Source: Squalus acanthias | Taxonomy: Eukaryota | Length of the DNA: 64,000 bases | Direction of reading: 5' to 3' | NCBI GenBank assembly: GCA_030390025.1 | Contig: JASTWF010000033.1 | Span: 932,001 to 996,000, forward strand | In this document: piece after piece, positions 1-64,000 of the stretch | Position numbering within the stretch: position 1 is the first letter of the stretch | How the letters are laid out: each line of letters starts with the position of its first letter | Translations under genes and position numbers: made by a program | The notes under the pieces: model-generated | The model's input: only the letters and a program-made list of their open reading frames with translations | What the model was told of the DNA's origin: nothing | Databases searched by the model: none

Positions 1-388
1 GACAGGAAGTGGGAGGCGAGGCGACATTTTAAATGAGCTTGTTAAGCGTCTGTTGACAATATTACATTTCATGATTTCTGGATTTGAAAATCCACTCAGG
101 TAGTGTTTCTGTTTGCCTGGTTTGCAATCCGACTCACTCCCCATAGTCCACATCCACTCAGGAATCCACACCGGGTAGGGTAGATCCAACACCGATCGCC
201 GGAAAACGGTCTGCTGATTGCTCAGCCGGTGGTGAGCCTGCCTTGTTCTGCAGGGCCTGTGAACCTAAGTCGGAAGCACATCGCCGACCAGCGACAGGCT
301 ATCCCTCATCTCCCAATAAAGAATGCGATAGCTGGTCATTCAGAGTGTCCTGCAGTGTAGCGGAACCTGTCTCACCAAATAGTGTGAG

Positions 389-535
389 ACTGGAGTCACA
401 TGTAGTCCAGACCGGATATGCATCTCCGAAGTAATGTTAGTGAGTGTTTGTTATAATAATCCAGCAGCCTCCATGGTCATTTTTTTGGTACCAAATTATT
501 TCATTCTGTTTCACAACTCACCATGGTGAGATTTC
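389..535 (-). mobile_element. Degraded SINE body fragment related to the 3886-4320 family
   Basis: ctggagtcacatgtagtccagacc is the reverse complement of the ggtctggcctatatgtgactccag block of that SINE. Confidence 0.5.
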
Positions 536-1043
536 CATTCACCACCTCTGGGTTTCTAGTCAAGTACCACGACCACTTCACAGCCCCCAACTTCATGAAC
601 GGAGCCTTCTTTGTTGCCCTTTTTTGCTGCATTCTCCATTCTGGAGAATAACTCTTGCCGGGTTCTGTTCCACGGGCGTGGGTGCCCTCCATATTTGTGC
701 CAAGACATTGTGCGTGGTCTGGCCTTCCTTTGCTGCAGTCTGATACAATGGAGCCCATTCGCTCCTCTCACCTTACCTGCACGCGCAAGGAGTCAATAGC
801 CAGGAATGTACCATGGGAGTCAGTCGCTGATTGTCCCTCCCTGACCCAGGGCCCACTCAGTAAAGTTGCAGCGTCCAGTGCACCCCGGCTGAGAGTAGGT
901 GATGCACGTTTGTACCGTCATAGGCTTCAGCCCCACACCTTTCAGAGCACTCACCCATCCATTGTGGTCATTTATTGGGCATTATTGAGACACTCCTAAC
1001 ACCGTGTAAGTTTCCGAATTGTTCACTCGTTTTCTGTCTGCAG

Positions 1044-1204
1044 GTGAACAGGCCGATCTGATCTTTGTCTACTTTGACCCGATGGGACAGGCCCTGTGTA
1101 AACGGACCCTGAACGTGGTGGAAATGTTGAACGAAAAACACGGCGATAAACTGAAGTTCTACCTGAGCAAAGCCGATGAAGCTGGTCATGAGAGTGACAG
1201 ACAC
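1044..1204 (+). pseudogene. Exon A: GEQADLIFVYFDPMGQALCKRTLNVVEMLNEKHGDKLKFYLSKADEAGHESDRH
   Basis: Acceptor ttttctgtctgcag; weak donor CAC|gtacag; phase-0 end fits the next exon; xKxD GTPase G4-like motif. Confidence 0.85.
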
Positions 1205-1699
1205 GTACAGAGAGAGTTCACTTTATTGCAACTGAGAGTCCCCTTCGTGGCTGGATTTGCAAATTCCGTGATTTGATCACGGTGCTCAGTGAAAAGTGCG
1301 GCCAATTAATACAAGGCAGATGCGATGTGGAATCGATGCGTACAATGAGATTCTTTATAAACATCGCCCCGAATCTTTCCTCCTACACACACATTAAGGT
1401 GTTCCTTTTGAATGAGTGAAGAGTACTATTAAAAAGTCCCACCCAACTTATTAAATGAATAAGGGTTCCGCAATTGAAAGTCATACATTTTGTCCTTATT
1501 GTAATATAATTCCTTGAGTTGATATTGTTATTTATAATTAAATAGTAAAGCTTACTGCAATTTGGAAAGTTGATTTTGTTGACGCTTCTTGCACATTTTC
1601 TGCCGGAGATACTCCGGAGCGGGGAGACATAAACGTGAGACGCTACAGCGCCACCACAGGCGGGGCATAGTTACAGATGGTTCTGCAGTTTCCAGTATA

Positions 1700-2290
1700 A
1701 ACTTGGACCAAGGAATTTTTAAATGGAGAATGTGACAACAGGAAGTTAGGTTTTGTAGACAGGAAGTACACGCAGGCATAAGGTTTTGAAAAGGTCGTAG
1801 ATAAGAAAAGGATTAACACTTGCAATAGTTGTCTGTTGCAATATCTGACAACGTGATTTGAATCCAGCGTTGGAATGCTTTGCATGATAACAGAGCAAAT
1901 TTCCAGATCCTAATATTCTAGGTATAAGGTTTTGAGAGGCTTTTCAAACCTTATCAATAACTGTACACCATCCTGACTGTACACCTGGACAGGATTGACA
2001 GCACAGGCAGCATTCGTGGAGTGGTATGAACACAAAGTATAGTAACAGAGCTCCGGAATCAGATTAGCAACGCATTTAAAATAATTATTGGAGCGCAATG
2101 GAGGTCGCACAAAACAGATACCAGTCTGGACTCTATGGGACAGATTGGGGTCTGGTTGTCCAGGAGTAGCAATCCAAATGTCGGGATTTAAACAACAACC
2201 ACAGCAAGATGTGCCATTGAATTCAATAAAATATAATAATCTCTGGACTGGGGCCAAAGGAAATTATGATGAATTTTGCTGAAGTTCAGG
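1700..2290 (+). mobile_element. Old degraded CR1-type LINE RT fragment
   Basis: Decayed similarity to CR1 RT nucleotide motifs (ttttcaaacc..., gtggtatgaacacaaagtatagtaacagag); boundaries approximate. Confidence 0.4.
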
Positions 2291-3194
2291 AGGAGGTAAT
2301 GGATCCTCTCTCAGGATTTGATGAATCTGGTAGTTTCGGCTAACCTTCATTCCTTAATTAAAGCCACGAAAAGGACAGATTAACTGGTCATTTATCTCAA
2401 CCTCAAGATTGTTCTATAAACTCAACTGGTGCCATAATGTCCTTTAGGGAAAGAAGCCTCCCCCATCTACCTGGTTTGGATTACAGAAAACTCCAGTTCC
2501 GGATAGATTTCGACTTTGTACGATACAGTAAAATGTGTAATAGCGCGTCGTCCGAATGTCGTTCATCACCCCCGACTTTTAGTTTCATTGAATTCAATGG
2601 AAGTACAAAATCACCGGTTTTACGCTATCGCACTCATTCAAAATATACTCCGACGTGCTAAATCTTAATGCCCCCATCGCAACCCAGGATGGGCAACAAA
2701 TGCAGCTACACTGCGAGAGCAAATTTACAAAGTGATCCCGTAAAGACACTCAGAGATATGAAACTTGGGGGCAGAATGTAATGCATGAAAGCTGTTAACG
2801 CAGATTTTGCTACTTCTACTCCTTTTTCAGCAGTTAGATCGTCCAATTATCCCCCTATTCTCAGCAAAATAAAGCAGCAAAAGCAATGATTCCTAATAGG
2901 GTGTGAAATAGGAAACAAAAAGCTTATTTTGGGTTCAATGCCTCTATCGAAATAAAGGATCTGAATCAGCAAACTGTGTTTCTTAATCTAATTATTTTTG
3001 AAGCTGCTTTGCGTCTCCAGAATTACCTGCTTTGTTCCACGTTTTAAGTATAGTCTTTGTAAATCATTGACTTAAGATGAAATACCAAATTTACAGATCC
3101 AAAGTAGCATTTTGAGATCGATAGCGGAGCAGTGCACTGATTGCCTTTACCAATATCTCACATATTGCACAGGCGGCTCTCATTTATTCCTAAA

Positions 3195-3590
3195 CACTCG
3201 CCTCGGAATCTGAAGACCACCGGTTCATGACTCATTCTAGAAGTTATGTCCATAATCTAGGCTAACGCCCAGTGCAGTGCTGGGCGAGTACTGCCATGTG
3301 GGAGCTATCATCTTTTGGATCAGAAGTTAAACTGAAGCCTCTTCTGCTTGTTCAGGTGAACGTAAAAATACTCTGGCACTATTTGAAGAAGGTAGTGATA
3401 TTGGCGAATATTCATTCCTTAATCAACGCCACTAAAAATAACTTAAGTGGTCATTTATCTCAATACCGTTTGCAGGAAATTGCTTTGTTGCTGCGTTTGC
3501 CTGAAATTAACAATGACTGTACTTCTGCAGTTGATTAACTATGAAGTGGTTCGGGACTTTCTGATGATTTGAAATGCTCTATAACAGTAG
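3195..3590 (+). mobile_element. Degraded DeuSINE-like SINE
   Basis: Recognised blocks ataatctaggct, cagtgcagtgctg, gttcaggtgaacgtaaaa..tggcactatttgaagaag, plus an L2-like tail. Confidence 0.6.
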
Positions 3591-3678
3591 GATTAATTTA
3601 TTTCTGATGGGATGTTGTTTACTGATGTCCGGACATGTACTGAGATTTATAGTGGAATATGTTTGTGTCATTCCTCAG

Positions 3679-3777
3679 AGAGTGATGATGCAGATAGTGC
3701 AAGAGCTGTGCAAGAGACCCGGGCTGAACAAATGTGGCTTTGATATGCCGACCATCTACATCCCAGATCCCAACAAG
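3679..3777 (+). pseudogene. Exon B: RVMMQIVQELCKRPGLNKCGFDMPTIYIPDPNK
   Basis: Acceptor cattcctcag; donor AAG|gttggg; 99 nt, phase 0/0. Confidence 0.85.
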
Positions 3778-3885
3778 GTTGGGCCGTGTTTCCTCAAAGT
3801 TAAACAGGAATGTAAAGTGCTCACAGAAACAACGCCCTGTAGACGCAGCACGCGTGGCTTCCAATGTGCATGTTGGATAAGGAAC

Positions 3886-4320
3886 AGGTAGCATAGTGGT
3901 TATGTTACTGGACTAGAATTCGAAGACAGCTGGACTAATGATACAGAGACGTGAGTTCAGAATCCCATCACAGCAGGTGGGGAATTTAAATTCAGCTAAT
4001 TAAATAAATCTGGAATAAAAAGCTAGTAGCAGTAATTGTAACCACTGAAACTATCGGATTGTAGTCAAATCGCATCTGGTTGACTAATGTCCTTTAGGGA
4101 AGGAAAGCTGCCGCCATTACCTGGTCTGGCCTATATGTGACTCCAGACCCACGGCAATGTGGTTGACTCTTAACTGCTTTAGCAAACCGCAACGAGAAAC
4201 AATAATACTGTAGCGGTTCAAGAAGGCGGCTCACCACCACCTTCTTAAGGGCAATTAGGGTTGGGCAATAAGTGCCGGCCTTTCCAGCAACGCCCACATC
4301 CCAGGAACGAATAAGAAAAA
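3886..4320 (+). mobile_element. tRNA-derived SINE with LF-SINE-like CR1-related tail
   Basis: A-box tagcatagtgg, B-box-like gagttcagaatccc, body cctttagggaaggaaa..gtgactccagacccac, tail ggttcaagaaggcggctcaccaccacc..ggcaattaggg..A-rich end. Confidence 0.8.
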
Positions 4321-4594
4321 GGCTGACAAACTGCCTTCATCAATGGGGTAAATCCACCTGCAGCTAGATAACAATTTCAGTCACGCGGTGCTCCTTGTTG
4401 GGTGCCTGCTGTTAACCAACTTCATAAGTGATTTGAATGAGATGATGCAATGTTAACAGGCCTCCCTAGCAAAATATTTGTGCGTTGGTGTTACCAATTG
4501 TAATAATTTTCTCTTTAGTTGTTCTCAACATACGGGTGGCTCTGGATAAATAGCTTATATTGCCTCCCCCCCCCCCCCCCCCCCCGCTCCTCGA

Positions 4595-4915
4595 AGATGC
4601 CTTGAGGCGATGTCGGGCATTCTCTTTGAATCACTGAAGGCCTTTTGATGCTGGTGCTCCCAGGGTGGCGTCAGGAAAGGAATTTCACGATGTTGACCCA
4701 ATCCGGTGAATAAATGGCGGTATATGTCCCTGTGAGGGTGAAGTGTAGCTTGGAGGGTAAATTGGGGATGTTGGTGTTCCCATTATTCTGCTACTCTTGT
4801 TTTTATTTGCGGTCGAGTTCACGGAGGAGGAAAGTGTTGTCGAAGAAACCTCGGAGAGTTGCTGCAGTACATCCTGTGGACCGTACATTCAGCAGCTGCA
4901 TTGTGTCGGGAGTGC
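4595..4915 (-). mobile_element. Degraded CR1-like LINE 3' fragment
   Basis: Left end resembles the reverse complement of the SINE tail at 4212-4255 and continues into LINE-like sequence. Confidence 0.45.
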
Positions 4916-4959
4916 AGCGTTTAGTAGTGGTTCAAATTAAGGCCGATTTAGGGAATGGT

Positions 4960-5590
4960 CCCAGTGTCGCAGATATCCTTCAATGTGTATCAGTGTAGGC
5001 TGGATAATTTTTATATGAAAAACTCCAGGAATGTGTAGACAATGTAGCGGTACCGGTTAATGGCTGACAGGCAGGGAGGAAACATGATATCATAAACAAT
5101 AAATCATTGACGATCCACAAGCCCTGTTACAAGGACATTGGGGAGGTAAATTTAGATTTAGGTTGTATTTCTGCAATAGTACAATATAAATTAAAAACAC
5201 TCTAACGAGGCTTTGACATGGTTCCGCTTGGGATATTGCAGATCATTTTGGTAGGCATAGATAGTGAGGGTGCAGGAGGAGAGCGATCACAGCGATATCC
5301 ATTCAAAGGGCACTTTATTATTGGGATAGGCTTCATAAATTGAGCTGATTTTCAGAAGAGAAATGTTAGATCGGTGAAGATATCATTGAGGGCTGTAAAT
5401 CGTTGAGGAGATTAAATTCTGCTCAGTTGTATGAGTTACTCGATCCCTGGGAGAACTAGGGACAGTGAGTATAAACCACGGCGACAAAGTGTTAGGTTAG
5501 ACATTCGGGCCCAGAGTCCTCAAACTCTGGAACAGATCACTGAGCCATGCAGTGAATGTAGATTCATCACAGTCCAATCGGAGCAAAACG
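4960..5590 (+). mobile_element. Old CR1-type LINE 3' fragment
   Basis: Decayed CR1 3' motifs (actagggga cagtgagtataaa; caaactctggaacagatcactgagccatgcagtgaatgtaga). Confidence 0.4.
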
Positions 5591-6104
5591 AGTTAGCGAG
5601 TTAGCGGTACAGTTCTGTTATTGGTACGTCACGGGCTAGCTGGAGGACTCATGGTTATTGTACTCTCCTGTAGCTTTGCTCGATTACCTTAGAGGGTCGA
5701 AAACAATAGCCCCGAGTTTTTCCTCAATTTACAACTGTTCTTTTCTCTGTGTTTACCTCTCGCAAAAGACCGTATGACTGGGAGGTGGATGGTGGGGCTT
5801 TGGGGCAGCTGGTGGGAGGTTGATATTCTTAATGGGCTACAACATGCCTGCTTGGGATGAGTATAGGGATCAGAGGACAATTATCAGAGTTTTTCCTGTG
5901 TTCGTTTGTGTATTCTAATATCTAACATCAGCCCCTTTATTGAAAAGTCTGGTAGAAATCAGAAGGAGCAGATGAATGTTGAAAAGAGCAGTAGAGCAGA
6001 ATAATAATGGTCAATCATCGTCAGGTTTGGGTTTCAAAAGCCTGTGTTTTCTATCGCGAAACGAATAGTCACGAGGGCAAGGAACTTCTGCTTTCTGGGG
6101 TCCT

Positions 6105-6258
6105 TAAGGGTAATCTTATCTGTTAGTGATAGAGTTAAACGGGCGATAGCGGATCGACCGTCCTATACAAATCGCCCGATTTCCTTTCCGTTGCAGTTAT
6201 CCGATATCGATCCGATATCGCCAGTTTCACACTATTGGACACACTTAAAATAAACCCC
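6105..6258. mobile_element. Palindromic MITE-like element
   Basis: Imperfect inverted repeat (aaacgggcgatagcggatcg / cgatccgatatcgccagttt) with GGG...CCC ends; related to 10813-11071, 11311-11474 and about 2500-2675. Confidence 0.5.
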
Positions 6259-6446
6259 ATTGTGTTAGTGTCGGAAACAGCGCCCCGAATTCTCAGTTAA
6301 ATATAGGCTGGAGGTAGAGAGATCGCAGAATGATCAGTTATTCATCGATGTGGATAAGAGAATGCACATTGTGTCTTTCGGAATGAGATGCCTCTAATTT
6401 ATCAGTTGGTAGTTCCTATGTCTGTTTGTGTCTTTTGGACTGGCAG

Positions 6447-6592
6447 CCAACACGTTGCGTCAATCAGATCCAAGATGTGTGCACGACAATAGAAAAGACG
6501 GTAAACCGCAGAGTTCAGTAGACGCTGGACCAGCTGGAGAAGGACTGCGAGCTGATCATCCGCACCACCAGGTGCTAGCTCGAGGAGAGCAG
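6447..6592 (+). pseudogene. Exon C: PTRCVNQIQDVCTTIEKTVNRRVQ*TLDQLEKDCELIIRTTRC*LEES
   Basis: Acceptor tcttttggactggcag; donor AG|gtgagg; in-frame TAG at 6519-6521 and 6576-6578. Confidence 0.8.
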
Positions 6593-6744
6593 GTGAGGCT
6601 TTAGTGGGAGTTGTGTTCAGGACAGGTGCAGTAAGACTGGGCAAACAAGGATGGGAATTAATAACATTGTCAGAAATGGTAACAGAAAAAAGTATTATAA
6701 CTGAAGAGGGCATCGGGACAAGGAGACTGGGCTCGATATTCATT

Positions 6745-7027
6745 TCTCAGCTCCTCGAATTCTGGCTTCTTGCACATCTCCGATTTTAATCGCTGCACGA
6801 TTGGCGGCCCTGCCTTCAACTGCCGAGGCTCTAAGGTTTGGAATTCCCTCTCTAAGCCTCGCCACCTCTTTACTTATCTTTCCTCCTTCAAGAGGCTCGT
6901 TAAAAACTACCTCTTTTCATGTGCACTATTATCTCCTTATGTGGCTCGGTGTCAAATTATGTTTGATGCGCCTTGGGACGTTTTACAACATGAAAAGCAC
7001 AATATAAATATAAGCTGTTGTTATTAT
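6745..7027 (+). mobile_element. L2 LINE 3' end
   Basis: TIGGPAFNCRGSKVWNSL-type C-terminal frame, cgccttgggacgttttac..atataaat tail, tgttgttattat repeat. Confidence 0.75.
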
Positions 7028-7164
7028 ATCATGAATATTTAGAGAGGAAAATTGGACTTATTTTCTTCAGCAGCTATTATACTTCAAGATGATCTTATCC
7101 AAGATTTCAAGTTAATGGGGTAGTTGACAAAGATTATTGTGAACTGTTCATAGCAATTTGCTCA

Positions 7165-9401
7165 GAGACTAGGGTCCTGCATTTAAATAAAGGAAACTCC
7201 GATGCTATGAGGCGCGAATTGGCTAGGATGGATTGGGGAACGTTACTTAAAGGGTTGACGGTGGATAGGCAATGGCAAACATTTAATGATCGCATGGATG
7301 AACTACAGAATTTGTTCATCCCTGTTTGGAATAAAAATAAATCTAAAAAGGTGACTCAACCGTGTCTAACAAGGGAAATTGGGGATAGCATAAGATCCAA
7401 GGAGACGACATATAAATTGGCCAGAAAATGCAGCAAACCTGAGGATTGGGAGCAGTTTAGGATTCAGCAAAGGATGACAAAGGGATAATTAAGAGGGGGA
7501 AAATAGAGTATGAGAGTAAGCTTGCTGGGAAAATAAAAACTGACTGTAAAAGCTTCAATAGATATGTGAAGAGAAAAAGATTGGTGAAGTCAAGCGTAGG
7601 TCCCTTGCAGTCAGAATCAGGGGAATTAATAATGGGGAACAAAGAAATGGCTGACCAATTAAATACATACTTTGGTTATGTCTTCATAAAGGAGGACACA
7701 AATAACCTCCCAGAGATGTCGGGGAACATAGGGTCTAATGAGAGGGAAGAACTGAATGAAATCAGTATTTGTTGGAAAATTGTGTTCGGGAAATTGACGG
7801 GACTGAAGGCCGATAAATCACCAAGGACTGATAATCTACATCCGAGGGTACTTAAGGAAGTGGCCCTTGAAATAGTAGATGCATTGCTGGTCATCTTGCA
7901 AAATTATATAATCTCTGGAACAGTTCCCATAGATTGGAGGGTTGTTAATGTAACACCACTATTTAAAAAAGGTGGGAGAGAAAAAACGGGGAATTATAGA
8001 CTGGTAAGCCTTACATCGGTAGTGGGGAAAATGCTGGAGTCCATTAAAAAAGATGTAATAGCAGAGCACTTGGAAAACAGTGACAAGATCGGACAAAGTC
8101 AACATGGATTTACAAAAGGTAAATCATGCTTGACTAATCTACTGCAATTTTTTGAGGATGTAACTGGTAGAATAGATAAGGGAGAGCCAGTTGATGTGGT
8201 GTATTTGGACTTTCAGAAAGCTTTAGATAAGGTCCCGCATAAGAGATTAGCGTGCAATGTTAAAGCACATGGGATTGGGATCAAGGTACTGACTTGGACA
8301 GAGAACTGGTTGTCAGACAGGAAGCAAAAAGTTTGAATAAACGGGTCTTTTTCCGAGTGGCAGGCAGTGACTAGTGGGGTACCGCAGGGATCGGTGCTAG
8401 GACCCCAGTTATTCACAATATATATTAATGATCTAGACAAGGGAGCTTGATGTAATATATCCAAGTTTGCAGAATACACAAAGCTGGGTGTGCGTATGTG
8501 TCGTGAGGAGGATGCAAAGAAACTCCTGTATGATTTGGACAAGTTGGGTGATTGGGCAGATGCATGGCAGATGCAGTATAATGCGGAAAAATGCGAAGTT
8601 ATCCACTTTGGTGGCAAAAACAGGAAGGCAGATTATTATCTGAATGGCAATAGATTGGGAAAATGGGAAGTGCAAGGAGACCTGGGAGTCCTTGTGCACC
8701 AGTCGTTGAAGGTAAGCATGCAGGTGCAGCAGGCGTTAAGAAGGCAAATTGTATGTTGGCCTTCATAGCGAGCGGATTCGAGTACAGGAGCAAGGATGTC
8801 TTGCTGCAGTTGTACAGGGCCTTGGTGAGACCACACCTTGAGTATTGTGTGCAGTTTTGGTCGGCTTATCTGAGGAAGGATGCTCTTGCCAGGGAGGGTG
8901 TGCAGCGAAGATTCACCAGACTGATACCTGGGATGGCAGGAATGACGTATGATGAGAGATTGGGACGATGGGGCTTGTATTCGCTAGTGTTTAGAAGAAT
9001 GAGAGGGGATCTCATTTTTAACTTATAAAATTCTAACAGGACTAGACAGACTAGATGCAGGAAGGATTTTCCCGATGGTGGGGGAGTCCAGAAATAGGGG
9101 TCACAGTCTAAGGATAAGGGGTAAGCAATTTAGGACTGAGATGAGGAGGAATTTCTTCACCCAGAGAGTGGTGAACCTGTGGAATTCTCTACAACAGAAG
9201 GCAGTTGAGGCCAATTCATTAAATATATTCAAGATGGAGTTAGATATATTTCTTAAGGCTAAAGGGATCAAGAGATATGGGGAGAAATCAAGGACTGGGT
9301 ATTGATTGGGATGGTCAGCCATGATCTCATTGAATGGTGGAGCAGGCTCGAGGGGCCGAATGGCCGACTCCTGCTCCTATCTTCTATGTTTCTATGTTTC
9401 T
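7165..9401 (+). mobile_element. 5'-truncated CR1 LINE (ORF2 linker, RT, 3'UTR), inactive
   Basis: Frames with [58 protein letters not shown]; stop at 8334-8336; catalytic motif reads FAEY; (CTATGTTT)n tail. Confidence 0.95.
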
Positions 9402-9689
9402 GTACCAAGCAGGAAAGGTAGAATCGGGGAGTTAGGAGCAAGAACACAAATCGAATGACCCGTTTTATCCGAAGTGAACTGAGATCCTGGAATAATTTTC
9501 CATGGAAGAGAATTGAAGCGAGCAGCACACGGAACCTTGAGTCAGGATTGAAGGATATGTGTGTGAATGCACAAAGAGTTTTAAACAGAGTTGAAGTTGG
9601 AAGCTATAATAATTATGGAGAATAGAATGTTGCTGTAGTTGGAACATATCTTAGATTTAGACTGGCCTTGGAACTTAATATCCTAGGTT

Positions 9690-10320
9690 TCGTCCTTGCC
9701 TCTGCCCATCTGCTGCTGAAACCCTCATTCAGTTATTATTACCCCGAGAGTGGACTCGCCTATTCCAGTGCTCTCCTGGCCGCTCTCCCTTCTTTCACCC
9801 TCCATAATCTTGATCTCATGGTAAATCCTGCGGCCCCTATCTTAACTTGTCACCAAATCCCGTGCACCCATCCCCCCTGTGAGCGCTGACCTATATTGTC
9901 CTCTTGTTCAGCAACACTTCCATTTTAAAATTCTCATCCTCCTGTTCAAATCTCTCCATGGCCTCGCTAATCATATTCTGTAACTTTCTAAAGCCCTACA
10001 ACCGTCTGAGAATTCTGCGTTCCTCCAACTCTGCCCTCTTGTGCATCCCCCACTTTCTTCGCCCCACCATTGGTAGCGGTGCCTTCAGCTGCCTAGGCCC
10101 TAAGATCTGGAAATACTTCCCTAAACCTCTCTACTTCTCCAAATCTCTCTTCCTATAATACAATCCTTAAAACCCACCTCTTTCATTGAGCTTTTGATCA
10201 CTCACCTAATGTATCCTTCTTCGGCTCCGTGTCAATTGTATCTGATTCCGTTCCTGTGAAGCGCCTCGGGACGTTGTACTACGTTAAAGGTGCTATATAA
10301 AGGCAAGTTGTTGCTGCTTT
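9690..10320 (+). mobile_element. L2 LINE 3' fragment
   Basis: RPTIGSGAFSCLGPKIW frame; tail gtgaagcgcctcgggacgttgtactacgttaaaggtgctatataaa..gttgttgctg. Confidence 0.75.
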
Positions 10321-10812
10321 CATGAGAGAAAGGAGCAGCAAAAGGTTCTGGAGTGGCAGTGTTAGTGAATGATTCTGTTACAGCGCTAGGAAACAATGGC
10401 ATCACAGACGTTGCAATGAGAAAGAATTCACATGGACAGGGTTAAGGATAAGGAAGGGCCAAATTACAATTCTCGATGGACATAACAGAACGTTAAACGT
10501 ATGTGATAGAAGGGGAGAACTGCAGCCAGTTCAAAGGATAATGTAAGAACAAGAGCTTAACCATATTGGGAGGTTTTATATATCCCAAGTTTAACAGGAA
10601 TAAACTGAATATGCGTGGTCAAAGTGGAGAACACATATTAGAATGGATCCGGGACTGCTTGTCAGATCAGCATGTTTCAATGCAACAAGGAAAGAAACAT
10701 CGCTTGCTTAAGTTCTGGAGATGTATGTCGGGTAAACAACTGTATTGAGAGTAGGAGAGAAACTTGGAAATAGTGACCACCCATATTGGGAGAAAGGGGC
10801 GCCTCAGAATGT

Positions 10813-11071
10813 TGGCCATTTTAACTCTGGGCAATAATGTAAAACGGATGATATCGGTTGGACCGCTCGTGATAAATCTCACGACATTTTCCTTTCCATT
10901 AAAGTCATTCCGGAGAGATGTCAAACCGGCTGCCGATTCACTATCGCCCGTTTTACACCATAGCACACAGCCAGAATTACTCCCAGGGCAAGGAAAATCG
11001 AACGGGCCTATAATGGGTGGATAAATGGACATCACCCATTGAACACTATCGCCCAGAGTTAAAATTACCCA
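10813..11071. mobile_element. Palindromic MITE-like element
   Basis: Terminal inverted repeats attttaactctgggcaata / tatcgcccagagttaaaat plus internal inverted segments. Confidence 0.6.
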
Positions 11072-11310
11072 CAATGTGAAACTTCAAATGAAGGCGTCTG
11101 ATGAAGTTTGGGGCTAATAGTGTTAAATATAATCGCGTGGAATGTAAAAAGTTTAATGGCGTTTTCAAACTTGAGAATGGAAGCTTTAAAATGGGGTATT
11201 AAGGTGACAACAGGTAGCATAACAGCAAATAATAAGGGCTTTTATAAATACACAAAATTAATCAATTAATTAGAGAGGTTAGGACCTATCAGGAATAAAG
11301 TATGCGGTGG

Positions 11311-11474
11311 TGGGTAATTATAACATTGTGTGATGGTGCAAAATGGACGATATAGAATTATCCGCCCAATATACACCATGAATTGAATCGAAGTGAAAAT
11401 TGGGCGTGGCATAAAATGGCGCCCAATACATTAACGTCCATTTTGCACCCGCGCCCAAAGTTAAAATTGCCCCC
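11311..11474. mobile_element. Palindromic MITE-like element
   Basis: gggtaattataac..ggtgcaaaatggacg pairs with cgtccattttgcacc..gttaaaattgccccc. Confidence 0.6.
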
Positions 11475-11668
11475 ATGGAGTCTAATTGAGATGAATGTAT
11501 GGTAATGATAGCTGAACTCATATATTAAGAAATGATCCAGCTTCGGATCACTGTTGTTGACTCCTGGTGTCCTGCGGTGCTGTGTTTCCATTATTGCACT
11601 GATTTGGTGGACTTGTGGAAGCTGTTTTCCACCAGTTACTGAAGACAATGATTCTGATTCCATTTCAG

Positions 11669-11840
11669 TGAACAGGCATCTCAGAACAGGAAAGCCTGGA
11701 TCAAGCGCATGTTCTTCTGCTCCTTGACATACCTGGCACCACTCTCACTGCTGACAAGTTTTATCATTTCCAACACATCAAGAGAAAGCCTCGCTGATAT
11801 AATGGGAGAGCACTTGGCCCACATTTCGCTGATCTGGTCG
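11669..11840 (+). pseudogene. Exon D: EQASQNRKAWIKRMFFCSLTYLAPLSLLTSFIISNTSRESLADIMGEHLAHISLIWS (first hydrophobic segment)
   Basis: Acceptor ccatttcag; phase-2 start fits exon C; open frame; expected donor reads TCG|atatga (GT>AT inferred). Confidence 0.7.
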
Positions 11841-11929
11841 ATATGACTCTCTTTTAATATCCTGAGTCTAACCAATGAATATCTGACAGTGTTAGGCGTC
11901 TATGTGTTTGATTGGACTGCGTAGATGGA

Positions 11930-12870
11930 TCACTATTCCATATCCCGATCTGTACCTGTCCCTTGTGTCTTTGAGGAGAAAATACAGAGGACCTTTACTG
12001 TGTATCGAACCCGTATTCTCCCAAACATAGGAGAGGTTTATGGAACAGTGTATAAAGAGCTTTACTCTGTATCTAACACGTGCTATACCTTCCCTGGGAG
12101 CTTTTGATGGGACATTGTAGCGAAAGCTTCAAACTGTATCTAACCTGCGCTTTACCTGCCGTGTGAGTGTTTAATGGGACAGTATAAATGGAGCTTTACT
12201 CTGTATCTAACCTGTGCTATACCTGCCCTGGGAGGTTTTAATGGGAAATAGTAGCGAAAGCTTCAAACTGTATCTAACCTGTGCTGTGCCTGCTCTGGGA
12301 GTGTTTAATGGGACAGTGTACATGGAGCCTTACTCTGTATCTGACGCATGTATTATCTGAACCATACTGTACCTTACCTCGTGTTAGTTAATGTGAGTGT
12401 TAGATTGGGCATTGTACAGGACGTTTTATTCTGTATGTGACGCATGCTGCACCTTCCCTGGGAGTGTTGGATGGGATGTTGTAGCAGGTGCTTTACTCCG
12501 TATATAACCATTGCTGTACCTACCCTGGGTGTGTTTTATGGAACAGTATAGATGGAGCTTTACTCTGTATCTGACGCTTGCTTTATCTAAACCTTACTGT
12601 CTATAACCTGACGGTAGTTGATGTTTGCTTTTGATGGGATATTGAAGAGGGAGTTCTGCTCTGTATCTGACCAGTGCCGTACTTGACCTGGAAATATTAA
12701 ATGGGACATTGTAGAGGGAGCTTTACTTTGTATCTAACCCGTGCTGTACCTGCCCTATGTGTGTTTGATGGGATAGTGTAGAGGCAGATTTACTTTGTAT
12801 CTAACCCGTGTTGTACCTGTCCTATGTGTGTTTGATGGGACAATGTAGTGGAAGGTTTACTGTGTGTCAT
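11930..12870 (+). repeat. Degenerate 67-bp minisatellite (approx. CTGTATCTAACCCGTGCTGTACCTGCCCTGGGAGTGTTTGATGGGACAGTGTAGAGGGAGCTTTACT)
   Basis: tgtatctaac recurs at 12068, 12135 and 12202 (67-bp period); two longer variant units near 12350 and 12570. Confidence 0.9.
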
Positions 12871-13368
12871 GCTCCTACTGTACCTAACCTGATGGCAGTT
12901 GATGGTAGGTGTAGCTGGAGCTTTTTTCGGATCTTAGTCTTGCTTTGCACATACGATGCTGGCATTTTCTCTGGGCACAGAATGAGGTGGTGGTCGAGAA
13001 GTACTTAATATATTTCAGAGAAATAATGAGGTTGTTCCACTTCTCTGGTCACTTTCATTCTTGCAATTTAAGATTGGAAATCATATTATGTTTGATGCCC
13101 ACTTCACATGCTCATTTTTAGCTATGTTGATCTCAGATGCTTAGGCCTTTGACTTTCCCCTAGATTTCTCAAGAACTGGAAGTTTTTGTATTGTAACAGG
13201 GGCCAGCGCTTTATTTTATCAAGAGAAGTTCAATCTGACCTGCAATGGACCGTCATAACTTCTTACCATAAACGTGAATTAAAAAAAGATTGCAATGTGA
13301 GAGTTTTAGTACCCCTTTATTACAGACCTGTTCAACGTGACACTTTGCTCCTCTTCTCTTCTGGCTAG

Positions 13369-13481
13369 TGGTGTGTATCTAGAACCTGGAACTGGTTAAC
13401 CGGAGACAGTTACCTTCTGGCACTGATTATGCTGATCGGATTCATGTTCTTTTAGATGTTCCTTTCAAAGTGCTATTCCAG
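13369..13481 (+). pseudogene. Exon E: WCVSRTWNWLTGDSYLLALIMLIGFMFF*MFLSKCYS (second hydrophobic segment)
   Basis: Pyrimidine-rich acceptor ctcttctcttctggctag; donor AG|gtaaat; phase 0/2; in-frame TAG at 13453-13455. Confidence 0.7.
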
Positions 13482-13499
13482 GTAAATGTTACTCTGACA

Positions 13500-13952
13500 G
13501 CGGGAGAAGCAGCGGATCAAAAACAAAGGGAAAGCGACGTAAAGGGATAAGGCTTGGGAGACTGACAGAGTCAGATATAGGGAGAGAAGCAGCAACAGAT
13601 GAAGAAAGCCAGGTAATGTCAGAAAGAGAGAAATAAATCTACAAACACACAGCGAGACGTAAGGGAGCAAACAGAGAAAAGGAGAGACAGAAACAGAGAG
13701 AGGGGGCTTATAAGATATACAGGCGAAACACGGGGACAGAGATAGAACGAAGCTGAGAGAGAGAGAGAGGTGAAAGACAGAGACAGAAAAAAGAGAGTGA
13801 GGAGACCAAGAGAGCGACAGGGAAAAAGAAAGAGACAGAAAGAGAGATTGAACCAAAGTTAGAGGGAAGCGAGAGACAGCGAGAGACAGCGAGATACAGC
13901 GAAAGAGAGAGAGAGAGAGACAGCGAGATACAGCGAAAGAGAGAGAGAGAGA
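13500..13952 (+). repeat. GA-rich low-complexity region / (GA)n microsatellite
   Basis: Runs of gagaga and gagacagc units. Confidence 0.85.
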
Positions 13953-14124
13953 TTGAAGGAGACTATCATCAATAGAGGGGTAGGCATTTAACCAGGGAGG
14001 AAGATTTCTGCAGGTGCAGTTTGCCAGATGTACAATAATGTTAGATTGTGACTGAGGAGACGAGAAAACTGCTCATCAATACATGGTATCCTGGGCTGTA
14101 TAAATTTCTGCCTCCATTTTTCAG

Positions 14125-14209
14125 CACCAAAACGACCCTATGGAGGAAGGAGAAAAAGAAACTAGAGGCAAACCGTGACTATGTCCAATGTGTTGTGGTT
14201 GAGAAAAAG
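14125..14209 (+). pseudogene. Exon F: TKTTLWRKEKKKLEANRDYVQCVVVEKK
   Basis: Acceptor ccatttttcag; donor AAG|gtgaaa; phase 2/0. Confidence 0.75.
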
Positions 14210-14435
14210 GTGAAATTTCCCTGTCTTCCTGTCCTCTCTCTGATCATAACACTCTACCTATATTCTTCTCTATATTTACATTTGCATTCCATTTGCCTTT
14301 TACATGCCTTGTATTTACCTTCTGTGTTTGCATATCTGTCTCTCGACAATTATTTTCACCAGACATTCCTGTTTTGATGAAATTCATGCTTGAATTTCCT
14401 TTATTAACACGGGCATACTCCTTTCTTTGTTGCAG

Positions 14436-14492
14436 GCACAGCTCTATGAGATGTACCTCCATCAGTGTGTCTCTGAACAGGAACTGAGCTAA
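14436..14492 (+). pseudogene. Last coding exon G: AQLYEMYLHQCVSEQELS*
   Basis: Acceptor ctttctttgttgcag; phase 0; TAA at 14490-14492. Confidence 0.75.
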
Positions 14493-14568
14493 AACTGACC
14501 AGCAGTAGGACTTTGGAAAGTGAGACAATAACATGATGCGATTTCTAACTCTGGGCGCCCATGAGTGC

Positions 14569-17198
14569 ATGGTGGTATAGTGTTTATGTTATTGGGCTAG
14601 TATTTCAGAGGCCTGGGATAATGATCTGGAGACGTGAGTTCACATCCCACCTCGGCAGCTGGGGAATTTAAATGCAGTTAATTAAATAAAAGTCTGGAAT
14701 AAAAATCTAGTATCAGTAATGGTGACCATGAAAATATCAGATTGTCGTAAAACCCCATCTGGTTCAAGAATGTCCTTTAGGGAAGGAAATCTGCTGACCT
14801 TACCTGGTCTGGTGATATGTGACTCCAGACCCACTGCAATGTGTTTGACTCTGAAGGGTCCTCTGAAATGGAATAGCAAGTCACTCAGTTGAACCAAACC
14901 GCTATGAATAAGAATAAAACCGGACGGAACTCCTGGCATGGACCTCGGCACTGGCATACCCAGCCCAGTCGAACCTGCCAAATCCTCCTCACGAACATTA
15001 GGGACTTTTTGCCAAAATTGGGAGAGCTGTACCACAGACTTGTCAAGCAACAGCGTGACATAGTCATACTCACAGAATCATAACTTTCAGCCAATGTCCC
15101 AGACTCCTTCATCACCATCCCTGGATATGTCCTGTCCCACCAGAGATGGGGGCACAGTGGTATACATTCGGGAAGGCTTGGACCTGGGAGTCCTCAACAT
15201 TGACTGGGAACCCCATGAAGTCTCATGGCTTCAGTTCAAGCATGGGCAAGGAACCCGCCTGCTGATTACCACCTACCGCCCTTACTCAGCTGATGAGTCA
15301 GTGCTCCACCATGTTGAGCACCACTTGGAAGAAGCACTGAGAGTAGAAAAGGCACGTAATGTACTCTGGGTGGGGGTCTTCAATGTCCAACACCAAGAGT
15401 GGCTCGGTAGCACCACTACTAGCCGAGTCCTGAAGGACATTGTTGCCAGTCTGTGCCGGCAGCAGGTGGTGAGAGAACCAACACGAGGGAAAAATCTACT
15501 TGACCTCGTCCTGACAAATCTACCTGTCGCAGATGCAGCAGGCAGTGGTAGCACTGACCACCGCAATGTTATTGCGGAGATGCAGTCCCGTCTTCACACT
15601 GAGGACACCCTCCATCGTGTTGTGTGGCACTACCACTGTGCTAAATGGGAAAATTCAGAACAGAACTAGCAATTCAAAACTGGGCATCCATGAGGCGCTG
15701 TGGGCCATGAGCAGCAGCAGAATTGTATTCCACCACAATCTGTAACCTCATGGCCCGGCATATCCCTCAATTTCCCATTAGATTCGAGGCAGGGTACCAA
15801 ACCTGGTTCAATAAGGAGTGCAGAAGAGTATGCGAGGAGAAACACCAGGCGTACCTAAAAATGGGTTGCCAAACTGGGGAAGCTGCAACACAGGCACGTG
15901 CAGGTTAAACAGTGGAAGAAGCATGCTATAATCAGAGCTAAGCGATCCCACAATCAACGAATCAGATCAAAGCTCTGCAGTCCTGCCACATCCAGTTGTA
16001 AATTTTGGTGGACCATTAAACAACTAACGGGAGGAGGAGGCTCCATTATTATCCCCATCCTCAATAATGGCAGAGCCCAGCACGTGAAGGCAAAATACAA
16101 GGCTGATGCGTTTGCAACCATCTTCAGCCAGAACAGTCGAGTAGATGATCCATATCGGCAGCCTCTTGAGGTTCCCCACCGTCACAGAAGCCAGTCTTCA
16201 GCAAATTCGATTCACTCCACGTGATATCACGAAACGGCTTAGCCCACTGGATACAGCAAATGCTCTGGTACCCGACAACATCCAAGCTGTCTTGCTGAAG
16301 ACTTGTGCTCCAGAACTAGCTGCGCCTCTAGCCAAGCTGTTCCAGTACAGCTGCAACACTGGCATCAGTACAGCTGCAACACTGGCATCGGTTCAATAAT
16401 GTGGAAAAGTGCACAAGTATGTCCTGTCCACAAAAAGCATGACGAATCCAATCCGGGCAATTACCGCCCGATCCGTCTACGCTCAATGATCAGCAAAGTG
16501 ATGGACGTTGTCATCAACAGTGCTATCAAGCGGCGCTTACTCACCAATAACCTGCTCACCAAAGCTCAGTTTGGTTTCCGGCAGGACCATTCGGCTGCAG
16601 ACCTCATTTCAGCCTTGGTCCAAACACGGACAAAAGAGCTGAATTCCAAAGCAGAGGTGAGAGTGTCTGCTCGTGACATCAAGGCAGCATTTGACCGAAT
16701 GTGGCATCAAGGAGCCCTAGTAAAACTGAATTCAATGGGAATCAGGGGGTAAAGTCTCCACTGGCTGGCGTCATACCTAGCACAAATGAAGATGACTGTG
16801 GTGTTTGGAAGTCAATCATCACAACCCCATGACATCGTTGCAGGTGATCCTCAGCTTAATGTCCTCGGCCCAACAATCGTCAGCTGCTTCAGCCATGACA
16901 TTCCCTCCATCATAAGCTCAGAATTGGGGATGTTCGCTGATGATTACACAATTTTCAGTTCCATTCCTAACTCCTCAGATAATGAAGCAGTCCATGCCCA
17001 CATGCAGCAAGATCTGGACGACATTCAGGCTTGGCCTGATAAGTGGCAAGAAACTTTCACGCCACACAAGTGATAAGCCATGATTATCTCCTACAGGAGA
17101 AAGTTTAACCACCGCCCCTTGACATTCAAAGGCATTACCATCACTGAATATCCCACCTTCAATATGCTGGGGTTCACCGATGAACAGAAACCTGACTA
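14569..17198 (+). mobile_element. CR1-like LINE (APE endonuclease + RT, frameshifted, 3' end missing) with tRNA-derived SINE-like 5' head
   Basis: Head 14569-14890 matches the SINE at 3886-4175. Coding remnants follow: DIVILTES, GGTVVYI, LITTYRP, LLDLVLTN, TDH, NYRPI, QFGFRQDHS, DIKAAFDRMWH, FADD. A 23-bp tandem duplication lies at 16343-16388. Confidence 0.85.
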
Positions 17199-17329
17199 TG
17201 ATGCTCTTCTCATTATAATAGATTGATCACTGTAGCCTAACGTGCACCCACCCCCCGACCTTTTCATTTAAAAAATACTCAAACCAGCTAGAAGCATATG
17301 GCTGAGGAGACGGGCCAGCATGGACTTCT

Positions 17330-18420
17330 TATTACAACAACGTTCATTAATATAGCGCAATTAAATTAATAAAAATCCTCAAGGCGCTTCCAATGAGTGT
17401 AATCAGACACAAAGGGCTAAGGAGCCAAAAAAAGAGACACGTGGACAAGTGACCAAAAGCGTGATCAGAGGTAGGTTTTAAGGAGAGTCTGAACGGAGAG
17501 GAGAAATGCAGAGCTTCAGGGATGAAATTTCAATTTTTAGAGCGTATAAAACTAAAGGCACGGCTGCCAATGGTGGGGCGAAGAAAGTGGAGGACGCACA
17601 GGAGGAATTTTTTTGGCTCATCCTTGAATGGAGGGCAGACAAGTTATTTGACAACACAGAGACAGTGGAGGAGTTAAGAGAGTTGGTGGTGAGGTAGAGT
17701 TGTGTGTCTTCAGCATACACGTGGAATCTGATGTGGTGTTTTCGGCTGATGTCGCCAAGGCGCAGTGTGTAGATGCGAAATAAAAGGATCAAAAAGTATA
17801 ACCTTTGGGGTTAGAGGTAACGGTGCGAGAGCGCGAAGATAAACCATTGCAGGATATTCTCTGGCTCAGAGTGCATAGGTAAGAGCGTAACCAGACGAGG
17901 GCAGTTCGACACAGCTGTAAAATGGAGGAGAGGCGTGGAGAAGGATGGTGCTGTCAATCGTGTCAAAGACGGGAAGAATGAAGAGGGAGAGTGCACCATG
18001 GTCACAGACACAGAGGATATAATTTCTAACTTCAATAAGGGCCGTTTCAAGTACTGTCCAAAGGCAGAAACTTGATTGCAGAGATTCAAAGAGGGAATTG
18101 TGGGAAAGATGGACAGGAATTTGGGAGGCTACAATAGGATCATGTAATTTAGACAGGAATATGATGTTGGAGATGGGGCGCTAGATTGCAAAAGTCAGCG
18201 GGGATCAAGGGTGGATTTGTCAGGAGGGAGTGATGGAGGCAGATGTGAAAGGGAATGGACAGTACCAGTGCAGAGGGAACCATTCACAATATCAAATAGC
18301 ATGGGGCTGCGAAGAGAAAGTGGAAGGTCAGCTCTTTAGTGGCAATTGGGTTAAGGCAGCAGGAGGTGATTTTCGGGGACAACATGAGCTTGGACCGTAC
18401 ACGACGGGTAATAGGGGAAT
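17330..18420 (-). mobile_element. Degraded L2 LINE fragments
   Basis: Minus-strand frame FHVYAEDTQLYL and reverse L2 tail (tatagcgc..ctcaaggcgcttc). Confidence 0.7.
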
Positions 18421-18559
18421 TAATGGGATTTCAGTAAGTGTATAATTAAATTGCAAAGTCAGGTAAATTTAGCGGCAGGCAGCAATTCTTTAGTTAAAAA
18501 TAGAATAAAGGAGACTTTAGGCGTACACAACAATTGTTTATTTATCAGTAGAACAACTG

Positions 18560-21080
18560 GATCTATAGGGGAACACAGTAACTGTGTAATTAGAGATAGA
18601 GGACAGGGTAATTTAGGAGAACACAGTAACTGTGTAATTAGAGATAGAGGACATGGTAACTCAGGGGAACACGGTAACTGTGTAATTAGAGATAGAGGAC
18701 AGTGAAATTTAGGAGAACACAGTAACTGTGTAATTAGAGATAATGGACAGGGTAATTTAGGAGAACACAGTAACTGTGTAATTAGAGATAGAGGACAGTG
18801 AAATTTAGGAGAACACAGTAACTGTGTAATTAGAGATATAGGACAGGGTAATTTAGGAGAACACAGTAACTGTGTAATTAGAGATAGAGGACAGAGTAAT
18901 TTAGGGGCACACAGTAACATTGTAATTAGAGATAGAGGACAGGGTAATTTAGAAGAACACGGTAACTGTGTGATTAGAGATGGAGGACAGGATAATTTAG
19001 GGGAACACAGTAACTTTGTAATTAGTGATATAGGACAGGGTAATTTAGGGGAACACAGTGACTTTGTAATTAGTGATAGAGGACAGGGTAATTCAGGGGA
19101 AAACAGTGACTGTGTAATTAGAGATAGAGGACAGAGTAATTCAGGGGAAAACAGTAACTCTGTAATTAGAGATAGAGGACAGGGTAAGTTATGGAACAGA
19201 GTAAATGTTTAATTAGAGATAGAGGACAGGATAATGTAGGGAAACACAGTAATGGTGCAATTAGTGACAGAGGACAGGGTAATTTAGGGGAACACAGTAA
19301 CTGTGTAATTAGTGATATAGGACAGGGTAATTTAGGGGAACACAGTAAGTATGTAATTAGAGATAGAGGACAGGGTAATTTAGGGGAATACAGTAATTGT
19401 GTAATTAGAGATAGAGGACAGGGTAATTTAGGGGAACACAGTAACTGTGCAATTAGAGATAGAGGACAGTGTAATTTAGGGGAACACAGTAACTGTGCAA
19501 TTAGAGATAGAGGACAGTGTAATTTAGGGGAACACAGTAACTGTGTAATAAGAGAGAAGGACAGTGTAATATAGGAGAACACGGTAACTGTGTAATTAAA
19601 GATAGAGGGCAGGGCAATTTAGGAGAACACGGTAACTGTGTAATTAGAGATATAGGACAGGGTAATTTAGGGGAAAACAGTAACTGTGTAATAAGAGAGA
19701 AGGACAGTGTAATATAGGAGAACACGGTAACTGTGTAATTAGAGATAGAGGACAGGGTAATTTAGGAGAACACAGTAACTGTGTAATTAGAGATAGAGGA
19801 CAGGGTAATTTAGGGGCACACATTAACTGTGTAATTAGAGATAAAGGACAGAGTAATTTAGGGGCACACAGTAACTGGGAAATTAGAGACAAGGACAGTG
19901 TAATTTAGGAGAATACAGTAACTTTGTAATTAGTGAGAGAGGACAGGGTAATTCAGAGGAAAACAGTGACTGTGTAATTAGAGATAGATGACAGAGTCAT
20001 TTAGCGGAACACAGTAACTGTGTAATTATAGATAGAGGACAGGGTAATTTAGGGGAACACAGTAACTGTGTAATTAGTGATAGAGGACAGGGAAATTTAG
20101 GGTAAAACTGTACTGTGTAATTAGAGAGAGAGGAGAGGGTAAATTAGGGGAACACATTAACTGTGTAATTAGAGATAGAGGACAGGGTAATTTAGGGAAA
20201 CACGGTAACTGTGTAATTAGAGATAGAGAACAGTGTAATTTAGGAGAACACAGCAACTGTGTAATTAGTGATACAGGACAGGGTAATTTCGGGGAACACA
20301 GTAACTTTGTAATTAGAAATAGAGGACAGGGTAATTTAGGGGAACACAGTAACTGTGTAATTAGTGATACAGGACAGGGTAATTTAGGGGAACACAGTAA
20401 CTGTGTAATTAGAGATAGAGGACAGGGTAATTTAGGGGAACGCAGTAACTGTGTAATTAGAGATAGAGGACGGAGTAATTTTGGGGAACACAGTATCTGT
20501 AATTAGAGATAGAGGACAAGGTAATTTAGGGGAACAAAGTAACTGTAATTAGAGATAGATGACAGGGTAATTTAGGGGAACCCAGTAACTGTGTAATTAG
20601 AGATAGAGGACAGGGTAATTTGGTGGAACACAGTAACTGTGTAATTAGAGATAGAGGAAAGAGTAATTTAGGGGAACACAGTAACTGTTTAATTAGTGAC
20701 AGAGGACAGGTTAATTTAGGGGAACACGGTAACTGTGTAATTAGAGATAGAGGAAAGGGTAATTTAGGGGAACACATTAACTATGTAATTAGAGATAGAG
20801 GACTGGGTAATTTAGGGGAAGACAGTTACTGCGTAATTAGTGATAGAGGACAGGGTAATTTAGGGGAACACGGTAACTGTAATGAGAGATAGAGGACAGG
20901 GTAATTTAGGGGAACACAGTAACTGTGTAATTAGAGATAGAGGACAGGGTAATTTAGGGGAACACTTTAACTGTGTAATTAGTGATAGAGGACTGGGTAA
21001 TTTAGGGGAAGACAGTTACTGCGTAATTAGAGATAGAGGACAGGGTAATTTAGGGGAACACAGTAAGTGTGCAATTAGAG
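18560..21080 (+). repeat. 48-bp satellite (AATTAGAGATAGAGGACAGGGTAATTTAGGGGAACACAGTAACTGTGT; 46-bp variant lacks one GT), block 1
   Basis: Direct tandem repeats; degenerate units extend back to about 18460. Confidence 0.98.
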
Positions 21081-21081
21081 G

Positions 21082-21151
21082 TCATGATGCGGAGATGCCG
21101 GCGTAGGACTGGGGTGGACAAAAGTGAGAAGTCGCACAACACCAGGTTATA
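21082..21151 (-). mobile_element. Penelope-like terminal repeat fragment, left part, split by Tx1 copy 1
   Basis: Reverse complement of the PLE end at 45083-45151; continues at 32846-32910. Confidence 0.9.
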
Positions 21152-21641
21152 GTCCAACAGTTTTATTTGAAATCACAAGCTTTCGGAGCGGCTGACTGAG
21201 GAGCAGCGGCAGCAGAGTGGTGGTCTCTGTGGCCAGGAAGAGGAGAAGGAGAAGGAGAGCAGACAGCAGGCCACCACCAACAACAACCAACAACCACAAC
21301 TACTGAGGTGCCTGGAGAGAGAGGACAGGAGAGGAGAGAGAAAAGAAAAGAAGGCCAAGGCCATTAACAACAGAGGAGAGGCCTTTCCACACTGCCTCAT
21401 CAATTGGCCTCCATTTTAGGAGAGGGAGAGAGGGGAGAAAACAACAAAACATCCATCATCTGTTTGGAAGGAGGAAGGAAGGAAAGAACATCAGCTACAG
21501 GTGGGTGTGATTCTGGTGCACTCTCCCAGAGACTTTGTTTTGTAGGTGGGGGGAGGAAAGAAGAAAAATAAGAAGGCCGGAACATCCAAGGGGTGTGTGT
21601 GTGTGTGTGTGTGGCTTCTGTAAAAGCTAGGCCGCACACAC

Positions 21642-21824
21642 TGTGGTAACACTTTTCAGCTTCCTGTATGACATCACTTCCTGTAATCAGTCCAGGATAA
21701 ATACTGGACTGATCAGTTAGCTCTGGAAGAGGCATAGGGTAAGACCTCTTTTGTATGCAGCACCGTTTTAAGTTGATTAAAGCTTACATTAAGTTTACCA
21801 CGCGTAAGGCTCATTCTTACGACA
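21642..21824 (+). repeat. Gypsy 5' LTR
   Basis: TGTGGTAAC...TTACGACA; identical by eye to the 3' LTR. Confidence 0.97.
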
Positions 21825-21901
21825 ATTTAATCAACTTTTGAAACTTCGCACTCAAACTTTTTGGACGAACTCGGAGCTAAGGATCCAGGGAATCACCCAT
21901 C

Positions 21902-24900
21902 ATGGAAAACATCCTTAAACCATCGCGTCTTGACTTGGACCCAAACACCCCAGCAGCCGGTAAGGTGTGGAAACACTGGTATCGCACGTTTGAGAATTTT
22001 CTTGAGTATTGCAAAGCTGATGATAACTCAAAGTTGCGGATACTCATCAACTGTGTCACCCCGAATGTATTTCAGTATGTGGAAGACTGGGACAGTTATG
22101 AGGAGGCAATTCAGACGCTTAAGAGACTATATACTAAGACACCGAATGAGGTCTATGCTAGACATCTACTAGCTACAGCCCAACAAGGGCCGGAGGAATC
22201 CATTGATAAATTCCTCCAAGAGCTTCGCAGGCTTAGTATGGACTGTAACTTTCGGGCAGCCTCAGCTGAGCTATACCGCGAAGAAATGATCCGTGATGCG
22301 TTCATCTGCGGGCTTGCCTCCCCATTTATACGCCAGCGTCTACTGGAAAGTAAGACACTTGAGCTGCAGAGAGCTTATGACCTGGCTTGCTCTCTAGATC
22401 TGGCAAAAAGAAATGCAGACCTTTTTACAGTGCCCAGACCTCGGTCTGCTGCCTTAACTACAGTCAGGCAATTTAAGAGGCCACAGGTGAACTCTATTAG
22501 GGAGGACTTTATCCCTGACGATCGATCTGATGACTTCACTGATGAAGAGGATGATGACCCCACTGTGGCAGCCTCTTGGCAATCTAAGAAATGCTTTTTT
22601 TGTGGTGATGAGTTTCACCCTCGGAGATTCTGCCCTGCTCGCAATGCGTTTTGCAGTCATTGCAACAAAAAGGGTCATTTTGTAAAGGTTTGCCTATCAA
22701 GAGCCTCTACGAGGGCTTATCAAGCTAAGTCCTACCGAACTGCCCCAGTAAGGGCCTATCAGGATGTTCCAACTAAAAACTATCGTGCTTCCTCTCGGGT
22801 TTTTTCTCGAAGAAACACACCTAGAATTTCAGCCACTCTTTGTGCAACGACACCAATTACAGCTGCTTGTCCTCAGAATCTATTCCATGCAGCTACAAAA
22901 GCATCAATTAATGGACATACTTTAGATGCCTTAATTGACTCAGGTAGCACTGATAGTTTCATTAGGGAACAGACTGTTGCACAGTTAAAGCTACATGTTT
23001 TTCCATCGGACCAGGCAGTTGCGATGGCTCAGTCATCACTTAATACCAGAATTTCTGGCTTCTGTGTAGTTGAAATAATGCTTAAAGGTCACAGGTATCC
23101 CTCCACCCGGCTTTCGGTGCTCAAGGACTTATGTAGTGATCTTATCTTAGGGCTGGATTTTCAAAAGCAGCATAAGAAGCTTACCATTGAGTTCGGCGGA
23201 TCCAAACCTGAACTCACTATTTCTAATATACGACCTCGATTACCGTTCTGTGCCTTGTCAGCAGCTTCACTGGATGAACCCTCACTGTTTGCCAGTATCC
23301 CTCCTCGATGCAAACCGATTATAACAAAGTCACGCCGTTTCAGTCAGGAAGACCAGTCTTTTATTGCGGCTGAGATTTCTCGGCTTTTAGCAGAGGATAT
23401 CATCGAGCCTTGTTCGTCGCCATGGCGCGCCCAGGTCGTTATTGTTAAGAACCCTCTACAACCTCACAAGAAACGGCTGTGCATTGACTATTCACAGACC
23501 ATCAATCAGTATACGGACTTGGACGCATACCCATTGCCGCGCATCGATGATATGGTTAATAAATTGGCTGAGTACACGGTGTTCTCGACTTATGATCTGA
23601 AAAGCGCCTATCATCAGGTACCCTTGAAGGTCTCAGACAAGCAGTATACAGCCTTTGAAGCCAATGGGCGGCTGTATCAATTTCGTCGCCTCCCCTTTGG
23701 GGTCACTAATGGAGTGGCTGTCTTCCAGCGAGCAATGGATGACCTGGTCAAACAGGAAGACTTGAAGGATACGTTTCCTTATCTGGACAATATTACTGTC
23801 GCAGGTCGCAATCAGCAGGAACATGACGCCAATCTCCAACGATTTTGGGATGCACTCCAGCACCGTAATTTGACATTGAATGCGGCTAAATCCATTGAGT
23901 CACAACCAACTATCAACATCCTTGGCTATTGTGTGGGCAATGGCATCATTAAACCTGACCCTGAAAGGCTTCGCCCACTCCAAGAACTCCCGCCACCTAA
24001 GAATCCGGCCTCCTTGCGCCGGGCCCTCGGCCTGTTTGCATACTATGCGAAATGGATTCCTAACTTCTCGGACCGAATCCAACCTCTACTGAAGGCCAGC
24101 ACATTCCCACTAGACACAACGGCTGTTGCAGCCTTTAACCTCCTGAAAAAGCAGTTGGAGAAAGCGGCTCTTCACTCCATCGATGAGAGTCTTCCTTTCG
24201 TGGTTGAGTGTGATGCCTCGGAGGTGGCAATCTCAGCCACTCTGAATCAGGAAGGTCGTCCGGTGGCATTTTTGTCCAGGACTTTTCAAGGGGCTGAGCT
24301 ACATTATCCTCCAGTCGAGAAAGAAGCTACAGCCATCATAGAGGCAGTACGGAAGTGGAGTCATCTCCTGGCTCGCCAGCACTTTACCTTAATCACGGAC
24401 CAGCGATCGGTCGCCTTCATGCTCGATAATCGAAAACGGACCAAAATTAAAAATAATAAAATCCAGCTTTGGCGGCTGGAATTGGCCTCTTTTGGTTACA
24501 CCATCCACTATCGACCTGGCAAGGAGAATGTGGCTCCGGATACCCTCACACGAGCATTCTGCTCCGCCATGGCACCCTCTACGCTCGTAGACATCCATGA
24601 TGGGTTGTGTCATCCAGGCGTTACTCGCATGCTGCACTTCGTGCGGTCCCGAAATCTCCCATTCTCTACCGGGGATGTAAAGAAGATGTGCTCGGACTGC
24701 AGAGTCTGTGCGGAATTGAAACCTCGGTTTTTCCGCCCCTCGGGTGGTATACTCATACATGCGACCCAGCCAATGCAAAGGCTTAGCATCGATTTTAAGG
24801 GGCCGTTGCCCTCTTCGACTCGCAACACTTATCTATTAACAATGGTTGATGAGTATTCTCGTTTTCCGTTTGCCTTTCCCTGCCCCAATATGCTGACAAC

Positions 24901-25858
24901 CACGGTTATCAGCTGCCTTGAACAGGTATTTGCTTTCTGTGGCATGGCATCCTATATTCATTCAGATCGGGGCCCTTCTTTTATGTCGGGAGAACTCAAG
25001 GCCTATCTCTCGGAACGGGGTATTGCTGCCAGCAAAACGACGCCTTATCATCCGGTTGGGAATGGGCAAGTCGAGCGTTTTAACGCTATCATCTGGAATG
25101 CGGTACGTCTGGCTTTGAGATCTCGGGGCCTACCCAACCAGCATTGGGAAGCAGTACTTCCAGACGCATTACACTCCACACGGTCCCTCCTTTCGACCGC
25201 CACAAATACGACGCCTCATGAACGGTTCTTCCGATTTCAGCGTCGCTCATCCTATGGGACATCTCTCCCGTCGTGGCTGACTGCACCGGGACCAGTGCTA
25301 CTCCGAAGATATGTCCGGGCGTCTAAGAATGACCCCCTGGTAGATGAGGTTGAGCTCACTGACGTCAACCCTACCTACGCCTATATTCGGTATCCTGACG
25401 GTCGGGAATCTACCGTGTCATTGCGGGATCTGGCTCCCTGCCCGCCGAAACATAGAGGGACACCAGGGGATGATATTGTACCAGGCACATCTCTGGGCTT
25501 GCCAGGTGCCTCTCATCATGATCGGGATCTGACGCCGGCTGGTACCTCACTCCAGCGTGCCGACCTGGGGCAGACTGACTATGAGCCCGTCGGGGCTCGC
25601 ACGCGCAGCCACGATCAACCCTGTACCGTACGCTCAGAAACGGATCTGCCACAGCCCTGCCCGACACCCATTCGGGTACCAGTACACAGTCAGGATCGTT
25701 CTGACCCCTCACAGAGCGGGCTGGAGCACTCGGACTCTGGTCCATGGCCCGCAGCGGGTAAACGGGCTAGGGGCCCTCTACCGCTACGAGAACCCAAACG
25801 GGTGCGGCTCTCCCTCATCCAACGGCTACGAAATGGAGGGAGCATTCCGGCCTCCTAA
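21902..25858 (+). CDS. Gypsy gag-pol polyprotein, 1318 aa, uninterrupted
   Basis: Two Zn knuckles (CFFC..H..C, CSHC..GH..C), protease LIDSGS, RT (LPFG, YLDN), RNase H (ECDAS, EKEA, TDQ), integrase HHCC and DDE (SIDF, HSDRG, NGQVERFN) in PR-RT-RH-IN order. Confidence 0.97.
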   Translation: MENILKPSRLDLDPNTPAAGKVWKHWYRTFENFLEYCKADDNSKLRILINCVTPNVFQYVEDWDSYEEAIQTLKRLYTKTPNEVYARHLLATAQQGPEESIDKFLQELRRLSMDCNFRAASAELYREEMIRDAFICGLASPFIRQRLLESKTLELQRAYDLACSLDLAKRNADLFTVPRPRSAALTTVRQFKRPQVNSIREDFIPDDRSDDFTDEEDDDPTVAASWQSKKCFFCGDEFHPRRFCPARNAFCSHCNKKGHFVKVCLSRASTRAYQAKSYRTAPVRAYQDVPTKNYRASSRVFSRRNTPRISATLCATTPITAACPQNLFHAATKASINGHTLDALIDSGSTDSFIREQTVAQLKLHVFPSDQAVAMAQSSLNTRISGFCVVEIMLKGHRYPSTRLSVLKDLCSDLILGLDFQKQHKKLTIEFGGSKPELTISNIRPRLPFCALSAASLDEPSLFASIPPRCKPIITKSRRFSQEDQSFIAAEISRLLAEDIIEPCSSPWRAQVVIVKNPLQPHKKRLCIDYSQTINQYTDLDAYPLPRIDDMVNKLAEYTVFSTYDLKSAYHQVPLKVSDKQYTAFEANGRLYQFRRLPFGVTNGVAVFQRAMDDLVKQEDLKDTFPYLDNITVAGRNQQEHDANLQRFWDALQHRNLTLNAAKSIESQPTINILGYCVGNGIIKPDPERLRPLQELPPPKNPASLRRALGLFAYYAKWIPNFSDRIQPLLKASTFPLDTTAVAAFNLLKKQLEKAALHSIDESLPFVVECDASEVAISATLNQEGRPVAFLSRTFQGAELHYPPVEKEATAIIEAVRKWSHLLARQHFTLITDQRSVAFMLDNRKRTKIKNNKIQLWRLELASFGYTIHYRPGKENVAPDTLTRAFCSAMAPSTLVDIHDGLCHPGVTRMLHFVRSRNLPFSTGDVKKMCSDCRVCAELKPRFFRPSGGILIHATQPMQRLSIDFKGPLPSSTRNTYLLTMVDEYSRFPFAFPCPNMLTTTVISCLEQVFAFCGMASYIHSDRGPSFMSGELKAYLSERGIAASKTTPYHPVGNGQVERFNAIIWNAVRLALRSRGLPNQHWEAVLPDALHSTRSLLSTATNTTPHERFFRFQRRSSYGTSLPSWLTAPGPVLLRRYVRASKNDPLVDEVELTDVNPTYAYIRYPDGRESTVSLRDLAPCPPKHRGTPGDDIVPGTSLGLPGASHHDRDLTPAGTSLQRADLGQTDYEPVGARTRSHDQPCTVRSETDLPQPCPTPIRVPVHSQDRSDPSQSGLEHSDSGPWPAAGKRARGPLPLREPKRVRLSLIQRLRNGGSIPAS

Positions 25859-25876
25859 TCTTTTGGGGGGGGAGAA

Positions 25877-26059
25877 TGTGGTAACACTTTTCAGCTTCCT
25901 GTATGACATCACTTCCTGTAATCAGTCCAGGATAAATACTGGACTGATCAGTTAGCTCTGGAAGAGGCATAGGGTAAGACCTCTTTTGTATGCAGCACCG
26001 TTTTAAGTTGATTAAAGCTTACATTAAGTTTACCACGCGTAAGGCTCATTCTTACGACA
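25877..26059 (+). repeat. Gypsy 3' LTR
   Basis: Copy of 21642-21824, preceded by the polypurine tract. Confidence 0.97.
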
Positions 26060-26088
26060 CACACCATATTAAACACCCCTTTCCCATT

Positions 26089-26177
26089 ATAACAACAGAA
26101 AACGCTGGAAAAACTCAGCAGGCCAGGCAGCATCCGTAGAGAGAGAAAGAGAGTTGACGTTCCAGGTCGATGACTGA
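26089..26177 (-). mobile_element. 89-bp insertion in the Tx1 copy 1 5'UTR; probable terminal fragment of a second PLE family
   Basis: Absent from copy 3; flanked by direct repeat CCTTTCCCATT (26078-26088, 26178-26188). Minus strand shows a broken hammerhead half (GTCATCGACCTGGAACGT). Family call is from recall. Confidence 0.6.
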
Positions 26178-26698
26178 CCTTTCCCATTGCCTGACCTGGG
26201 ACAGCTGGAGCTGCCTAGGTGAAGTCCCCAATTAATTTAATCTTATTGGGCATCGTTAAGACCTGGTGCAGGACTGAGCCTGGGCATCGCCAGCTATCCC
26301 AGGTGAAGACATCTTCTCCCCCCACCAGAAGACCACCACCAAAGACTTTCATTACATCGGAGAGTGCACCCCCCCCTGCCAACACCCACCCACCCACCAT
26401 CCTGAGTGGCGACCCTGCCCTTGCGGCTTCCCTCCTTCCCACCCCCTCTCTCTCTCTCTTTGTCTCTTGTCTCTCTCTGCCTCTCTCTCTAAGAGGCACC
26501 TCAATTTACTTATAATTAAGTACCCATTGAGCAGAGGGGAGAAGGCCCCTCTCCCAATTCAATCAACTAAAGGGAGAGGTGTGCCTTCAATTTAACAGCT
26601 CCCTCTGCTCAGGGGAAAACAGAAACAAAAAACCGAGGCCATTAACACCTTCAGGCCTGTGACTTGGGGTGAGTGTAGCCCTTAAAGACCCGTCCATT

Positions 26699-28853
26699 AT
26701 GGCGAGCACATCTTCGTCGGTGGCGGGGGCAGCGAGGACGTATGCGAGCGTGGCAGCCGCGGCCACGGCCGCAGCCACGAGTCCTCCTGTTACCCCGTCA
26801 CCTTTTACCCTCTTTACGAGGAAGAATGGGGTCAAGAGCTACACTCACCCCAACATGACTATAGAGGCGTGCGTAAAAGCCATGGCTGGGGTTGTCGGCC
26901 CTTCAGCCATCGTCGCCGCCTCTAAAATGTACGGCAAGGCTGTGTTCTTCCTGGGGTCGGAGCGGGCGGTGTCCCTGGCCATCGAGAAGGGGCTCACCGT
27001 GGGCGGGACCTTCCTGCCGGTGGACCCCCTTGAGGCCACCGCGCAAAGGATTGTGGTTTCCAATGTCCCGCCCTTTGTTCCGGGTGAGCTCCTCCTCCCC
27101 CACCTACGTCAACTGGGGGAGGTGAGGTCGGGGATCACACCCATCCCGCTCGGCTTCCGGGAAGCCAGCCTTCGGCACGTCTTCTCCTTCCGGCGCCAGC
27201 TTTTCGTCCGGCTGGCGCGGGAGGAGGACGCGGATGGCGCGTTCATAGTGCTCCACGGGGGGACCGCCCACCGCGTCTTCTGGACCTCGGACAGCGTGCG
27301 GTGCTACGCCTGTAAGGAGGTGGGGCACGTCCGCAAAAACTGCCCCGCCTCCAAGGCCGCCACGACACCTGGCGCGGCCAGGGCTGGCGCCGCCGCCCCC
27401 CCTCCCCCTGACACAGTCCGCGCGTCGACGGCGACGGATGCGCGGTCGAAATCGGAGGCCAACACCATCACGGCCTCCGGGGGGGGGAGGGAGAGCGTCC
27501 GGGGGGAAGGAAGGCGCGTAGAAAAAATAAACACCTAAGGGCGGATCCCCTCGTGGAGGAAACATCCGAGTTGACCGAACTCACGCCCGAGTACATCGCG
27601 GAGTTGATTGGGACGCCTGAGACTGGGGGGGTCCTCGTGCCCGGGCCCGTGACCGTGACCGCAACTGCCGAGGCAGCTAAATCAAGACCTGCGGCCGGGC
27701 TCGGGCCCGAGGGGCCCAAGAAACCCAGTCGTCGGAAGGGGGCAGAGAGAGAGGCCCCAGCAGACATGGAGGCCTCCCCCTCTCCGGGCCCCAACTTGTT
27801 AAAAAGAAAGCTCCGCCCCCAGGAGGAGGACTGCGAGGAGGAAGGTCCCTCCGCAGAAGGGGGGGAGTCGCCCGCCGCGGGTGCTGCGCCCCACCCCACC
27901 ACCGTCATCGTCACACGCGATCGGCAGGGGTCGTCTGTCCCTCGGGAGGGTGAGACAGCCGAGTCTGTCCGACCTGTGCGTCCCGGGGATGGGGAAGAGA
28001 CCCTGCCCGTGGGGGGGGGGCACGGAACGACCCGCGGAGGGAAATGTAGTTCCGTAACCGTTGCTCCTCGCCGGGTCGGGCGTCCTGGGGACTGGGGCGG
28101 GCGAGGCCAAAGAGGCTGAAGCCGAGCCCGCCTTTTATAACCCAGATATCTCCCAGGGACTGCTCGACCTGGTGGAGGAGTGTAGCAATCCCCAGCCCGC
28201 TGGGTCGGAGGTTGGTGGCGGGGAGACAGAAAGCCCCCTGACTCCGTCTCTGATGTTGGCGCCGGACGTACTGGAGGAATTTGAGATTATTTTCTCCCCG
28301 GTTTCTCCGGTCGCTCCGGCGCCTGAGGCGGGGGGGGGGCCCTGAACCGCCGCCGCCTCCCGGCCCGGCGCCCCTGAAGGAGCCCAGGGTGGACTCCTCT
28401 GCCACCGATCCTGGGGGTGGGATCGTGACGGAGGCGGGGCCGGCCGGTGCGGCCGAGCCGTTCGCTGCACCCCGTGCGACGGACGGGTCGGCCGCCGGTG
28501 ACGACCTCCCGGAGGAGGACGGGGACTCGGTGGTGGGCATCGAGGACGATTTGGAGTCCATCGGCAGCGAGGTGATGGACTCCCTCGTGCCCTTCACCAA
28601 CTCTCCCCTCATCCCCGTAGGGGAACTCCGGGATTTTATGGTCATGAGCCAGGGTCGTCACAAGAAGATCCGGCTGGCCCTCGACAAGTGGTCGGAGCTG
28701 GCGCTGCTCGTCGTGTCCGTCCGCGCCGCCGTTAAAATCATGGGCGCGGACAAGGACTTTGGCCGGCTCGAGCTGCGTCGGCTCAAGAGTTTCCACACTG
28801 GGCTGCTGAGGGAGTGGCGGTCGTCAGTGACCGCGCTCCCTCCCCTCCGTTAG
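26699..28853 (+). pseudogene. Tx1 copy 1 ORF1 (nucleic-acid-binding protein with CCHC knuckle), frameshifted
   Basis: IVVSNVPPFV, FSFRRQ, CYACKEVGHVRKNC; frame changes relative to copy 3 at G runs near 27480, 28015 and 28335. Confidence 0.9.
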
Positions 28854-28878
28854 GTAGAGGTTGCACTATGCTTCTGAG

Positions 28879-31800
28879 ATGAAGATAACCATAGCCAGCC
28901 TCAACATCAACGGCAGCAGGGAGGCGCGCCGTAGATTCAATAACTTCTCGGTCCTTCGGGACGGGAAATATGCGGTGTGCTTCCTGCAAGAAACCCACAC
29001 CGCTCCGGGAGACGAGGCCACGTGGCTCCTGGAGTGGCAAGGAGCGGTCAGCATGAGTCACCTCTCCAACAATTCCTGTGGGGTGGCTGTCTTGCTGGCC
29101 CCGCATTTTCAGCTGGAGATCTTGAGGGTCAAGGAGCACGTGCCGGGCCGCTTGCTCCAGGTCACTGTTCGCCTGGGAGGCGTGCCGCTCCATTAAGTGA
29201 ATGTGTACGCCCCCCGGACCGGTGCGCAGCAAGTGCGCTTCTTCGGAGAAGTGTCCGCTCTTCTGGGCTCCATCGACGTGGGCGAGTGCGTCATCCTCGG
29301 GGGGGATTTCAATTGTACCCTCGAGGCGCGGGACCGGTCGGGTCCCCCGCGAAGCCCGGCGGCGATGGAGAAGTTGCGGGACCTGGTCGGGTCCTTCGAC
29401 TTGGTGGACGTCTGGCGAAATCTCCATCCAGACTCCAGCGCCTTCACGAGCGTGAGGTCTGGAGGAGGAAGGTCCAGAATCGACCGCCTTTACATTTCCC
29501 GGGCGTACGTCTCCTGCGTTCCGGCGGCTTCCATGCGGCCGGTGCCGTGCACGGACCACCACCTGGTGTGGGCGGAGCTCGCTCCACTGCGCGCGCGGGG
29601 GGGGTCCGCGTACTGGCATTTTAACAACCTGCTGCTGGAGGACGCGCGGGTCCGGGATTCGTTTCGCCGGTTCTGGGCCGACTGGAGAAGGAAGCGGGGA
29701 GGATTCCCCTCCTTGAGGCTATGGTGGGACGTGGGCAAGGCTCACGTCCGCGTCTTCTGTCAGGAGTACGCGAAGGGGTCGACCAAGAGGCGGGAGGCCC
29801 GGGTCGGGCGATTGGAGAAAGAAGTGCTCGACCTGGAGTCCCGTCTCGGTCAGGTCGTCGAGGACCCGGCCCTGCGGAAGGTGTACGAAGAGAAGAAGGG
29901 CGCGCTGAAGGACCTGCAGCTGGTCGGGTCCCGAGGCGCGTACGTGAGGTCGCGGATCCAGTTCCTGTGGGACCTGGACCGCGGCTCCCCCTTCTTCTAC
30001 TCGCTGGAAAAAAGACGGGGGGTCCATAAGCAGCTCTTGGGGCTGCTGGCCGACGACGGATCTCTGGTCTCGGATCCGGAGGGCATCAGCGCGGAGGCCC
30101 GGGCCTATTACGGGGCTCTGTTCTCTTCGGATCCGTCCAGCGAGGATGCGCGCAGAGTTTTGTGGGAGGACCTGACGAAGGTCGGCCCGGAGGGCGCCGA
30201 GAATTTAGAAGCTCCGCTAAGCCTGGCGGAGCTGACCGGCGCCCTGCGCCAGCTCTCGAGGGGCAAGTCCCCGGGGCTGGACGGGCTGACCGTGGAGTTC
30301 CACAGGGCGTTCTGGGACGACTTGGGGGACGACTACGCGCGGGTCCTGGGGGAAAGTCTGGCGACCGGGGAGATGCCCCTCTCTTGGCGCAGGGCGGTCA
30401 TCGTCCTGCTGCCCAAGAAGGGCGATCTCCGCCTACTTAAGAACTGGCGCCCGGTCTCCCTCCTCAGCACGGACTACAAAATTTTCGCCAGGGCTATGTC
30501 TGCTCGCCTTGGCACCGTGCTGGCCCGCATGATCCACCCCGACCAGTCCTACACGGTCCCGGGCCGGAGTATCCACGATAACATCCATCTGGTCCGGGAC
30601 CTGGTCCACCATTCCCAGAGGGCTGGTCTGTCGGTCGCCTTCCTTTCCCTGGATCAGGAGAAGGTGTTCGACAGGGTGGATCACGAGTATCTTTTCGGGA
30701 CTCTGCGCGCATTCGGGTTCGGGACGCATTTCGTCGCCCGGATCCGACTTCTGTACGCCGCCGCGGAGTGTCTCATTAAAGTTAACGGGTCTTTGACGGC
30801 GCCCCTTCGCTTCGGGAGGGGGGTGCGTCAGGGATGCCCCATGTCCGGTCAGTTATACACCATTTGCGTGGAGCCTTTCCTGCGCCTCTTGCGGAAGAGG
30901 TTGACGGGACTGGCTCTGCAAGGGCCGGGCGTGGAGGTGGTCATCTCGGCTTACGCCGATGACGTGCTCCTCGCGGTCACGGATCCCGTCGACTTGCGGA
31001 GGATGCGAGAATGTCAGCAGATTTACTCGGATGCATCCTCCGCCAAGATCAACTGGGAGAAATGTTCTGGACTCCTGGTGGGCCCATGGCGGGTGGACTC
31101 CCTGCCGAAGGAGTTCGGGCCTTTCGGCTGGAGCACCACGCACCTCCTCTACCTGGGAGTCTACCTCAGCCCGGCCGAGGACGCCTGGCCGTCGAACTGG
31201 CAAGAGCTGGAGGCCAAAGTCACCGCTCGCCTAGGGCGCTGGACAGGACTGCTCCGAGTGTTGTCCTACAGGGGTCGAGCGCTGGTCATAAACCAGCTGG
31301 TGGCCGCCATGTTGTGGTACCGGGTGGTCACTTTGATCCCTCCCCCTGCGTTTGTCGCCAAGATGCAGAAGAAGCTCGTCGACTTCTTCTGGGACAAAAG
31401 GAAGCACTGGGTCTCTGCCGCGGTTTTGAGTCTCCCGCTTAGGGAGGGCGGTCAGGCGCTGGTGTGCCTTCGCACCCAGGCGGCGACTTTCCATCTTCAG
31501 ACGCTGCAGAGATACCTGTACGTGGAGAATCCTCCTAGGTGGCGTGCGCTGGCGACGTATTTCTTCCGCCAGCTGCACGGCCTCAATTACGACACGCAGC
31601 TCCTGTTTGTGAGAGTGGGTGGCACGCGTGCCAGCCTGCGGGAGCTGCCTGTCTTCTACCAGGTACTGCTATGGGTTTGGAACAGCGTCGCCTCCGAGCG
31701 CAGTTCTCCCCCGTCAGGAGCGGCGGCCGTTCTTCGGGAGCCGCTGTTCAGGAATCCGCACCTCCACGACCGCGGGTTCGGCTGGCTGGCGGAGGGTAGG

Positions 31801-32778
31801 GCTGTGCCCGGTAAGGTGACCAGAGTCGGGGACCTGCTCGATGGCGGAGGAGCGGGCTGGATGGCGCCGGAGGAGTTGGCGAGGCGCATGTCCAGGGTCA
31901 ACGTCCGGCTCGCGGTCAAAGCCATCGAGTCGCTAAAAGTGGCACTGGGCCCCGTCTCCACTAGGTGTGTCGAGGAGGCTCAAGCACGTGGGGCGATCCC
32001 GTCCGAACTGACCCCCGTTCGGACGGAATTCCTTATCGGTGCCCGGCCCCGAATCCTCCCTCGGGAGCCGCCGCCTCACCACTTGAGCCTTCTCGGAGAA
32101 ATGCCCTCCGTGCCCTTTCAATCCGCACGGAGGCGTTTCCTGTACGGGCTGCTCCTGCATACTCTCCACTTTTCCATCTTCGTCTGCCGTCCGGACACGC
32201 CTTGGCGTACCATCCTGCCGTCCGGCGGAGGCGAAGGTCCCCATTGGAAGGCTCTCTACGCAGGAGTCTTCCCTTGTTCTATTGGGGACTTGGCCTGGAG
32301 GGTGTTGCACGGAGCAGTCCCGTGCAATATGATTTTAAGAAGGTTTACGGACTCCCAGGCTGCTTGCCATTTCTGCGGCCTGGAGGAGTCCGTCTATCAC
32401 ATTTATATTGAGTGTGAGAGGTTGCAGCCTCTCTTTCATTATTTGAAGGGGCTGCTCCTCAATTTCTGGTTGCACTTCAGCCCCACGCTCCTGATCTACG
32501 GTCAGCCGGTGCGGAGGGGAGCGGGTAGGTCGGAGGACCTCCTCGTAGGACTGCTCCTGGGCCTGTCCAAGAAAGCCATTAATTGGTCCAGGCAGCGGGC
32601 GGTCGAGGGGGTCGTTCGGCCCGATTGCCTGCCTCTCTTCCGCGGCCATGTTCGCGCCCGGGTGGCCCTGGAGATGGAGCACGCGGTGTCCGCCGGCACG
32701 CTTGAGTTTTTCCGCGACCGGTGGGCGCCGCGGGGGCTGGAGTGCATCGTCACCCCGGACTTCCAAATTTTGATTTGA
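28879..32778 (+). pseudogene. Tx1 copy 1 ORF2 (APE endonuclease, RT, Cys-rich C-terminus), one premature stop
   Basis: SLNING, LQETH, GGDFN, RIDRLY, TDH; GVRQGCP, YADD; CHFC..H....C. TAA at 29194-29196 where copy 3 has TTA. Confidence 0.95.
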
Positions 32779-32845
32779 TTTATTAAGTTTCATTTAAAGT
32801 TTTAATTGATTTACAGTAAATTTTGATTTGTCCAACCAAAAAGAG

Positions 32846-32910
32846 CAACACCAGGTTATAGTCCAACAGATTTATTTAAAATTACAAGCTTTCGGAACAG
32901 TCGCCACTTC
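32846..32910 (-). mobile_element. PLE terminal repeat fragment, right part, truncated inside the hammerhead
   Basis: Matches 44196-44260. Confidence 0.9.
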
Positions 32911-32917
32911 TATCTCT

Positions 32918-33398
32918 AATTAGAGATAGATGACAGGGTCATTGAGGGGAACACAGTAACTGCAATTAGAGATAGATGACAGGGTAATTTAGGGGAACAC
33001 AGTAACTGTAATTAGAGATAGAGGACAGGGTAATTTAGGGGAACACAGTAACTGTGTAATTAGAGAAGAGGACAAGGTAATTTAGGGGAACACAGTAACT
33101 GTGTAATTAGTGATACAGGACAGGGTAATTTAGGGGAACACAGTAATTGTGTAAATAGAGATAGAGGAAAGGTTAATTTAGGGGAACACAGCAATTGTGT
33201 AATTAGAGATAGAGGACAGAGTAATATAGCGGAACACAGGAACTGTGTAATTAGAGATAGAGGGCAGGGTAATTTAGGGGAACACGGTAACTGTAATTAG
33301 AGATAGAGGGCTGGGTAATTTAGGGGAACACAGTAACTGTATAATTAGAGATAGAGGACAGAGTAATTTAGGGGAACACAGTAACTGTATAATTAGAT
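32918..33398 (+). repeat. 48/46-bp satellite block 2
   Basis: About ten tandem units. Confidence 0.97.
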
Positions 33399-33399
33399 G

Positions 33400-33469
33400 T
33401 CATGATGCGGAGATGCCGGTGTTGGACTGCGGTGGACAAAAGTGAGAAGTCGCACAACACCAGGTTATA
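33400..33469 (-). mobile_element. PLE terminal repeat fragment, left part, split by Tx1 copies 2-4
   Basis: Near-identical to 21082-21151; continues at 42833-42897. Confidence 0.9.
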
Positions 33470-35604
33470 TTCGGGTTCGGGACGCATTTCGTCGCCCGGA
33501 TCCGACTTCTGTACGCCGCCGCGGAGTGTCTCATTAAAGTTAACGGGTCTTTGACGGCGCCCCTTCGCTTCGGGAGGGGGGTGCGTCAGGGATGCCCCAT
33601 GTCCGGTCAGTTCTACGCCGTTTGCGTGGAGCCTTTCCTGCGCCTCTTGCGGAAGAGGTTGATGGGACTGGCTCTGCAAGGGCCAGGCGTGGAGGTGGTC
33701 CTCTCGGCTTACGCCGATGACGTGCTCCTCGCGGTCACGGATCCCGTCGACTTGCGGAGGATGCGAGAATGCCAGCAGATTTACTCGGATGCATCCTCCG
33801 CCAAGTTCAACTGGGAGAAATGTTCTGGACTCCTGGTGGGCCCATGGCGGGTGGACTCCCTGCCGGAGGAGTTCGGGCCTTTCGCCTGGAGCACCACGCA
33901 CCTCCTCTACCTGGGAGTCTACCTCAGCCCGGCCGAGGACTCCTGGCCGGCGAACTGGCAAGAGCTGGAGGCCAAAGTCACCGCTCGCCTAGGGCGCTGG
34001 ACAGGACTGCTCCGAGTGTTGTCCTACAGGGGTCGAGCGCTGGTCATAAACCAGCTGGTGGCCGCCATGTTGTGGTACCGGTTGGTCACTTTGATCCCTC
34101 CCCCTGCGTTTGTCGCCAAGATGCAGAAGAAGCTCGTCGACTTCTTCTGGGACAAAAGGAAGCACTGGGTCTCTGCCGCGGTTTTGAGTCTCCCGCTTAG
34201 GGAGGGCGGTCAGGCGCTGGTGTGCCTTCGCACCCAGGCGGCGACTTTCCGTCTTCAGACGCTGCAGAGATACCTGTACGTGGAGAATCCTCCTAGGTGG
34301 CGTGCGCTGGCGACGTATTTCTTCCGCCAGCTGCACGGCCTCAATTACGACACGCAGCTCCTGTTTGTGAGAGTGGGTGGCACGCGTGCCAGCCTGCGGG
34401 AGCTGCCTGTCTTCTACCAGGAACTGCTATGGGTTTGGAACAGCGTCGCCTCCGAGCGCAGTTCTCCCCCGTCAGGAGCGGCGGCCGTCCTTCGGGAGCC
34501 GCTGTTCAGGAATCCGCACCTCCACGACCGCGGGTTCGGCTGGCTGGCGGAGGACAGGGCTGTGCCCGGTAAGGTGACCAGAGTCGGGGACCTGCTCGAT
34601 GGCGGAGGAGCGGGCTGGATGGCGCCGGATGAGTTGGCGAGGCGCATGTCCTGGGTCAACGTCCGGCTCGCGGTCAAAGCCATCGAGTCGCTAAAAGTGG
34701 CACTGGGCCCCGTCTCCACTAGGTGTGTCGAGGAGGCTCAAGCACGTGGGGCGATCCCGTCCGAACTGACCCCCGTTCGGACGGAATTCCTTATCGGCGC
34801 CCGGCCCCGAATCCTCCCTCGGGAGCCGCCGCCTCACCACTTGAGCCTTCTCGGAGAAATGCCCTCCGTGCCCTTTCAATCCGCACGGAGGCGTTTCCTG
34901 TACGGGCTGCTCCTGCACACTCTCCACTTTGCCATCTTCGTCTGCCGTCCGGACACGCCTTGGCGTACCATCCTGCCGTCCGGCAGAGGCGAAGGTCCCC
35001 ATTGGAAGGCTCTCTACGCGGGAGTCTTCCCTTGTTCTATTGGGGACTTGGCTTGGAGGGTGTTGCACGGAGCAGTCCCGTGCAATAGGATTTTAAGTAG
35101 GTTTACGGACTCCCAGGCTGCTTGCCATTTCTGCGGCCTGGAGGAGTCCGTCTATCACGTTTATATTGAGTGTGAGAGGTTGCAGCCCCTCTTTCATTAT
35201 TTGAAGGGGCTGCTCCTCAATTTCTGGTTGCACTTCAGCCCCACGCTCCTGATCTACGGTCACCCGGTGCGGAGGGGAGCGGGTAGGTCGGAGGACCTCC
35301 TCGTAGGACTGCTCCTGGGCCTGGCCAAGAAAGCCATTAATTGGTCCAGGCAGCGGGCGGTCGAGGGGGTCGTTCGGCCCGATTGCCTGCCTCTCTTCCG
35401 CGGCCATGTTCGCGCCCGGGTGGCCCTGGAGATGGAGCACGCGGTGTCCGCCGGCACGCTTGAGTTTTTCCGCGACCGGTGGGCGCCGCGGGGACTGGAG
35501 TGCATCGTCACCCCGGACTTCCAAATTTTGATTTGATTTACTAAGTTTCATTTAAAGTTTTAATTGATTTACAGTAAATTTATCATTTGTCCAACCAAAA
35601 AGAG
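33470..35604 (+). mobile_element. Tx1 copy 2, 5'-truncated within RT (2.1 kb)
   Basis: Starts at ttcgggttcgggacgc (equivalent to about 30712), open to the stop at 35536, ends AAAAAGAG; duplication at 33455-33469 and 35605-35619. Confidence 0.95.
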
Positions 35605-36640
35605 CAACACCAGGTTATAGTCCAACAGCTTTATTTGAAATCACAAGCTTTCGGAGCTGCTGACGAAGGAGCAGAAGCAGCAGAGTGGTGGTCTCTGTGA
35701 CCAGGAAGAGGAGAAGGAGAAGGAGAACAGACAGCAGGCCACCACCAACACCCAACAACCACAACAACTGAGGTGCCTGGAGAGAGAGGACAGGAGAGGA
35801 GAAGGAAAAGAAAGGAAGGCCAAGGCCATTAACAACAGAAGAGAGGCCTTTCCACCACTGCCTCCTCAATTGGCCTCCATTTTAGGAGAGGGAGAGAGGG
35901 GAGAAAACATCACAAACAAACATCATCTGTTTGGAAGGAGGAGGAAGGAATGAAAGAAACATCTACAGGTGGGTGATCTATTTGGTGCACTCTCCCAGAG
36001 ACTTTGTTTTGTAGGTGGGGGGAGGAAAGAAGAAAAAGAAGAAGGCCGGAACATCCAAGGGGTGTGTGTGTGTGTGTGTGTGGCTTCTGTAAAAGCTAGG
36101 CCGCACACACCATATTAAACACCCCTTTCCCATTGCCTGACCTGGGACAGCTGGAGCTGCCTAGGTGAAGTCCCCAATTAATTTAATCTTATTGGGCATC
36201 GTTAAGACCTGGTGCAGGACTGAGCCTGGGCATCTCCAGCTATCCCAGGTGAAGACATCTTCTCCCCCCACCAGAAGACCACCACCAAAGACTTTTATTA
36301 CATCGGAGAGTGCACCCCCCTGCCAACACCCACCCACCCACCATCCTGAGTGGCGACCCTGCCCTTGCGGCTTCCCTCCTTCCCACCCCCTCTCTCTCTC
36401 TCTTTGTCTCTTGTCTCTCTCTGCCTCTCTCTCTAAGAGGCACCTCAATCTATTTTAATTAAGTACCTATTGAGCAGAGGGGAGAAGGCCCCTCTCCCAA
36501 TTAATTCATATAAAGGGAGAGGTGTGCCTTCAATTTAAGAGCTCCCTCTGCTCAGGGGAAAACATGAACAAAAACCGAGGCCATTAACACCTTCAGGCCT
36601 GTGACTTGGGGTGAGTGTAGCCCTTAAAGACCAACCCATC

Positions 36641-38803
36641 ATGGCGACCACATCTTCGCCGGTGGCGGGGGCAGCGAGGACATACGCGAGCGTGGCAGCC
36701 GCGGCCACGGCCGCAGCCACGAGTCCTCCTGTTACCCCGTCACCTTTTACCCTCCTTACGAGGAAGAATGGGGTCAAGAGCTACACTCACCCCAACATGA
36801 CTGTAGAGGCGTGCGTAAAAGCCATGGCTGGGGTTGTCGGCCCTTCAGCCATCGTCGCCGCCTCTAAAATGTACGGCAAGGCTGTGTTCTTCCTGGGGTC
36901 GGAGCGGGCGGTGTCCCTGGCCATCGAGAAGGGGCTCACCGTGGGCGGGACCTTCCTGCCGGTGGACCCCCTTGAGGCCACCGCGCAAAGGATTGTGGTT
37001 TCCAACGTCCCGCCCTTTGTTCCGGGTGAGCTCCTCCTCCCCCACCTACGTCAACTGGGGGAGGTGAGGTCGGGGATCACACCCATCCCGCTCGGCTTCC
37101 GGGAAGCCAGCCTTCGGCACGTCTTCTCCTTCCGGCGCCAGCTTTTCGTCCGGCTGGCGCGTGAGGAGGACGCGGATGGCGCGTTCACGGTGCTCCACGG
37201 GGGGACCGCCCACCGCGTCTTCTGGACCTCGGACGGCGTGCGGTGCTACGCCTGGAAGGAGGTGGGGCACGTCCGCAAAAACTGCCCCGCCTCCAAGGCC
37301 GCCACGACACCTGGCGCGGCCAGGGCTGGCGCCGCCGCCCCCCCTCCCCCTGATACTGTCCGCGCGTCGACGGCGACGGATGCGCGGTCGAAATCGGAGG
37401 CCAACGCCACCACGGCCTCCGGCGGGGAGGAGGGAGAGCGTCCGGGGGGAAGGAAGGCGCGCAGAAAAAATAAACACCTAAGGGCGGATCCCCTCGTGGA
37501 GGAAACATCCGAGTTGACCGAACTCACGCCCGAGTACATCGCGGAGTTGATCGGGACGCATGAGACTGGGGGGGTCCTCGTGCCCGGGCCCGTGCCCGTG
37601 CCCGTGACCGCAACTGCCGAGGCCGCTGAATCAAGACCTGCGGCCGGGCTCGGGCCCGAGGGGCCCAAGAAACCCAGTCGTCAGAATGTGGCAGAGAGGG
37701 AGGCCCCAGCAGACATGGAGGCCTCCCCCTCTCCGGGCCCCAATATGTTAAAAAGAAAGCTCCGCCCCCAGGAGGAGGAGGACTGCGAGGAGGAAGGTCC
37801 CTCCGCAGAAGGGGGGGAGTCGCCCGCCGCGGTTGCTGCGCCCCACCCCACCACCGTCATCGTCGCGCGCGAGCGGCGGGGGTCGCCTGTCCCTCGGGAG
37901 GGTGAGACAGCCGAGTCTGTCCGACCTGTGCCTCCCGGGGATGGGGAAGAGACCCTGCCCGTGGGGGGGGGCGCGGGACAACCCGCGGAGGGAAATGTAG
38001 TTCCGGAACCGTTGCTCCTCGCCGGGTCGGGCGTCCTGGGGACTGGGGCGGGCGAGGCCAAAGAGGCTGAAGCCGAGCCCGCCTTTTATAACCCAGATAT
38101 CTCCCAGGGACTGCTCGACCTGGTGGAGGATTATAACAATCCCCAGCCCGCTGGGTCGGAGGTTGGTGGCGGGGAGACAGAAAGCCCCCTGACTCCGTCT
38201 CTGATGTTGGCGCCGGACGTACTGGAGGAATTTGAGATTATTTTCTCCCCGGTTTCTCCGGTCGCTCCGGCACCTGAGGCGGGGGGGGGCCCTGAACCGC
38301 CGCCGCCTCCCGGCCCGGCGCCCCTGAAGGAGCCCAGGGTGGACTCCTCTGCCACCGATCCTGGGGGTGGGATCGTGACGGAGGCGGGGCCGGCCGGTGC
38401 GGCCGAGCCGTTCGCTGCACCCCATGTGACGGACGGGTTGGCCGCCGGTGACGACCTCCCGTAGGAGGACGGGGACTCAGTGTTGGGCACCGAGGACGAT
38501 TTGGAGTCCATCAGCAGCGAGGCGATGGACGCCCTCGTGCCCTTCACCGACTCTCCCCTCATCCCCGTAGGGGAACTCCGGGATTTTATGGCCATGAGCC
38601 AGGGTCGTCACAAGAAGATCCGGCTGGCCCTCGACAAGTGGTCGGAGCTGGCGCTGCTCGTCGTGCCCGTCCGCGCCGCCGTTAAAATCATGGGCGCGGA
38701 CAAGGACGTTGGCCGGCTTGAGCTGCGTCGGCTCAAGAGTTTCCACACTGGGCTGCTGAGGGAGTGGCGGTCGTCAGTGACCGCGCTCCCTCCCCTCCGT
38801 TAG
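36641..38803 (+). pseudogene. Tx1 copy 3 ORF1, one premature stop
   Basis: Single frame; TAG at 38462-38464 where copy 1 has GAG; knuckle altered to CYAW. Confidence 0.92.
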
Positions 38804-38828
38804 GTAGAGGTTGCACTATGCTTCTGAG

Positions 38829-41800
38829 ATGAAGATAACCATAGCCAGCCTCAACATCAACGGCAGCAGGGAGGCGTGCCGTAGATTCAATAACTTCTCG
38901 GTCCTTCGGGACGGGAAATATGCGGTGTGCTTCCTGCAAGAAACCCACACCGTTCCGGGAGACGAGGCCACGTGGCTCCTGGAGTGGCAAGGAGGGGTCA
39001 GCATGAGTCACCTCTCTAACAATTCCTGCGGGGTGGCTGTCTTGCTGGCCCCACATTTTCAGACGGAGATCTTGAAGGTCAAGGAGCACGTGCCGGGCCG
39101 CTTGCTCCAGGTCACTGTTCGCCTTGGAGGCGTGCCGCTCCATTTAGTGAACGTGTACGCCCCCCGGACCGGTGCGCAGCACGTGCGCTTCTTCGGAGAA
39201 GTGTCCGCTCTTCTGGGCTCCATCGACGTGGGCGAGTGCGTCATCCTCGGGGGGGATTTCAATTGTACCCTCGAGGCGCGGGACCGGTCGGGTCCCCCGC
39301 GAAGCCCGGCGGCGATGGAGAAGTTGCGGGACCTGGTCGGGTCCTTCGACTTGGTGGACGTCTGGCGAAATCTCCATCCCGACTCCAGCGCCTTCACGAG
39401 CGTGAGGTCTGGAGGAGGAAGGTCCAGAGTCGACCGCCTTTACATTTCCCGGGCGTACGTCTCCTGCGTTCCGGCGGCTTCCATGCAGCCGGTGCCGTGC
39501 ACGGACCACCACCTGGTGTGGGCGGAGCTCGCTCCGCTGCGCGCGCGGGGGGGTTCCGCGTACTGGCATTTTAACAACCTGCTGCTGGAGGACGCGCGGT
39601 TCCGGGATTCGTTTCGCCGGTTCTGGGCCGACTGGAGAAGGAAGCGGGGAGGCTTCCCCTCCTTGAGGCTAAGGTGGGACGTGGGCAAGGCTCACGTCCG
39701 CGTCTTCTGTCAGGAGTACGCGAAGGGGTCGACCAAGAGGCGGGAGGCCCGGGTCGGGCGATTGGAGAAAGAAGTGCTCGACCTGGAGTCCCGTCTCGGT
39801 CAAGTCGTCGAGGACCCGGCCCTGCGGAAGGTGTACGAAGAGAAGAAGGGTGCGCTGAAGGACCTGCAGCTGGCCGGGTCCTGAGGCGCGTACGTGAGGT
39901 CGCGGATCCAGTTCCTGCGGGACCTGGACCGCGGCTCCCCCTTCTTCTACTCGCTGGAAAAAAGACGGGGGGTCCGTAAGCAGCTCTTGGGGCTGCTGGC
40001 CGACGACGGATCTCTTGTCTCGGATCCGGAGGGCATCAGCGCGGAGGCCCGGGCCTATTACGGGGCTCTGTTCTCTTCGGATCCGTCCAGCGAGGATGCG
40101 CGCAGAGTTTTGTGGGAGGACCTGCCGAAGGTCGGCCCGGAGTGCGCCGAGAATTTAGAAGCTCCGCTAAGCCTGGCGGAGCTGACCGGCGCCCTGCGCC
40201 AGCTCTCGAGGGGCAAGTCCCCGGGGCTGGACGGGCTGACCGTGGAGTTCCACAGGGCATTCTGGGACATCTTGGGGGACGACTACGCGCAGGTCCTGGG
40301 GGAAAGTCTGGCGACCGGGGAGATGCCCCTCTCTTGGCGCAGGGCGGTCATCGTCCTGCTGCCCAAGAAGGGCGATCTCCGCCTACTTAAGAACTGGCGC
40401 TCGGTCTCCCTCCTCAGCACGGACTACAAAATTTTCGCCAGGGCTATGTCTGCTCGCCTTGGCACCGTGCTGGCCCGCATGATCCACCCCGACCAGTCCT
40501 ACACGGTCCCGGGCCGGAGCATCCACGATAACATCCATCTGGTCCGGGACCTGGTCCACCATTCCCAGAGGGCTGGTCTGTCGGTCGCCTTCCTTTCCCT
40601 GGATCAGGAGAAGGCGTTCGACAGGGTGGATCACGAGTATCTTTTCGGGACTCTGCGCGCATTCGGGTTCGGGACGCATTTCGTCGCCCGGATCCGACTT
40701 CTGTACGCCGCCGCGGAGTGTCTCATTAAAGTTAACGGGTCTTTGACGGCGCCCCTTCGCTTCGGGAGGGGGGTGCGTCAGGGATGCCCCATGTCCGGTC
40801 AGTTATACGCCGTTTGCGTGGAGCCTTTCCTGCGCCTCTTGCGGAAGAGGTTGACGGGACTGGCTCTGCAAGGGCCGGGCGTGGAGGTGGTCCTCTCAGC
40901 TTACGCCGATGACGTGCTCCTCGCGGTCACGGATCCCGTCGACTTGCGGAGGATGCGAGAATGCCAGCAGATTTACTCGGACGCATCCTCCGCCAAGATC
41001 AACTGGGAGAAATGTTCTGGACTCCTGGTGGGCCCATGGCGGGTGGACTCCCTGCCGGAGGAGTTCGGGCCTTTCGCCTGGAGCACCACGCACCTCCTCT
41101 ACCTGGGAGTCTACCTCAGCCCGGCCGAGGACGCCTGGCCGGCGAACTGGCAAGAGCTGGAGGCCAAAGTCACCGCTCGCCTAGGGCGCTGGACAGGACT
41201 GCTCCGAGTGTTGTCCTACAGGGGTCGAGCGCTGGTCATAAACCAGCTGGTGGCCGCCATGTTGTGGTACCGGTTGATCACTTTGATCCCTCCCCCTGCG
41301 TTTGTCGCCAAGATGCAGAAGAAGCTTGTCGACTTCTTCTGGGACAAAAGGAAGCACTGGGTCTCTGCCGCGGTTTTGAGTCTCCCGCTTAGGGAGGGTG
41401 GTCAGGCGCTGGTGTGCCTTCGCACCCAGGCGGCGACTTTCCGTCTTCAGACGCTGCAGAGATACCTGTACGTGGAGAATCCTCCTAGGTGGCGTGCGCT
41501 GGCGACGTATTTCTTCCGCCAGCTGCACGGCCTCAATTACGACACGCAGCTCCTGTTTGTGAGAGTGGGTGGCACGCGTGCCAGCCTGCGGGAGCTGCCT
41601 GTCTTCTACCAGGAACTGCTATGGGTTTGGAACAGCGTCGCCTCCGAGCGCAGTTCTCCCCCGTCAGGAGCGGCGGCCGTCCTTCGGGAGCCACTGTTCA
41701 GGAATTCGCACCTCCACGACCGCGGGTTCGGCTGGCTGGCGGAGGGCAGGGCTGTGCCCGGTAAGGTGACCAGAGTCGGGGACCTGCTCGATGGCAGAGG

Positions 41801-42728
41801 AGCGGGCTGGATGGCGCCGGAGGAGTTGGCGAGGCGCATGTCCTGGGTCAACGTCCGGCTCGCGGTCAAAGCCATCGAGTCGCTAAAAGTGGCACTGGGC
41901 CCCGTCTCCACTAGGTGTGTCGAGGAGGCTCAGGCACGTGGGGCGATCCCGTCCGATCTGACCCCCGTTCGGACGGAATTCCTTATCGGCGCCCGGCCCC
42001 GAATCCTCCCTCGGGAGCCGCCACCTCACCACTTGAGCCTTCTCGGAGAAATGCCCTCCGTGCCCTTTCAATCCGCACGGAGGCGTTTCCTGTACGGGCT
42101 GCTCCTGCACACTCTCCACTTTGCCATCTTCGTCTGCCGTCCGGACACGCCTTGGCGTACCATCCTGCCGTCCAGCGGAGGCGAAGGTCCCCATTGGAAG
42201 GCTCTCTACGCGGGAGTCTTCCCTTGTTCTATTGGGGACTTGGCCTGGAGGGTGTTGCACGGAGCAGTCCCGTGCAATAGGATTTTAAGTAGGTTTACGG
42301 ACTCCCAGGCTGCTTGCCATTTCTGCGGCCTGGAGGAGTCCGTCTATCACATTTATGTTGAATGTGAGAGGTTGCAGCCCCTCTTTCATTATTTGAAGGG
42401 GCTGCTCCTCAATTTCAGGTTGCACTTCAGCCCCACGCTCCTGATCTACGGTCACCCGGTGCGGAGGGGAGCGGGTAGGTCGGAGGACCTCCTCGTAGGA
42501 CTGCTCCTGGGCCTGGCCAAGAAAGCCATTAATTGGTCCAGGCAGCGGGCGGTCGAGGGGGTCGTTCGGCCCGATTGCCTGCCTCTCTTCCGCGGCCGTG
42601 TTCGCGCCCGGGTGGCCCTGGAGATGGAGCACGCGGTGTACGCCGGCACGCTTGAGTTTTTCCGCGACCGGTGGGCGCCGCGGGGGCTGGAGTGCATCGT
42701 CACCCCGGACTTCCAAATTTTGATTTGA
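38829..42728 (+). pseudogene. Tx1 copy 3 ORF2, one premature stop
   Basis: APE, RT (YADD) and Cys-rich motifs; TGA at 39882-39884 where copy 1 has CGA. Confidence 0.95.
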
Positions 42729-42809
42729 TTTATTAAGTTTCATTTAAAGTTTTAATTGATTTACAGTAAATTTTGATTTGTCAACCAAAAAGAGCAACAC
42801 CAGGTTATA

Positions 42810-42832
42810 TTGATTTGTCCAACCAAAAAGAG
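42810..42832 (+). mobile_element. Tx1 copy 4, 23-bp extreme 5' truncation (TTGATTTGTCCAACCAAAAAGAG)
   Basis: Last 23 nt of the element between target copies at 42795-42809 and 42833-42847 (one mismatch). Confidence 0.75.
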
Positions 42833-42897
42833 CAACACCAGGTTCTAGTCCAACAGATTTATTTAAAATTACAAGCTTTCGGAGCTGTCGCCACTTC
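42833..42897 (-). mobile_element. PLE terminal repeat fragment, right part
   Basis: Same sequence and truncation point as 32846-32910. Confidence 0.9.
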
Positions 42898-42904
42898 TAT
42901 CTCT

Positions 42905-44188
42905 AATTAGAGATAGATGACAGGGTCATTGAGGGGAACACAGTAACTGTAATTCGAGCTGGAGGACAAGGTAATTTGGGGGAACACAGTAACTGTAATT
43001 AGAGATAGATGACAGGGTCATTGAGGGGAACACAGTAAATGTAATTAGAGATAGAGGACAAGGTAATTTAGGGGAACACAGTAACTGTGTAATTAAAGAT
43101 GGAGGACAGGGTAATTTAGTGGATCACAGGAACTGTGTAATTAGAGATGTAGGACAGGGTAATTTAGGGGAACCCAGTATTGTGTAATTAGAGATAGAGG
43201 ACAGGGTAATTTAGGGGAACCCAGTAACTGTGTAATTAGAGAGAGAGGACAGGGTAATTTAGGAGAAAATTGAACTGTGTAATTAGTGATAGAGGACAGG
43301 GTAATTTAGGGGAACACAGTAACTGTGTAATTAGAGATAGAGGAGAGGGTAATTTAGGGGAACACATTAACTGTGTAATTAGAGATAGAGGACAGGGTAA
43401 TTTAGGGGAACAGTAACTGTGTAATTAGAGATAGAGGACAGGGTAATTTAGGGGAACACAGTAACTGTAATTAGAGATAGAGGGCAGGGTAATTTAGGGG
43501 AACACATTAACTGTGTAATTAGAGATAGAGGACAGGTTAATTTAGGGGAACACATTAACTGTGTAATTAGAGATAGAGGACAGGCTAATTTAGGGGAACA
43601 CAGTAACTGTAATTAGAGATAGAGGTCAGGGTAATTTAGGGGAACACAGTAACTGTGTAATTAGAGATAGAGTGCAGGGTAATTTAGGGGAACACAGTAA
43701 CACAGCAATTAGAGATAGAGGACAGGGTAATTTAGGGGAACACAGTAACTGTAATTAGAGATAGAGGGCAGGGTAATTTAGGGGAACACATTAACTGTGT
43801 AATTAGAGATAGAGGACAGGTTAATTTAGGGGAACACATTAACTGTGTAATTAGAGATAGAGGACAGGCTAATTTAGGGGAACACAGTAACTGTAATTAG
43901 AGATAGAGGTCAGGGTAATTTAGGGGAACACAGTAACTGTGTAATTAGAGATAGAGGACAGGGTAATTTAGGGGAACACAGTAACTTTGTAATTAGAGAT
44001 AGAGGACAGGGTAATTTAGGGGAACGCAGTCAGTGTTTAATTAGAGATAGCGTGCAGGGTAATTTAGGGGAACACAGAAACTGTGTAAGTAGAGCTAGAG
44101 GACAGGGTAATTTAGGGGAACACATAACTGTAATCAGAGATAGAGGGGAGGGTAATTTAGGGGAACAAAATAACTGTGTAATTAGAGA
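42905..44188 (+). repeat. 48/46-bp satellite block 3
   Basis: Tandem units. Confidence 0.97.
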
Positions 44189-44231
44189 AGTCGCACAACA
44201 CCAGGTTATAGTCCAACAGATTTATTTAATT

Positions 44232-44269
44232 TTACAAGCTTTCGGAGCTGTCGATCCTTCCTCAGGTAA
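44232..44269 (-). ncRNA. Minimal type I hammerhead ribozyme motif, one stem II mismatch
   Basis: Minus strand TTAC CTGAGGA A GGATC GACA GCTCC GAAA GC TT GTAA. Confidence 0.75.
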
Positions 44270-44467
44270 GTTAGCAGTGAGAGAATCTCCCAGAATTCAC
44301 AATTTAAACACAGACAAAATCTATTCAAATCTTTCCCTACATCAAAGACACACTAAGAGCACAGCCAAGACAATGAGATGTGTCCCAGGGCGTCCAACGT
44401 GTCAAACCACCTGCTGGCTGCATATCCAGTCAATTTGTGTTGGTTCTTGTGTTAGTCTTTTTAAACG

Positions 44468-44785
44468 GCCAACGTTGTCTACCTGATACGTTGCAGTAAA
44501 GGATGCTCCAGAGCATGGTACATCGGCGAGACCATGCAGACACTGAGACATCGTATGAACGGACACCGCGCAACAATCGCCAGGCAGGAGGGTTGCCTCC
44601 CAGTCGGGGAACACTTCAGCAGCCAGGGGCATTCAGCCTCGGATCTGCGGGTAATCGTTCTCCAAGGCGGCCTTCGGGTTACACGACAGCGCAAAATCAT
44701 AGAGCAGAAACTGATAGCCAAGTTACGCACTCATGAGGATGGCCTCAATCGCGATATCGGGTTCATGTCACGATACAGAACGTGA
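44468..44785 (+). pseudogene. PLE GIY-YIG endonuclease C-terminal coding fragment
   Basis: ANVVYLIRCSKGCSRAWYIGETMQTLRHRMNGHR..VGEHF..H..EQKLIAKLRTHEDGLNRD*: VVY/YIG, conserved R, E and GLN motifs. Confidence 0.92.
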
Positions 44786-45023
44786 CTTGACATCATGGCC
44801 GGTCTTCCCAGGTGTTTTTTCTTGTTGTTTAAAAAGACTAACACAAGAACCAACACAAATTGACAGGCTTTGCAGCCATCAGGTGGTTTGACACGTTGGA
44901 CCCCCTGGGACACATCTCATTGTCTTGGCTGTGCTCTTAGTGTGTCTTTGATGTAGGGAAAGATTTGAATAGATTTTGTCTGTGGTTAAATTGTGAATTC
45001 TGGGAGATTCTCTCACTGCTAAC

Positions 45024-45061
45024 TTACCTGAGGAAGGAGCGACAGCTCCGAAAGCTTGTAA
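45024..45061 (+). ncRNA. Minimal type I hammerhead ribozyme motif
   Basis: TTAC CTGAGGA A GGAGC GACA GCTCC GAAA GC TT GTAA: stem I TTAC/GTAA, CUGANGA core, 5-bp stem II, GAAA, palindromic stem III region, CUU triplet. Confidence 0.85.
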
Positions 45062-48000
45062 AATTAAATAAATCTGTTGTACTATAACCTGTTGTTGTGC
45101 GACCGCTCATTTTTGTCCACCCCAGTCCAACGCCGGCATCTCCACATCATGTGTAATTAGAGATAGAGGACAAGGTAATTTAGGGGAACACAGTAACTGT
45201 GTAATTAGAGATAGAGGACAAGGTCATTGAGGAGAACACTGTAACTGTGTAATTAGAGATAGAGGACAGGGTAATTGAGGGGAACACAGTAACTGTAATT
45301 AGAGATAGATGACAGGGTCATTGATGGGAACACAGTAACTGTGTAATTAGAGATAGAGGAAAGGATAATTTAGGGGAACGCAGTAACTGTGTAATTAGAG
45401 ATAGAGGACAGGGTAATTTAGGGGAATACAGTAACTGTGTAATTAGAGATAGAGGACAGGGTAAATTAGGGGAACACAATAACTGTGTAATTAGAGATAG
45501 AGGACAGGATAATTTAGGGGAACACAGTAACTGTTTAATTAGAGATAGAGGACAGGGTAATTTAGGGGAACACAGTAACTTTGTAATTAGAGATAGAGGA
45601 CAGGGTAATTTAGGGGAACACAGTAACTGTAATTAGAGATAGAAGAAAGGGTAATTTAGGGTAACACAGTAACTGTGTAATCAGAGATAGAGGACAGGGC
45701 AATTTAGGGGAACACAGTAACTGTAATTAGAGATAGAGGACAGTGTAATTTAGGGGAACACAGTAACATTGTAATTAGAGATAGAGGACAGGGTAATTTA
45801 GGGGAACACAGGTACTGTAATTAGAGATAGACAGCAGGGTAATTTAGGGGAACACAGTAACTGTGTAATTAGAGATAGAGGACAGGGAAATTTAGGGGAA
45901 CACAGTAACTTTGTAATTAGAGACAGAGGACAGGGTAATTTAGGGGAACACAGTAACTGTAATTAGAGATAGAGGACAGGGTAATTTAGGGGAACACAGT
46001 AACTGTAATTAGAGATAGAGGACAGGGTAATTCAGGGGAACACAGTAACTGAAATTAGTGATAGAGGACAGGGTAATTTAGGGGAACACAGTAACTGTGT
46101 AATTAGAGAGAGAGGACAGGGTAATTTCGGGTAACACAGTAACATTGTAATTAGAGATAGAGGACAGGGTAATTTAGGGGAACACAGTAACTTTGTAATT
46201 AGAGATAGAGGACAGGGTAATTGAGGGGAACACAGTAACTGTAATTAGAGATAGATGACAGGGTCATTGATGGGAACACAGTAACTGTGTAATTAGAGAT
46301 AGAGGAAAGGATAATTTAGGGGAACGCAGTAACTGTGTAATTAGAGATAGAGGACAGGGTAATTTAGGGGAATACAGTAACTGTGTAATTAGAGATAGAG
46401 GACAGGGTAAATTAGGGGAACACAATAACTGTGTAATTAGAGATAGAGGACAGGATAATTTAGGGGAACACAGTAACTGTTTAATTAGAGATAGAGGACA
46501 GGGTAATTTAGGGGAACACAGTGACTGTGTAATTAGAGATAGAGAACAGGGTAATTTAGGGGAACACAGTAACTGTGTAATTAGAGATAGAGGACAGGAT
46601 AATTTAGGAGAACACAGTAACTGTGTAATTAGAGATAGAGGACAGGGTAATTTAGGGGAATACAGTAACTGTGTAATTAGAGATAGAGGACAGGGTAATT
46701 TAGGGGAACACAGTAACTGTGTAATTAGAGAGAGATGACAGGGTCATTGATGGGAACACAGTAACTGTGTAATTAGAGATAGAGGACAGGATAATTTAAG
46801 GGAACACAGGTACTGTAATTAGAGATAGACAGCAGGGTAATTTAGGGGAACACAGTAACTGTGTAATTAGAGATAGAGGACAGGGTAATTTAGGGGAACA
46901 CAGTAACTTTGTAATTAGAGATAGGGGACAGGGTAATTTAGGGGAACACAGTAACTTTGTAATTAGAGATAGAGGAGAGGGTAATTTAGGGGAACACAGT
47001 AACTGTAATTAGAGATAGAGGACAGGGTAATTTAGGGGAACACAGTAACTGTAATTAGTGATAGAGGACAGGGTAATTTAGGGGAACACAGTAACTGTGT
47101 AATTAGACAGAGAGGACAGGGTAATTTAGGGTAACACAGTAACATTGTAATTAGAGATAGAGGACAGGGTAATTTAGGGGAACACAGTAACTTTGTAAAT
47201 AGAGATAGAGGACAGGGTAATTGAGGGGAACACAGTAACTGTAATTAGAGATAGATGACAGGGTCATTGATGGGAACACAGTAACTGTGTAATTAGAGAT
47301 AGAGGAAAGGATAATTTAGGGGAACGCAGTAACTGTGTAATTAGAGATAGAGGACAGGGTAATTTAGGGGAATACAGTAACTGTGTAATTAGAGATAGAG
47401 GACAGGGTAAATTAGGGGAACACAATAACTGTGTAATTAGAGATAGAGGACAGGATAATTTAGGGGAACACAGTAACTGTTTAATTAGAGATAGAGGACA
47501 GGGTAATTTAGGGGAACACAGTGACTGTGTAATTAGAGATAGAGGACAGGGTAATTTAGGGGAACACAGTAACTGTGTAATTAGAGATAGAGGACAGGAT
47601 AATTTAGGAGAACACAGTAACTGTGTAATTAGAGATAGAGGACAGGGTAATTTAGGGGAATACAGTAACTGTGTAATTAGAGATATAGGACAGGGTAAAT
47701 TAGGGGAACACAGTAACTGTGTAATTAGACATAGAGTGTAGGTTAATTTAGGGGAACACAGTAACTGTGTAATTAGAGATAGAGGACAGGGTAATTTAGG
47801 GGAACACAGTAACTGTGTAATGAGAGATAGAGGACAGGATAATTTAGGAGAACACAGTAACTGTGTAATTAGAGATAGAGGACAGGGTAATTTAGGGGAA
47901 TACAGTAACTGTGTAATTACAGATATAGGACAGGTTAATTTAGGGGAACTCAGTAACTGCAATTAGAGATAGATGACAAGGTCATTGATGGGAGCACAGT

Positions 48001-51000
48001 AACTGGGTAATTAGATATAGAGGACAGGGCAATTTAGGGGAACACCGTAACTGTAATTAGAGATAGAAGAAAGGGTAATTTAGGTGAATACAGTAACTGT
48101 GTAATTAGAGATAGAGGATAGGGTAATTTAGGGGAACACAGTAACTGTAATTAGAGGTAGAACAAAAGGTAATTTTGGGGAACACAGTAATTGTGTAATT
48201 AGAGATAGAGGACAGGGTAATTTAGGGGTACACAGTAAATGTAATTAGAGATAGAGGATAGGAAATTTAGGAGAACCCAGTTACTGTGTAATTAGAGATA
48301 GAGGACGTGGTACTTTAGGAGAACACAGTAACTGTGTAATTAGAGATAGAGGACAGGGAAATTTAGAGGAACACAGTATCTGTGTAATTAGAGATAGAGG
48401 ACAGGGTAATTTAGGGGAACACAGTAACTGTAATTAGAGATATAGGACAGGGAAATTTAGGGGAACACAGTAACTGTAATTAGAGATAAATGACAAGGTC
48501 ATTGAGGGGAGCACAGTAACTGTGTAATTAGAGATAGAGGACAGGGCAATTTAGGGGAACACAGAAACTGTTTAATTAGAGATAGAGGAGAGGTTAATTT
48601 AGGGGAACACAGTAACTGTAATTAGAGATAGAAGAAAGGGTAATTTAGGGTAACACAGTAGCTTTGTAATTATAGATAGAGGACAGGGTAATTAAGGGAA
48701 CACAGTAACTGTAATTTGAGATAGAGGACAGGGTAATTTAGGGGAACACAGTAACTGTAATTAGAGATAGAGGACAGGGTAATTTAGGGGAACACAGTAA
48801 CTGTAATTAGTGATAGAGGACAGGGTAATTTAGGGGAACACAGTAACTGTGTAATTAGAGATAGAGGACAGGGTAATTTAGGGGAACACAGTAACATTGT
48901 ATTTAGAGATAGAGGACAGGGTAATTTAGGGGAACACGGTAACTTTGTAATTAGAGATAGAGGACAGGGTAATTTAGGGGAACACAGTAACTGTAATTAG
49001 AGATAGATGACAGGGTCATTGAGGGGAACACAGTAACTGTGTAATTAGAGATAGAGGACAGGATAATTTAGGGGAACACAGGTATTGTAATTAGAGATAG
49101 ACAGCAGGGTAATTTAGGGGAACACAGTAACTGTGTAATTAGAGATACAGGACAGGGTAATTTAGGGGGACACAGTAACTTTGTAATTAGATATAGAGGA
49201 CAGGGTAATTTAGGGGAACACAGTAACTGTATTTAGAGATAGAGGACAGGGTAATTCAGGGGAACACAGTTACTGTAATTAGAAGTAGAGGACAGGGTAA
49301 TTTAGGGGAACACAGTAACTGTAATTAGTGATAGAGGACAGGGTAATTTAGCGGAACACAGTAACATTGTAATTAGAGATAGAGGACAGGGTAATTTAGG
49401 GGAACACAGTAACTTTGTAATTAGAGATAGAGGACAGGTTAATTTAGGGGAATACAGTAACTGTGAAATTAGAGATAGAGGACAGGATAATTTAGGGGAA
49501 CACAGGAACTGTGATTAGAGATAGACAGCAGGGTAATTTAGGGGAACACAGTAACTGTGTTATTAGAGATAGAGGACAGTGTAATTTAGCGGAACACAGT
49601 AACTGTGTAATTAGAGATAGAGGACAGGTTAATTTAGGGGAACACAGTAACTGTAATTAGAGATAGATGACAGGGTCATTGAGGGGAACAAAGTAACTGT
49701 GTAATTAGAGATAGAGGACAGGATAATTTAGGGGAACACAGGTACTTGTAATTAGAGATAGACAGCAGGGTAATTTAGGGGAACACAGTAACTGTGTAAT
49801 TAGAGATACAGGACAGGGTAATTTAGGGGGACACAGTAACTTTGTAATTAGAGATAGAGGACAGGATAATTTAGGGGAACACAGGTATTGTAATTAGAGA
49901 TAGACAGCAGGGTAATTTAGGGGAACACAGTAACTGTGTAATTAGAGATACAGGACAGGGTAATTTAGGGGGACACAGTAACTTTGTATTTAGAGATAGA
50001 GGACAGGGTAATTTAGGGGAACACAGTAACTGTATTTAGAGATAGAGGACAGGGTAATTTAGGGGAACACAGTAACTGTAATTAGTGATAGAGGACAGGG
50101 TAATTTAGCGGAACACAGTAACTGTGTAATTAGAGATAGAGGACAGGGTAATTTAGGGGAACACAGTAACTGTGTAATTAGAGATAGAGGACAGGGTAAT
50201 TTAGGGGAACACAGTAACTGTGTAATTAGAGATAGAGGACAGGGAAATTTAGAGGAACACAGTATCTGTGTAATTAGAGATAGAGGACAGGGTAATTGAG
50301 GGGAACACAGTCACTGTAATTAGAGATATAGGACAGGGAAATTTAGGGGAACACAGTAACTGTAATTAGAGATAGATGACAAGGTCATTGAGGGGAGCAC
50401 AGTAACTGTGTAATCAGAGATAGATGACAGGGTAATTTAGGGGAACACAATTAATGTGTAATTCGAGATAGAGGAAAGGGTAATTTAGGGGAACACAGTA
50501 ACTGTGTAATTAGAGATAGAAGACAGGGTAATATCGGGGAACACAGTAACTGTGTAATTAGAGATAGAGGACAGGGTAATTTAGAGGAACACAATAACTG
50601 TGTAATTGGAGATAGAGGACAGGGTAATTTAGGGGAACACAGTAACTGTGTAATTAGAGATAGAGGATAGGTTAATTTAGGGGAACACAGTGACTGTAAT
50701 TAGAGTTAGAGGACAGGGTAATTTAGGGGAACACAGTAGCTGTGTAATTAGAGATAGAGGACAGGGTAATTTAGGGGAACACAGTAACTGTGTAATTAGA
50801 GATAGAGGACAGGGTAATTTAGGGGAAAACAGTAACTGTGTAATTAGACATAGAGGGCAGGATAATTTAGGGGAACACAGTAACTGTGTAATTAGAGATA
50901 GCGGACAGGTTAATTTAGGGGAACACAGTAACTGTATAATTAGGGATAGAGGACAGGGTAATTTAGGGGAATACAGTAACTCTGTAATTAGAGATAGAGG

Positions 51001-54000
51001 AAAGGGTAATTTAGGGGAATACAGTAACTCTGTAATTAGAGATAGAGGACAGGGTAATTTAGGGGAACACAGTAACTGTGTAATTAGAGATAGCGGACAG
51101 GTTAATTTAGGGTAACACAGTAACTGTATAATTAGGGATAGAGGACAGGGTAATTTAGGGGAATACAGTAACTCTGTAATTAGAGATAGAGGACAGGGTA
51201 ATTTAGGGGAATACAGTAACGGTGTAATTAGAGATAGAGGACAGGGTAATTTAGGGGAACACAGTAACTGTGTAATTAGAGATAGAGGACAGGATAATTT
51301 AGGAGAACACAGTAACTGTGTAATTAGAGATAGAGGACAGGGTAATTTAGGGGAATACAGTAACTGTGTAATTAGAGATAGAGGACAGGGTAAATTAGGG
51401 GAACACAGTAACTGTGTAATTAGAGATAGAGGACAGGGTAATTTAGGGGAACACAGTAACTTGTAATTAGAGATAGAGGACAGGGTAATTTAGGGGAACA
51501 CAGTAACTGTGTAATTAGAGATAGAGGACAGGATAATTTAGGAGAACACAGTAACTGTGTAATTAGAGATAGAGGACAGGGTAATTTAGGGGAATACAGT
51601 AACTGTGTAATTACAGATATAGGACAGGGTAATTTAGGGGAACTCAGTAACTGCAATTAGAGATAGATGACAAGGTCATTGAGGGGAGCACAGTAACTGG
51701 GTAATTAGAGATAGAGGACAGGGCAATTTAAGGGAACACAGTAGCTGTAATTAGAGATAGAAGAAAGGGTAATTTAGCAAAACACAGTAACTGTGTAATT
51801 AGAGATAGAGGACAGGTTAATTTAGGGGAACACAGTAACTGTAATTAGAGATAGAACAAAGGGTAATTTTGGGGAACACAGTAATTGTGTAATTAGAGAT
51901 AGAGGACAGGTTAATTTAGGGGCACTCAGTAACTGTGTAATTAGAGATAGAGGACAGGGTAATTTAGGGGAACACAGTAACTGTTTAATTAGAGATAGAG
52001 GAGAGGTTAATTTAGGGGAACAAAGTAACTGTAATCAGAGATAGAAGAAAGGGTAATTTAGGGTAACACAGTAACTGTGTAATTAGAGATAGAGGACTGG
52101 GTAATTTAGGGGAACACAGTAGCTTTGTAATTATAGATAGAGGACAGGGTAATTAAGGGAACACAGTAACTGTAAATAGAGATAGAGGACAGGGTAATTT
52201 AGGGGAACACAGTAACTGTAATTAGAGATAGAGGACAGGGTAATTTAGGGGAACACAGTAACTGTATAATTAGAGATAGAGGACAGTGTAATTTAGGGGA
52301 ACACAGTAACATTGTAATTAGAGATAGAGGACAGGGTAATTTAGGGGAACACAGTAACTTTGTAATTAGAGATAGAGGACAGGGTAATTTAGGGGAACAC
52401 AGGTACTGTAATTAGAGATAGACAGCAGGGTAATTTAGGGGAACACAGTAACTGTGTAATTAGAGATAGAGGACAGTGTAATTTAGGGGAACACAGTAAC
52501 TTTGTAATTAGAGATAGAGGACAGGGTAATTCAGGGGAACACAGTAACTGTAATTAGAGATAGAGAAGGGTAATTTAGGGTAACACAGTAACTGTGTAAT
52601 TAGAGATAGAGGACAGGGTAATTTAGGGGAACACAGTAACTTTGTAATTAGAGATAGAGGACAGGGTAATTTAGGGGAACACAGTAACTGTGTAATTAGA
52701 GATAGAGGACAGGGTAATTTAGGGGAACACAGTAACTTTGTAATTAGAGATAGAGGACAGGATAATTTAGGGGAACACAGGTACTGTAATTAGAGATAGA
52801 CAGCAGGGTAATTTAGGGGAACACAGTAACTGTGTAATTAGAGATACAGGACAGGGTAATTTAGGGGAACACAGTAACTTTGTAATTAGAGATAGAGGAC
52901 AGGGTAATTTAGGGGAACACAGTAACTGTAATTAGAGATAGAAGAAGGGGTAATTTAGGGTAACACAGTAACTGTGTAATTAGAGATAGAGGACAGGGTA
53001 ATTTAGGGGAACACAGTAACTCTAATTAGAGATAGAGGACAGGGTAATTTAGGGGAACACAGTAACTGTAATTAGAGATAGAGGACAGGATAATTTAGGG
53101 GAACACAGTAACTGTAATTAGAGATAGAGGACAGGGTAATTTAGGGGAACACAGTAACTGTGTAATTAGAGATAGAGGACAGTGTAATTTAGGGGAACAC
53201 AGAAACTGTGTAATTAGAGATAGAGGACAGGTTAATTTAGGGGAATACAGTAACTGTGTTATTAGAGATCGAGGACAGGGTAATTTAGGGGAACACAGTA
53301 ACTGTAATTAGAGATAGAGCAAAGGGTAATTTAGGGGAACACAGTAACTGTGTAATTAGAGATAGAGGACAGGGTAATTTAGGGGAACACAGTAACTTGT
53401 AATTAGAGATAGAGGACTGGGTAATTTAGGGGAACACAGTAACTTTGTAATTAGAGATAGAGGACAGGGTAATTTAGGGGAACACAGTAACTGTGTAATT
53501 AGAGATAGAGGACAGGGTAATTTAGGAGAACCCAGTACTGTGTAATTAGAGATAGAGGACAGGGAAATTTAGGGAACACAGTAACTGTGTAATTAGAGAT
53601 AGAGGACAGGGTAATTTAGGGGAACACAGTAACTGTAATTAGAGATATAGGACAGGGAAATTTAGGGGAACACAGTAACTGTAATTAGAGATAGATGACA
53701 AGGTCATTGAGGGGAGCACAGTAACTGTGTAATTAGAGATAGAGGACAGGGTAATTTAGGGGAACACAGTAACTGTGTAATTAGAGATAGAGGACAGGGT
53801 AATTTAGGGGAACACAGTAACTGTGTAATTTGAGATAGTGGACAGGTTAATTTAGGGGAACACAGTAACTGTATAATTAGGGATAGAGGACAGGGTAATT
53901 TAGGGGAATACAGTAACTGTAATTAGAGATAGAGGACAGGGTAATTTAGGGGAATACAGTAACGGTGTAATTAGAGATAGAGGACGGTAATTTAGGGGAA

Positions 54001-57000
54001 CACAGTAACTGTTTAATTAGAGATAGAGGACAGTAAAATTTAGGACAAAACAGTAACTGTGTAATTAGAGATAGGGGACAGGGTAATTTAGGGGAATACA
54101 GTAACTGTGTAATTAGAGATAGAGGACAGGGTAATTTCGGGGAACACAGTAACAGTGTAATTAGAGATAGAGGACAGTATAATTTAGGACAAAACAGTAA
54201 CTGTGTAATTAGAGATAGGGGACAGGGTAATTTAGGGGAATACAGTAATTGTGTAATTAGAGATAGAGGAGAGGTTAATTTAGGGGAACTCAGAAACTGT
54301 AATTAGAGATAGAAGAAAGGGTAATTTAGGGGAACACAGTAACTGTGTAATTAGAGATAGAGGACAGGGTAATTTAGGGGAACACAGTAACTGTGTAATT
54401 AGAGATAGAGGACAGGGTAATTTAGGGGAACACAGTAACTGTAATTAGAGATAGAGGAAAGGGTAATTTAGGGTAACACAGTAACTGTGTAATTAGAGAT
54501 AGAGGACAGGGTAATTTAGGGGAACACCGGTAACTGTGTAATTACAGATTGAGGACAGGGATAATTATGGAATCACAGTAACTGTGTATTAGAGATAGAG
54601 GATAGGGTAATTAGGGGAACACAGTGACTGTGTAATTGAGATAGAGGACAGGGTAATTTAGGGGAACACAGTAACTGTGTAATTAGAGATAGAGGACAGG
54701 GTAATTTAGGGGAATACAGTAACTGTGTAATTACAGACGTAGGACAGGGTAATTTAGGGGAACACAGTAACTGCAATTAGAGATAGATGACAAGGTCATT
54801 GAGGGGAGCACAGTAACTGGGTAATTAGAGATAGAGGACATGGCAATTTAGGGGAACACAGTAACGGTGTAATTAGAGATATAGGACAGGGCAATTTAGG
54901 GGAACACAGTAACTGTAATTAGAGATAGAAGAAAGGGTAATTTAGGTGAACACAGTAACTGTGTAATTAGAGATAGAGGACAGGGTAATTTAGGGGCACA
55001 CAGTAACTTTGTAATTAGAGATGGAGGACTGGGTAATTTAGGGGAACACAGTAACTTTGTAATTAGAGATAGAGGACAGGGTAATTTAGGGGTACACAGT
55101 AAATGTAAGTAGAGATAGAGGATAGGAAAATTTAGGAGAACCCAGTTACTGTGTAATTAGAGATAGAGCACGGGGTAATTTAGGAGAACACAGTAACTGT
55201 GTAATTAGAGATAGATGACACGGTAATTTAGGGGAACACAGTAACTGTGTAATTAGAGATAGAGGGCAGGTTAATTTAGGGGAACACATTAACTGTGTAA
55301 TTAGAGATAGAGGACAGGGTAAATTAGGGGAACACAGTAACTGTGTAATTAGAGATAGAGGACAGGTAATTTAGGGGAACACAGTAACTGTGTAATTAGA
55401 GATAGAGGACAGGGTAATTTAGGGGAACACAGTAACTGTGTAATTAGAGATAGAGGACAGGGTAATTTAGGGGAACACAGTAACTGTGTAATTAGAGATA
55501 GAGGACAGGGTAATTTAGGGGAACACAGTAACTGTGTAATTAGAGATAGAGGACAGGGTAATTTAGGGGAACACAGTAACTGTGTAATTAGAGATAGAGG
55601 ACAGGTAATTTAGGGGAACACAGTAACTGTAATTAGAGATAGAGGACAGGGTAATTTAGGGGAACACAGTAACTGTAATTAGAGATAGATGACAAGGTCA
55701 TTGAGGGAAGCACAGTAACTGTGTAATTAGAGATAGAGGACAGGGCAATTTAGGGGAACACAGTAACTGTGTAATTAGAGATAGAGGACAGGATAATTTA
55801 GAGGAACACAGTATCTGTGTAATTAGTGATAGAGGACAGGGTATTTTAGGGGAACACAGTAACTGTAATTAGAGATAGAGGAAAGGGTAATTTAGGGGAA
55901 CACAGTAACTGTAATTAGAGATAGAGGACAGGGTAATTTAGGGGAACACAGTAACTGTAATTAGAGATAGAGGACAGGGTAATTTAGGGGAACACAGTAA
56001 CTTTGTAATTAGAGATAGAGGACAGGGTAATTTAGGGGAACACTGTAACTGTGTAATTAGAGATAGAGGACAGGATAATTTAGGGGAACACAGAACTGTA
56101 ATTAGAGATAGACAGCAGGGTAATTTAGGGGAACACAGTAACTGTGTAATTAGAGATAGAGGACAGGGTAATTTAGGGGAACACAGTAACTGTGTAATTA
56201 GAGATAGAGGACAGGATAATTTAGGGGAACACAGTAACTTTGTAATTAGAGATAGAGGACAGGGTAATTTAGGGGAACACAGTAACTGTAATTAGAGATA
56301 GAGGACAGGGTAATTTAGGGGAACACAGTAACTGTGTAATTAGAGATAGAGGACAGGGTAATTTAGGGGAACACAGTAACTGTGTAATTAGAGATAGAGG
56401 ACAGGGTAATTTAGGGGAACACAGTAACTGTGTAATTAGAGATAGAGGACAGGGTAAATTAGGGGAACACAGTAACTGTGTAATTAGAGATAGAGGACAG
56501 GGTAATTTAGGGGAACACAGTAACTGTAATTAGAGATAGAGGACAGGGTAATTTAGGGAACACAGTAACTGTAATTAGAGATAGAGGACAGGGAAATTTA
56601 GGGGAACACAGTAACTGTAATTAGAGATAGATGACAGGTCATTTAGGGGAGCACAGTAACTGTGTAATTAGAGATAGAGGGGAGGGTAATTTAGGGGAAC
56701 ACAGTAACTGTGTAATTAGAGATAGAGGACAGGGTAATTTAGGGGAACACAGTAACTTTGTAATTAGAGATGGAGGACTGGGTAATTTAGGGGAACACAG
56801 TAACTTTGTAATTAGAGATAGAGGACAGGGTAATTTAGGGGTACACAGTAAATGTAAGTAGAGATAGAGGATAGGAAAATTTAGGAGAACCCAGTTACTG
56901 TGTAATTAGAGATAGAGCACGGGGTAATTTAGGATAACACAGTAACTGTGTAATTAGAGATAGATGACACGGTAATTTAGGGGAACACAGTAACTGTGTA

Positions 57001-60000
57001 ATTAGAGATAGAGGGCAGGTTAATTTAGGGGAACACATTAACTGTGTAATTAGAGATAGAGGACAGGGTAAATTAGGGGAACACAGTAACTGTGTAATTA
57101 GAGATAGAGGACAAGATAATTTAGGGGAACACAGTAACTGTGTAATTAGAGATAAAGGACAGGGCAATTTAGGGGAATACAGTAACTGTGTAAATAGAGA
57201 TAGAGGAAAGGGTAAATTAGGGGAACACAGTAACTGTGTAATTAGAGATAGAGGACAGGGTAATTTAGGGGAACACAGTAACTGTGTAATTATAGAAAGA
57301 GGACAGGGTAATTTAGGGGAACACAGTAACTGTGTAATTAGAGATAGTGGACAGGATAATTTAGGGGAACACAGTAACTGTAATTAGAGATATAGGACAG
57401 GGTAATTTAGGGGAACACAGTAACTGTAATTAGAGATAGATGACAAGGTCATTGAGGGAAGCACAGTAACTGTGTAATTAGAGATAGAGGACAGGGCAAT
57501 TTAGGGGAACACAGTAACTGTGTAATTCGAGATAGAGGATAGGATAATTTAGAGGAACACAGTATCTGTGTAATTAGTGATAGAGGGCAGGTTATTTTAG
57601 GGGAACACAGTAACTGTAATTAGAGATAGAAGAAAGTGTAATTTAGGGGAACACAGTAACTGTAATTAGAGCTAGAGGACAGGGTAATTTAGGGGAACAC
57701 AGTAACTGTGTAATTAGAGATAGAGGACAGGATAATTTAGGGGAACACAGTAACTGTAATTAGAGATAGACAGCAGGGTAATTTAGGGGAACACAGTAAC
57801 TGTGTAATTAGAGATAGAGGACAGGGTAATTTAGGGGAACACAGTAACTGTGTAATTAGAGATAGAGGACAGGTTAATTTAGGGGAACACAGTAACTGTG
57901 TAATTAGAGATAGAGGACAGGGTAATTTAGGGGAACACAGTAACTGTGTAATTAGAGATAGAGGACAGGGTAATTTAGGGGAACACAGTAACTGTAATTA
58001 GAGATAGAGGACAGGGTAATTTAGGGGAACACAGTAACTGTGTAATTAGAGATAGAGGACAGGGTAATTTAGGGGAACACAGTAACTGTGTAATTAGAGA
58101 TAGAGGACAGGGTAATTTAGGGGAACACAGTAACTGTGTAATTAGAGATAGAGGACAGGGTAATTTAGGGGAACACAGTAACTGTGTAATTAGAGATAGA
58201 GGACAGGTTAATTTAGGGGAACACAGCAACTGTGTAATTAGAGATAGAGGACAGGTTAATTTAGGGGAACACAGCAACTGTGTAATTAGAGAAAGAGGAC
58301 AGGGTAATTTAGGGGAACACAGTAACTTTGTAATTAGAGCTAGAGGACAGGGTAATTTAGGGTAACACGGTAACTGTAATTAGAGATGGAGGACAGGGTA
58401 ATTTAGGGGAACACTGTAACTGTGTAATTAGAGATAGAGGACAGGGTAATTTAGGGGAACACAGTAACTGTGTAATTAGAGATAGAGGACAGGGTAAATT
58501 AGGGGAAAACAGTAACTGTGTAATTAGAGATAGAGGACAGGGTAATTTAGGGGAACACAGTATCTGTAATTAGAGATAGAGGACAGGGTAATTTAATGGA
58601 ACACAGTAAATGTAATTAGAGATATAGGACAGGGAAATTTAGGGGAACACAGTTACTGTAATTAGAGATAGATGACAAGGTCATTGAGGGGAGCACAGTA
58701 ACTGTGTAATTAGAGATAGAGGGGAGGGTAATTTAGGGGAACACAGTAACTGTGTAATTAGAGATAGAGGACAGGGTAATTTAGGGGAACACAGTAACTT
58801 TGTAATTAGAGATAGAGGACAGGGTAATTTAGGGGAACACAGTAACTGTGTAATTAGAGCTAGAGGACAGGGTAATTTAGGGGTACACGGTAACTGTGTA
58901 ATTATAGATAGAGGACAGGGTCATTTAGGGAAACACAATAACTGTGTAATTATAGATAGAGGACAGGGTCATTTAGGGGAACACGGTAACTGTGTAATTA
59001 GAGATAGAGGTCAGGGTAATTTAGGGAAACACAATAACTGTGTAATTATAGATAGAGGACAGGGTCATTTAGGGGAACACGGTAACTGTAATTAGAGATG
59101 GAGGACAGGGTAATTTAGGGGAACACAGTAACTGTGTAATTAGAGATAGAGGGGAGGGTAATTTAGGGGAACACAGTAACTGTGTAATTAGAGATAGAGG
59201 ACAAGGTAATTTAGAGGAACACAGTAACTGTGTAATTAGAGATAGAGGACAGGGCAATTTAGGGGAACACAGTAACTTTGTAATTAGAGATAGAGGACAG
59301 GATAATTTAGAGGAACACAGTAACTGTGTAATTAGAGATAGAGGACTGGGTAATTTAGGGGAACACAGTAACTTTGTAATTAGAGATAGAGGACAGGGTA
59401 ATTTAGGGGAACACAGTAACTGTAATTAGAGATAGAGGACAGGGTAATTTAGGTGAATACAGTAACTGTAATTAGAGATAGAGGACAGGCTAATTTAGGG
59501 GAACACAGTAACTGTAATTAGAGATAGAGGACAGGGTAATTTAGGGGAACACAGTAACTGTGTAATTAGAGATAGAGGATAGGGTAATTTAGGGGAACAC
59601 AGTAACTTTGTAATTAGAGATAGAGGACAGGGTAATTTAGGGTAACACAGTAACTTTGTAATTAGAGATAGAGGACAGGGTAATTTAGGGGAACACAGTA
59701 ACTGTAATTAGAGATAGATGACAGGGTCATTGAGGGGAACACAGTAACTGTGTAATTAGAGATAAAGGACAGGATAATTTAGGGGAATACAAGAACTGTA
59801 ATTAGAGATAGACAGCAGGGTAATTTAGGGGCACACAGTAACTGTGTAATTAGAGATAGAGGACAGTGTAATTTCGGGGAACACAGTAACTGTGTAATTA
59901 GAGATAAAGGACAGGATAATTTAGGGGAATACAAGAACTGTAATTAGAGATAGACAGCAGGGTAATTTAGGGGCACACAGTAACTGTGTAATTAGAGATA

Positions 60001-61892
60001 GAGGACAGGGTAATTTAGGGGAACACATTAACTTTGTAATTAGAGCTAGAGGACAGGGTAATTTAGGGTAACACGGTAACTGTAATTAGAGATGGAGGAC
60101 AGGATAATTTAGTGGAACACTGTAACTGTGTAATTAGAGATAGAGCGGAGGGTAATTTAGGGGAACACAATAACTGTGTAATTAGAGATAGAGGACAGGG
60201 TAATTTAGGGGAACACAGTAACTGTGTAATTAGAGATAGAGGACAGGGTAATTTAGGGGAACACAGTAACTGTGTAATTAGAGATAGAGGACAGGGTAAT
60301 TTAGGGGAACACAGTAACTGTGTAATTAGAGATAGAGGACAGGGTAATTTAGGGGAACACAGTAACTGTGTAATTAGAGATAGAGGACAGGGTAATTTAG
60401 GGGAACACAGTAACTGTGTAATTAGAGATAGAGGACAGGATAATTTAGGGGAACACAGTAACTGTAATTAGAGATAGAGGACAGGGTAATTTAGGGGAAC
60501 ACAGTAACTGTAATTAGAGATAGAGGACAGGTAATTTAGGGGAACACAGTAACTGTGTAATTAGAGATAGAGGACAGGGTAATTTAGGGGAACACAGTAA
60601 CTGTGTAATTAGAGATAGAGGAAAGGGTAATTTAGTGGAACACAGTAACTGTAATTAGAGATAGAGGACAGGGTAATTTAGGGGAACACAGTAACTTTGT
60701 AATTAGAGATAATGGACAGGGTAATTTAGGGGAACACAGTAACTGTAATTAGAGAAAGAGGACAGGGTAATTTAGGGGAACACATTAACTTTGTAATTAG
60801 AGCTAGAGGACAGGGTAATTTAGGGTAACACGGTAACTGTAATTAGAGATGGAGGACAGGGTAATTTAGAGGAACACTGTAACTGTGTAATTAGAGATAG
60901 AGGACAGGATAATTTCGGGGAATACAAGAACTGTAATTAGAGATAGACAGCAGGGTAATTTAGGGGCACACAGTAACTGTGTAATTAGAGATAGAGGACA
61001 GTGTAATTTAGGGGAACACAGTAACTGTGTAATTAGAGATAGAGGACAGGTTAATTTAGGGGAACACAGTAACTGTGTAATTAGAGATAGAGGACAGGTT
61101 AATTTAGGGGAACACAGTAACTGTGTAATTAGAGATAGAGGACAGGGTAATTTAGGGGAACACAGTAACTTTGTAATTAGAGATAGAGGACAGTGTAATT
61201 TAGGGGAACACAGTAACTGTGTAATTAGAGATAGAGGACAGGGTAATTTAGGGTAACACGGTAACTGTAATTAGAGATGGAGGACAGGGTAATTTAGGGG
61301 AACACTGTAACTGTGTAATTAGAGATAGAGGACAGGATAATTTAGGGGAACACAGTAACTGTGTAATTAGAGATAGAGGACAGGGTAAATTAGGAGAAAA
61401 CAGTAACTGTGTAATTAGTGATATAGGACAGGGTAATTTAGGTGAACACAGTATCTGTGTAATTAGAGATAGAGGACAGGGTAAATTAGGGGAAAACAGT
61501 AACTGTGTAATTAGTGATATAGGACAGGGTAATTTAGGTGAACACAGTATCTGTGTAATTGGAGATAGAGGACAGGGTAATTTAATGGAACACGATAACT
61601 GTAATTAGAGATATAGGACAGGGAAATTTAGGGGAACACAGTAACTGTAATTAGAGATAGATGACAAGGTCATTGAGGGGAGCACAGTAACTGTGTAATT
61701 AGAGATAGAGGGGAGGGTAATTTAGGGGAACACAATAACTGTGTAATTAGAGATAGAGGACAGGGTAATTTAGGGGAACACAGTAACTTTGTAATTAGAG
61801 ATAGAGGACAGGGTAATTTAGGGGAACACAGTAACTGTGTAATTAGAGCTAGAGGGCAGGGTAATTTAGGGGAACACGGTAACTGTAATTAG

Positions 61893-62122
61893 AACACAAG
61901 AACACAAATTGACAGGATATGCAGCCAGCAGGTGGTTTGACACGTTGGACCCCCTGGGACACATCTCATTGTCTTGGCTGTGCTCTTTGTTGTAGCGAAT
62001 AATGTGAATAGATTTTGTCTGGGTTTAAATTGTGAATTCTGGGAGATTCTCTCATTGCTAACTTACCTGACGAAGGAGCGACAGCTCCGAAAGCTTGTAA
62101 AATTAAATAAATCTGTTGGACT
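61893..62122 (+). mobile_element. PLE terminal repeat fragment (230 bp) in satellite
   Basis: Homologous to about 44840-45083 with an internal deletion. Confidence 0.92.
62063..62100 (+). ncRNA. Minimal type I hammerhead ribozyme motif
   Basis: TTAC CTGACGA A GGAGC GACA GCTCC GAAA GC TT GTAA. Confidence 0.85.
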
Positions 62123-62412
62123 GTAATTAGAGATAGAGGACAGGGTAATTTAGGGGAACACAGTAACTGTAATTAGAGATAGAAGAAGGGGTAATTTAGG
62201 GTAACACAGTAACTGTGTAATTAGAGATAGAGGACAGGGTCATTTAGGGGAACACAGTAACTTTGTAATTAGAGATAGAGGACAGGGTAATGTAGGGGAA
62301 CACAGTAACTCTAATTAGAGATAGAGGACAGGGTAATTTAGGGGAACACAGTAACTGTGTAATTAGAGCTAGAGGGCAGGGTAATTTAGGGGAACACGGT
62401 AACTGTAATTAG

Positions 62413-62642
62413 AACACAAGAACACAAATTGACAGGATATGCAGCCAGCAGGTGGTTTGACACGTTGGACCCCCTGGGACACATCTCATTGTCTTGGCTG
62501 TGCTCTTTGTTGTAGCGAATAATGTGAATAGATTTTGTCTGGGTTTAAATTGTGAATTCTGGGAGATTCTCTCATTGCTAACTTACCTGACGAAGGAGCG
62601 ACAGCTCCGAAAGCTTGTAAAATTAAATAAATCTGTTGGACT
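62413..62642 (+). mobile_element. PLE terminal repeat fragment, duplicate of 61893-62122
   Basis: Identical by eye, including both junctions; 520-bp offset. Confidence 0.92.
62583..62620 (+). ncRNA. Minimal type I hammerhead ribozyme motif
   Basis: Identical to 62063-62100. Confidence 0.85.
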
Positions 62643-64000
62643 GTAATTAGAGATAGAGGACAGGGTAATTTAGGGGAACACTGTAACTGTGTAATTAGAG
62701 AAAGAGGACAGGGTAATTTAGGGGAACACAGTAACTGTGTAATTAGAGATAGAGGACAGGGTAATTTAGGGGAACACAGTAACTGTAATTAGAGATATAG
62801 GACAGGGAAATTTAAGGGAACACAGTAACTGTAATTAGACATAGATGACAAGGTCATTGAGGGGAGCACAGTAACGGTGTAATTAGAGATAGAGGACAGA
62901 ATAATTTAGGGGAACACAGTAACTGTGTAATTAGAGATAGAGGTCAGGGTAATTTAGGGAAACACAATAACTGTGTAATTATAGATAGAGGACAGGGTCA
63001 TTTAGGGGAACACTGTAATTGTGTAATTAGAGATAGAGGGGAGGGTAATTTAGGGGAACAAAATAACTGTGTAATTGGAGATAGAGGACAAGGTAATTTA
63101 GAGGAACACAGTAACTGTGTCATTGGAGATAGAGGACAGGGCAATTTAGGGGAACACAGTAACTTTGTAATGAGAGATAGAGGACAGGATAATTTAGAGG
63201 AACACAGTAACTGTGTAATTAGAGATAGAGGGCTGGGTAATTTAGGGGAACACATTAACAGTAATTAGAGATAGAAGAAAAGATAATTTAGGGGAACACA
63301 GTAACTGTGTAGTTAGAGATAGAGGACAGGGTAATTTAGGGGAACACAGTAACTGTTTAGTTAGAGATAGAGGACAGGGTAATTTCGGGGAACACAGTAA
63401 CTTTGTAATTAGAGATAGAGGACAGGGTAATTTAGGGGAACAGAGTAACTGTAATTAGAGATACAGGACAGGGTAATTTAGGGGAATACAGTAACTGTAA
63501 TTAGAGATAGAGGACAGGCTAATTTAGGGGAACACAGTAACTGTAATTAGACATAGTGCACAGGGTAATTTAGGGGAACACAGTAACTGTGTAATTAGAG
63601 ATAGAGGACAGGGTAAATTAGGGGAAAACAGTAACTGTGTAATTAGAGATAGAGGACAGGGTAATTTAGGGGAACACAGTAACTGTAATTAGAGATAGAA
63701 GAAAGGATAATTTAGGAGAACACAGTAACTGTGTAATTAGAGATAGAGGACAGGGTAATTTAGGGGAACACAGTAACTTTGTAATTAGAGATAGAGGACA
63801 GGGTAATTTAGGGGAACACAGTAACTTTGTAATTAGAGATACAGGACAGGGTAATTTAGGGGAACACAGTAACTTTGTAATTAGAGATACAGGACAGGGT
63901 AATTTAGGGGAACACAGTAACTGTAATTAGAGATAGAGGACAGGGTAATTTAGGGGAACACAGTAACTGTAATTAGAAATAGAGGACAGGGTAATTTAGG

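Follow-up and report, generated by a model that had tools for sequence, protein, structure and literature searches.

A LINE of the Tx1 lineage, young and present in many copies in the Squalus acanthias genome, very probably retrotransposes by target-primed reverse transcription, preferring a single site in the 3′ tail of a Penelope-like element (PLE) and inserting on the antisense strand. The 18-mer at the 3′ end of the LINE has 252 exact matches genome-wide (a control pattern has 0), and 189 of these (75%) are followed by [C/G]AACACCAGGTTATA, that is, by one and the same 15-mer. Target preference has been called where >20% of flanks are of one sequence type (PMC4494074), and the share at the 15-mer exceeds this threshold. 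Site specificity is not absolute, as about a quarter of the copies lie elsewhere (63 of 252 exact 3′ ends lack an exact 15-mer).

LINE copies and their target in the window

Within the window, meaning the whole 64-kb stretch of DNA analysed, the 15-mer CAACACCAGGTTATA occurs exactly at 21137, 32846, 33455, 35605 and 42795. The initial annotation had placed it at six sites, of which these five are exact and the sixth, at 42833, has one mismatch (TTCTA); two further matches had been overlooked, at 44196 (plus strand, exact) and 45083 (minus strand, one mismatch), both of them unoccupied sites. Shuffled sequences gave an expectation of 0.13 matches against the eight found, and none of 100 shuffles reached eight. 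The four insertions of different 5′ extent described earlier, with a common 3′ end before the 15-mer, were recovered: CCAAAAAGAG ends LINE copies at 32845, 35604, 42794 and 42832, with the 15-mer directly next. Each of the four is bracketed by the 15-mer, and they lie at two copies of one PLE fragment. The features of this region are as follows.

18566..21080, no strand: array of a 48-bp satellite in which the PLE fragments lie (context; Tandem Repeats Finder)
21081..21136, minus: PLE fragment copy 1, 3′ tail (long-tail form), left of the target; read directly, sequence equal to the long-tail arm of empty sites
21137..21151, plus: target 15-mer duplicated on the 5′ side of full-length LINE 1 (sequence match)
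21152..32845, plus: full-length LINE copy 1, 11,694 bp, frames in several pieces
21152-21189, plus: PLE-like leader of LINE copy 1 (direct reading)
21642..26059, plus: Gypsy-like LTR retrotransposon nested in LINE copy 1, outside the system (LTRs, ORF domains)
32846..32860, plus: target 15-mer duplicated on the 3′ side of LINE 1 (sequence match)
32861..32905, minus: PLE fragment copy 1, remainder (antisense), then satellite (direct reading)
33399..33454, minus: PLE fragment copy 2, 3′ tail (direct reading)
33455..33469, plus: target 15-mer (sequence match)
33470..35604, plus: 5′-truncated LINE copy, 2,135 bp, corresponding to positions 5043-7175 of the full copy at 98.5% identity
35605..35619, plus: target 15-mer between truncated and full-length LINE (sequence match)
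35620..42794, plus: full-length LINE copy 2, 7,175 bp (domains, Tx1L comparison)
35620-35657, plus: PLE-like leader of LINE copy 2 (direct reading)
36605-38464, plus: ORF1 frame of LINE copy 2 (open reading frame)
38808-42728, plus: ORF2 frame of LINE copy 2, one in-frame stop at 39882-39884
42795..42809, plus: target 15-mer (sequence match)
42810..42832, plus: 23-bp LINE tail, an extreme 5′ truncation that matches the element's final 23 nt exactly
42833..42847, plus: target 15-mer with one mismatch (sequence match)
42848..42892, minus: PLE fragment copy 2, remainder (antisense), with the same satellite junction as copy 1

The two full-length copies are 97.5% identical over 6,678 aligned positions, and the reading frames of both are interrupted. 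RVT_1 and zf-RVT are present in the truncated copy (33470..35604). PLE fragment copy 1 is itself truncated at its 5′ side, inside helix II of a hammerhead-like motif. The nested Gypsy-like element has 183-bp LTRs that are 100% identical, a 5-bp duplication (CACAC) and a 1,325-aa ORF with PR-RT-RNaseH-IN.

The PLE tail as a genomic target

Identification of the host element as a PLE is supported, at the level of sequence, by its reverse transcriptase ORF with a C-terminal motif, inverted 5′-truncated copies and a one-sided tail extension. The ORF is 623 aa long, with RVT_1 (E = 2e-8) and a C-terminal YIGET...GLN motif (by eye, VVYLIRC...WYIGET...R..GH....GLN). Pfam detected no GIY-YIG domain in three C-terminal translations, and a PDB sequence search with the C-terminus returned a chance match only; among its Atlas neighbours at 0.97, GIY-YIG is found in 23-77% of members, alongside RVT_1 and HTH_animal. 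PLE copies are described as 5′-truncated and inverted or tandem, with a tail extension of 30-40 bp on one side (PMC8557442), and the element here fits this pattern: empty sites comprise long-tail and short-tail arms with the extension on one side, and target pairs on plus and minus strands lie 100-2,000 bp apart across the genome. One such pair lies in the window.

44185..44466, minus: inverted terminal arm of a PLE, target at 44196-44210 unoccupied (inverted repeat, 282 nt, 96% complementary)
44467..45150, plus: 5′-truncated PLE with tail extension to ~45150 (motif reading)
about 44500-44785, plus: end of the PLE ORF with WYIGET...GLNRD (translation)
45024-45061, plus: hammerhead-like motif (motif and helix reading)
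45083-45097, minus: unoccupied target with one mismatch (sequence match)

Read in PLE sense, the target site begins 10 nt past AAATAAAN and 33 nt past the putative hammerhead cleavage site, ~20 nt ahead of the short-form 3′ end and within the final ~45 nt of the element. Because this stretch is near-invariant among PLE subfamilies and is kept by every 5′-truncated copy, the genome offers on the order of 10^5 sites; the target 24-mer alone has 98,841 exact copies. The description of the repeat as ribozyme-bearing is borne out only in part: a hammerhead-like core (CUGANGA...GAAA) is conserved with two supported helices, but no Rfam family reached its gathering score anywhere in the window and no Rfam hammerhead was found at E up to 10 in 42700-45400. 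Across 56 distinct PLE tails, C15, G17-A18, G20-A21 and GAAA are invariant and core U16 is ≥90% conserved (C in 5 rows), while 96.2% of cells pair in the two helices, compared with ≤51% when slid, and one helix pair is CG in 31 tails, UA in 20 and UG in 3. In the putative hammerhead, one additional A separates helix II from the core.

Tabulation of the 3′ flanks is in line with the initial annotation, which proposed that the LINE is targeted to PLE tails and parasitises another retroelement as its landing pad: unrelated flanks are not the majority, three-quarters of ends lie at the 15-mer and the PLE identity of the host is supported. In a positional sample (L031-L060), the full 15-mer follows the LINE in 23 of 30 loci, and 21 of the 30 run on into antisense PLE tails of several subfamilies. 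All 60 loci together contain 64 distinct 3′ ends; the 15-mer follows 46 of them and PLE sequence follows 39, and the LINE, as had been claimed, is antisense to the PLE in every one of these 39 cases. LINE copies are mostly 97-99% alike, and 21 of the 60 loci also include a piece at 84-95%.

Target recognition, arrays and insertion

Both junctions are visible in 33 distinct truncated copies, 24 of which have a duplication matching at least 13 of 15 positions; the other 9 have no clear duplication. Among the 20 on-target copies 15 have the 15-bp duplication, as do 9 of the 13 that lie off target, and all nine off-target duplications begin with CAACAC and differ beyond it. This shared hexamer, together with the great abundance of the 24-mer, would suit a LINE whose endonuclease or RNA pairing reads only CAACAC, with PLE tails as the commonest carrier of the hexamer. 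We regard such a minimal recognition site as improbable. CAACAC sites are estimated at 1.7-3.1 million and, by the 24-mer count, PLE tails make up ~3-6% of them, yet they hold 189 of the 252 insertions; CAACACCAG, also present at 2 of the 9 off-target sites, points to recognition past six bases. Given the abundance of the tail, recognition of ~9-10 bp (CAACACCAG...) would suffice to send most insertions into PLEs, so the PLE specificity of the LINE may owe as much to the abundance of its target as to a long recognition site.

The full-length window copies do begin immediately after the 15-mer, as first annotated, but the opening 38 nt of each (GTCCAACAG.TTTATTTGAAATCACAAGCTTTCGGAGC) resemble the PLE and are not LINE-specific. 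Leaders of 31-38 nt of PLE antisense sequence open 9 of 10 full-length 5′ ends, a set that comprises the window copies and copies downstream of another LINE and is not an unbiased sample. The 34-mer at the leader junction has 203 exact copies, the first 100 listed lying on at least 30 contigs, and the 16 nt after the leader (CTGACGAAGGAGCAGC) equal PLE sense sequence and also resemble the LINE's own 5′ UTR. We considered the leader as a long target duplication (≥53 bp) and rejected this: the window leaders are of the GAAATCAC type and show 3-4 differences from the PLE that lies locally downstream, which is of the AAAATTAC type, and the same leader junction is seen 203 times.

Joined to the 15-bp duplication, the leader rebuilds a complete target at the 5′ junction of full-length copies, and this rebuilt target may account for the frequent head-to-tail arrays. 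Among the first 100 of 771 5′-UTR matches, 50 lie in 19 arrays with a spacing of 7,150-7,206 bp (one of 7,398 bp). That half of these listed full-length copies are in arrays could also be read as a product of duplication, segmental or in tandem, through satellite amplification or unequal crossing-over, with most PLE-flanked copies descending from few ancestral insertions. Some duplication has occurred: both PLE fragments of the window derive from a single insertion that moved along with the satellite, L011-L016 are one amplified unit, and the short tandem pairs L028, L029, L032 and L045, each with a common truncation point, may be local duplications. As a general account, however, it is largely refuted and very unlikely. 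The 39 PLE-flanked ends are followed by 36 distinct 27-mers (at +53..+80) from several PLE subfamilies, which excludes a single ancestral insertion; truncation points vary in nearly every locus, with matches on dozens of contigs; array spacing is not constant; and the two full-length window copies come from different tail sub-lineages. Least credible of all is that the 15-mer and the PLE-like sequence are the LINE's own, as a 3′ transduction or chimeric 3′ UTR, for although the opening base of the 15-mer, at least, seems to be present on the RNA and full-length copies have PLE-like sequence at the 5′ end, this reading is refuted by the empty sites, uninterrupted PLE tails with a single 15-mer and the same flanks as around the LINE, and is opposed by downstream PLE sequence that varies by subfamily and reaches into PLE ORFs and by off-target copies with site-specific 15-bp duplications.

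Under insertion into pre-existing PLE tails, the junctions suggest how the RNA engages its target. The first base after ...GAG tracks the tail subfamily of the LINE: TGATTT tails are followed by C in 37 cases, G in 1 and A in 1, and GGG-type tails by C in 0, G in 6 and A in 1 (Fisher p = 7e-7). Five on-target copies have a 3′ duplication copy that opens with G or A, and all five show C in the 5′ copy. Since the junction base follows the element subfamily, it appears to be copied from the RNA, that is, the first base past ...GAG is apparently templated by the LINE. From sequence we infer the position of the nick, a read-through RNA and current activity of the LINE. The APE domain would nick the bottom strand either at the left edge of the target or one base in from it (A^C^AACAC), and the LINE RNA, continuing beyond ...GAG into target-like sequence by one base or more (probably several), would pair through its tail with the nicked strand and prime cDNA synthesis. 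The top strand would be cut 15 bp downstream.

In the arthropod rDNA-specific elements R2 and R1, the RNA carries target sequence, acquired by co-transcription or read-through, that aids precise priming at the nick. The LINE would resemble them in this one respect of target sequence on the RNA helping priming, which for R2 is mentioned in PMC4494074. It is unlike them otherwise: R2 has a restriction-like endonuclease and R2 proteins reach no more than 74-80 bits here, and R1 is a member of another APE clade.

A more speculative reading, possible but held tentatively, is that the LINE acts as a hyperparasite and itself renews the landing pad it uses. It would occupy the one part of the PLE spared by both 5′ truncation and PLE evolution, make read-through RNA bearing the target and rebuild that target with its leader; each full insertion would thus add a site, and arrays would grow.

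Affinities and comparison with known systems

The assignment to the Tx1 clade is well borne out by ORF2, with Exo_endo_phos (E = 1.9e-11), RVT_1 (E = 6e-37) and a zf-RVT below the Pfam cut-off. Its best named full-length match is the Xenopus laevis Tx1 149 kDa protein (YTX2_XENLA; 51% identity, 100% coverage, 1031 bits), compared with only 180 bits for human L1 ORF2p. The APE domain is 45% identical to the Tx1L EN (residues 1-349), and the RT and C-terminal part 51%. In a quick tree of 23 rows, built without L1 or another outgroup, the window ORF2, Tx1L and a Caretta (sea-turtle) copy form a 3-row group with an SH-aLRT of 100. Named fish ‘pol-like’ proteins, presumably members of particular named Tx1 families, are 36-37% identical to ORF2 and lie on the opposite side of the tree from the LINE and Tx1L. 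An ORF1 with a CCHC zinc knuckle is a feature of the Tx1 clade; zf-CCHC was detected (E = 9e-5) in the ORF1 fragment of LINE copy 1, and Pfam gave no match in the 619-aa ORF1 frame of copy 2.

Tx1L, the type element of the clade, targets a single site in Tx1D, a non-autonomous piggyBac transposon (PMC4494074), and its EN nicks nearly only at the expected site (PMC1950540). The LINE shares with it the ORF2 architecture and the habit of a target-specific LINE living inside another multicopy transposable element, but its target is a PLE, a retroelement of another class, and its duplication is 15 bp. At the betaB6-betaB5 hairpin (named in PMC1950540, with tip RDGH in Tx1L), the LINE has VRSGGG---RSR where Tx1L has VRVRDGHVSQSR. 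Crocodilian Tx1 families likewise prefer defined positions in other transposable elements, retrotransposons included: Tx1-Mar in Mariner-N4_AMi, Tx1-9_AMi in Harbinger, and Tx1-8_Crp and Tx1-4_AMi in LTR retrotransposons (Kojima 2015, PMC4494074). They are older, at 85-87% identity to consensus (PMC4494074), compared with mostly 97-99% among copies here. The fish Tx1-clade elements Keno, Mutsu, Kibi, Koshi and Dewa follow the same multicopy-target strategy (PMC4494074), but their targets are host genes or simple repeats, not transposable elements (U2 snRNA genes, 5S rDNA, microsatellites and tRNA spacers).

Our literature search found no Tx1 family aimed at a PLE, those aimed at DNA transposons and LTR retrotransposons being published; a PLE target is absent from the main text of PMC4494074, where ‘Penelope’ occurs 0 times. 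The PLE is a new kind of landing site for the known Tx1 habit of targeting elements, and brings a third class of retroelement into the range of Tx1 targets. With ~10^5 near-identical sites and hundreds of young insertions, the system is a clean natural data set on the specificity of APE-type LINEs, in which off-target sites isolate the CAACAC core and subfamily-linked junction bases report RNA-target pairing. Comparison with Tx1L, for example at the shortened betaB6-betaB5 hairpin, could reveal residues that set the address, which bears on engineered site-specific retrotransposon integration. If the LINE does renew its own landing pad, an ORF2 51% identical to that of Tx1L with a wholly different target would be a natural experiment in APE-type LINE retargeting. 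Annotation of the S. acanthias genome is also affected, as LINE arrays and PLE tails are systematically interleaved.

The LINE tail and the PLE tail were both found in sequencing runs of organisms A-D. Among the contigs of the four runs, none spans the LINE-PLE junction with at least 31 letters on each side, and one contig of run X8 enters the off-target flank common to L011-L016.

Target sites and LINE copies in the window

The target of this Tx1-clade LINE family is a 15-mer, CAACACCAGGTTATA, which includes CAACAC and CAGGTTATA, stands in the context GTCGCA-CAACACCAGGTTATA-GTCC and lies near the 3' end of a Penelope-like element (PLE). We found exact + strand copies at 21137, 32846, 33455, 35605, 42795 and 44196, and one-mismatch copies at 42833 (+) and 45083 (-). 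These eight matches compare with 0.13 expected, and none of 100 shuffled sequences gave eight. The stretches between the 15-mers belong to a single LINE family on the + strand, and CCAAAAAGAG abuts the 15-mer on its left at 32846, 35605, 42795 and 42833.

Features of the window
21152-32845, +, full-length LINE copy 1, containing a 4.4-kb LTR retrotransposon
21642-26059, nested Gypsy-like LTR retrotransposon inside LINE copy 1
33470-35604, +, truncated LINE copy of 2,135 bp, corresponding to positions 5043-7175 in the full-length element
35620-42794, +, full-length LINE copy 2, 7,175 bp
42810-42832, +, LINE tail, last 23 nt
44185-45150, +, 5'-truncated PLE (ORF tail and terminal repeat) with a preceding inverted arm
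18566-21080, 32917-33397, 42904-44188 and 45150-64000, 48-bp satellite, about one-third of the window

The positions of the 15-mers and LINE ends show that the initial annotation was correct in describing LINE copies bracketed by the 15-mer. Its list of 15-mers also holds, with the qualifications that 42833 carries a mismatch and that the unoccupied sites at 44196 and 45083 had been omitted. Both full-length copies do start directly after the 15-mer, as had been claimed; their first 38 nt are PLE-like, not LINE-specific. The trio of 2,135, 7,175 and 23 bp represents three events with unlike 5' extents at one original site. Both LINE-bearing PLE fragments share the same junctions with the satellite, so a single inserted PLE tail of about 115 nt was copied with the satellite, and LINEs then hit each copy separately.

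Reading frames are interrupted in both full-length LINE copies. In the nested Gypsy-like element, which looks very recent, the 183-bp LTRs match each other at 100%, the ends are TG..CA, the duplication is 5 bp long (CACAC), and a single 1,325-aa ORF encodes protease, RT, RNase H and integrase domains. Shortly after it, about 105 nt of copy 1 (26073-26177) are absent from copy 2.

Insertion specificity across the genome

A survey of 3' flanks, as the initial annotation had proposed, was run with the LINE tail. A tail query of 146 nt gave 1,322 candidates, of which the 40 scored were all 100% identical, and the 18-mer 3' end gave 252 exact matches against 0 for a control pattern. C or G and then AACACCAGGTTATA follow in 189 of the 252, with the matches listed falling on dozens of contigs. 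Among the first 30 matches by position, 23 carry the full 15-mer and 21 run into antisense PLE. All 60 LINE loci together yielded 64 distinct 3' ends, 46 with the 15-mer and 39 continuing into PLE. Further downstream, the 39 PLE-flanked ends show 36 different 27-mers from several PLE subfamilies and truncation points vary among loci, so the copies are not descended from one insertion. LINE copies at these loci are for the most part 97-99% identical to the full-length window copy, indicating a young family; 21 of the 60 loci also hold a piece at 84-95%.

We could view the two junctions of 33 distinct truncated copies, and a 15-bp duplication (at least 13 of 15 positions matching) flanks 24 of them, 15 of 20 on-target (at the 15-mer) and 9 of 13 off-target. 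Of the four off-target copies that lack it, one is L050 and the other three are rows from a single amplified unit. All nine off-target duplications start with CAACAC and then diverge, two of them also containing CAACACCAG. Base composition, together with counting hexamers over 18 kb of the window, gives an estimate of approximately 1.7-3.1 million CAACAC sites. Exact PLE targets would make up about 3-6% of these, against 75% of insertions taken; recognition, whether by the endonuclease or by RNA pairing, therefore reaches past the hexamer. We regard the earlier finding of a sequence-specific Tx1 LINE at the PLE tail as real and its interpretation as supported.

Some loci show other arrangements. 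On two unplaced contigs (L011-L016), a tandemly amplified unit contains a 964-bp LINE fragment that shows no visible duplication and has CAACAC|AGGCTTCTAAGATAAG... as its off-target flank; the same flank recurs as a loose contig end in coded run X8, which carries another organism label. At L028, L029, L032 and L045, LINE fragments form short tandem pairs or triples with one truncation point and the 15-mer between them. Such same-truncation pairs may be local duplications (slippage or unequal exchange) rather than repeated insertions.

The Penelope-like element and its tail

The ORF tail of the window PLE reads ...VVYLIRC...WYIGETMQTLRHRMNGHR...GLNRD, and the element is preceded by its terminal region in inverted form (282 nt, 96% complementary). 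At another genome locus, the downstream flank of the LINE leads into an opposite-strand ORF of 623 aa that matches RVT_1 (E = 2e-8) and shares the window PLE's C-terminal motif. Pfam made no GIY-YIG call in this ORF; in the ESM Atlas its neighbours (score 0.97) are clusters from animals that carry RVT_1, HTH_animal and GIY-YIG.

In PLE sense, the element ends with the core CUGANGA, A, helix II, GAAA, GCUU, GUGAUUUC, AAAUAAA, N, CUGUUGGAC and the reverse complement of the 15-mer. C15, G17-A18, G20-A21 and GAAA do not vary across 56 distinct tails; U16 of the core reaches at least 90% conservation (five rows have C), and the final approximately 45 nt are nearly invariant. Cells of the two helices pair in 96.2% of cases versus at most 51% when slid, and one helix I pair occurs as CG (31), UA (20) and UG (3). 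On this sequence evidence, the PLE tail carries a hammerhead-like motif. Of the 'ribozyme-bearing' repeat originally described, a conserved core and two paired helices are shown; Rfam returned no hammerhead match in the window. One PLE subfamily (L002, L009, L046 and L071; 5 of 56 tails) has CCGACGA for CUGANGA and has probably lost the ribozyme, if the motif is one. It still serves as a LINE target.

The target plus its next 9 nt, as an exact 24-mer, has 98,841 copies in the 3.7-Gb assembly. We sampled 31 distinct unoccupied targets at 30 positional loci, where PLE copies are 5'-truncated and often form close inverted pairs. One arm often carries an extra tail of about 36 nt (GTCCACCCCAGTCCAACRCCGGCATCTCCGCATCAT in PLE sense) that is missing from the other, which stops about 20 nt past the 15-mer. 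This one-sided 'tail' and arrangement match the PLE description in the relevant passages of PMC8557442. At L038, L040 and L057, LINE copies sit on both arms of inverted pairs in opposite orientation, as expected if every arm has its own target.

Junctions, leader and relationships

The base that follows ...GAG at the LINE 3' end differs between tail subfamilies, being C in 37, G in 1 and A in 1 of the TGATTT tails and C in 0, G in 6 and A in 1 of the GGG type (Fisher p = 7e-7). Where G or A opens the 3' duplication of on-target copies, the 5' copy has C in 5/5. Since the base tracks the tail subfamily while the 5' copy keeps C, it appears to be copied from RNA. The RNA template would then run into target-like sequence, with the primer ending one base or more within the apparent duplication, which would fit priming by pairing of the read-through RNA tail with the nicked strand.

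Nine of ten full-length 5' ends open with a leader of 31-38 nt of antisense PLE (GAAATCAC type); the ten are a biased sample, drawn from the window and from copies that follow another LINE. The local PLE in the window is of another type (AAAATTAC), and the leader-LINE junction 34-mer has 203 copies, on at least 30 contigs among the 100 matches listed. We therefore rejected a long target duplication as the source of the leader, which is instead inherited with the element. Leader and 15-bp duplication together rebuild the full target at the 5' junction. Of the first 100 among 771 exact 5'-UTR matches, 50 belong to 19 head-to-tail arrays; the copies in them are spaced 7,150-7,206 bp apart, except for one spacing of 7,398 bp.

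Target sections of PMC4494074, where specificity is defined as 'more than 20% of flanks', list for the Tx1 clade piggyBac-type Tx1D, Mariner, Harbinger and specific LTR retrotransposons, as well as satellites, U2/U5 snRNA and 5S genes, and microsatellites. By these accounts, it is already established that LINEs can live within other transposable elements, retrotransposons included. Full-text searches of the literature turned up no Tx1 or other LINE family aimed at a PLE, though one may exist in Repbase, Dfam, the PMC4494074 supplement or the original Tx1L papers. In its target class the family adds a new member to a known kind of system, with no surprise in kind. Further features are the junction base templated by RNA, the leader derived from the PLE, the arrays, and ~10^5 conserved sites at the host element's obligatory 3' end; with them the family is well suited, as a natural system, to studying how APE-type LINEs are directed to their targets.

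The Tx1-clade assignment was borne out by ORF2, which has Exo_endo_phos, RVT_1 and sub-threshold zf-RVT domains. For its RT and C-terminal part (947 aa), identity to the Xenopus laevis Tx1 149 kDa protein is 51% at 100% coverage, against 36-37% for named fish 'pol-like' Tx1-type proteins; relatives from a sea turtle and a stingray were also among the matches. Human L1 ORF2p reaches 180 bits, and R2 proteins reach 74-80 bits. A quick maximum-likelihood tree (23 rows, 22 of them chosen by length and names from 120 listed matches, with no L1 outgroup) groups ORF2 with Tx1L and a sea-turtle copy (SH-aLRT 100). The APE domain shares 45% identity with the Tx1L EN. Its betaB6-betaB5 hairpin, named in Tx1L with the tip RDGH in the part of PMC1950540 that describes it, reads VRSGGG---RSR in the LINE, three residues shorter than Tx1L VRVRDGHVSQSR.

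Follow-up and report, generated by a model that had tools for sequence, protein, structure and literature searches.

Introduction

Target-primed reverse transcription with a staggered cut is established for LINEs (PMC6895275; PMC2718515), and second-strand cutting and 5' joining in the APE-type LINEs are described as poorly understood (PMC6895275). In R2 of the earwig Forficula auricularia, all 5' junctions contain a 22-bp copy of the downstream target with 3 substitutions, which its authors explained by the propagation of an aberrant junction, through an RNA starting upstream in the target and a cDNA/target heteroduplex (PMC3774820). In Drosophila, R1 forms tandem arrays via insertion into the target-site duplication (TSD) at the 5' end of a resident copy, and the target sequence in the RNA of the melanogaster-type R1A was proposed to anneal for precise 5' joining (PMC2718515). 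Other LINEs insert site-specifically into another transposon. This is the case for Tx1L of Xenopus laevis (YTX2_XENLA), whose target is the DNA transposon Tx1D, and for the crocodilian Tx1-Mar and SINEU-3, for which a dependence on flanking transcription was suggested (PMC1950540; PMC4494074).

We report here on a LINE that shares traits with each of these systems. Like earwig R2, it has a copy of the downstream target at its 5' end, hereafter the leader. However, R2 is equipped with a restriction-like endonuclease and an HDV-like ribozyme and targets the uniform rDNA, whereas this LINE is of the APE type and its target is a polymorphic, dispersed retroelement; unlike earwig R2, it also displays several coexisting captures, with visible host-derived and hybrid leaders. 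It thus resembles R2 in carrying target sequence yet is not an R2, since an APE domain replaces the restriction-like endonuclease. Like R1, it is APE-type and forms tandem arrays (the TSD of R1 is 14 bp; PMC2718515), but R1A carries upstream target and this LINE downstream target, and arrays of units with the same start and tails from mixed donors are not described for R1 in the excerpted text of PMC2718515. Like Tx1L, to which its ORF2 is 50% identical, it is site-specific for another transposon (PMC1950540; PMC4494074), here a Penelope-like element (PLE) instead of a DNA transposon. As with Tx1-Mar/SINEU-3, the target is an abundant transposon and tandems are separated by one TSD; in the excerpted text of PMC4494074, no downstream-target leader is described for these elements and their tandems are described as sequential insertions. 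In the papers that a literature search covered, no description was found of this LINE family or of same-start, mixed-tail arrays.

The leader therefore adds a case, from another clade and with a polymorphic target, to a phenomenon already described, and taken alone it is less surprising given earwig R2. A polymorphic target combined with haplotype-rich donors amounts to a natural marker experiment, in which the crossover between target and cDNA is readable at hundreds of loci; rDNA-targeting elements cannot offer such an experiment.

Results and Discussion

Organization of the window

The window, that is the whole stretch of 64,000 nucleotides that was analyzed (G000:C2561:932001-996000), belongs to a 3.7-Gb animal genome assembly. 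The LINE, a young element of the Tx1 clade, lies antisense within the terminal repeat of a PLE, which is itself inside a tandem repeat, and an identical 15-mer flanks every LINE copy of the window (copies 1 to 4, all on the + strand). Copy 1 with its 15-mers spans 21137-32860 (element 21152-32845; 15-mers 21137-21151 and 32846-32860). It is interrupted at about 21642-26059 by an LTR retrotransposon with protease, RT, RNase H and integrase and with identical 183-bp LTRs, which sits at a CA-rich spot of the copy 1 5' UTR. Further on, a PLE upstream flank ending in a 15-mer (33399-33469, + strand; 15-mer 33455-33469) precedes copy 2, a 5'-truncated LINE (33470-35604) with a precise, non-homologous 5' join showing 1 nt of microhomology. 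At the boundary between copies 2 and 3, the 15-bp TSD (35605-35619, + strand) retains the first-strand nick site. Copy 3 (35620-42794) is a full-length LINE of about 7.18 kb with an interrupted ORF2. It is followed by copy 4, a 23-nt LINE 3' end (42810-42832) between the 15-mers 42795-42809 and 42833-42847, a leaderless tandem junction that an earlier sequence-only reading of the window had overlooked. The host PLE downstream flank, an A/T variant, comes next (42848-42903, + strand), with satellite afterwards. The same reading had placed copy 2 in the site at the 5' end of copy 3, and copy 2 does lie between the PLE upstream flank with its 15-mer and the 15-mer and leader of copy 3.

An unoccupied PLE with inverted terminal repeats is present at 44189-45149. 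It includes a frame with the YIGET motif (44468-44782) and, on the + strand, a hammerhead-like core (about 45028-45060; CUGAnGA/stem/GAAA, read by eye). These motifs fit the GIY-YIG endonuclease end and the minimal hammerhead in the terminal repeat given as PLE traits in PMC4209133; the Pfam and Rfam searches of the window PLE gave no match. This PLE is a remnant, and genome-wide many host sites are short inverted PLE pairs. The surrounding tandem repeat, with a unit of about 47-48 bp (18411-21080, 32917-33397, 42904-44188 and 45150-64000), carries duplicated PLE fragments, each struck independently by the LINE. Older LINE fragments occur at 7461-8336 and 15064-15669 (RT; endonuclease-like), outside the leader finding.

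The ORF2 of the LINE matched Pfam Exo_endo_phos and RVT_1 as well as L1 endonuclease structures, indicating an APE endonuclease and an RT, and among named elements it was closest to that of Tx1L (50% identity, 100% cover). In ORF1 of copy 1 (26663-27535), a zf-CCHC match was found (E 9e-5, above the cut-off). Insertion is sequence-specific, with 674 tail-plus-15-mer junctions found genome-wide under one pattern and duplications of 13-15 bp at truncated copies. Judged by its domains, the ORF2 similarity and the site-specific insertion, the LINE belongs to the Tx1 clade. A ribozyme in the LINE head was also considered and seems unlikely, as the Rfam search of 18000-46000 gave no match at E<=1 and no complete hammerhead was seen in the sense orientation of the LINE.

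The leader travels with the element

Copies 1 and 3 both begin with the PLE sequence that lies downstream of the 15-mer, as the sequence-only reading had proposed. Its figure of 40 nt held for copy 3 alone: compared with the local PLE after the 15-mer, the copy 3 leader (35620-35659) shows 3 mismatches in 40 nt, and against the source PLE variant the match extends to about 35662 (loose ends 35657 and 35662), so that the feature is best given as 35620-35662 (+ strand), with 40 nt against the local PLE and about 43 nt against the G/C PLE form. In copy 1, the leader (21152-21189, + strand) measures 38 nt, departing from the local PLE at 21190, and the string quoted in that reading is also 38 nt long. 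The two leaders differ from each other at +10 and +39. Both carry tttG/atCac, and all 4 local PLE sites (32861, 42848, 44211 and the minus-strand copy near 45080) carry tttA/tTac, as had been noticed. A 21-nt probe had 4 matches in the window, for 0.01 expected. Where the copy 3 leader ends, 15 nt (35660-35674, + strand) match the PLE sense strand and hold the hammerhead CUGAnGA core and the start of stem II; this is an inverted PLE piece captured together with the leader, which is of class A (see below), and the short inverted PLE pairs mentioned above are its likely source. The leader is antisense to the 3' half of the hammerhead-like core, again as had been noticed, because the LINE insertion site is itself antisense; no role was found for this overlap.

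A common leader could come from one duplicated insertion. The flanks of copies 1 and 3 go back to the duplication of one older empty site (5 differences in 112 nt). Over the 3' 1.4 kb the two copies are 1.9% different, each is nearer to copies elsewhere (1.0% and 0.93%), and no rare allele is common to both. A duplicated insertion was thus ruled out, and copies 1 and 3 are independent insertions.

Hosts of the A/T type allow leader and host to be told apart. Genome-wide, 77 tail junctions are followed by A/T-type sequence, 4 of which are leaders, leaving 73 hosts; 72 were examined (56 by blind fetch about 7.18 kb upstream, 16 from other outputs), the last one being too near a contig end. A full-length head was found in 54, a truncated one in 3, a shifted one in 2, and 13 showed no head in the fetched interval. 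Among the 54 full-length heads, 45 had a leader unlike their own host, 3 had one identical to the host and 6 were leaderless. Thus 45 of 48 leaders differ from their host and 3 match it (35 and 1 in the blind subset alone). A leader that would always be a long local TSD was rejected on this count, and the leader is element-borne as a rule, in line with the claim that it travels with the LINE, apart from the 3 exceptions and the hybrids described below. The 54 of 72 that are full-length comprise insertions in A/T hosts or last array units. Such a fraction is high for a LINE.

The source of the leader had been supposed to be a sibling PLE subfamily. A minor subfamily does not fit: exact PLE sites number 62,294 for the G/C form and 25,745 for the A/T form, and by sequence match the majority G/C form is the source. 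Hosts of the A/T type make up about 18-20% of insertions and 29% of sites, a slight shortage obtained by comparing unlike patterns, and we make no claim on it.

Leader classes and repeated capture

Heads were classified by eye in the first 100 of 934 5' UTR matches, of which 67 belonged to class A, 11 to class B and 8 to class C, and 14 were leaderless. In class A, 38-43 nt of target are present, and a short inverted piece of PLE usually comes next; leaders measure 31-34 nt in class B and 31 nt in class C. Genome-wide, leaderless heads of class D number 90, about 10% of full-length heads (90 of about 934). Two of the 14 leaderless heads (L102, L103) represent a rare sibling LINE with a longer native head and a different site (G000:C4:101.82 Mb), found in tandem, and this head is probably the ancestral one. 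In classes A, B, C and D, the target is joined to successively different points of the sibling's head, which we infer to reflect repeated capture on 5'-shortened copies. On the junction sequences, the leader (31-43 nt) was captured at least three times. An additional junction type, with a leader that matches its host, was found at L139.

A leader constant among full-length copies, expected if it travels with the LINE, was therefore found in part: it is present in most heads, but it occurs in three junction classes beside a leaderless one, and some leaders are host-copied. Its absence from other full-length copies, the opposite expectation, is true of about 10% of heads only. A contig from a different run (X11) covers the tail, the 15-mer, the leader and the UTR, with 21 substitutions, and the arrangement therefore exists outside the assembly.

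Exchange between target and element

Some leaders record a contribution of the host site. In a 4-unit array (L104, L105), leader and host have private bases in common at +10, +11 and +39, and at C3591 both units have leaders matching the host. Hybrid leaders were also found, in which a private host change is shared near the start and not further on (L117 with C3:10738821; C3:7817162 with C3:7809989). On the other side of the junction, 24 of the 90 leaderless heads have G at position 12 of the 15-mer (by eye), while the 3' copy has T in all 6 pairable cases; this variant also occurs in one class A copy (L171), and at 3 loci a variant at position 15 goes along with one and the same 5' UTR variant. 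As these bases within the 15-mer are element-borne, the template seems to reach at least into the end of the 15-mer. Taken together, the junctions indicate that the change from target to cDNA has more than one possible position.

A matching of leader and host alleles at +10 was sought in G/C hosts. A first sample read by eye gave 22 matches of 30 (12/7/1/10; p=0.007), and an independent sample 3 of 9 (2/4/2/1; p=0.52), for a combined p=0.049; we do not claim this association. Its failure to replicate implies that most switches fall close to the 15-mer, crossovers far into the leader being a minority. Two candidate markers were discarded: A at +10 in G/C leaders, seen in 3 A hosts but also in 2 T hosts (L076, L221), and a +4 variant thought private to the C2:132 Mb array, which is also present at L207.

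Tandem junctions with and without leader

Tandems are common, as a by-eye count of head-to-tail junctions revealed. In the first 100 of 674 tail junctions, the tail was followed by host PLE in 62 cases, by a leader in 27, by a class D head in 7 and by a truncated copy in 4. Tandems thus account for 38 of these 100 junctions, 11 of them without leader. Since exact PLE sites are occupied at about 0.6% (rough estimate), 38% of tandem junctions is, on these counts, far above random site choice.

The sequence-only reading explained arrays by the leader, which would rebuild the landing site and so permit successive independent insertions. Several observations agree with this proposal: most tandem junctions (27 of 38) have a leader, the downstream unit is seldom truncated (4 of 38), some arrays are mixed (4 of 18; C3645), and copy 2, which would be the latest arrival, has the fewest private differences (13, against 17 for copy 3 and 22 for copy 1). 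However, 11 of 38 tandem junctions are leaderless, adjacent D-D pairs number 21 among 90 leaderless heads (2.7 expected with random neighbours), one array consists of 14 leaderless units, and copy 4 has no leader either. Also, at least 88,000 exact empty sites are available, so that sites are not limiting, and independent donors would not yield matching heads, whereas like heads are found together in 14 of 18 arrays (by eye) and 6 of 9 pairs. In other systems, R1 forms tandems from its TSD alone (PMC2718515), and the target nicked by the Tx1L endonuclease was designed with seven marked flanking bases (PMC1950540), while the leader lies 15-58 nt from the nick. The leader as a necessity for arrays is refuted by the leaderless full-length and truncated arrays, and the rebuilding of sites as the source of arrays is very unlikely.

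Same-start, mixed-tail arrays

The array at G000:C8:141706250-141710930 (L142, L161) contains 14 leaderless units, each made of the 15-mer and about 317 nt of LINE 3' end. All 14 begin at one base, while 7 haplotypes can be distinguished in the last 24 nt; exact matches to 6 of these exist among 112 tail junctions at other loci. Seven truncated tandems were examined (two of them chosen for short spacing, L218 being left out), and the start base was common in six (L033, L054/L163, L142, L145, L146, L147/L164); only in L037 do the starts differ. Two units of 988 nt at C3:168.49 Mb have in common an odd junction and 3 bases found in 0 of 54 other copies; they are identical to nt 509, then follow two different genome-wide haplotypes. 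Full-length units behave alike at C2:132.27 Mb, where heads are identical to nt 657 and then diverge. Plain duplication would give identical tails and independent insertion different starts; neither gives a common head with a foreign tail.

Homology-guided 5' joining would explain both the leader and the arrays, and we give this reading, drawn from the junctions of one assembly, a probability of about 60%. A common head with a foreign tail would arise if the pairing of new cDNA with a resident copy were followed by second-strand priming within the homologous stretch. Same-start, mixed-tail arrays thus point to homology-templated joining over hundreds of bases, which is a testable prediction and also bears on RNA-templated insertion tools.

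Alternatively, the leader could be a neutral fossil of old long duplications, carried only via an upstream transcription start, and the arrays could result from local duplication or unequal crossing-over, with tails mixed by later gene conversion or tail replacement. Such a fossil is known in earwig R2 (PMC3774820), a leader is missing from about 10% of heads (90 of about 934), and the +10 association was not replicated. Some units are identical over 2.8 kb (L042/L043), and the C8 array has identical units in runs and common private bases, so that local exchange acts as well. However, a single truncated unit offers only 15-bp repeats to start unequal exchange, and tails differ in all three comparable same-start two-unit truncated tandems (L054, L145, L146). 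Host-identical and hybrid leaders show that leader and target paired in some events, and tail replacement by reverse transcription would itself be a homology-guided joining. We thus consider the neutral account unlikely.

Arrays, including copies 2 and 3, could also have been copied whole from read-through RNA of arrays, or by end-to-end template jumps between RNAs. The junction between copies 2 and 3 has rare tail and head variants in common with one unlinked junction (L002), so that this pair may derive from a dimer; L002 is, however, the top match to a query built from that very junction, and the next tails differ (L162 versus copy 3). An A-rich stretch before the 15-mer at two loci (L121, L195) suggests 3' read-through, that is a polyadenylated RNA, or else a sequencing artefact; at L121 this stretch comes after the tail, the 15-mer and about 22 nt of downstream-like sequence. 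On the other hand, no general linkage between tail and head was seen close to the junction (rho 0.04, p=0.32 for 29 loci), and the value of 0.43 that rho reaches across all 1.4 kb could reflect a common locus age. Moreover, whole-array copying can account neither for leaders with host-private bases inside an array nor for a set of 14 units that all start at one base, and it is hardly probable as the general origin of arrays.

Proposed mechanism

The homology-guided joining that we favour begins with steps established for LINEs: reverse transcription is primed at a bottom-strand nick that ORF2 makes at the left edge of the 15-mer, and the top strand is cut by default about 15 nt downstream, so that an intact 15-mer remains at both ends of every insertion. 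The RNA would start in or upstream of the 15-mer and would thereby take along any sequence that separates the 15-mer from the 5' UTR. A cDNA homologous to the top strand downstream of the nick would pair there, and a second-strand cut and priming inside the homology would extend the duplication; the 5' part of the new copy would then come from resident DNA and its 3' part from the donor. The same heteroduplex logic was proposed for R2 (PMC3774820) and R1A (PMC2718515). Rare far cuts, together with slightly shortened cDNAs, would have made the leaders (31, 31-34 and 38-43 nt), which would have spread through the upstream start of the RNA and would now provide a homology arm to full-length cDNA at empty sites. 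At occupied sites, the neighbouring copy would supply the homology, giving matching heads and mixed tails, with or without leader. In this view, the leader would be the relic of a long duplication, put to use today as a homology arm. Any benefit from it is supposed, since leaderless heads are full-length and precise as well. The 5' join of copy 2 is non-homologous.

In a broader version, to which we lend only tentative credit, base pairing between cDNA and target, extending over tens to hundreds of bases, would direct both the second-strand cut and the 5' joining of an APE LINE. Sites already filled would be hot spots (38% of tails followed by another copy, against about 0.6% of sites occupied), each new copy would duplicate the head of its neighbour, and the leader, as an exchangeable homology arm under selection, would account for the high full-length rate (54/72). 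If true, the position of the 5' junction in an APE LINE would be programmable by homology.

The direction of growth was considered for the C3:168.49 Mb pair, where linkage at one site (12/14 versus 7/27) leans to the upstream unit as the one from which the other derives, whereas homology-guided joining in its simplest form would have it the other way round. Finally, at two loci (L040, L182) the 3' flank retains only 3-6 nt of PLE after the 15-mer; downstream PLE sequence may thus be dispensable for insertion, or may have been deleted later.
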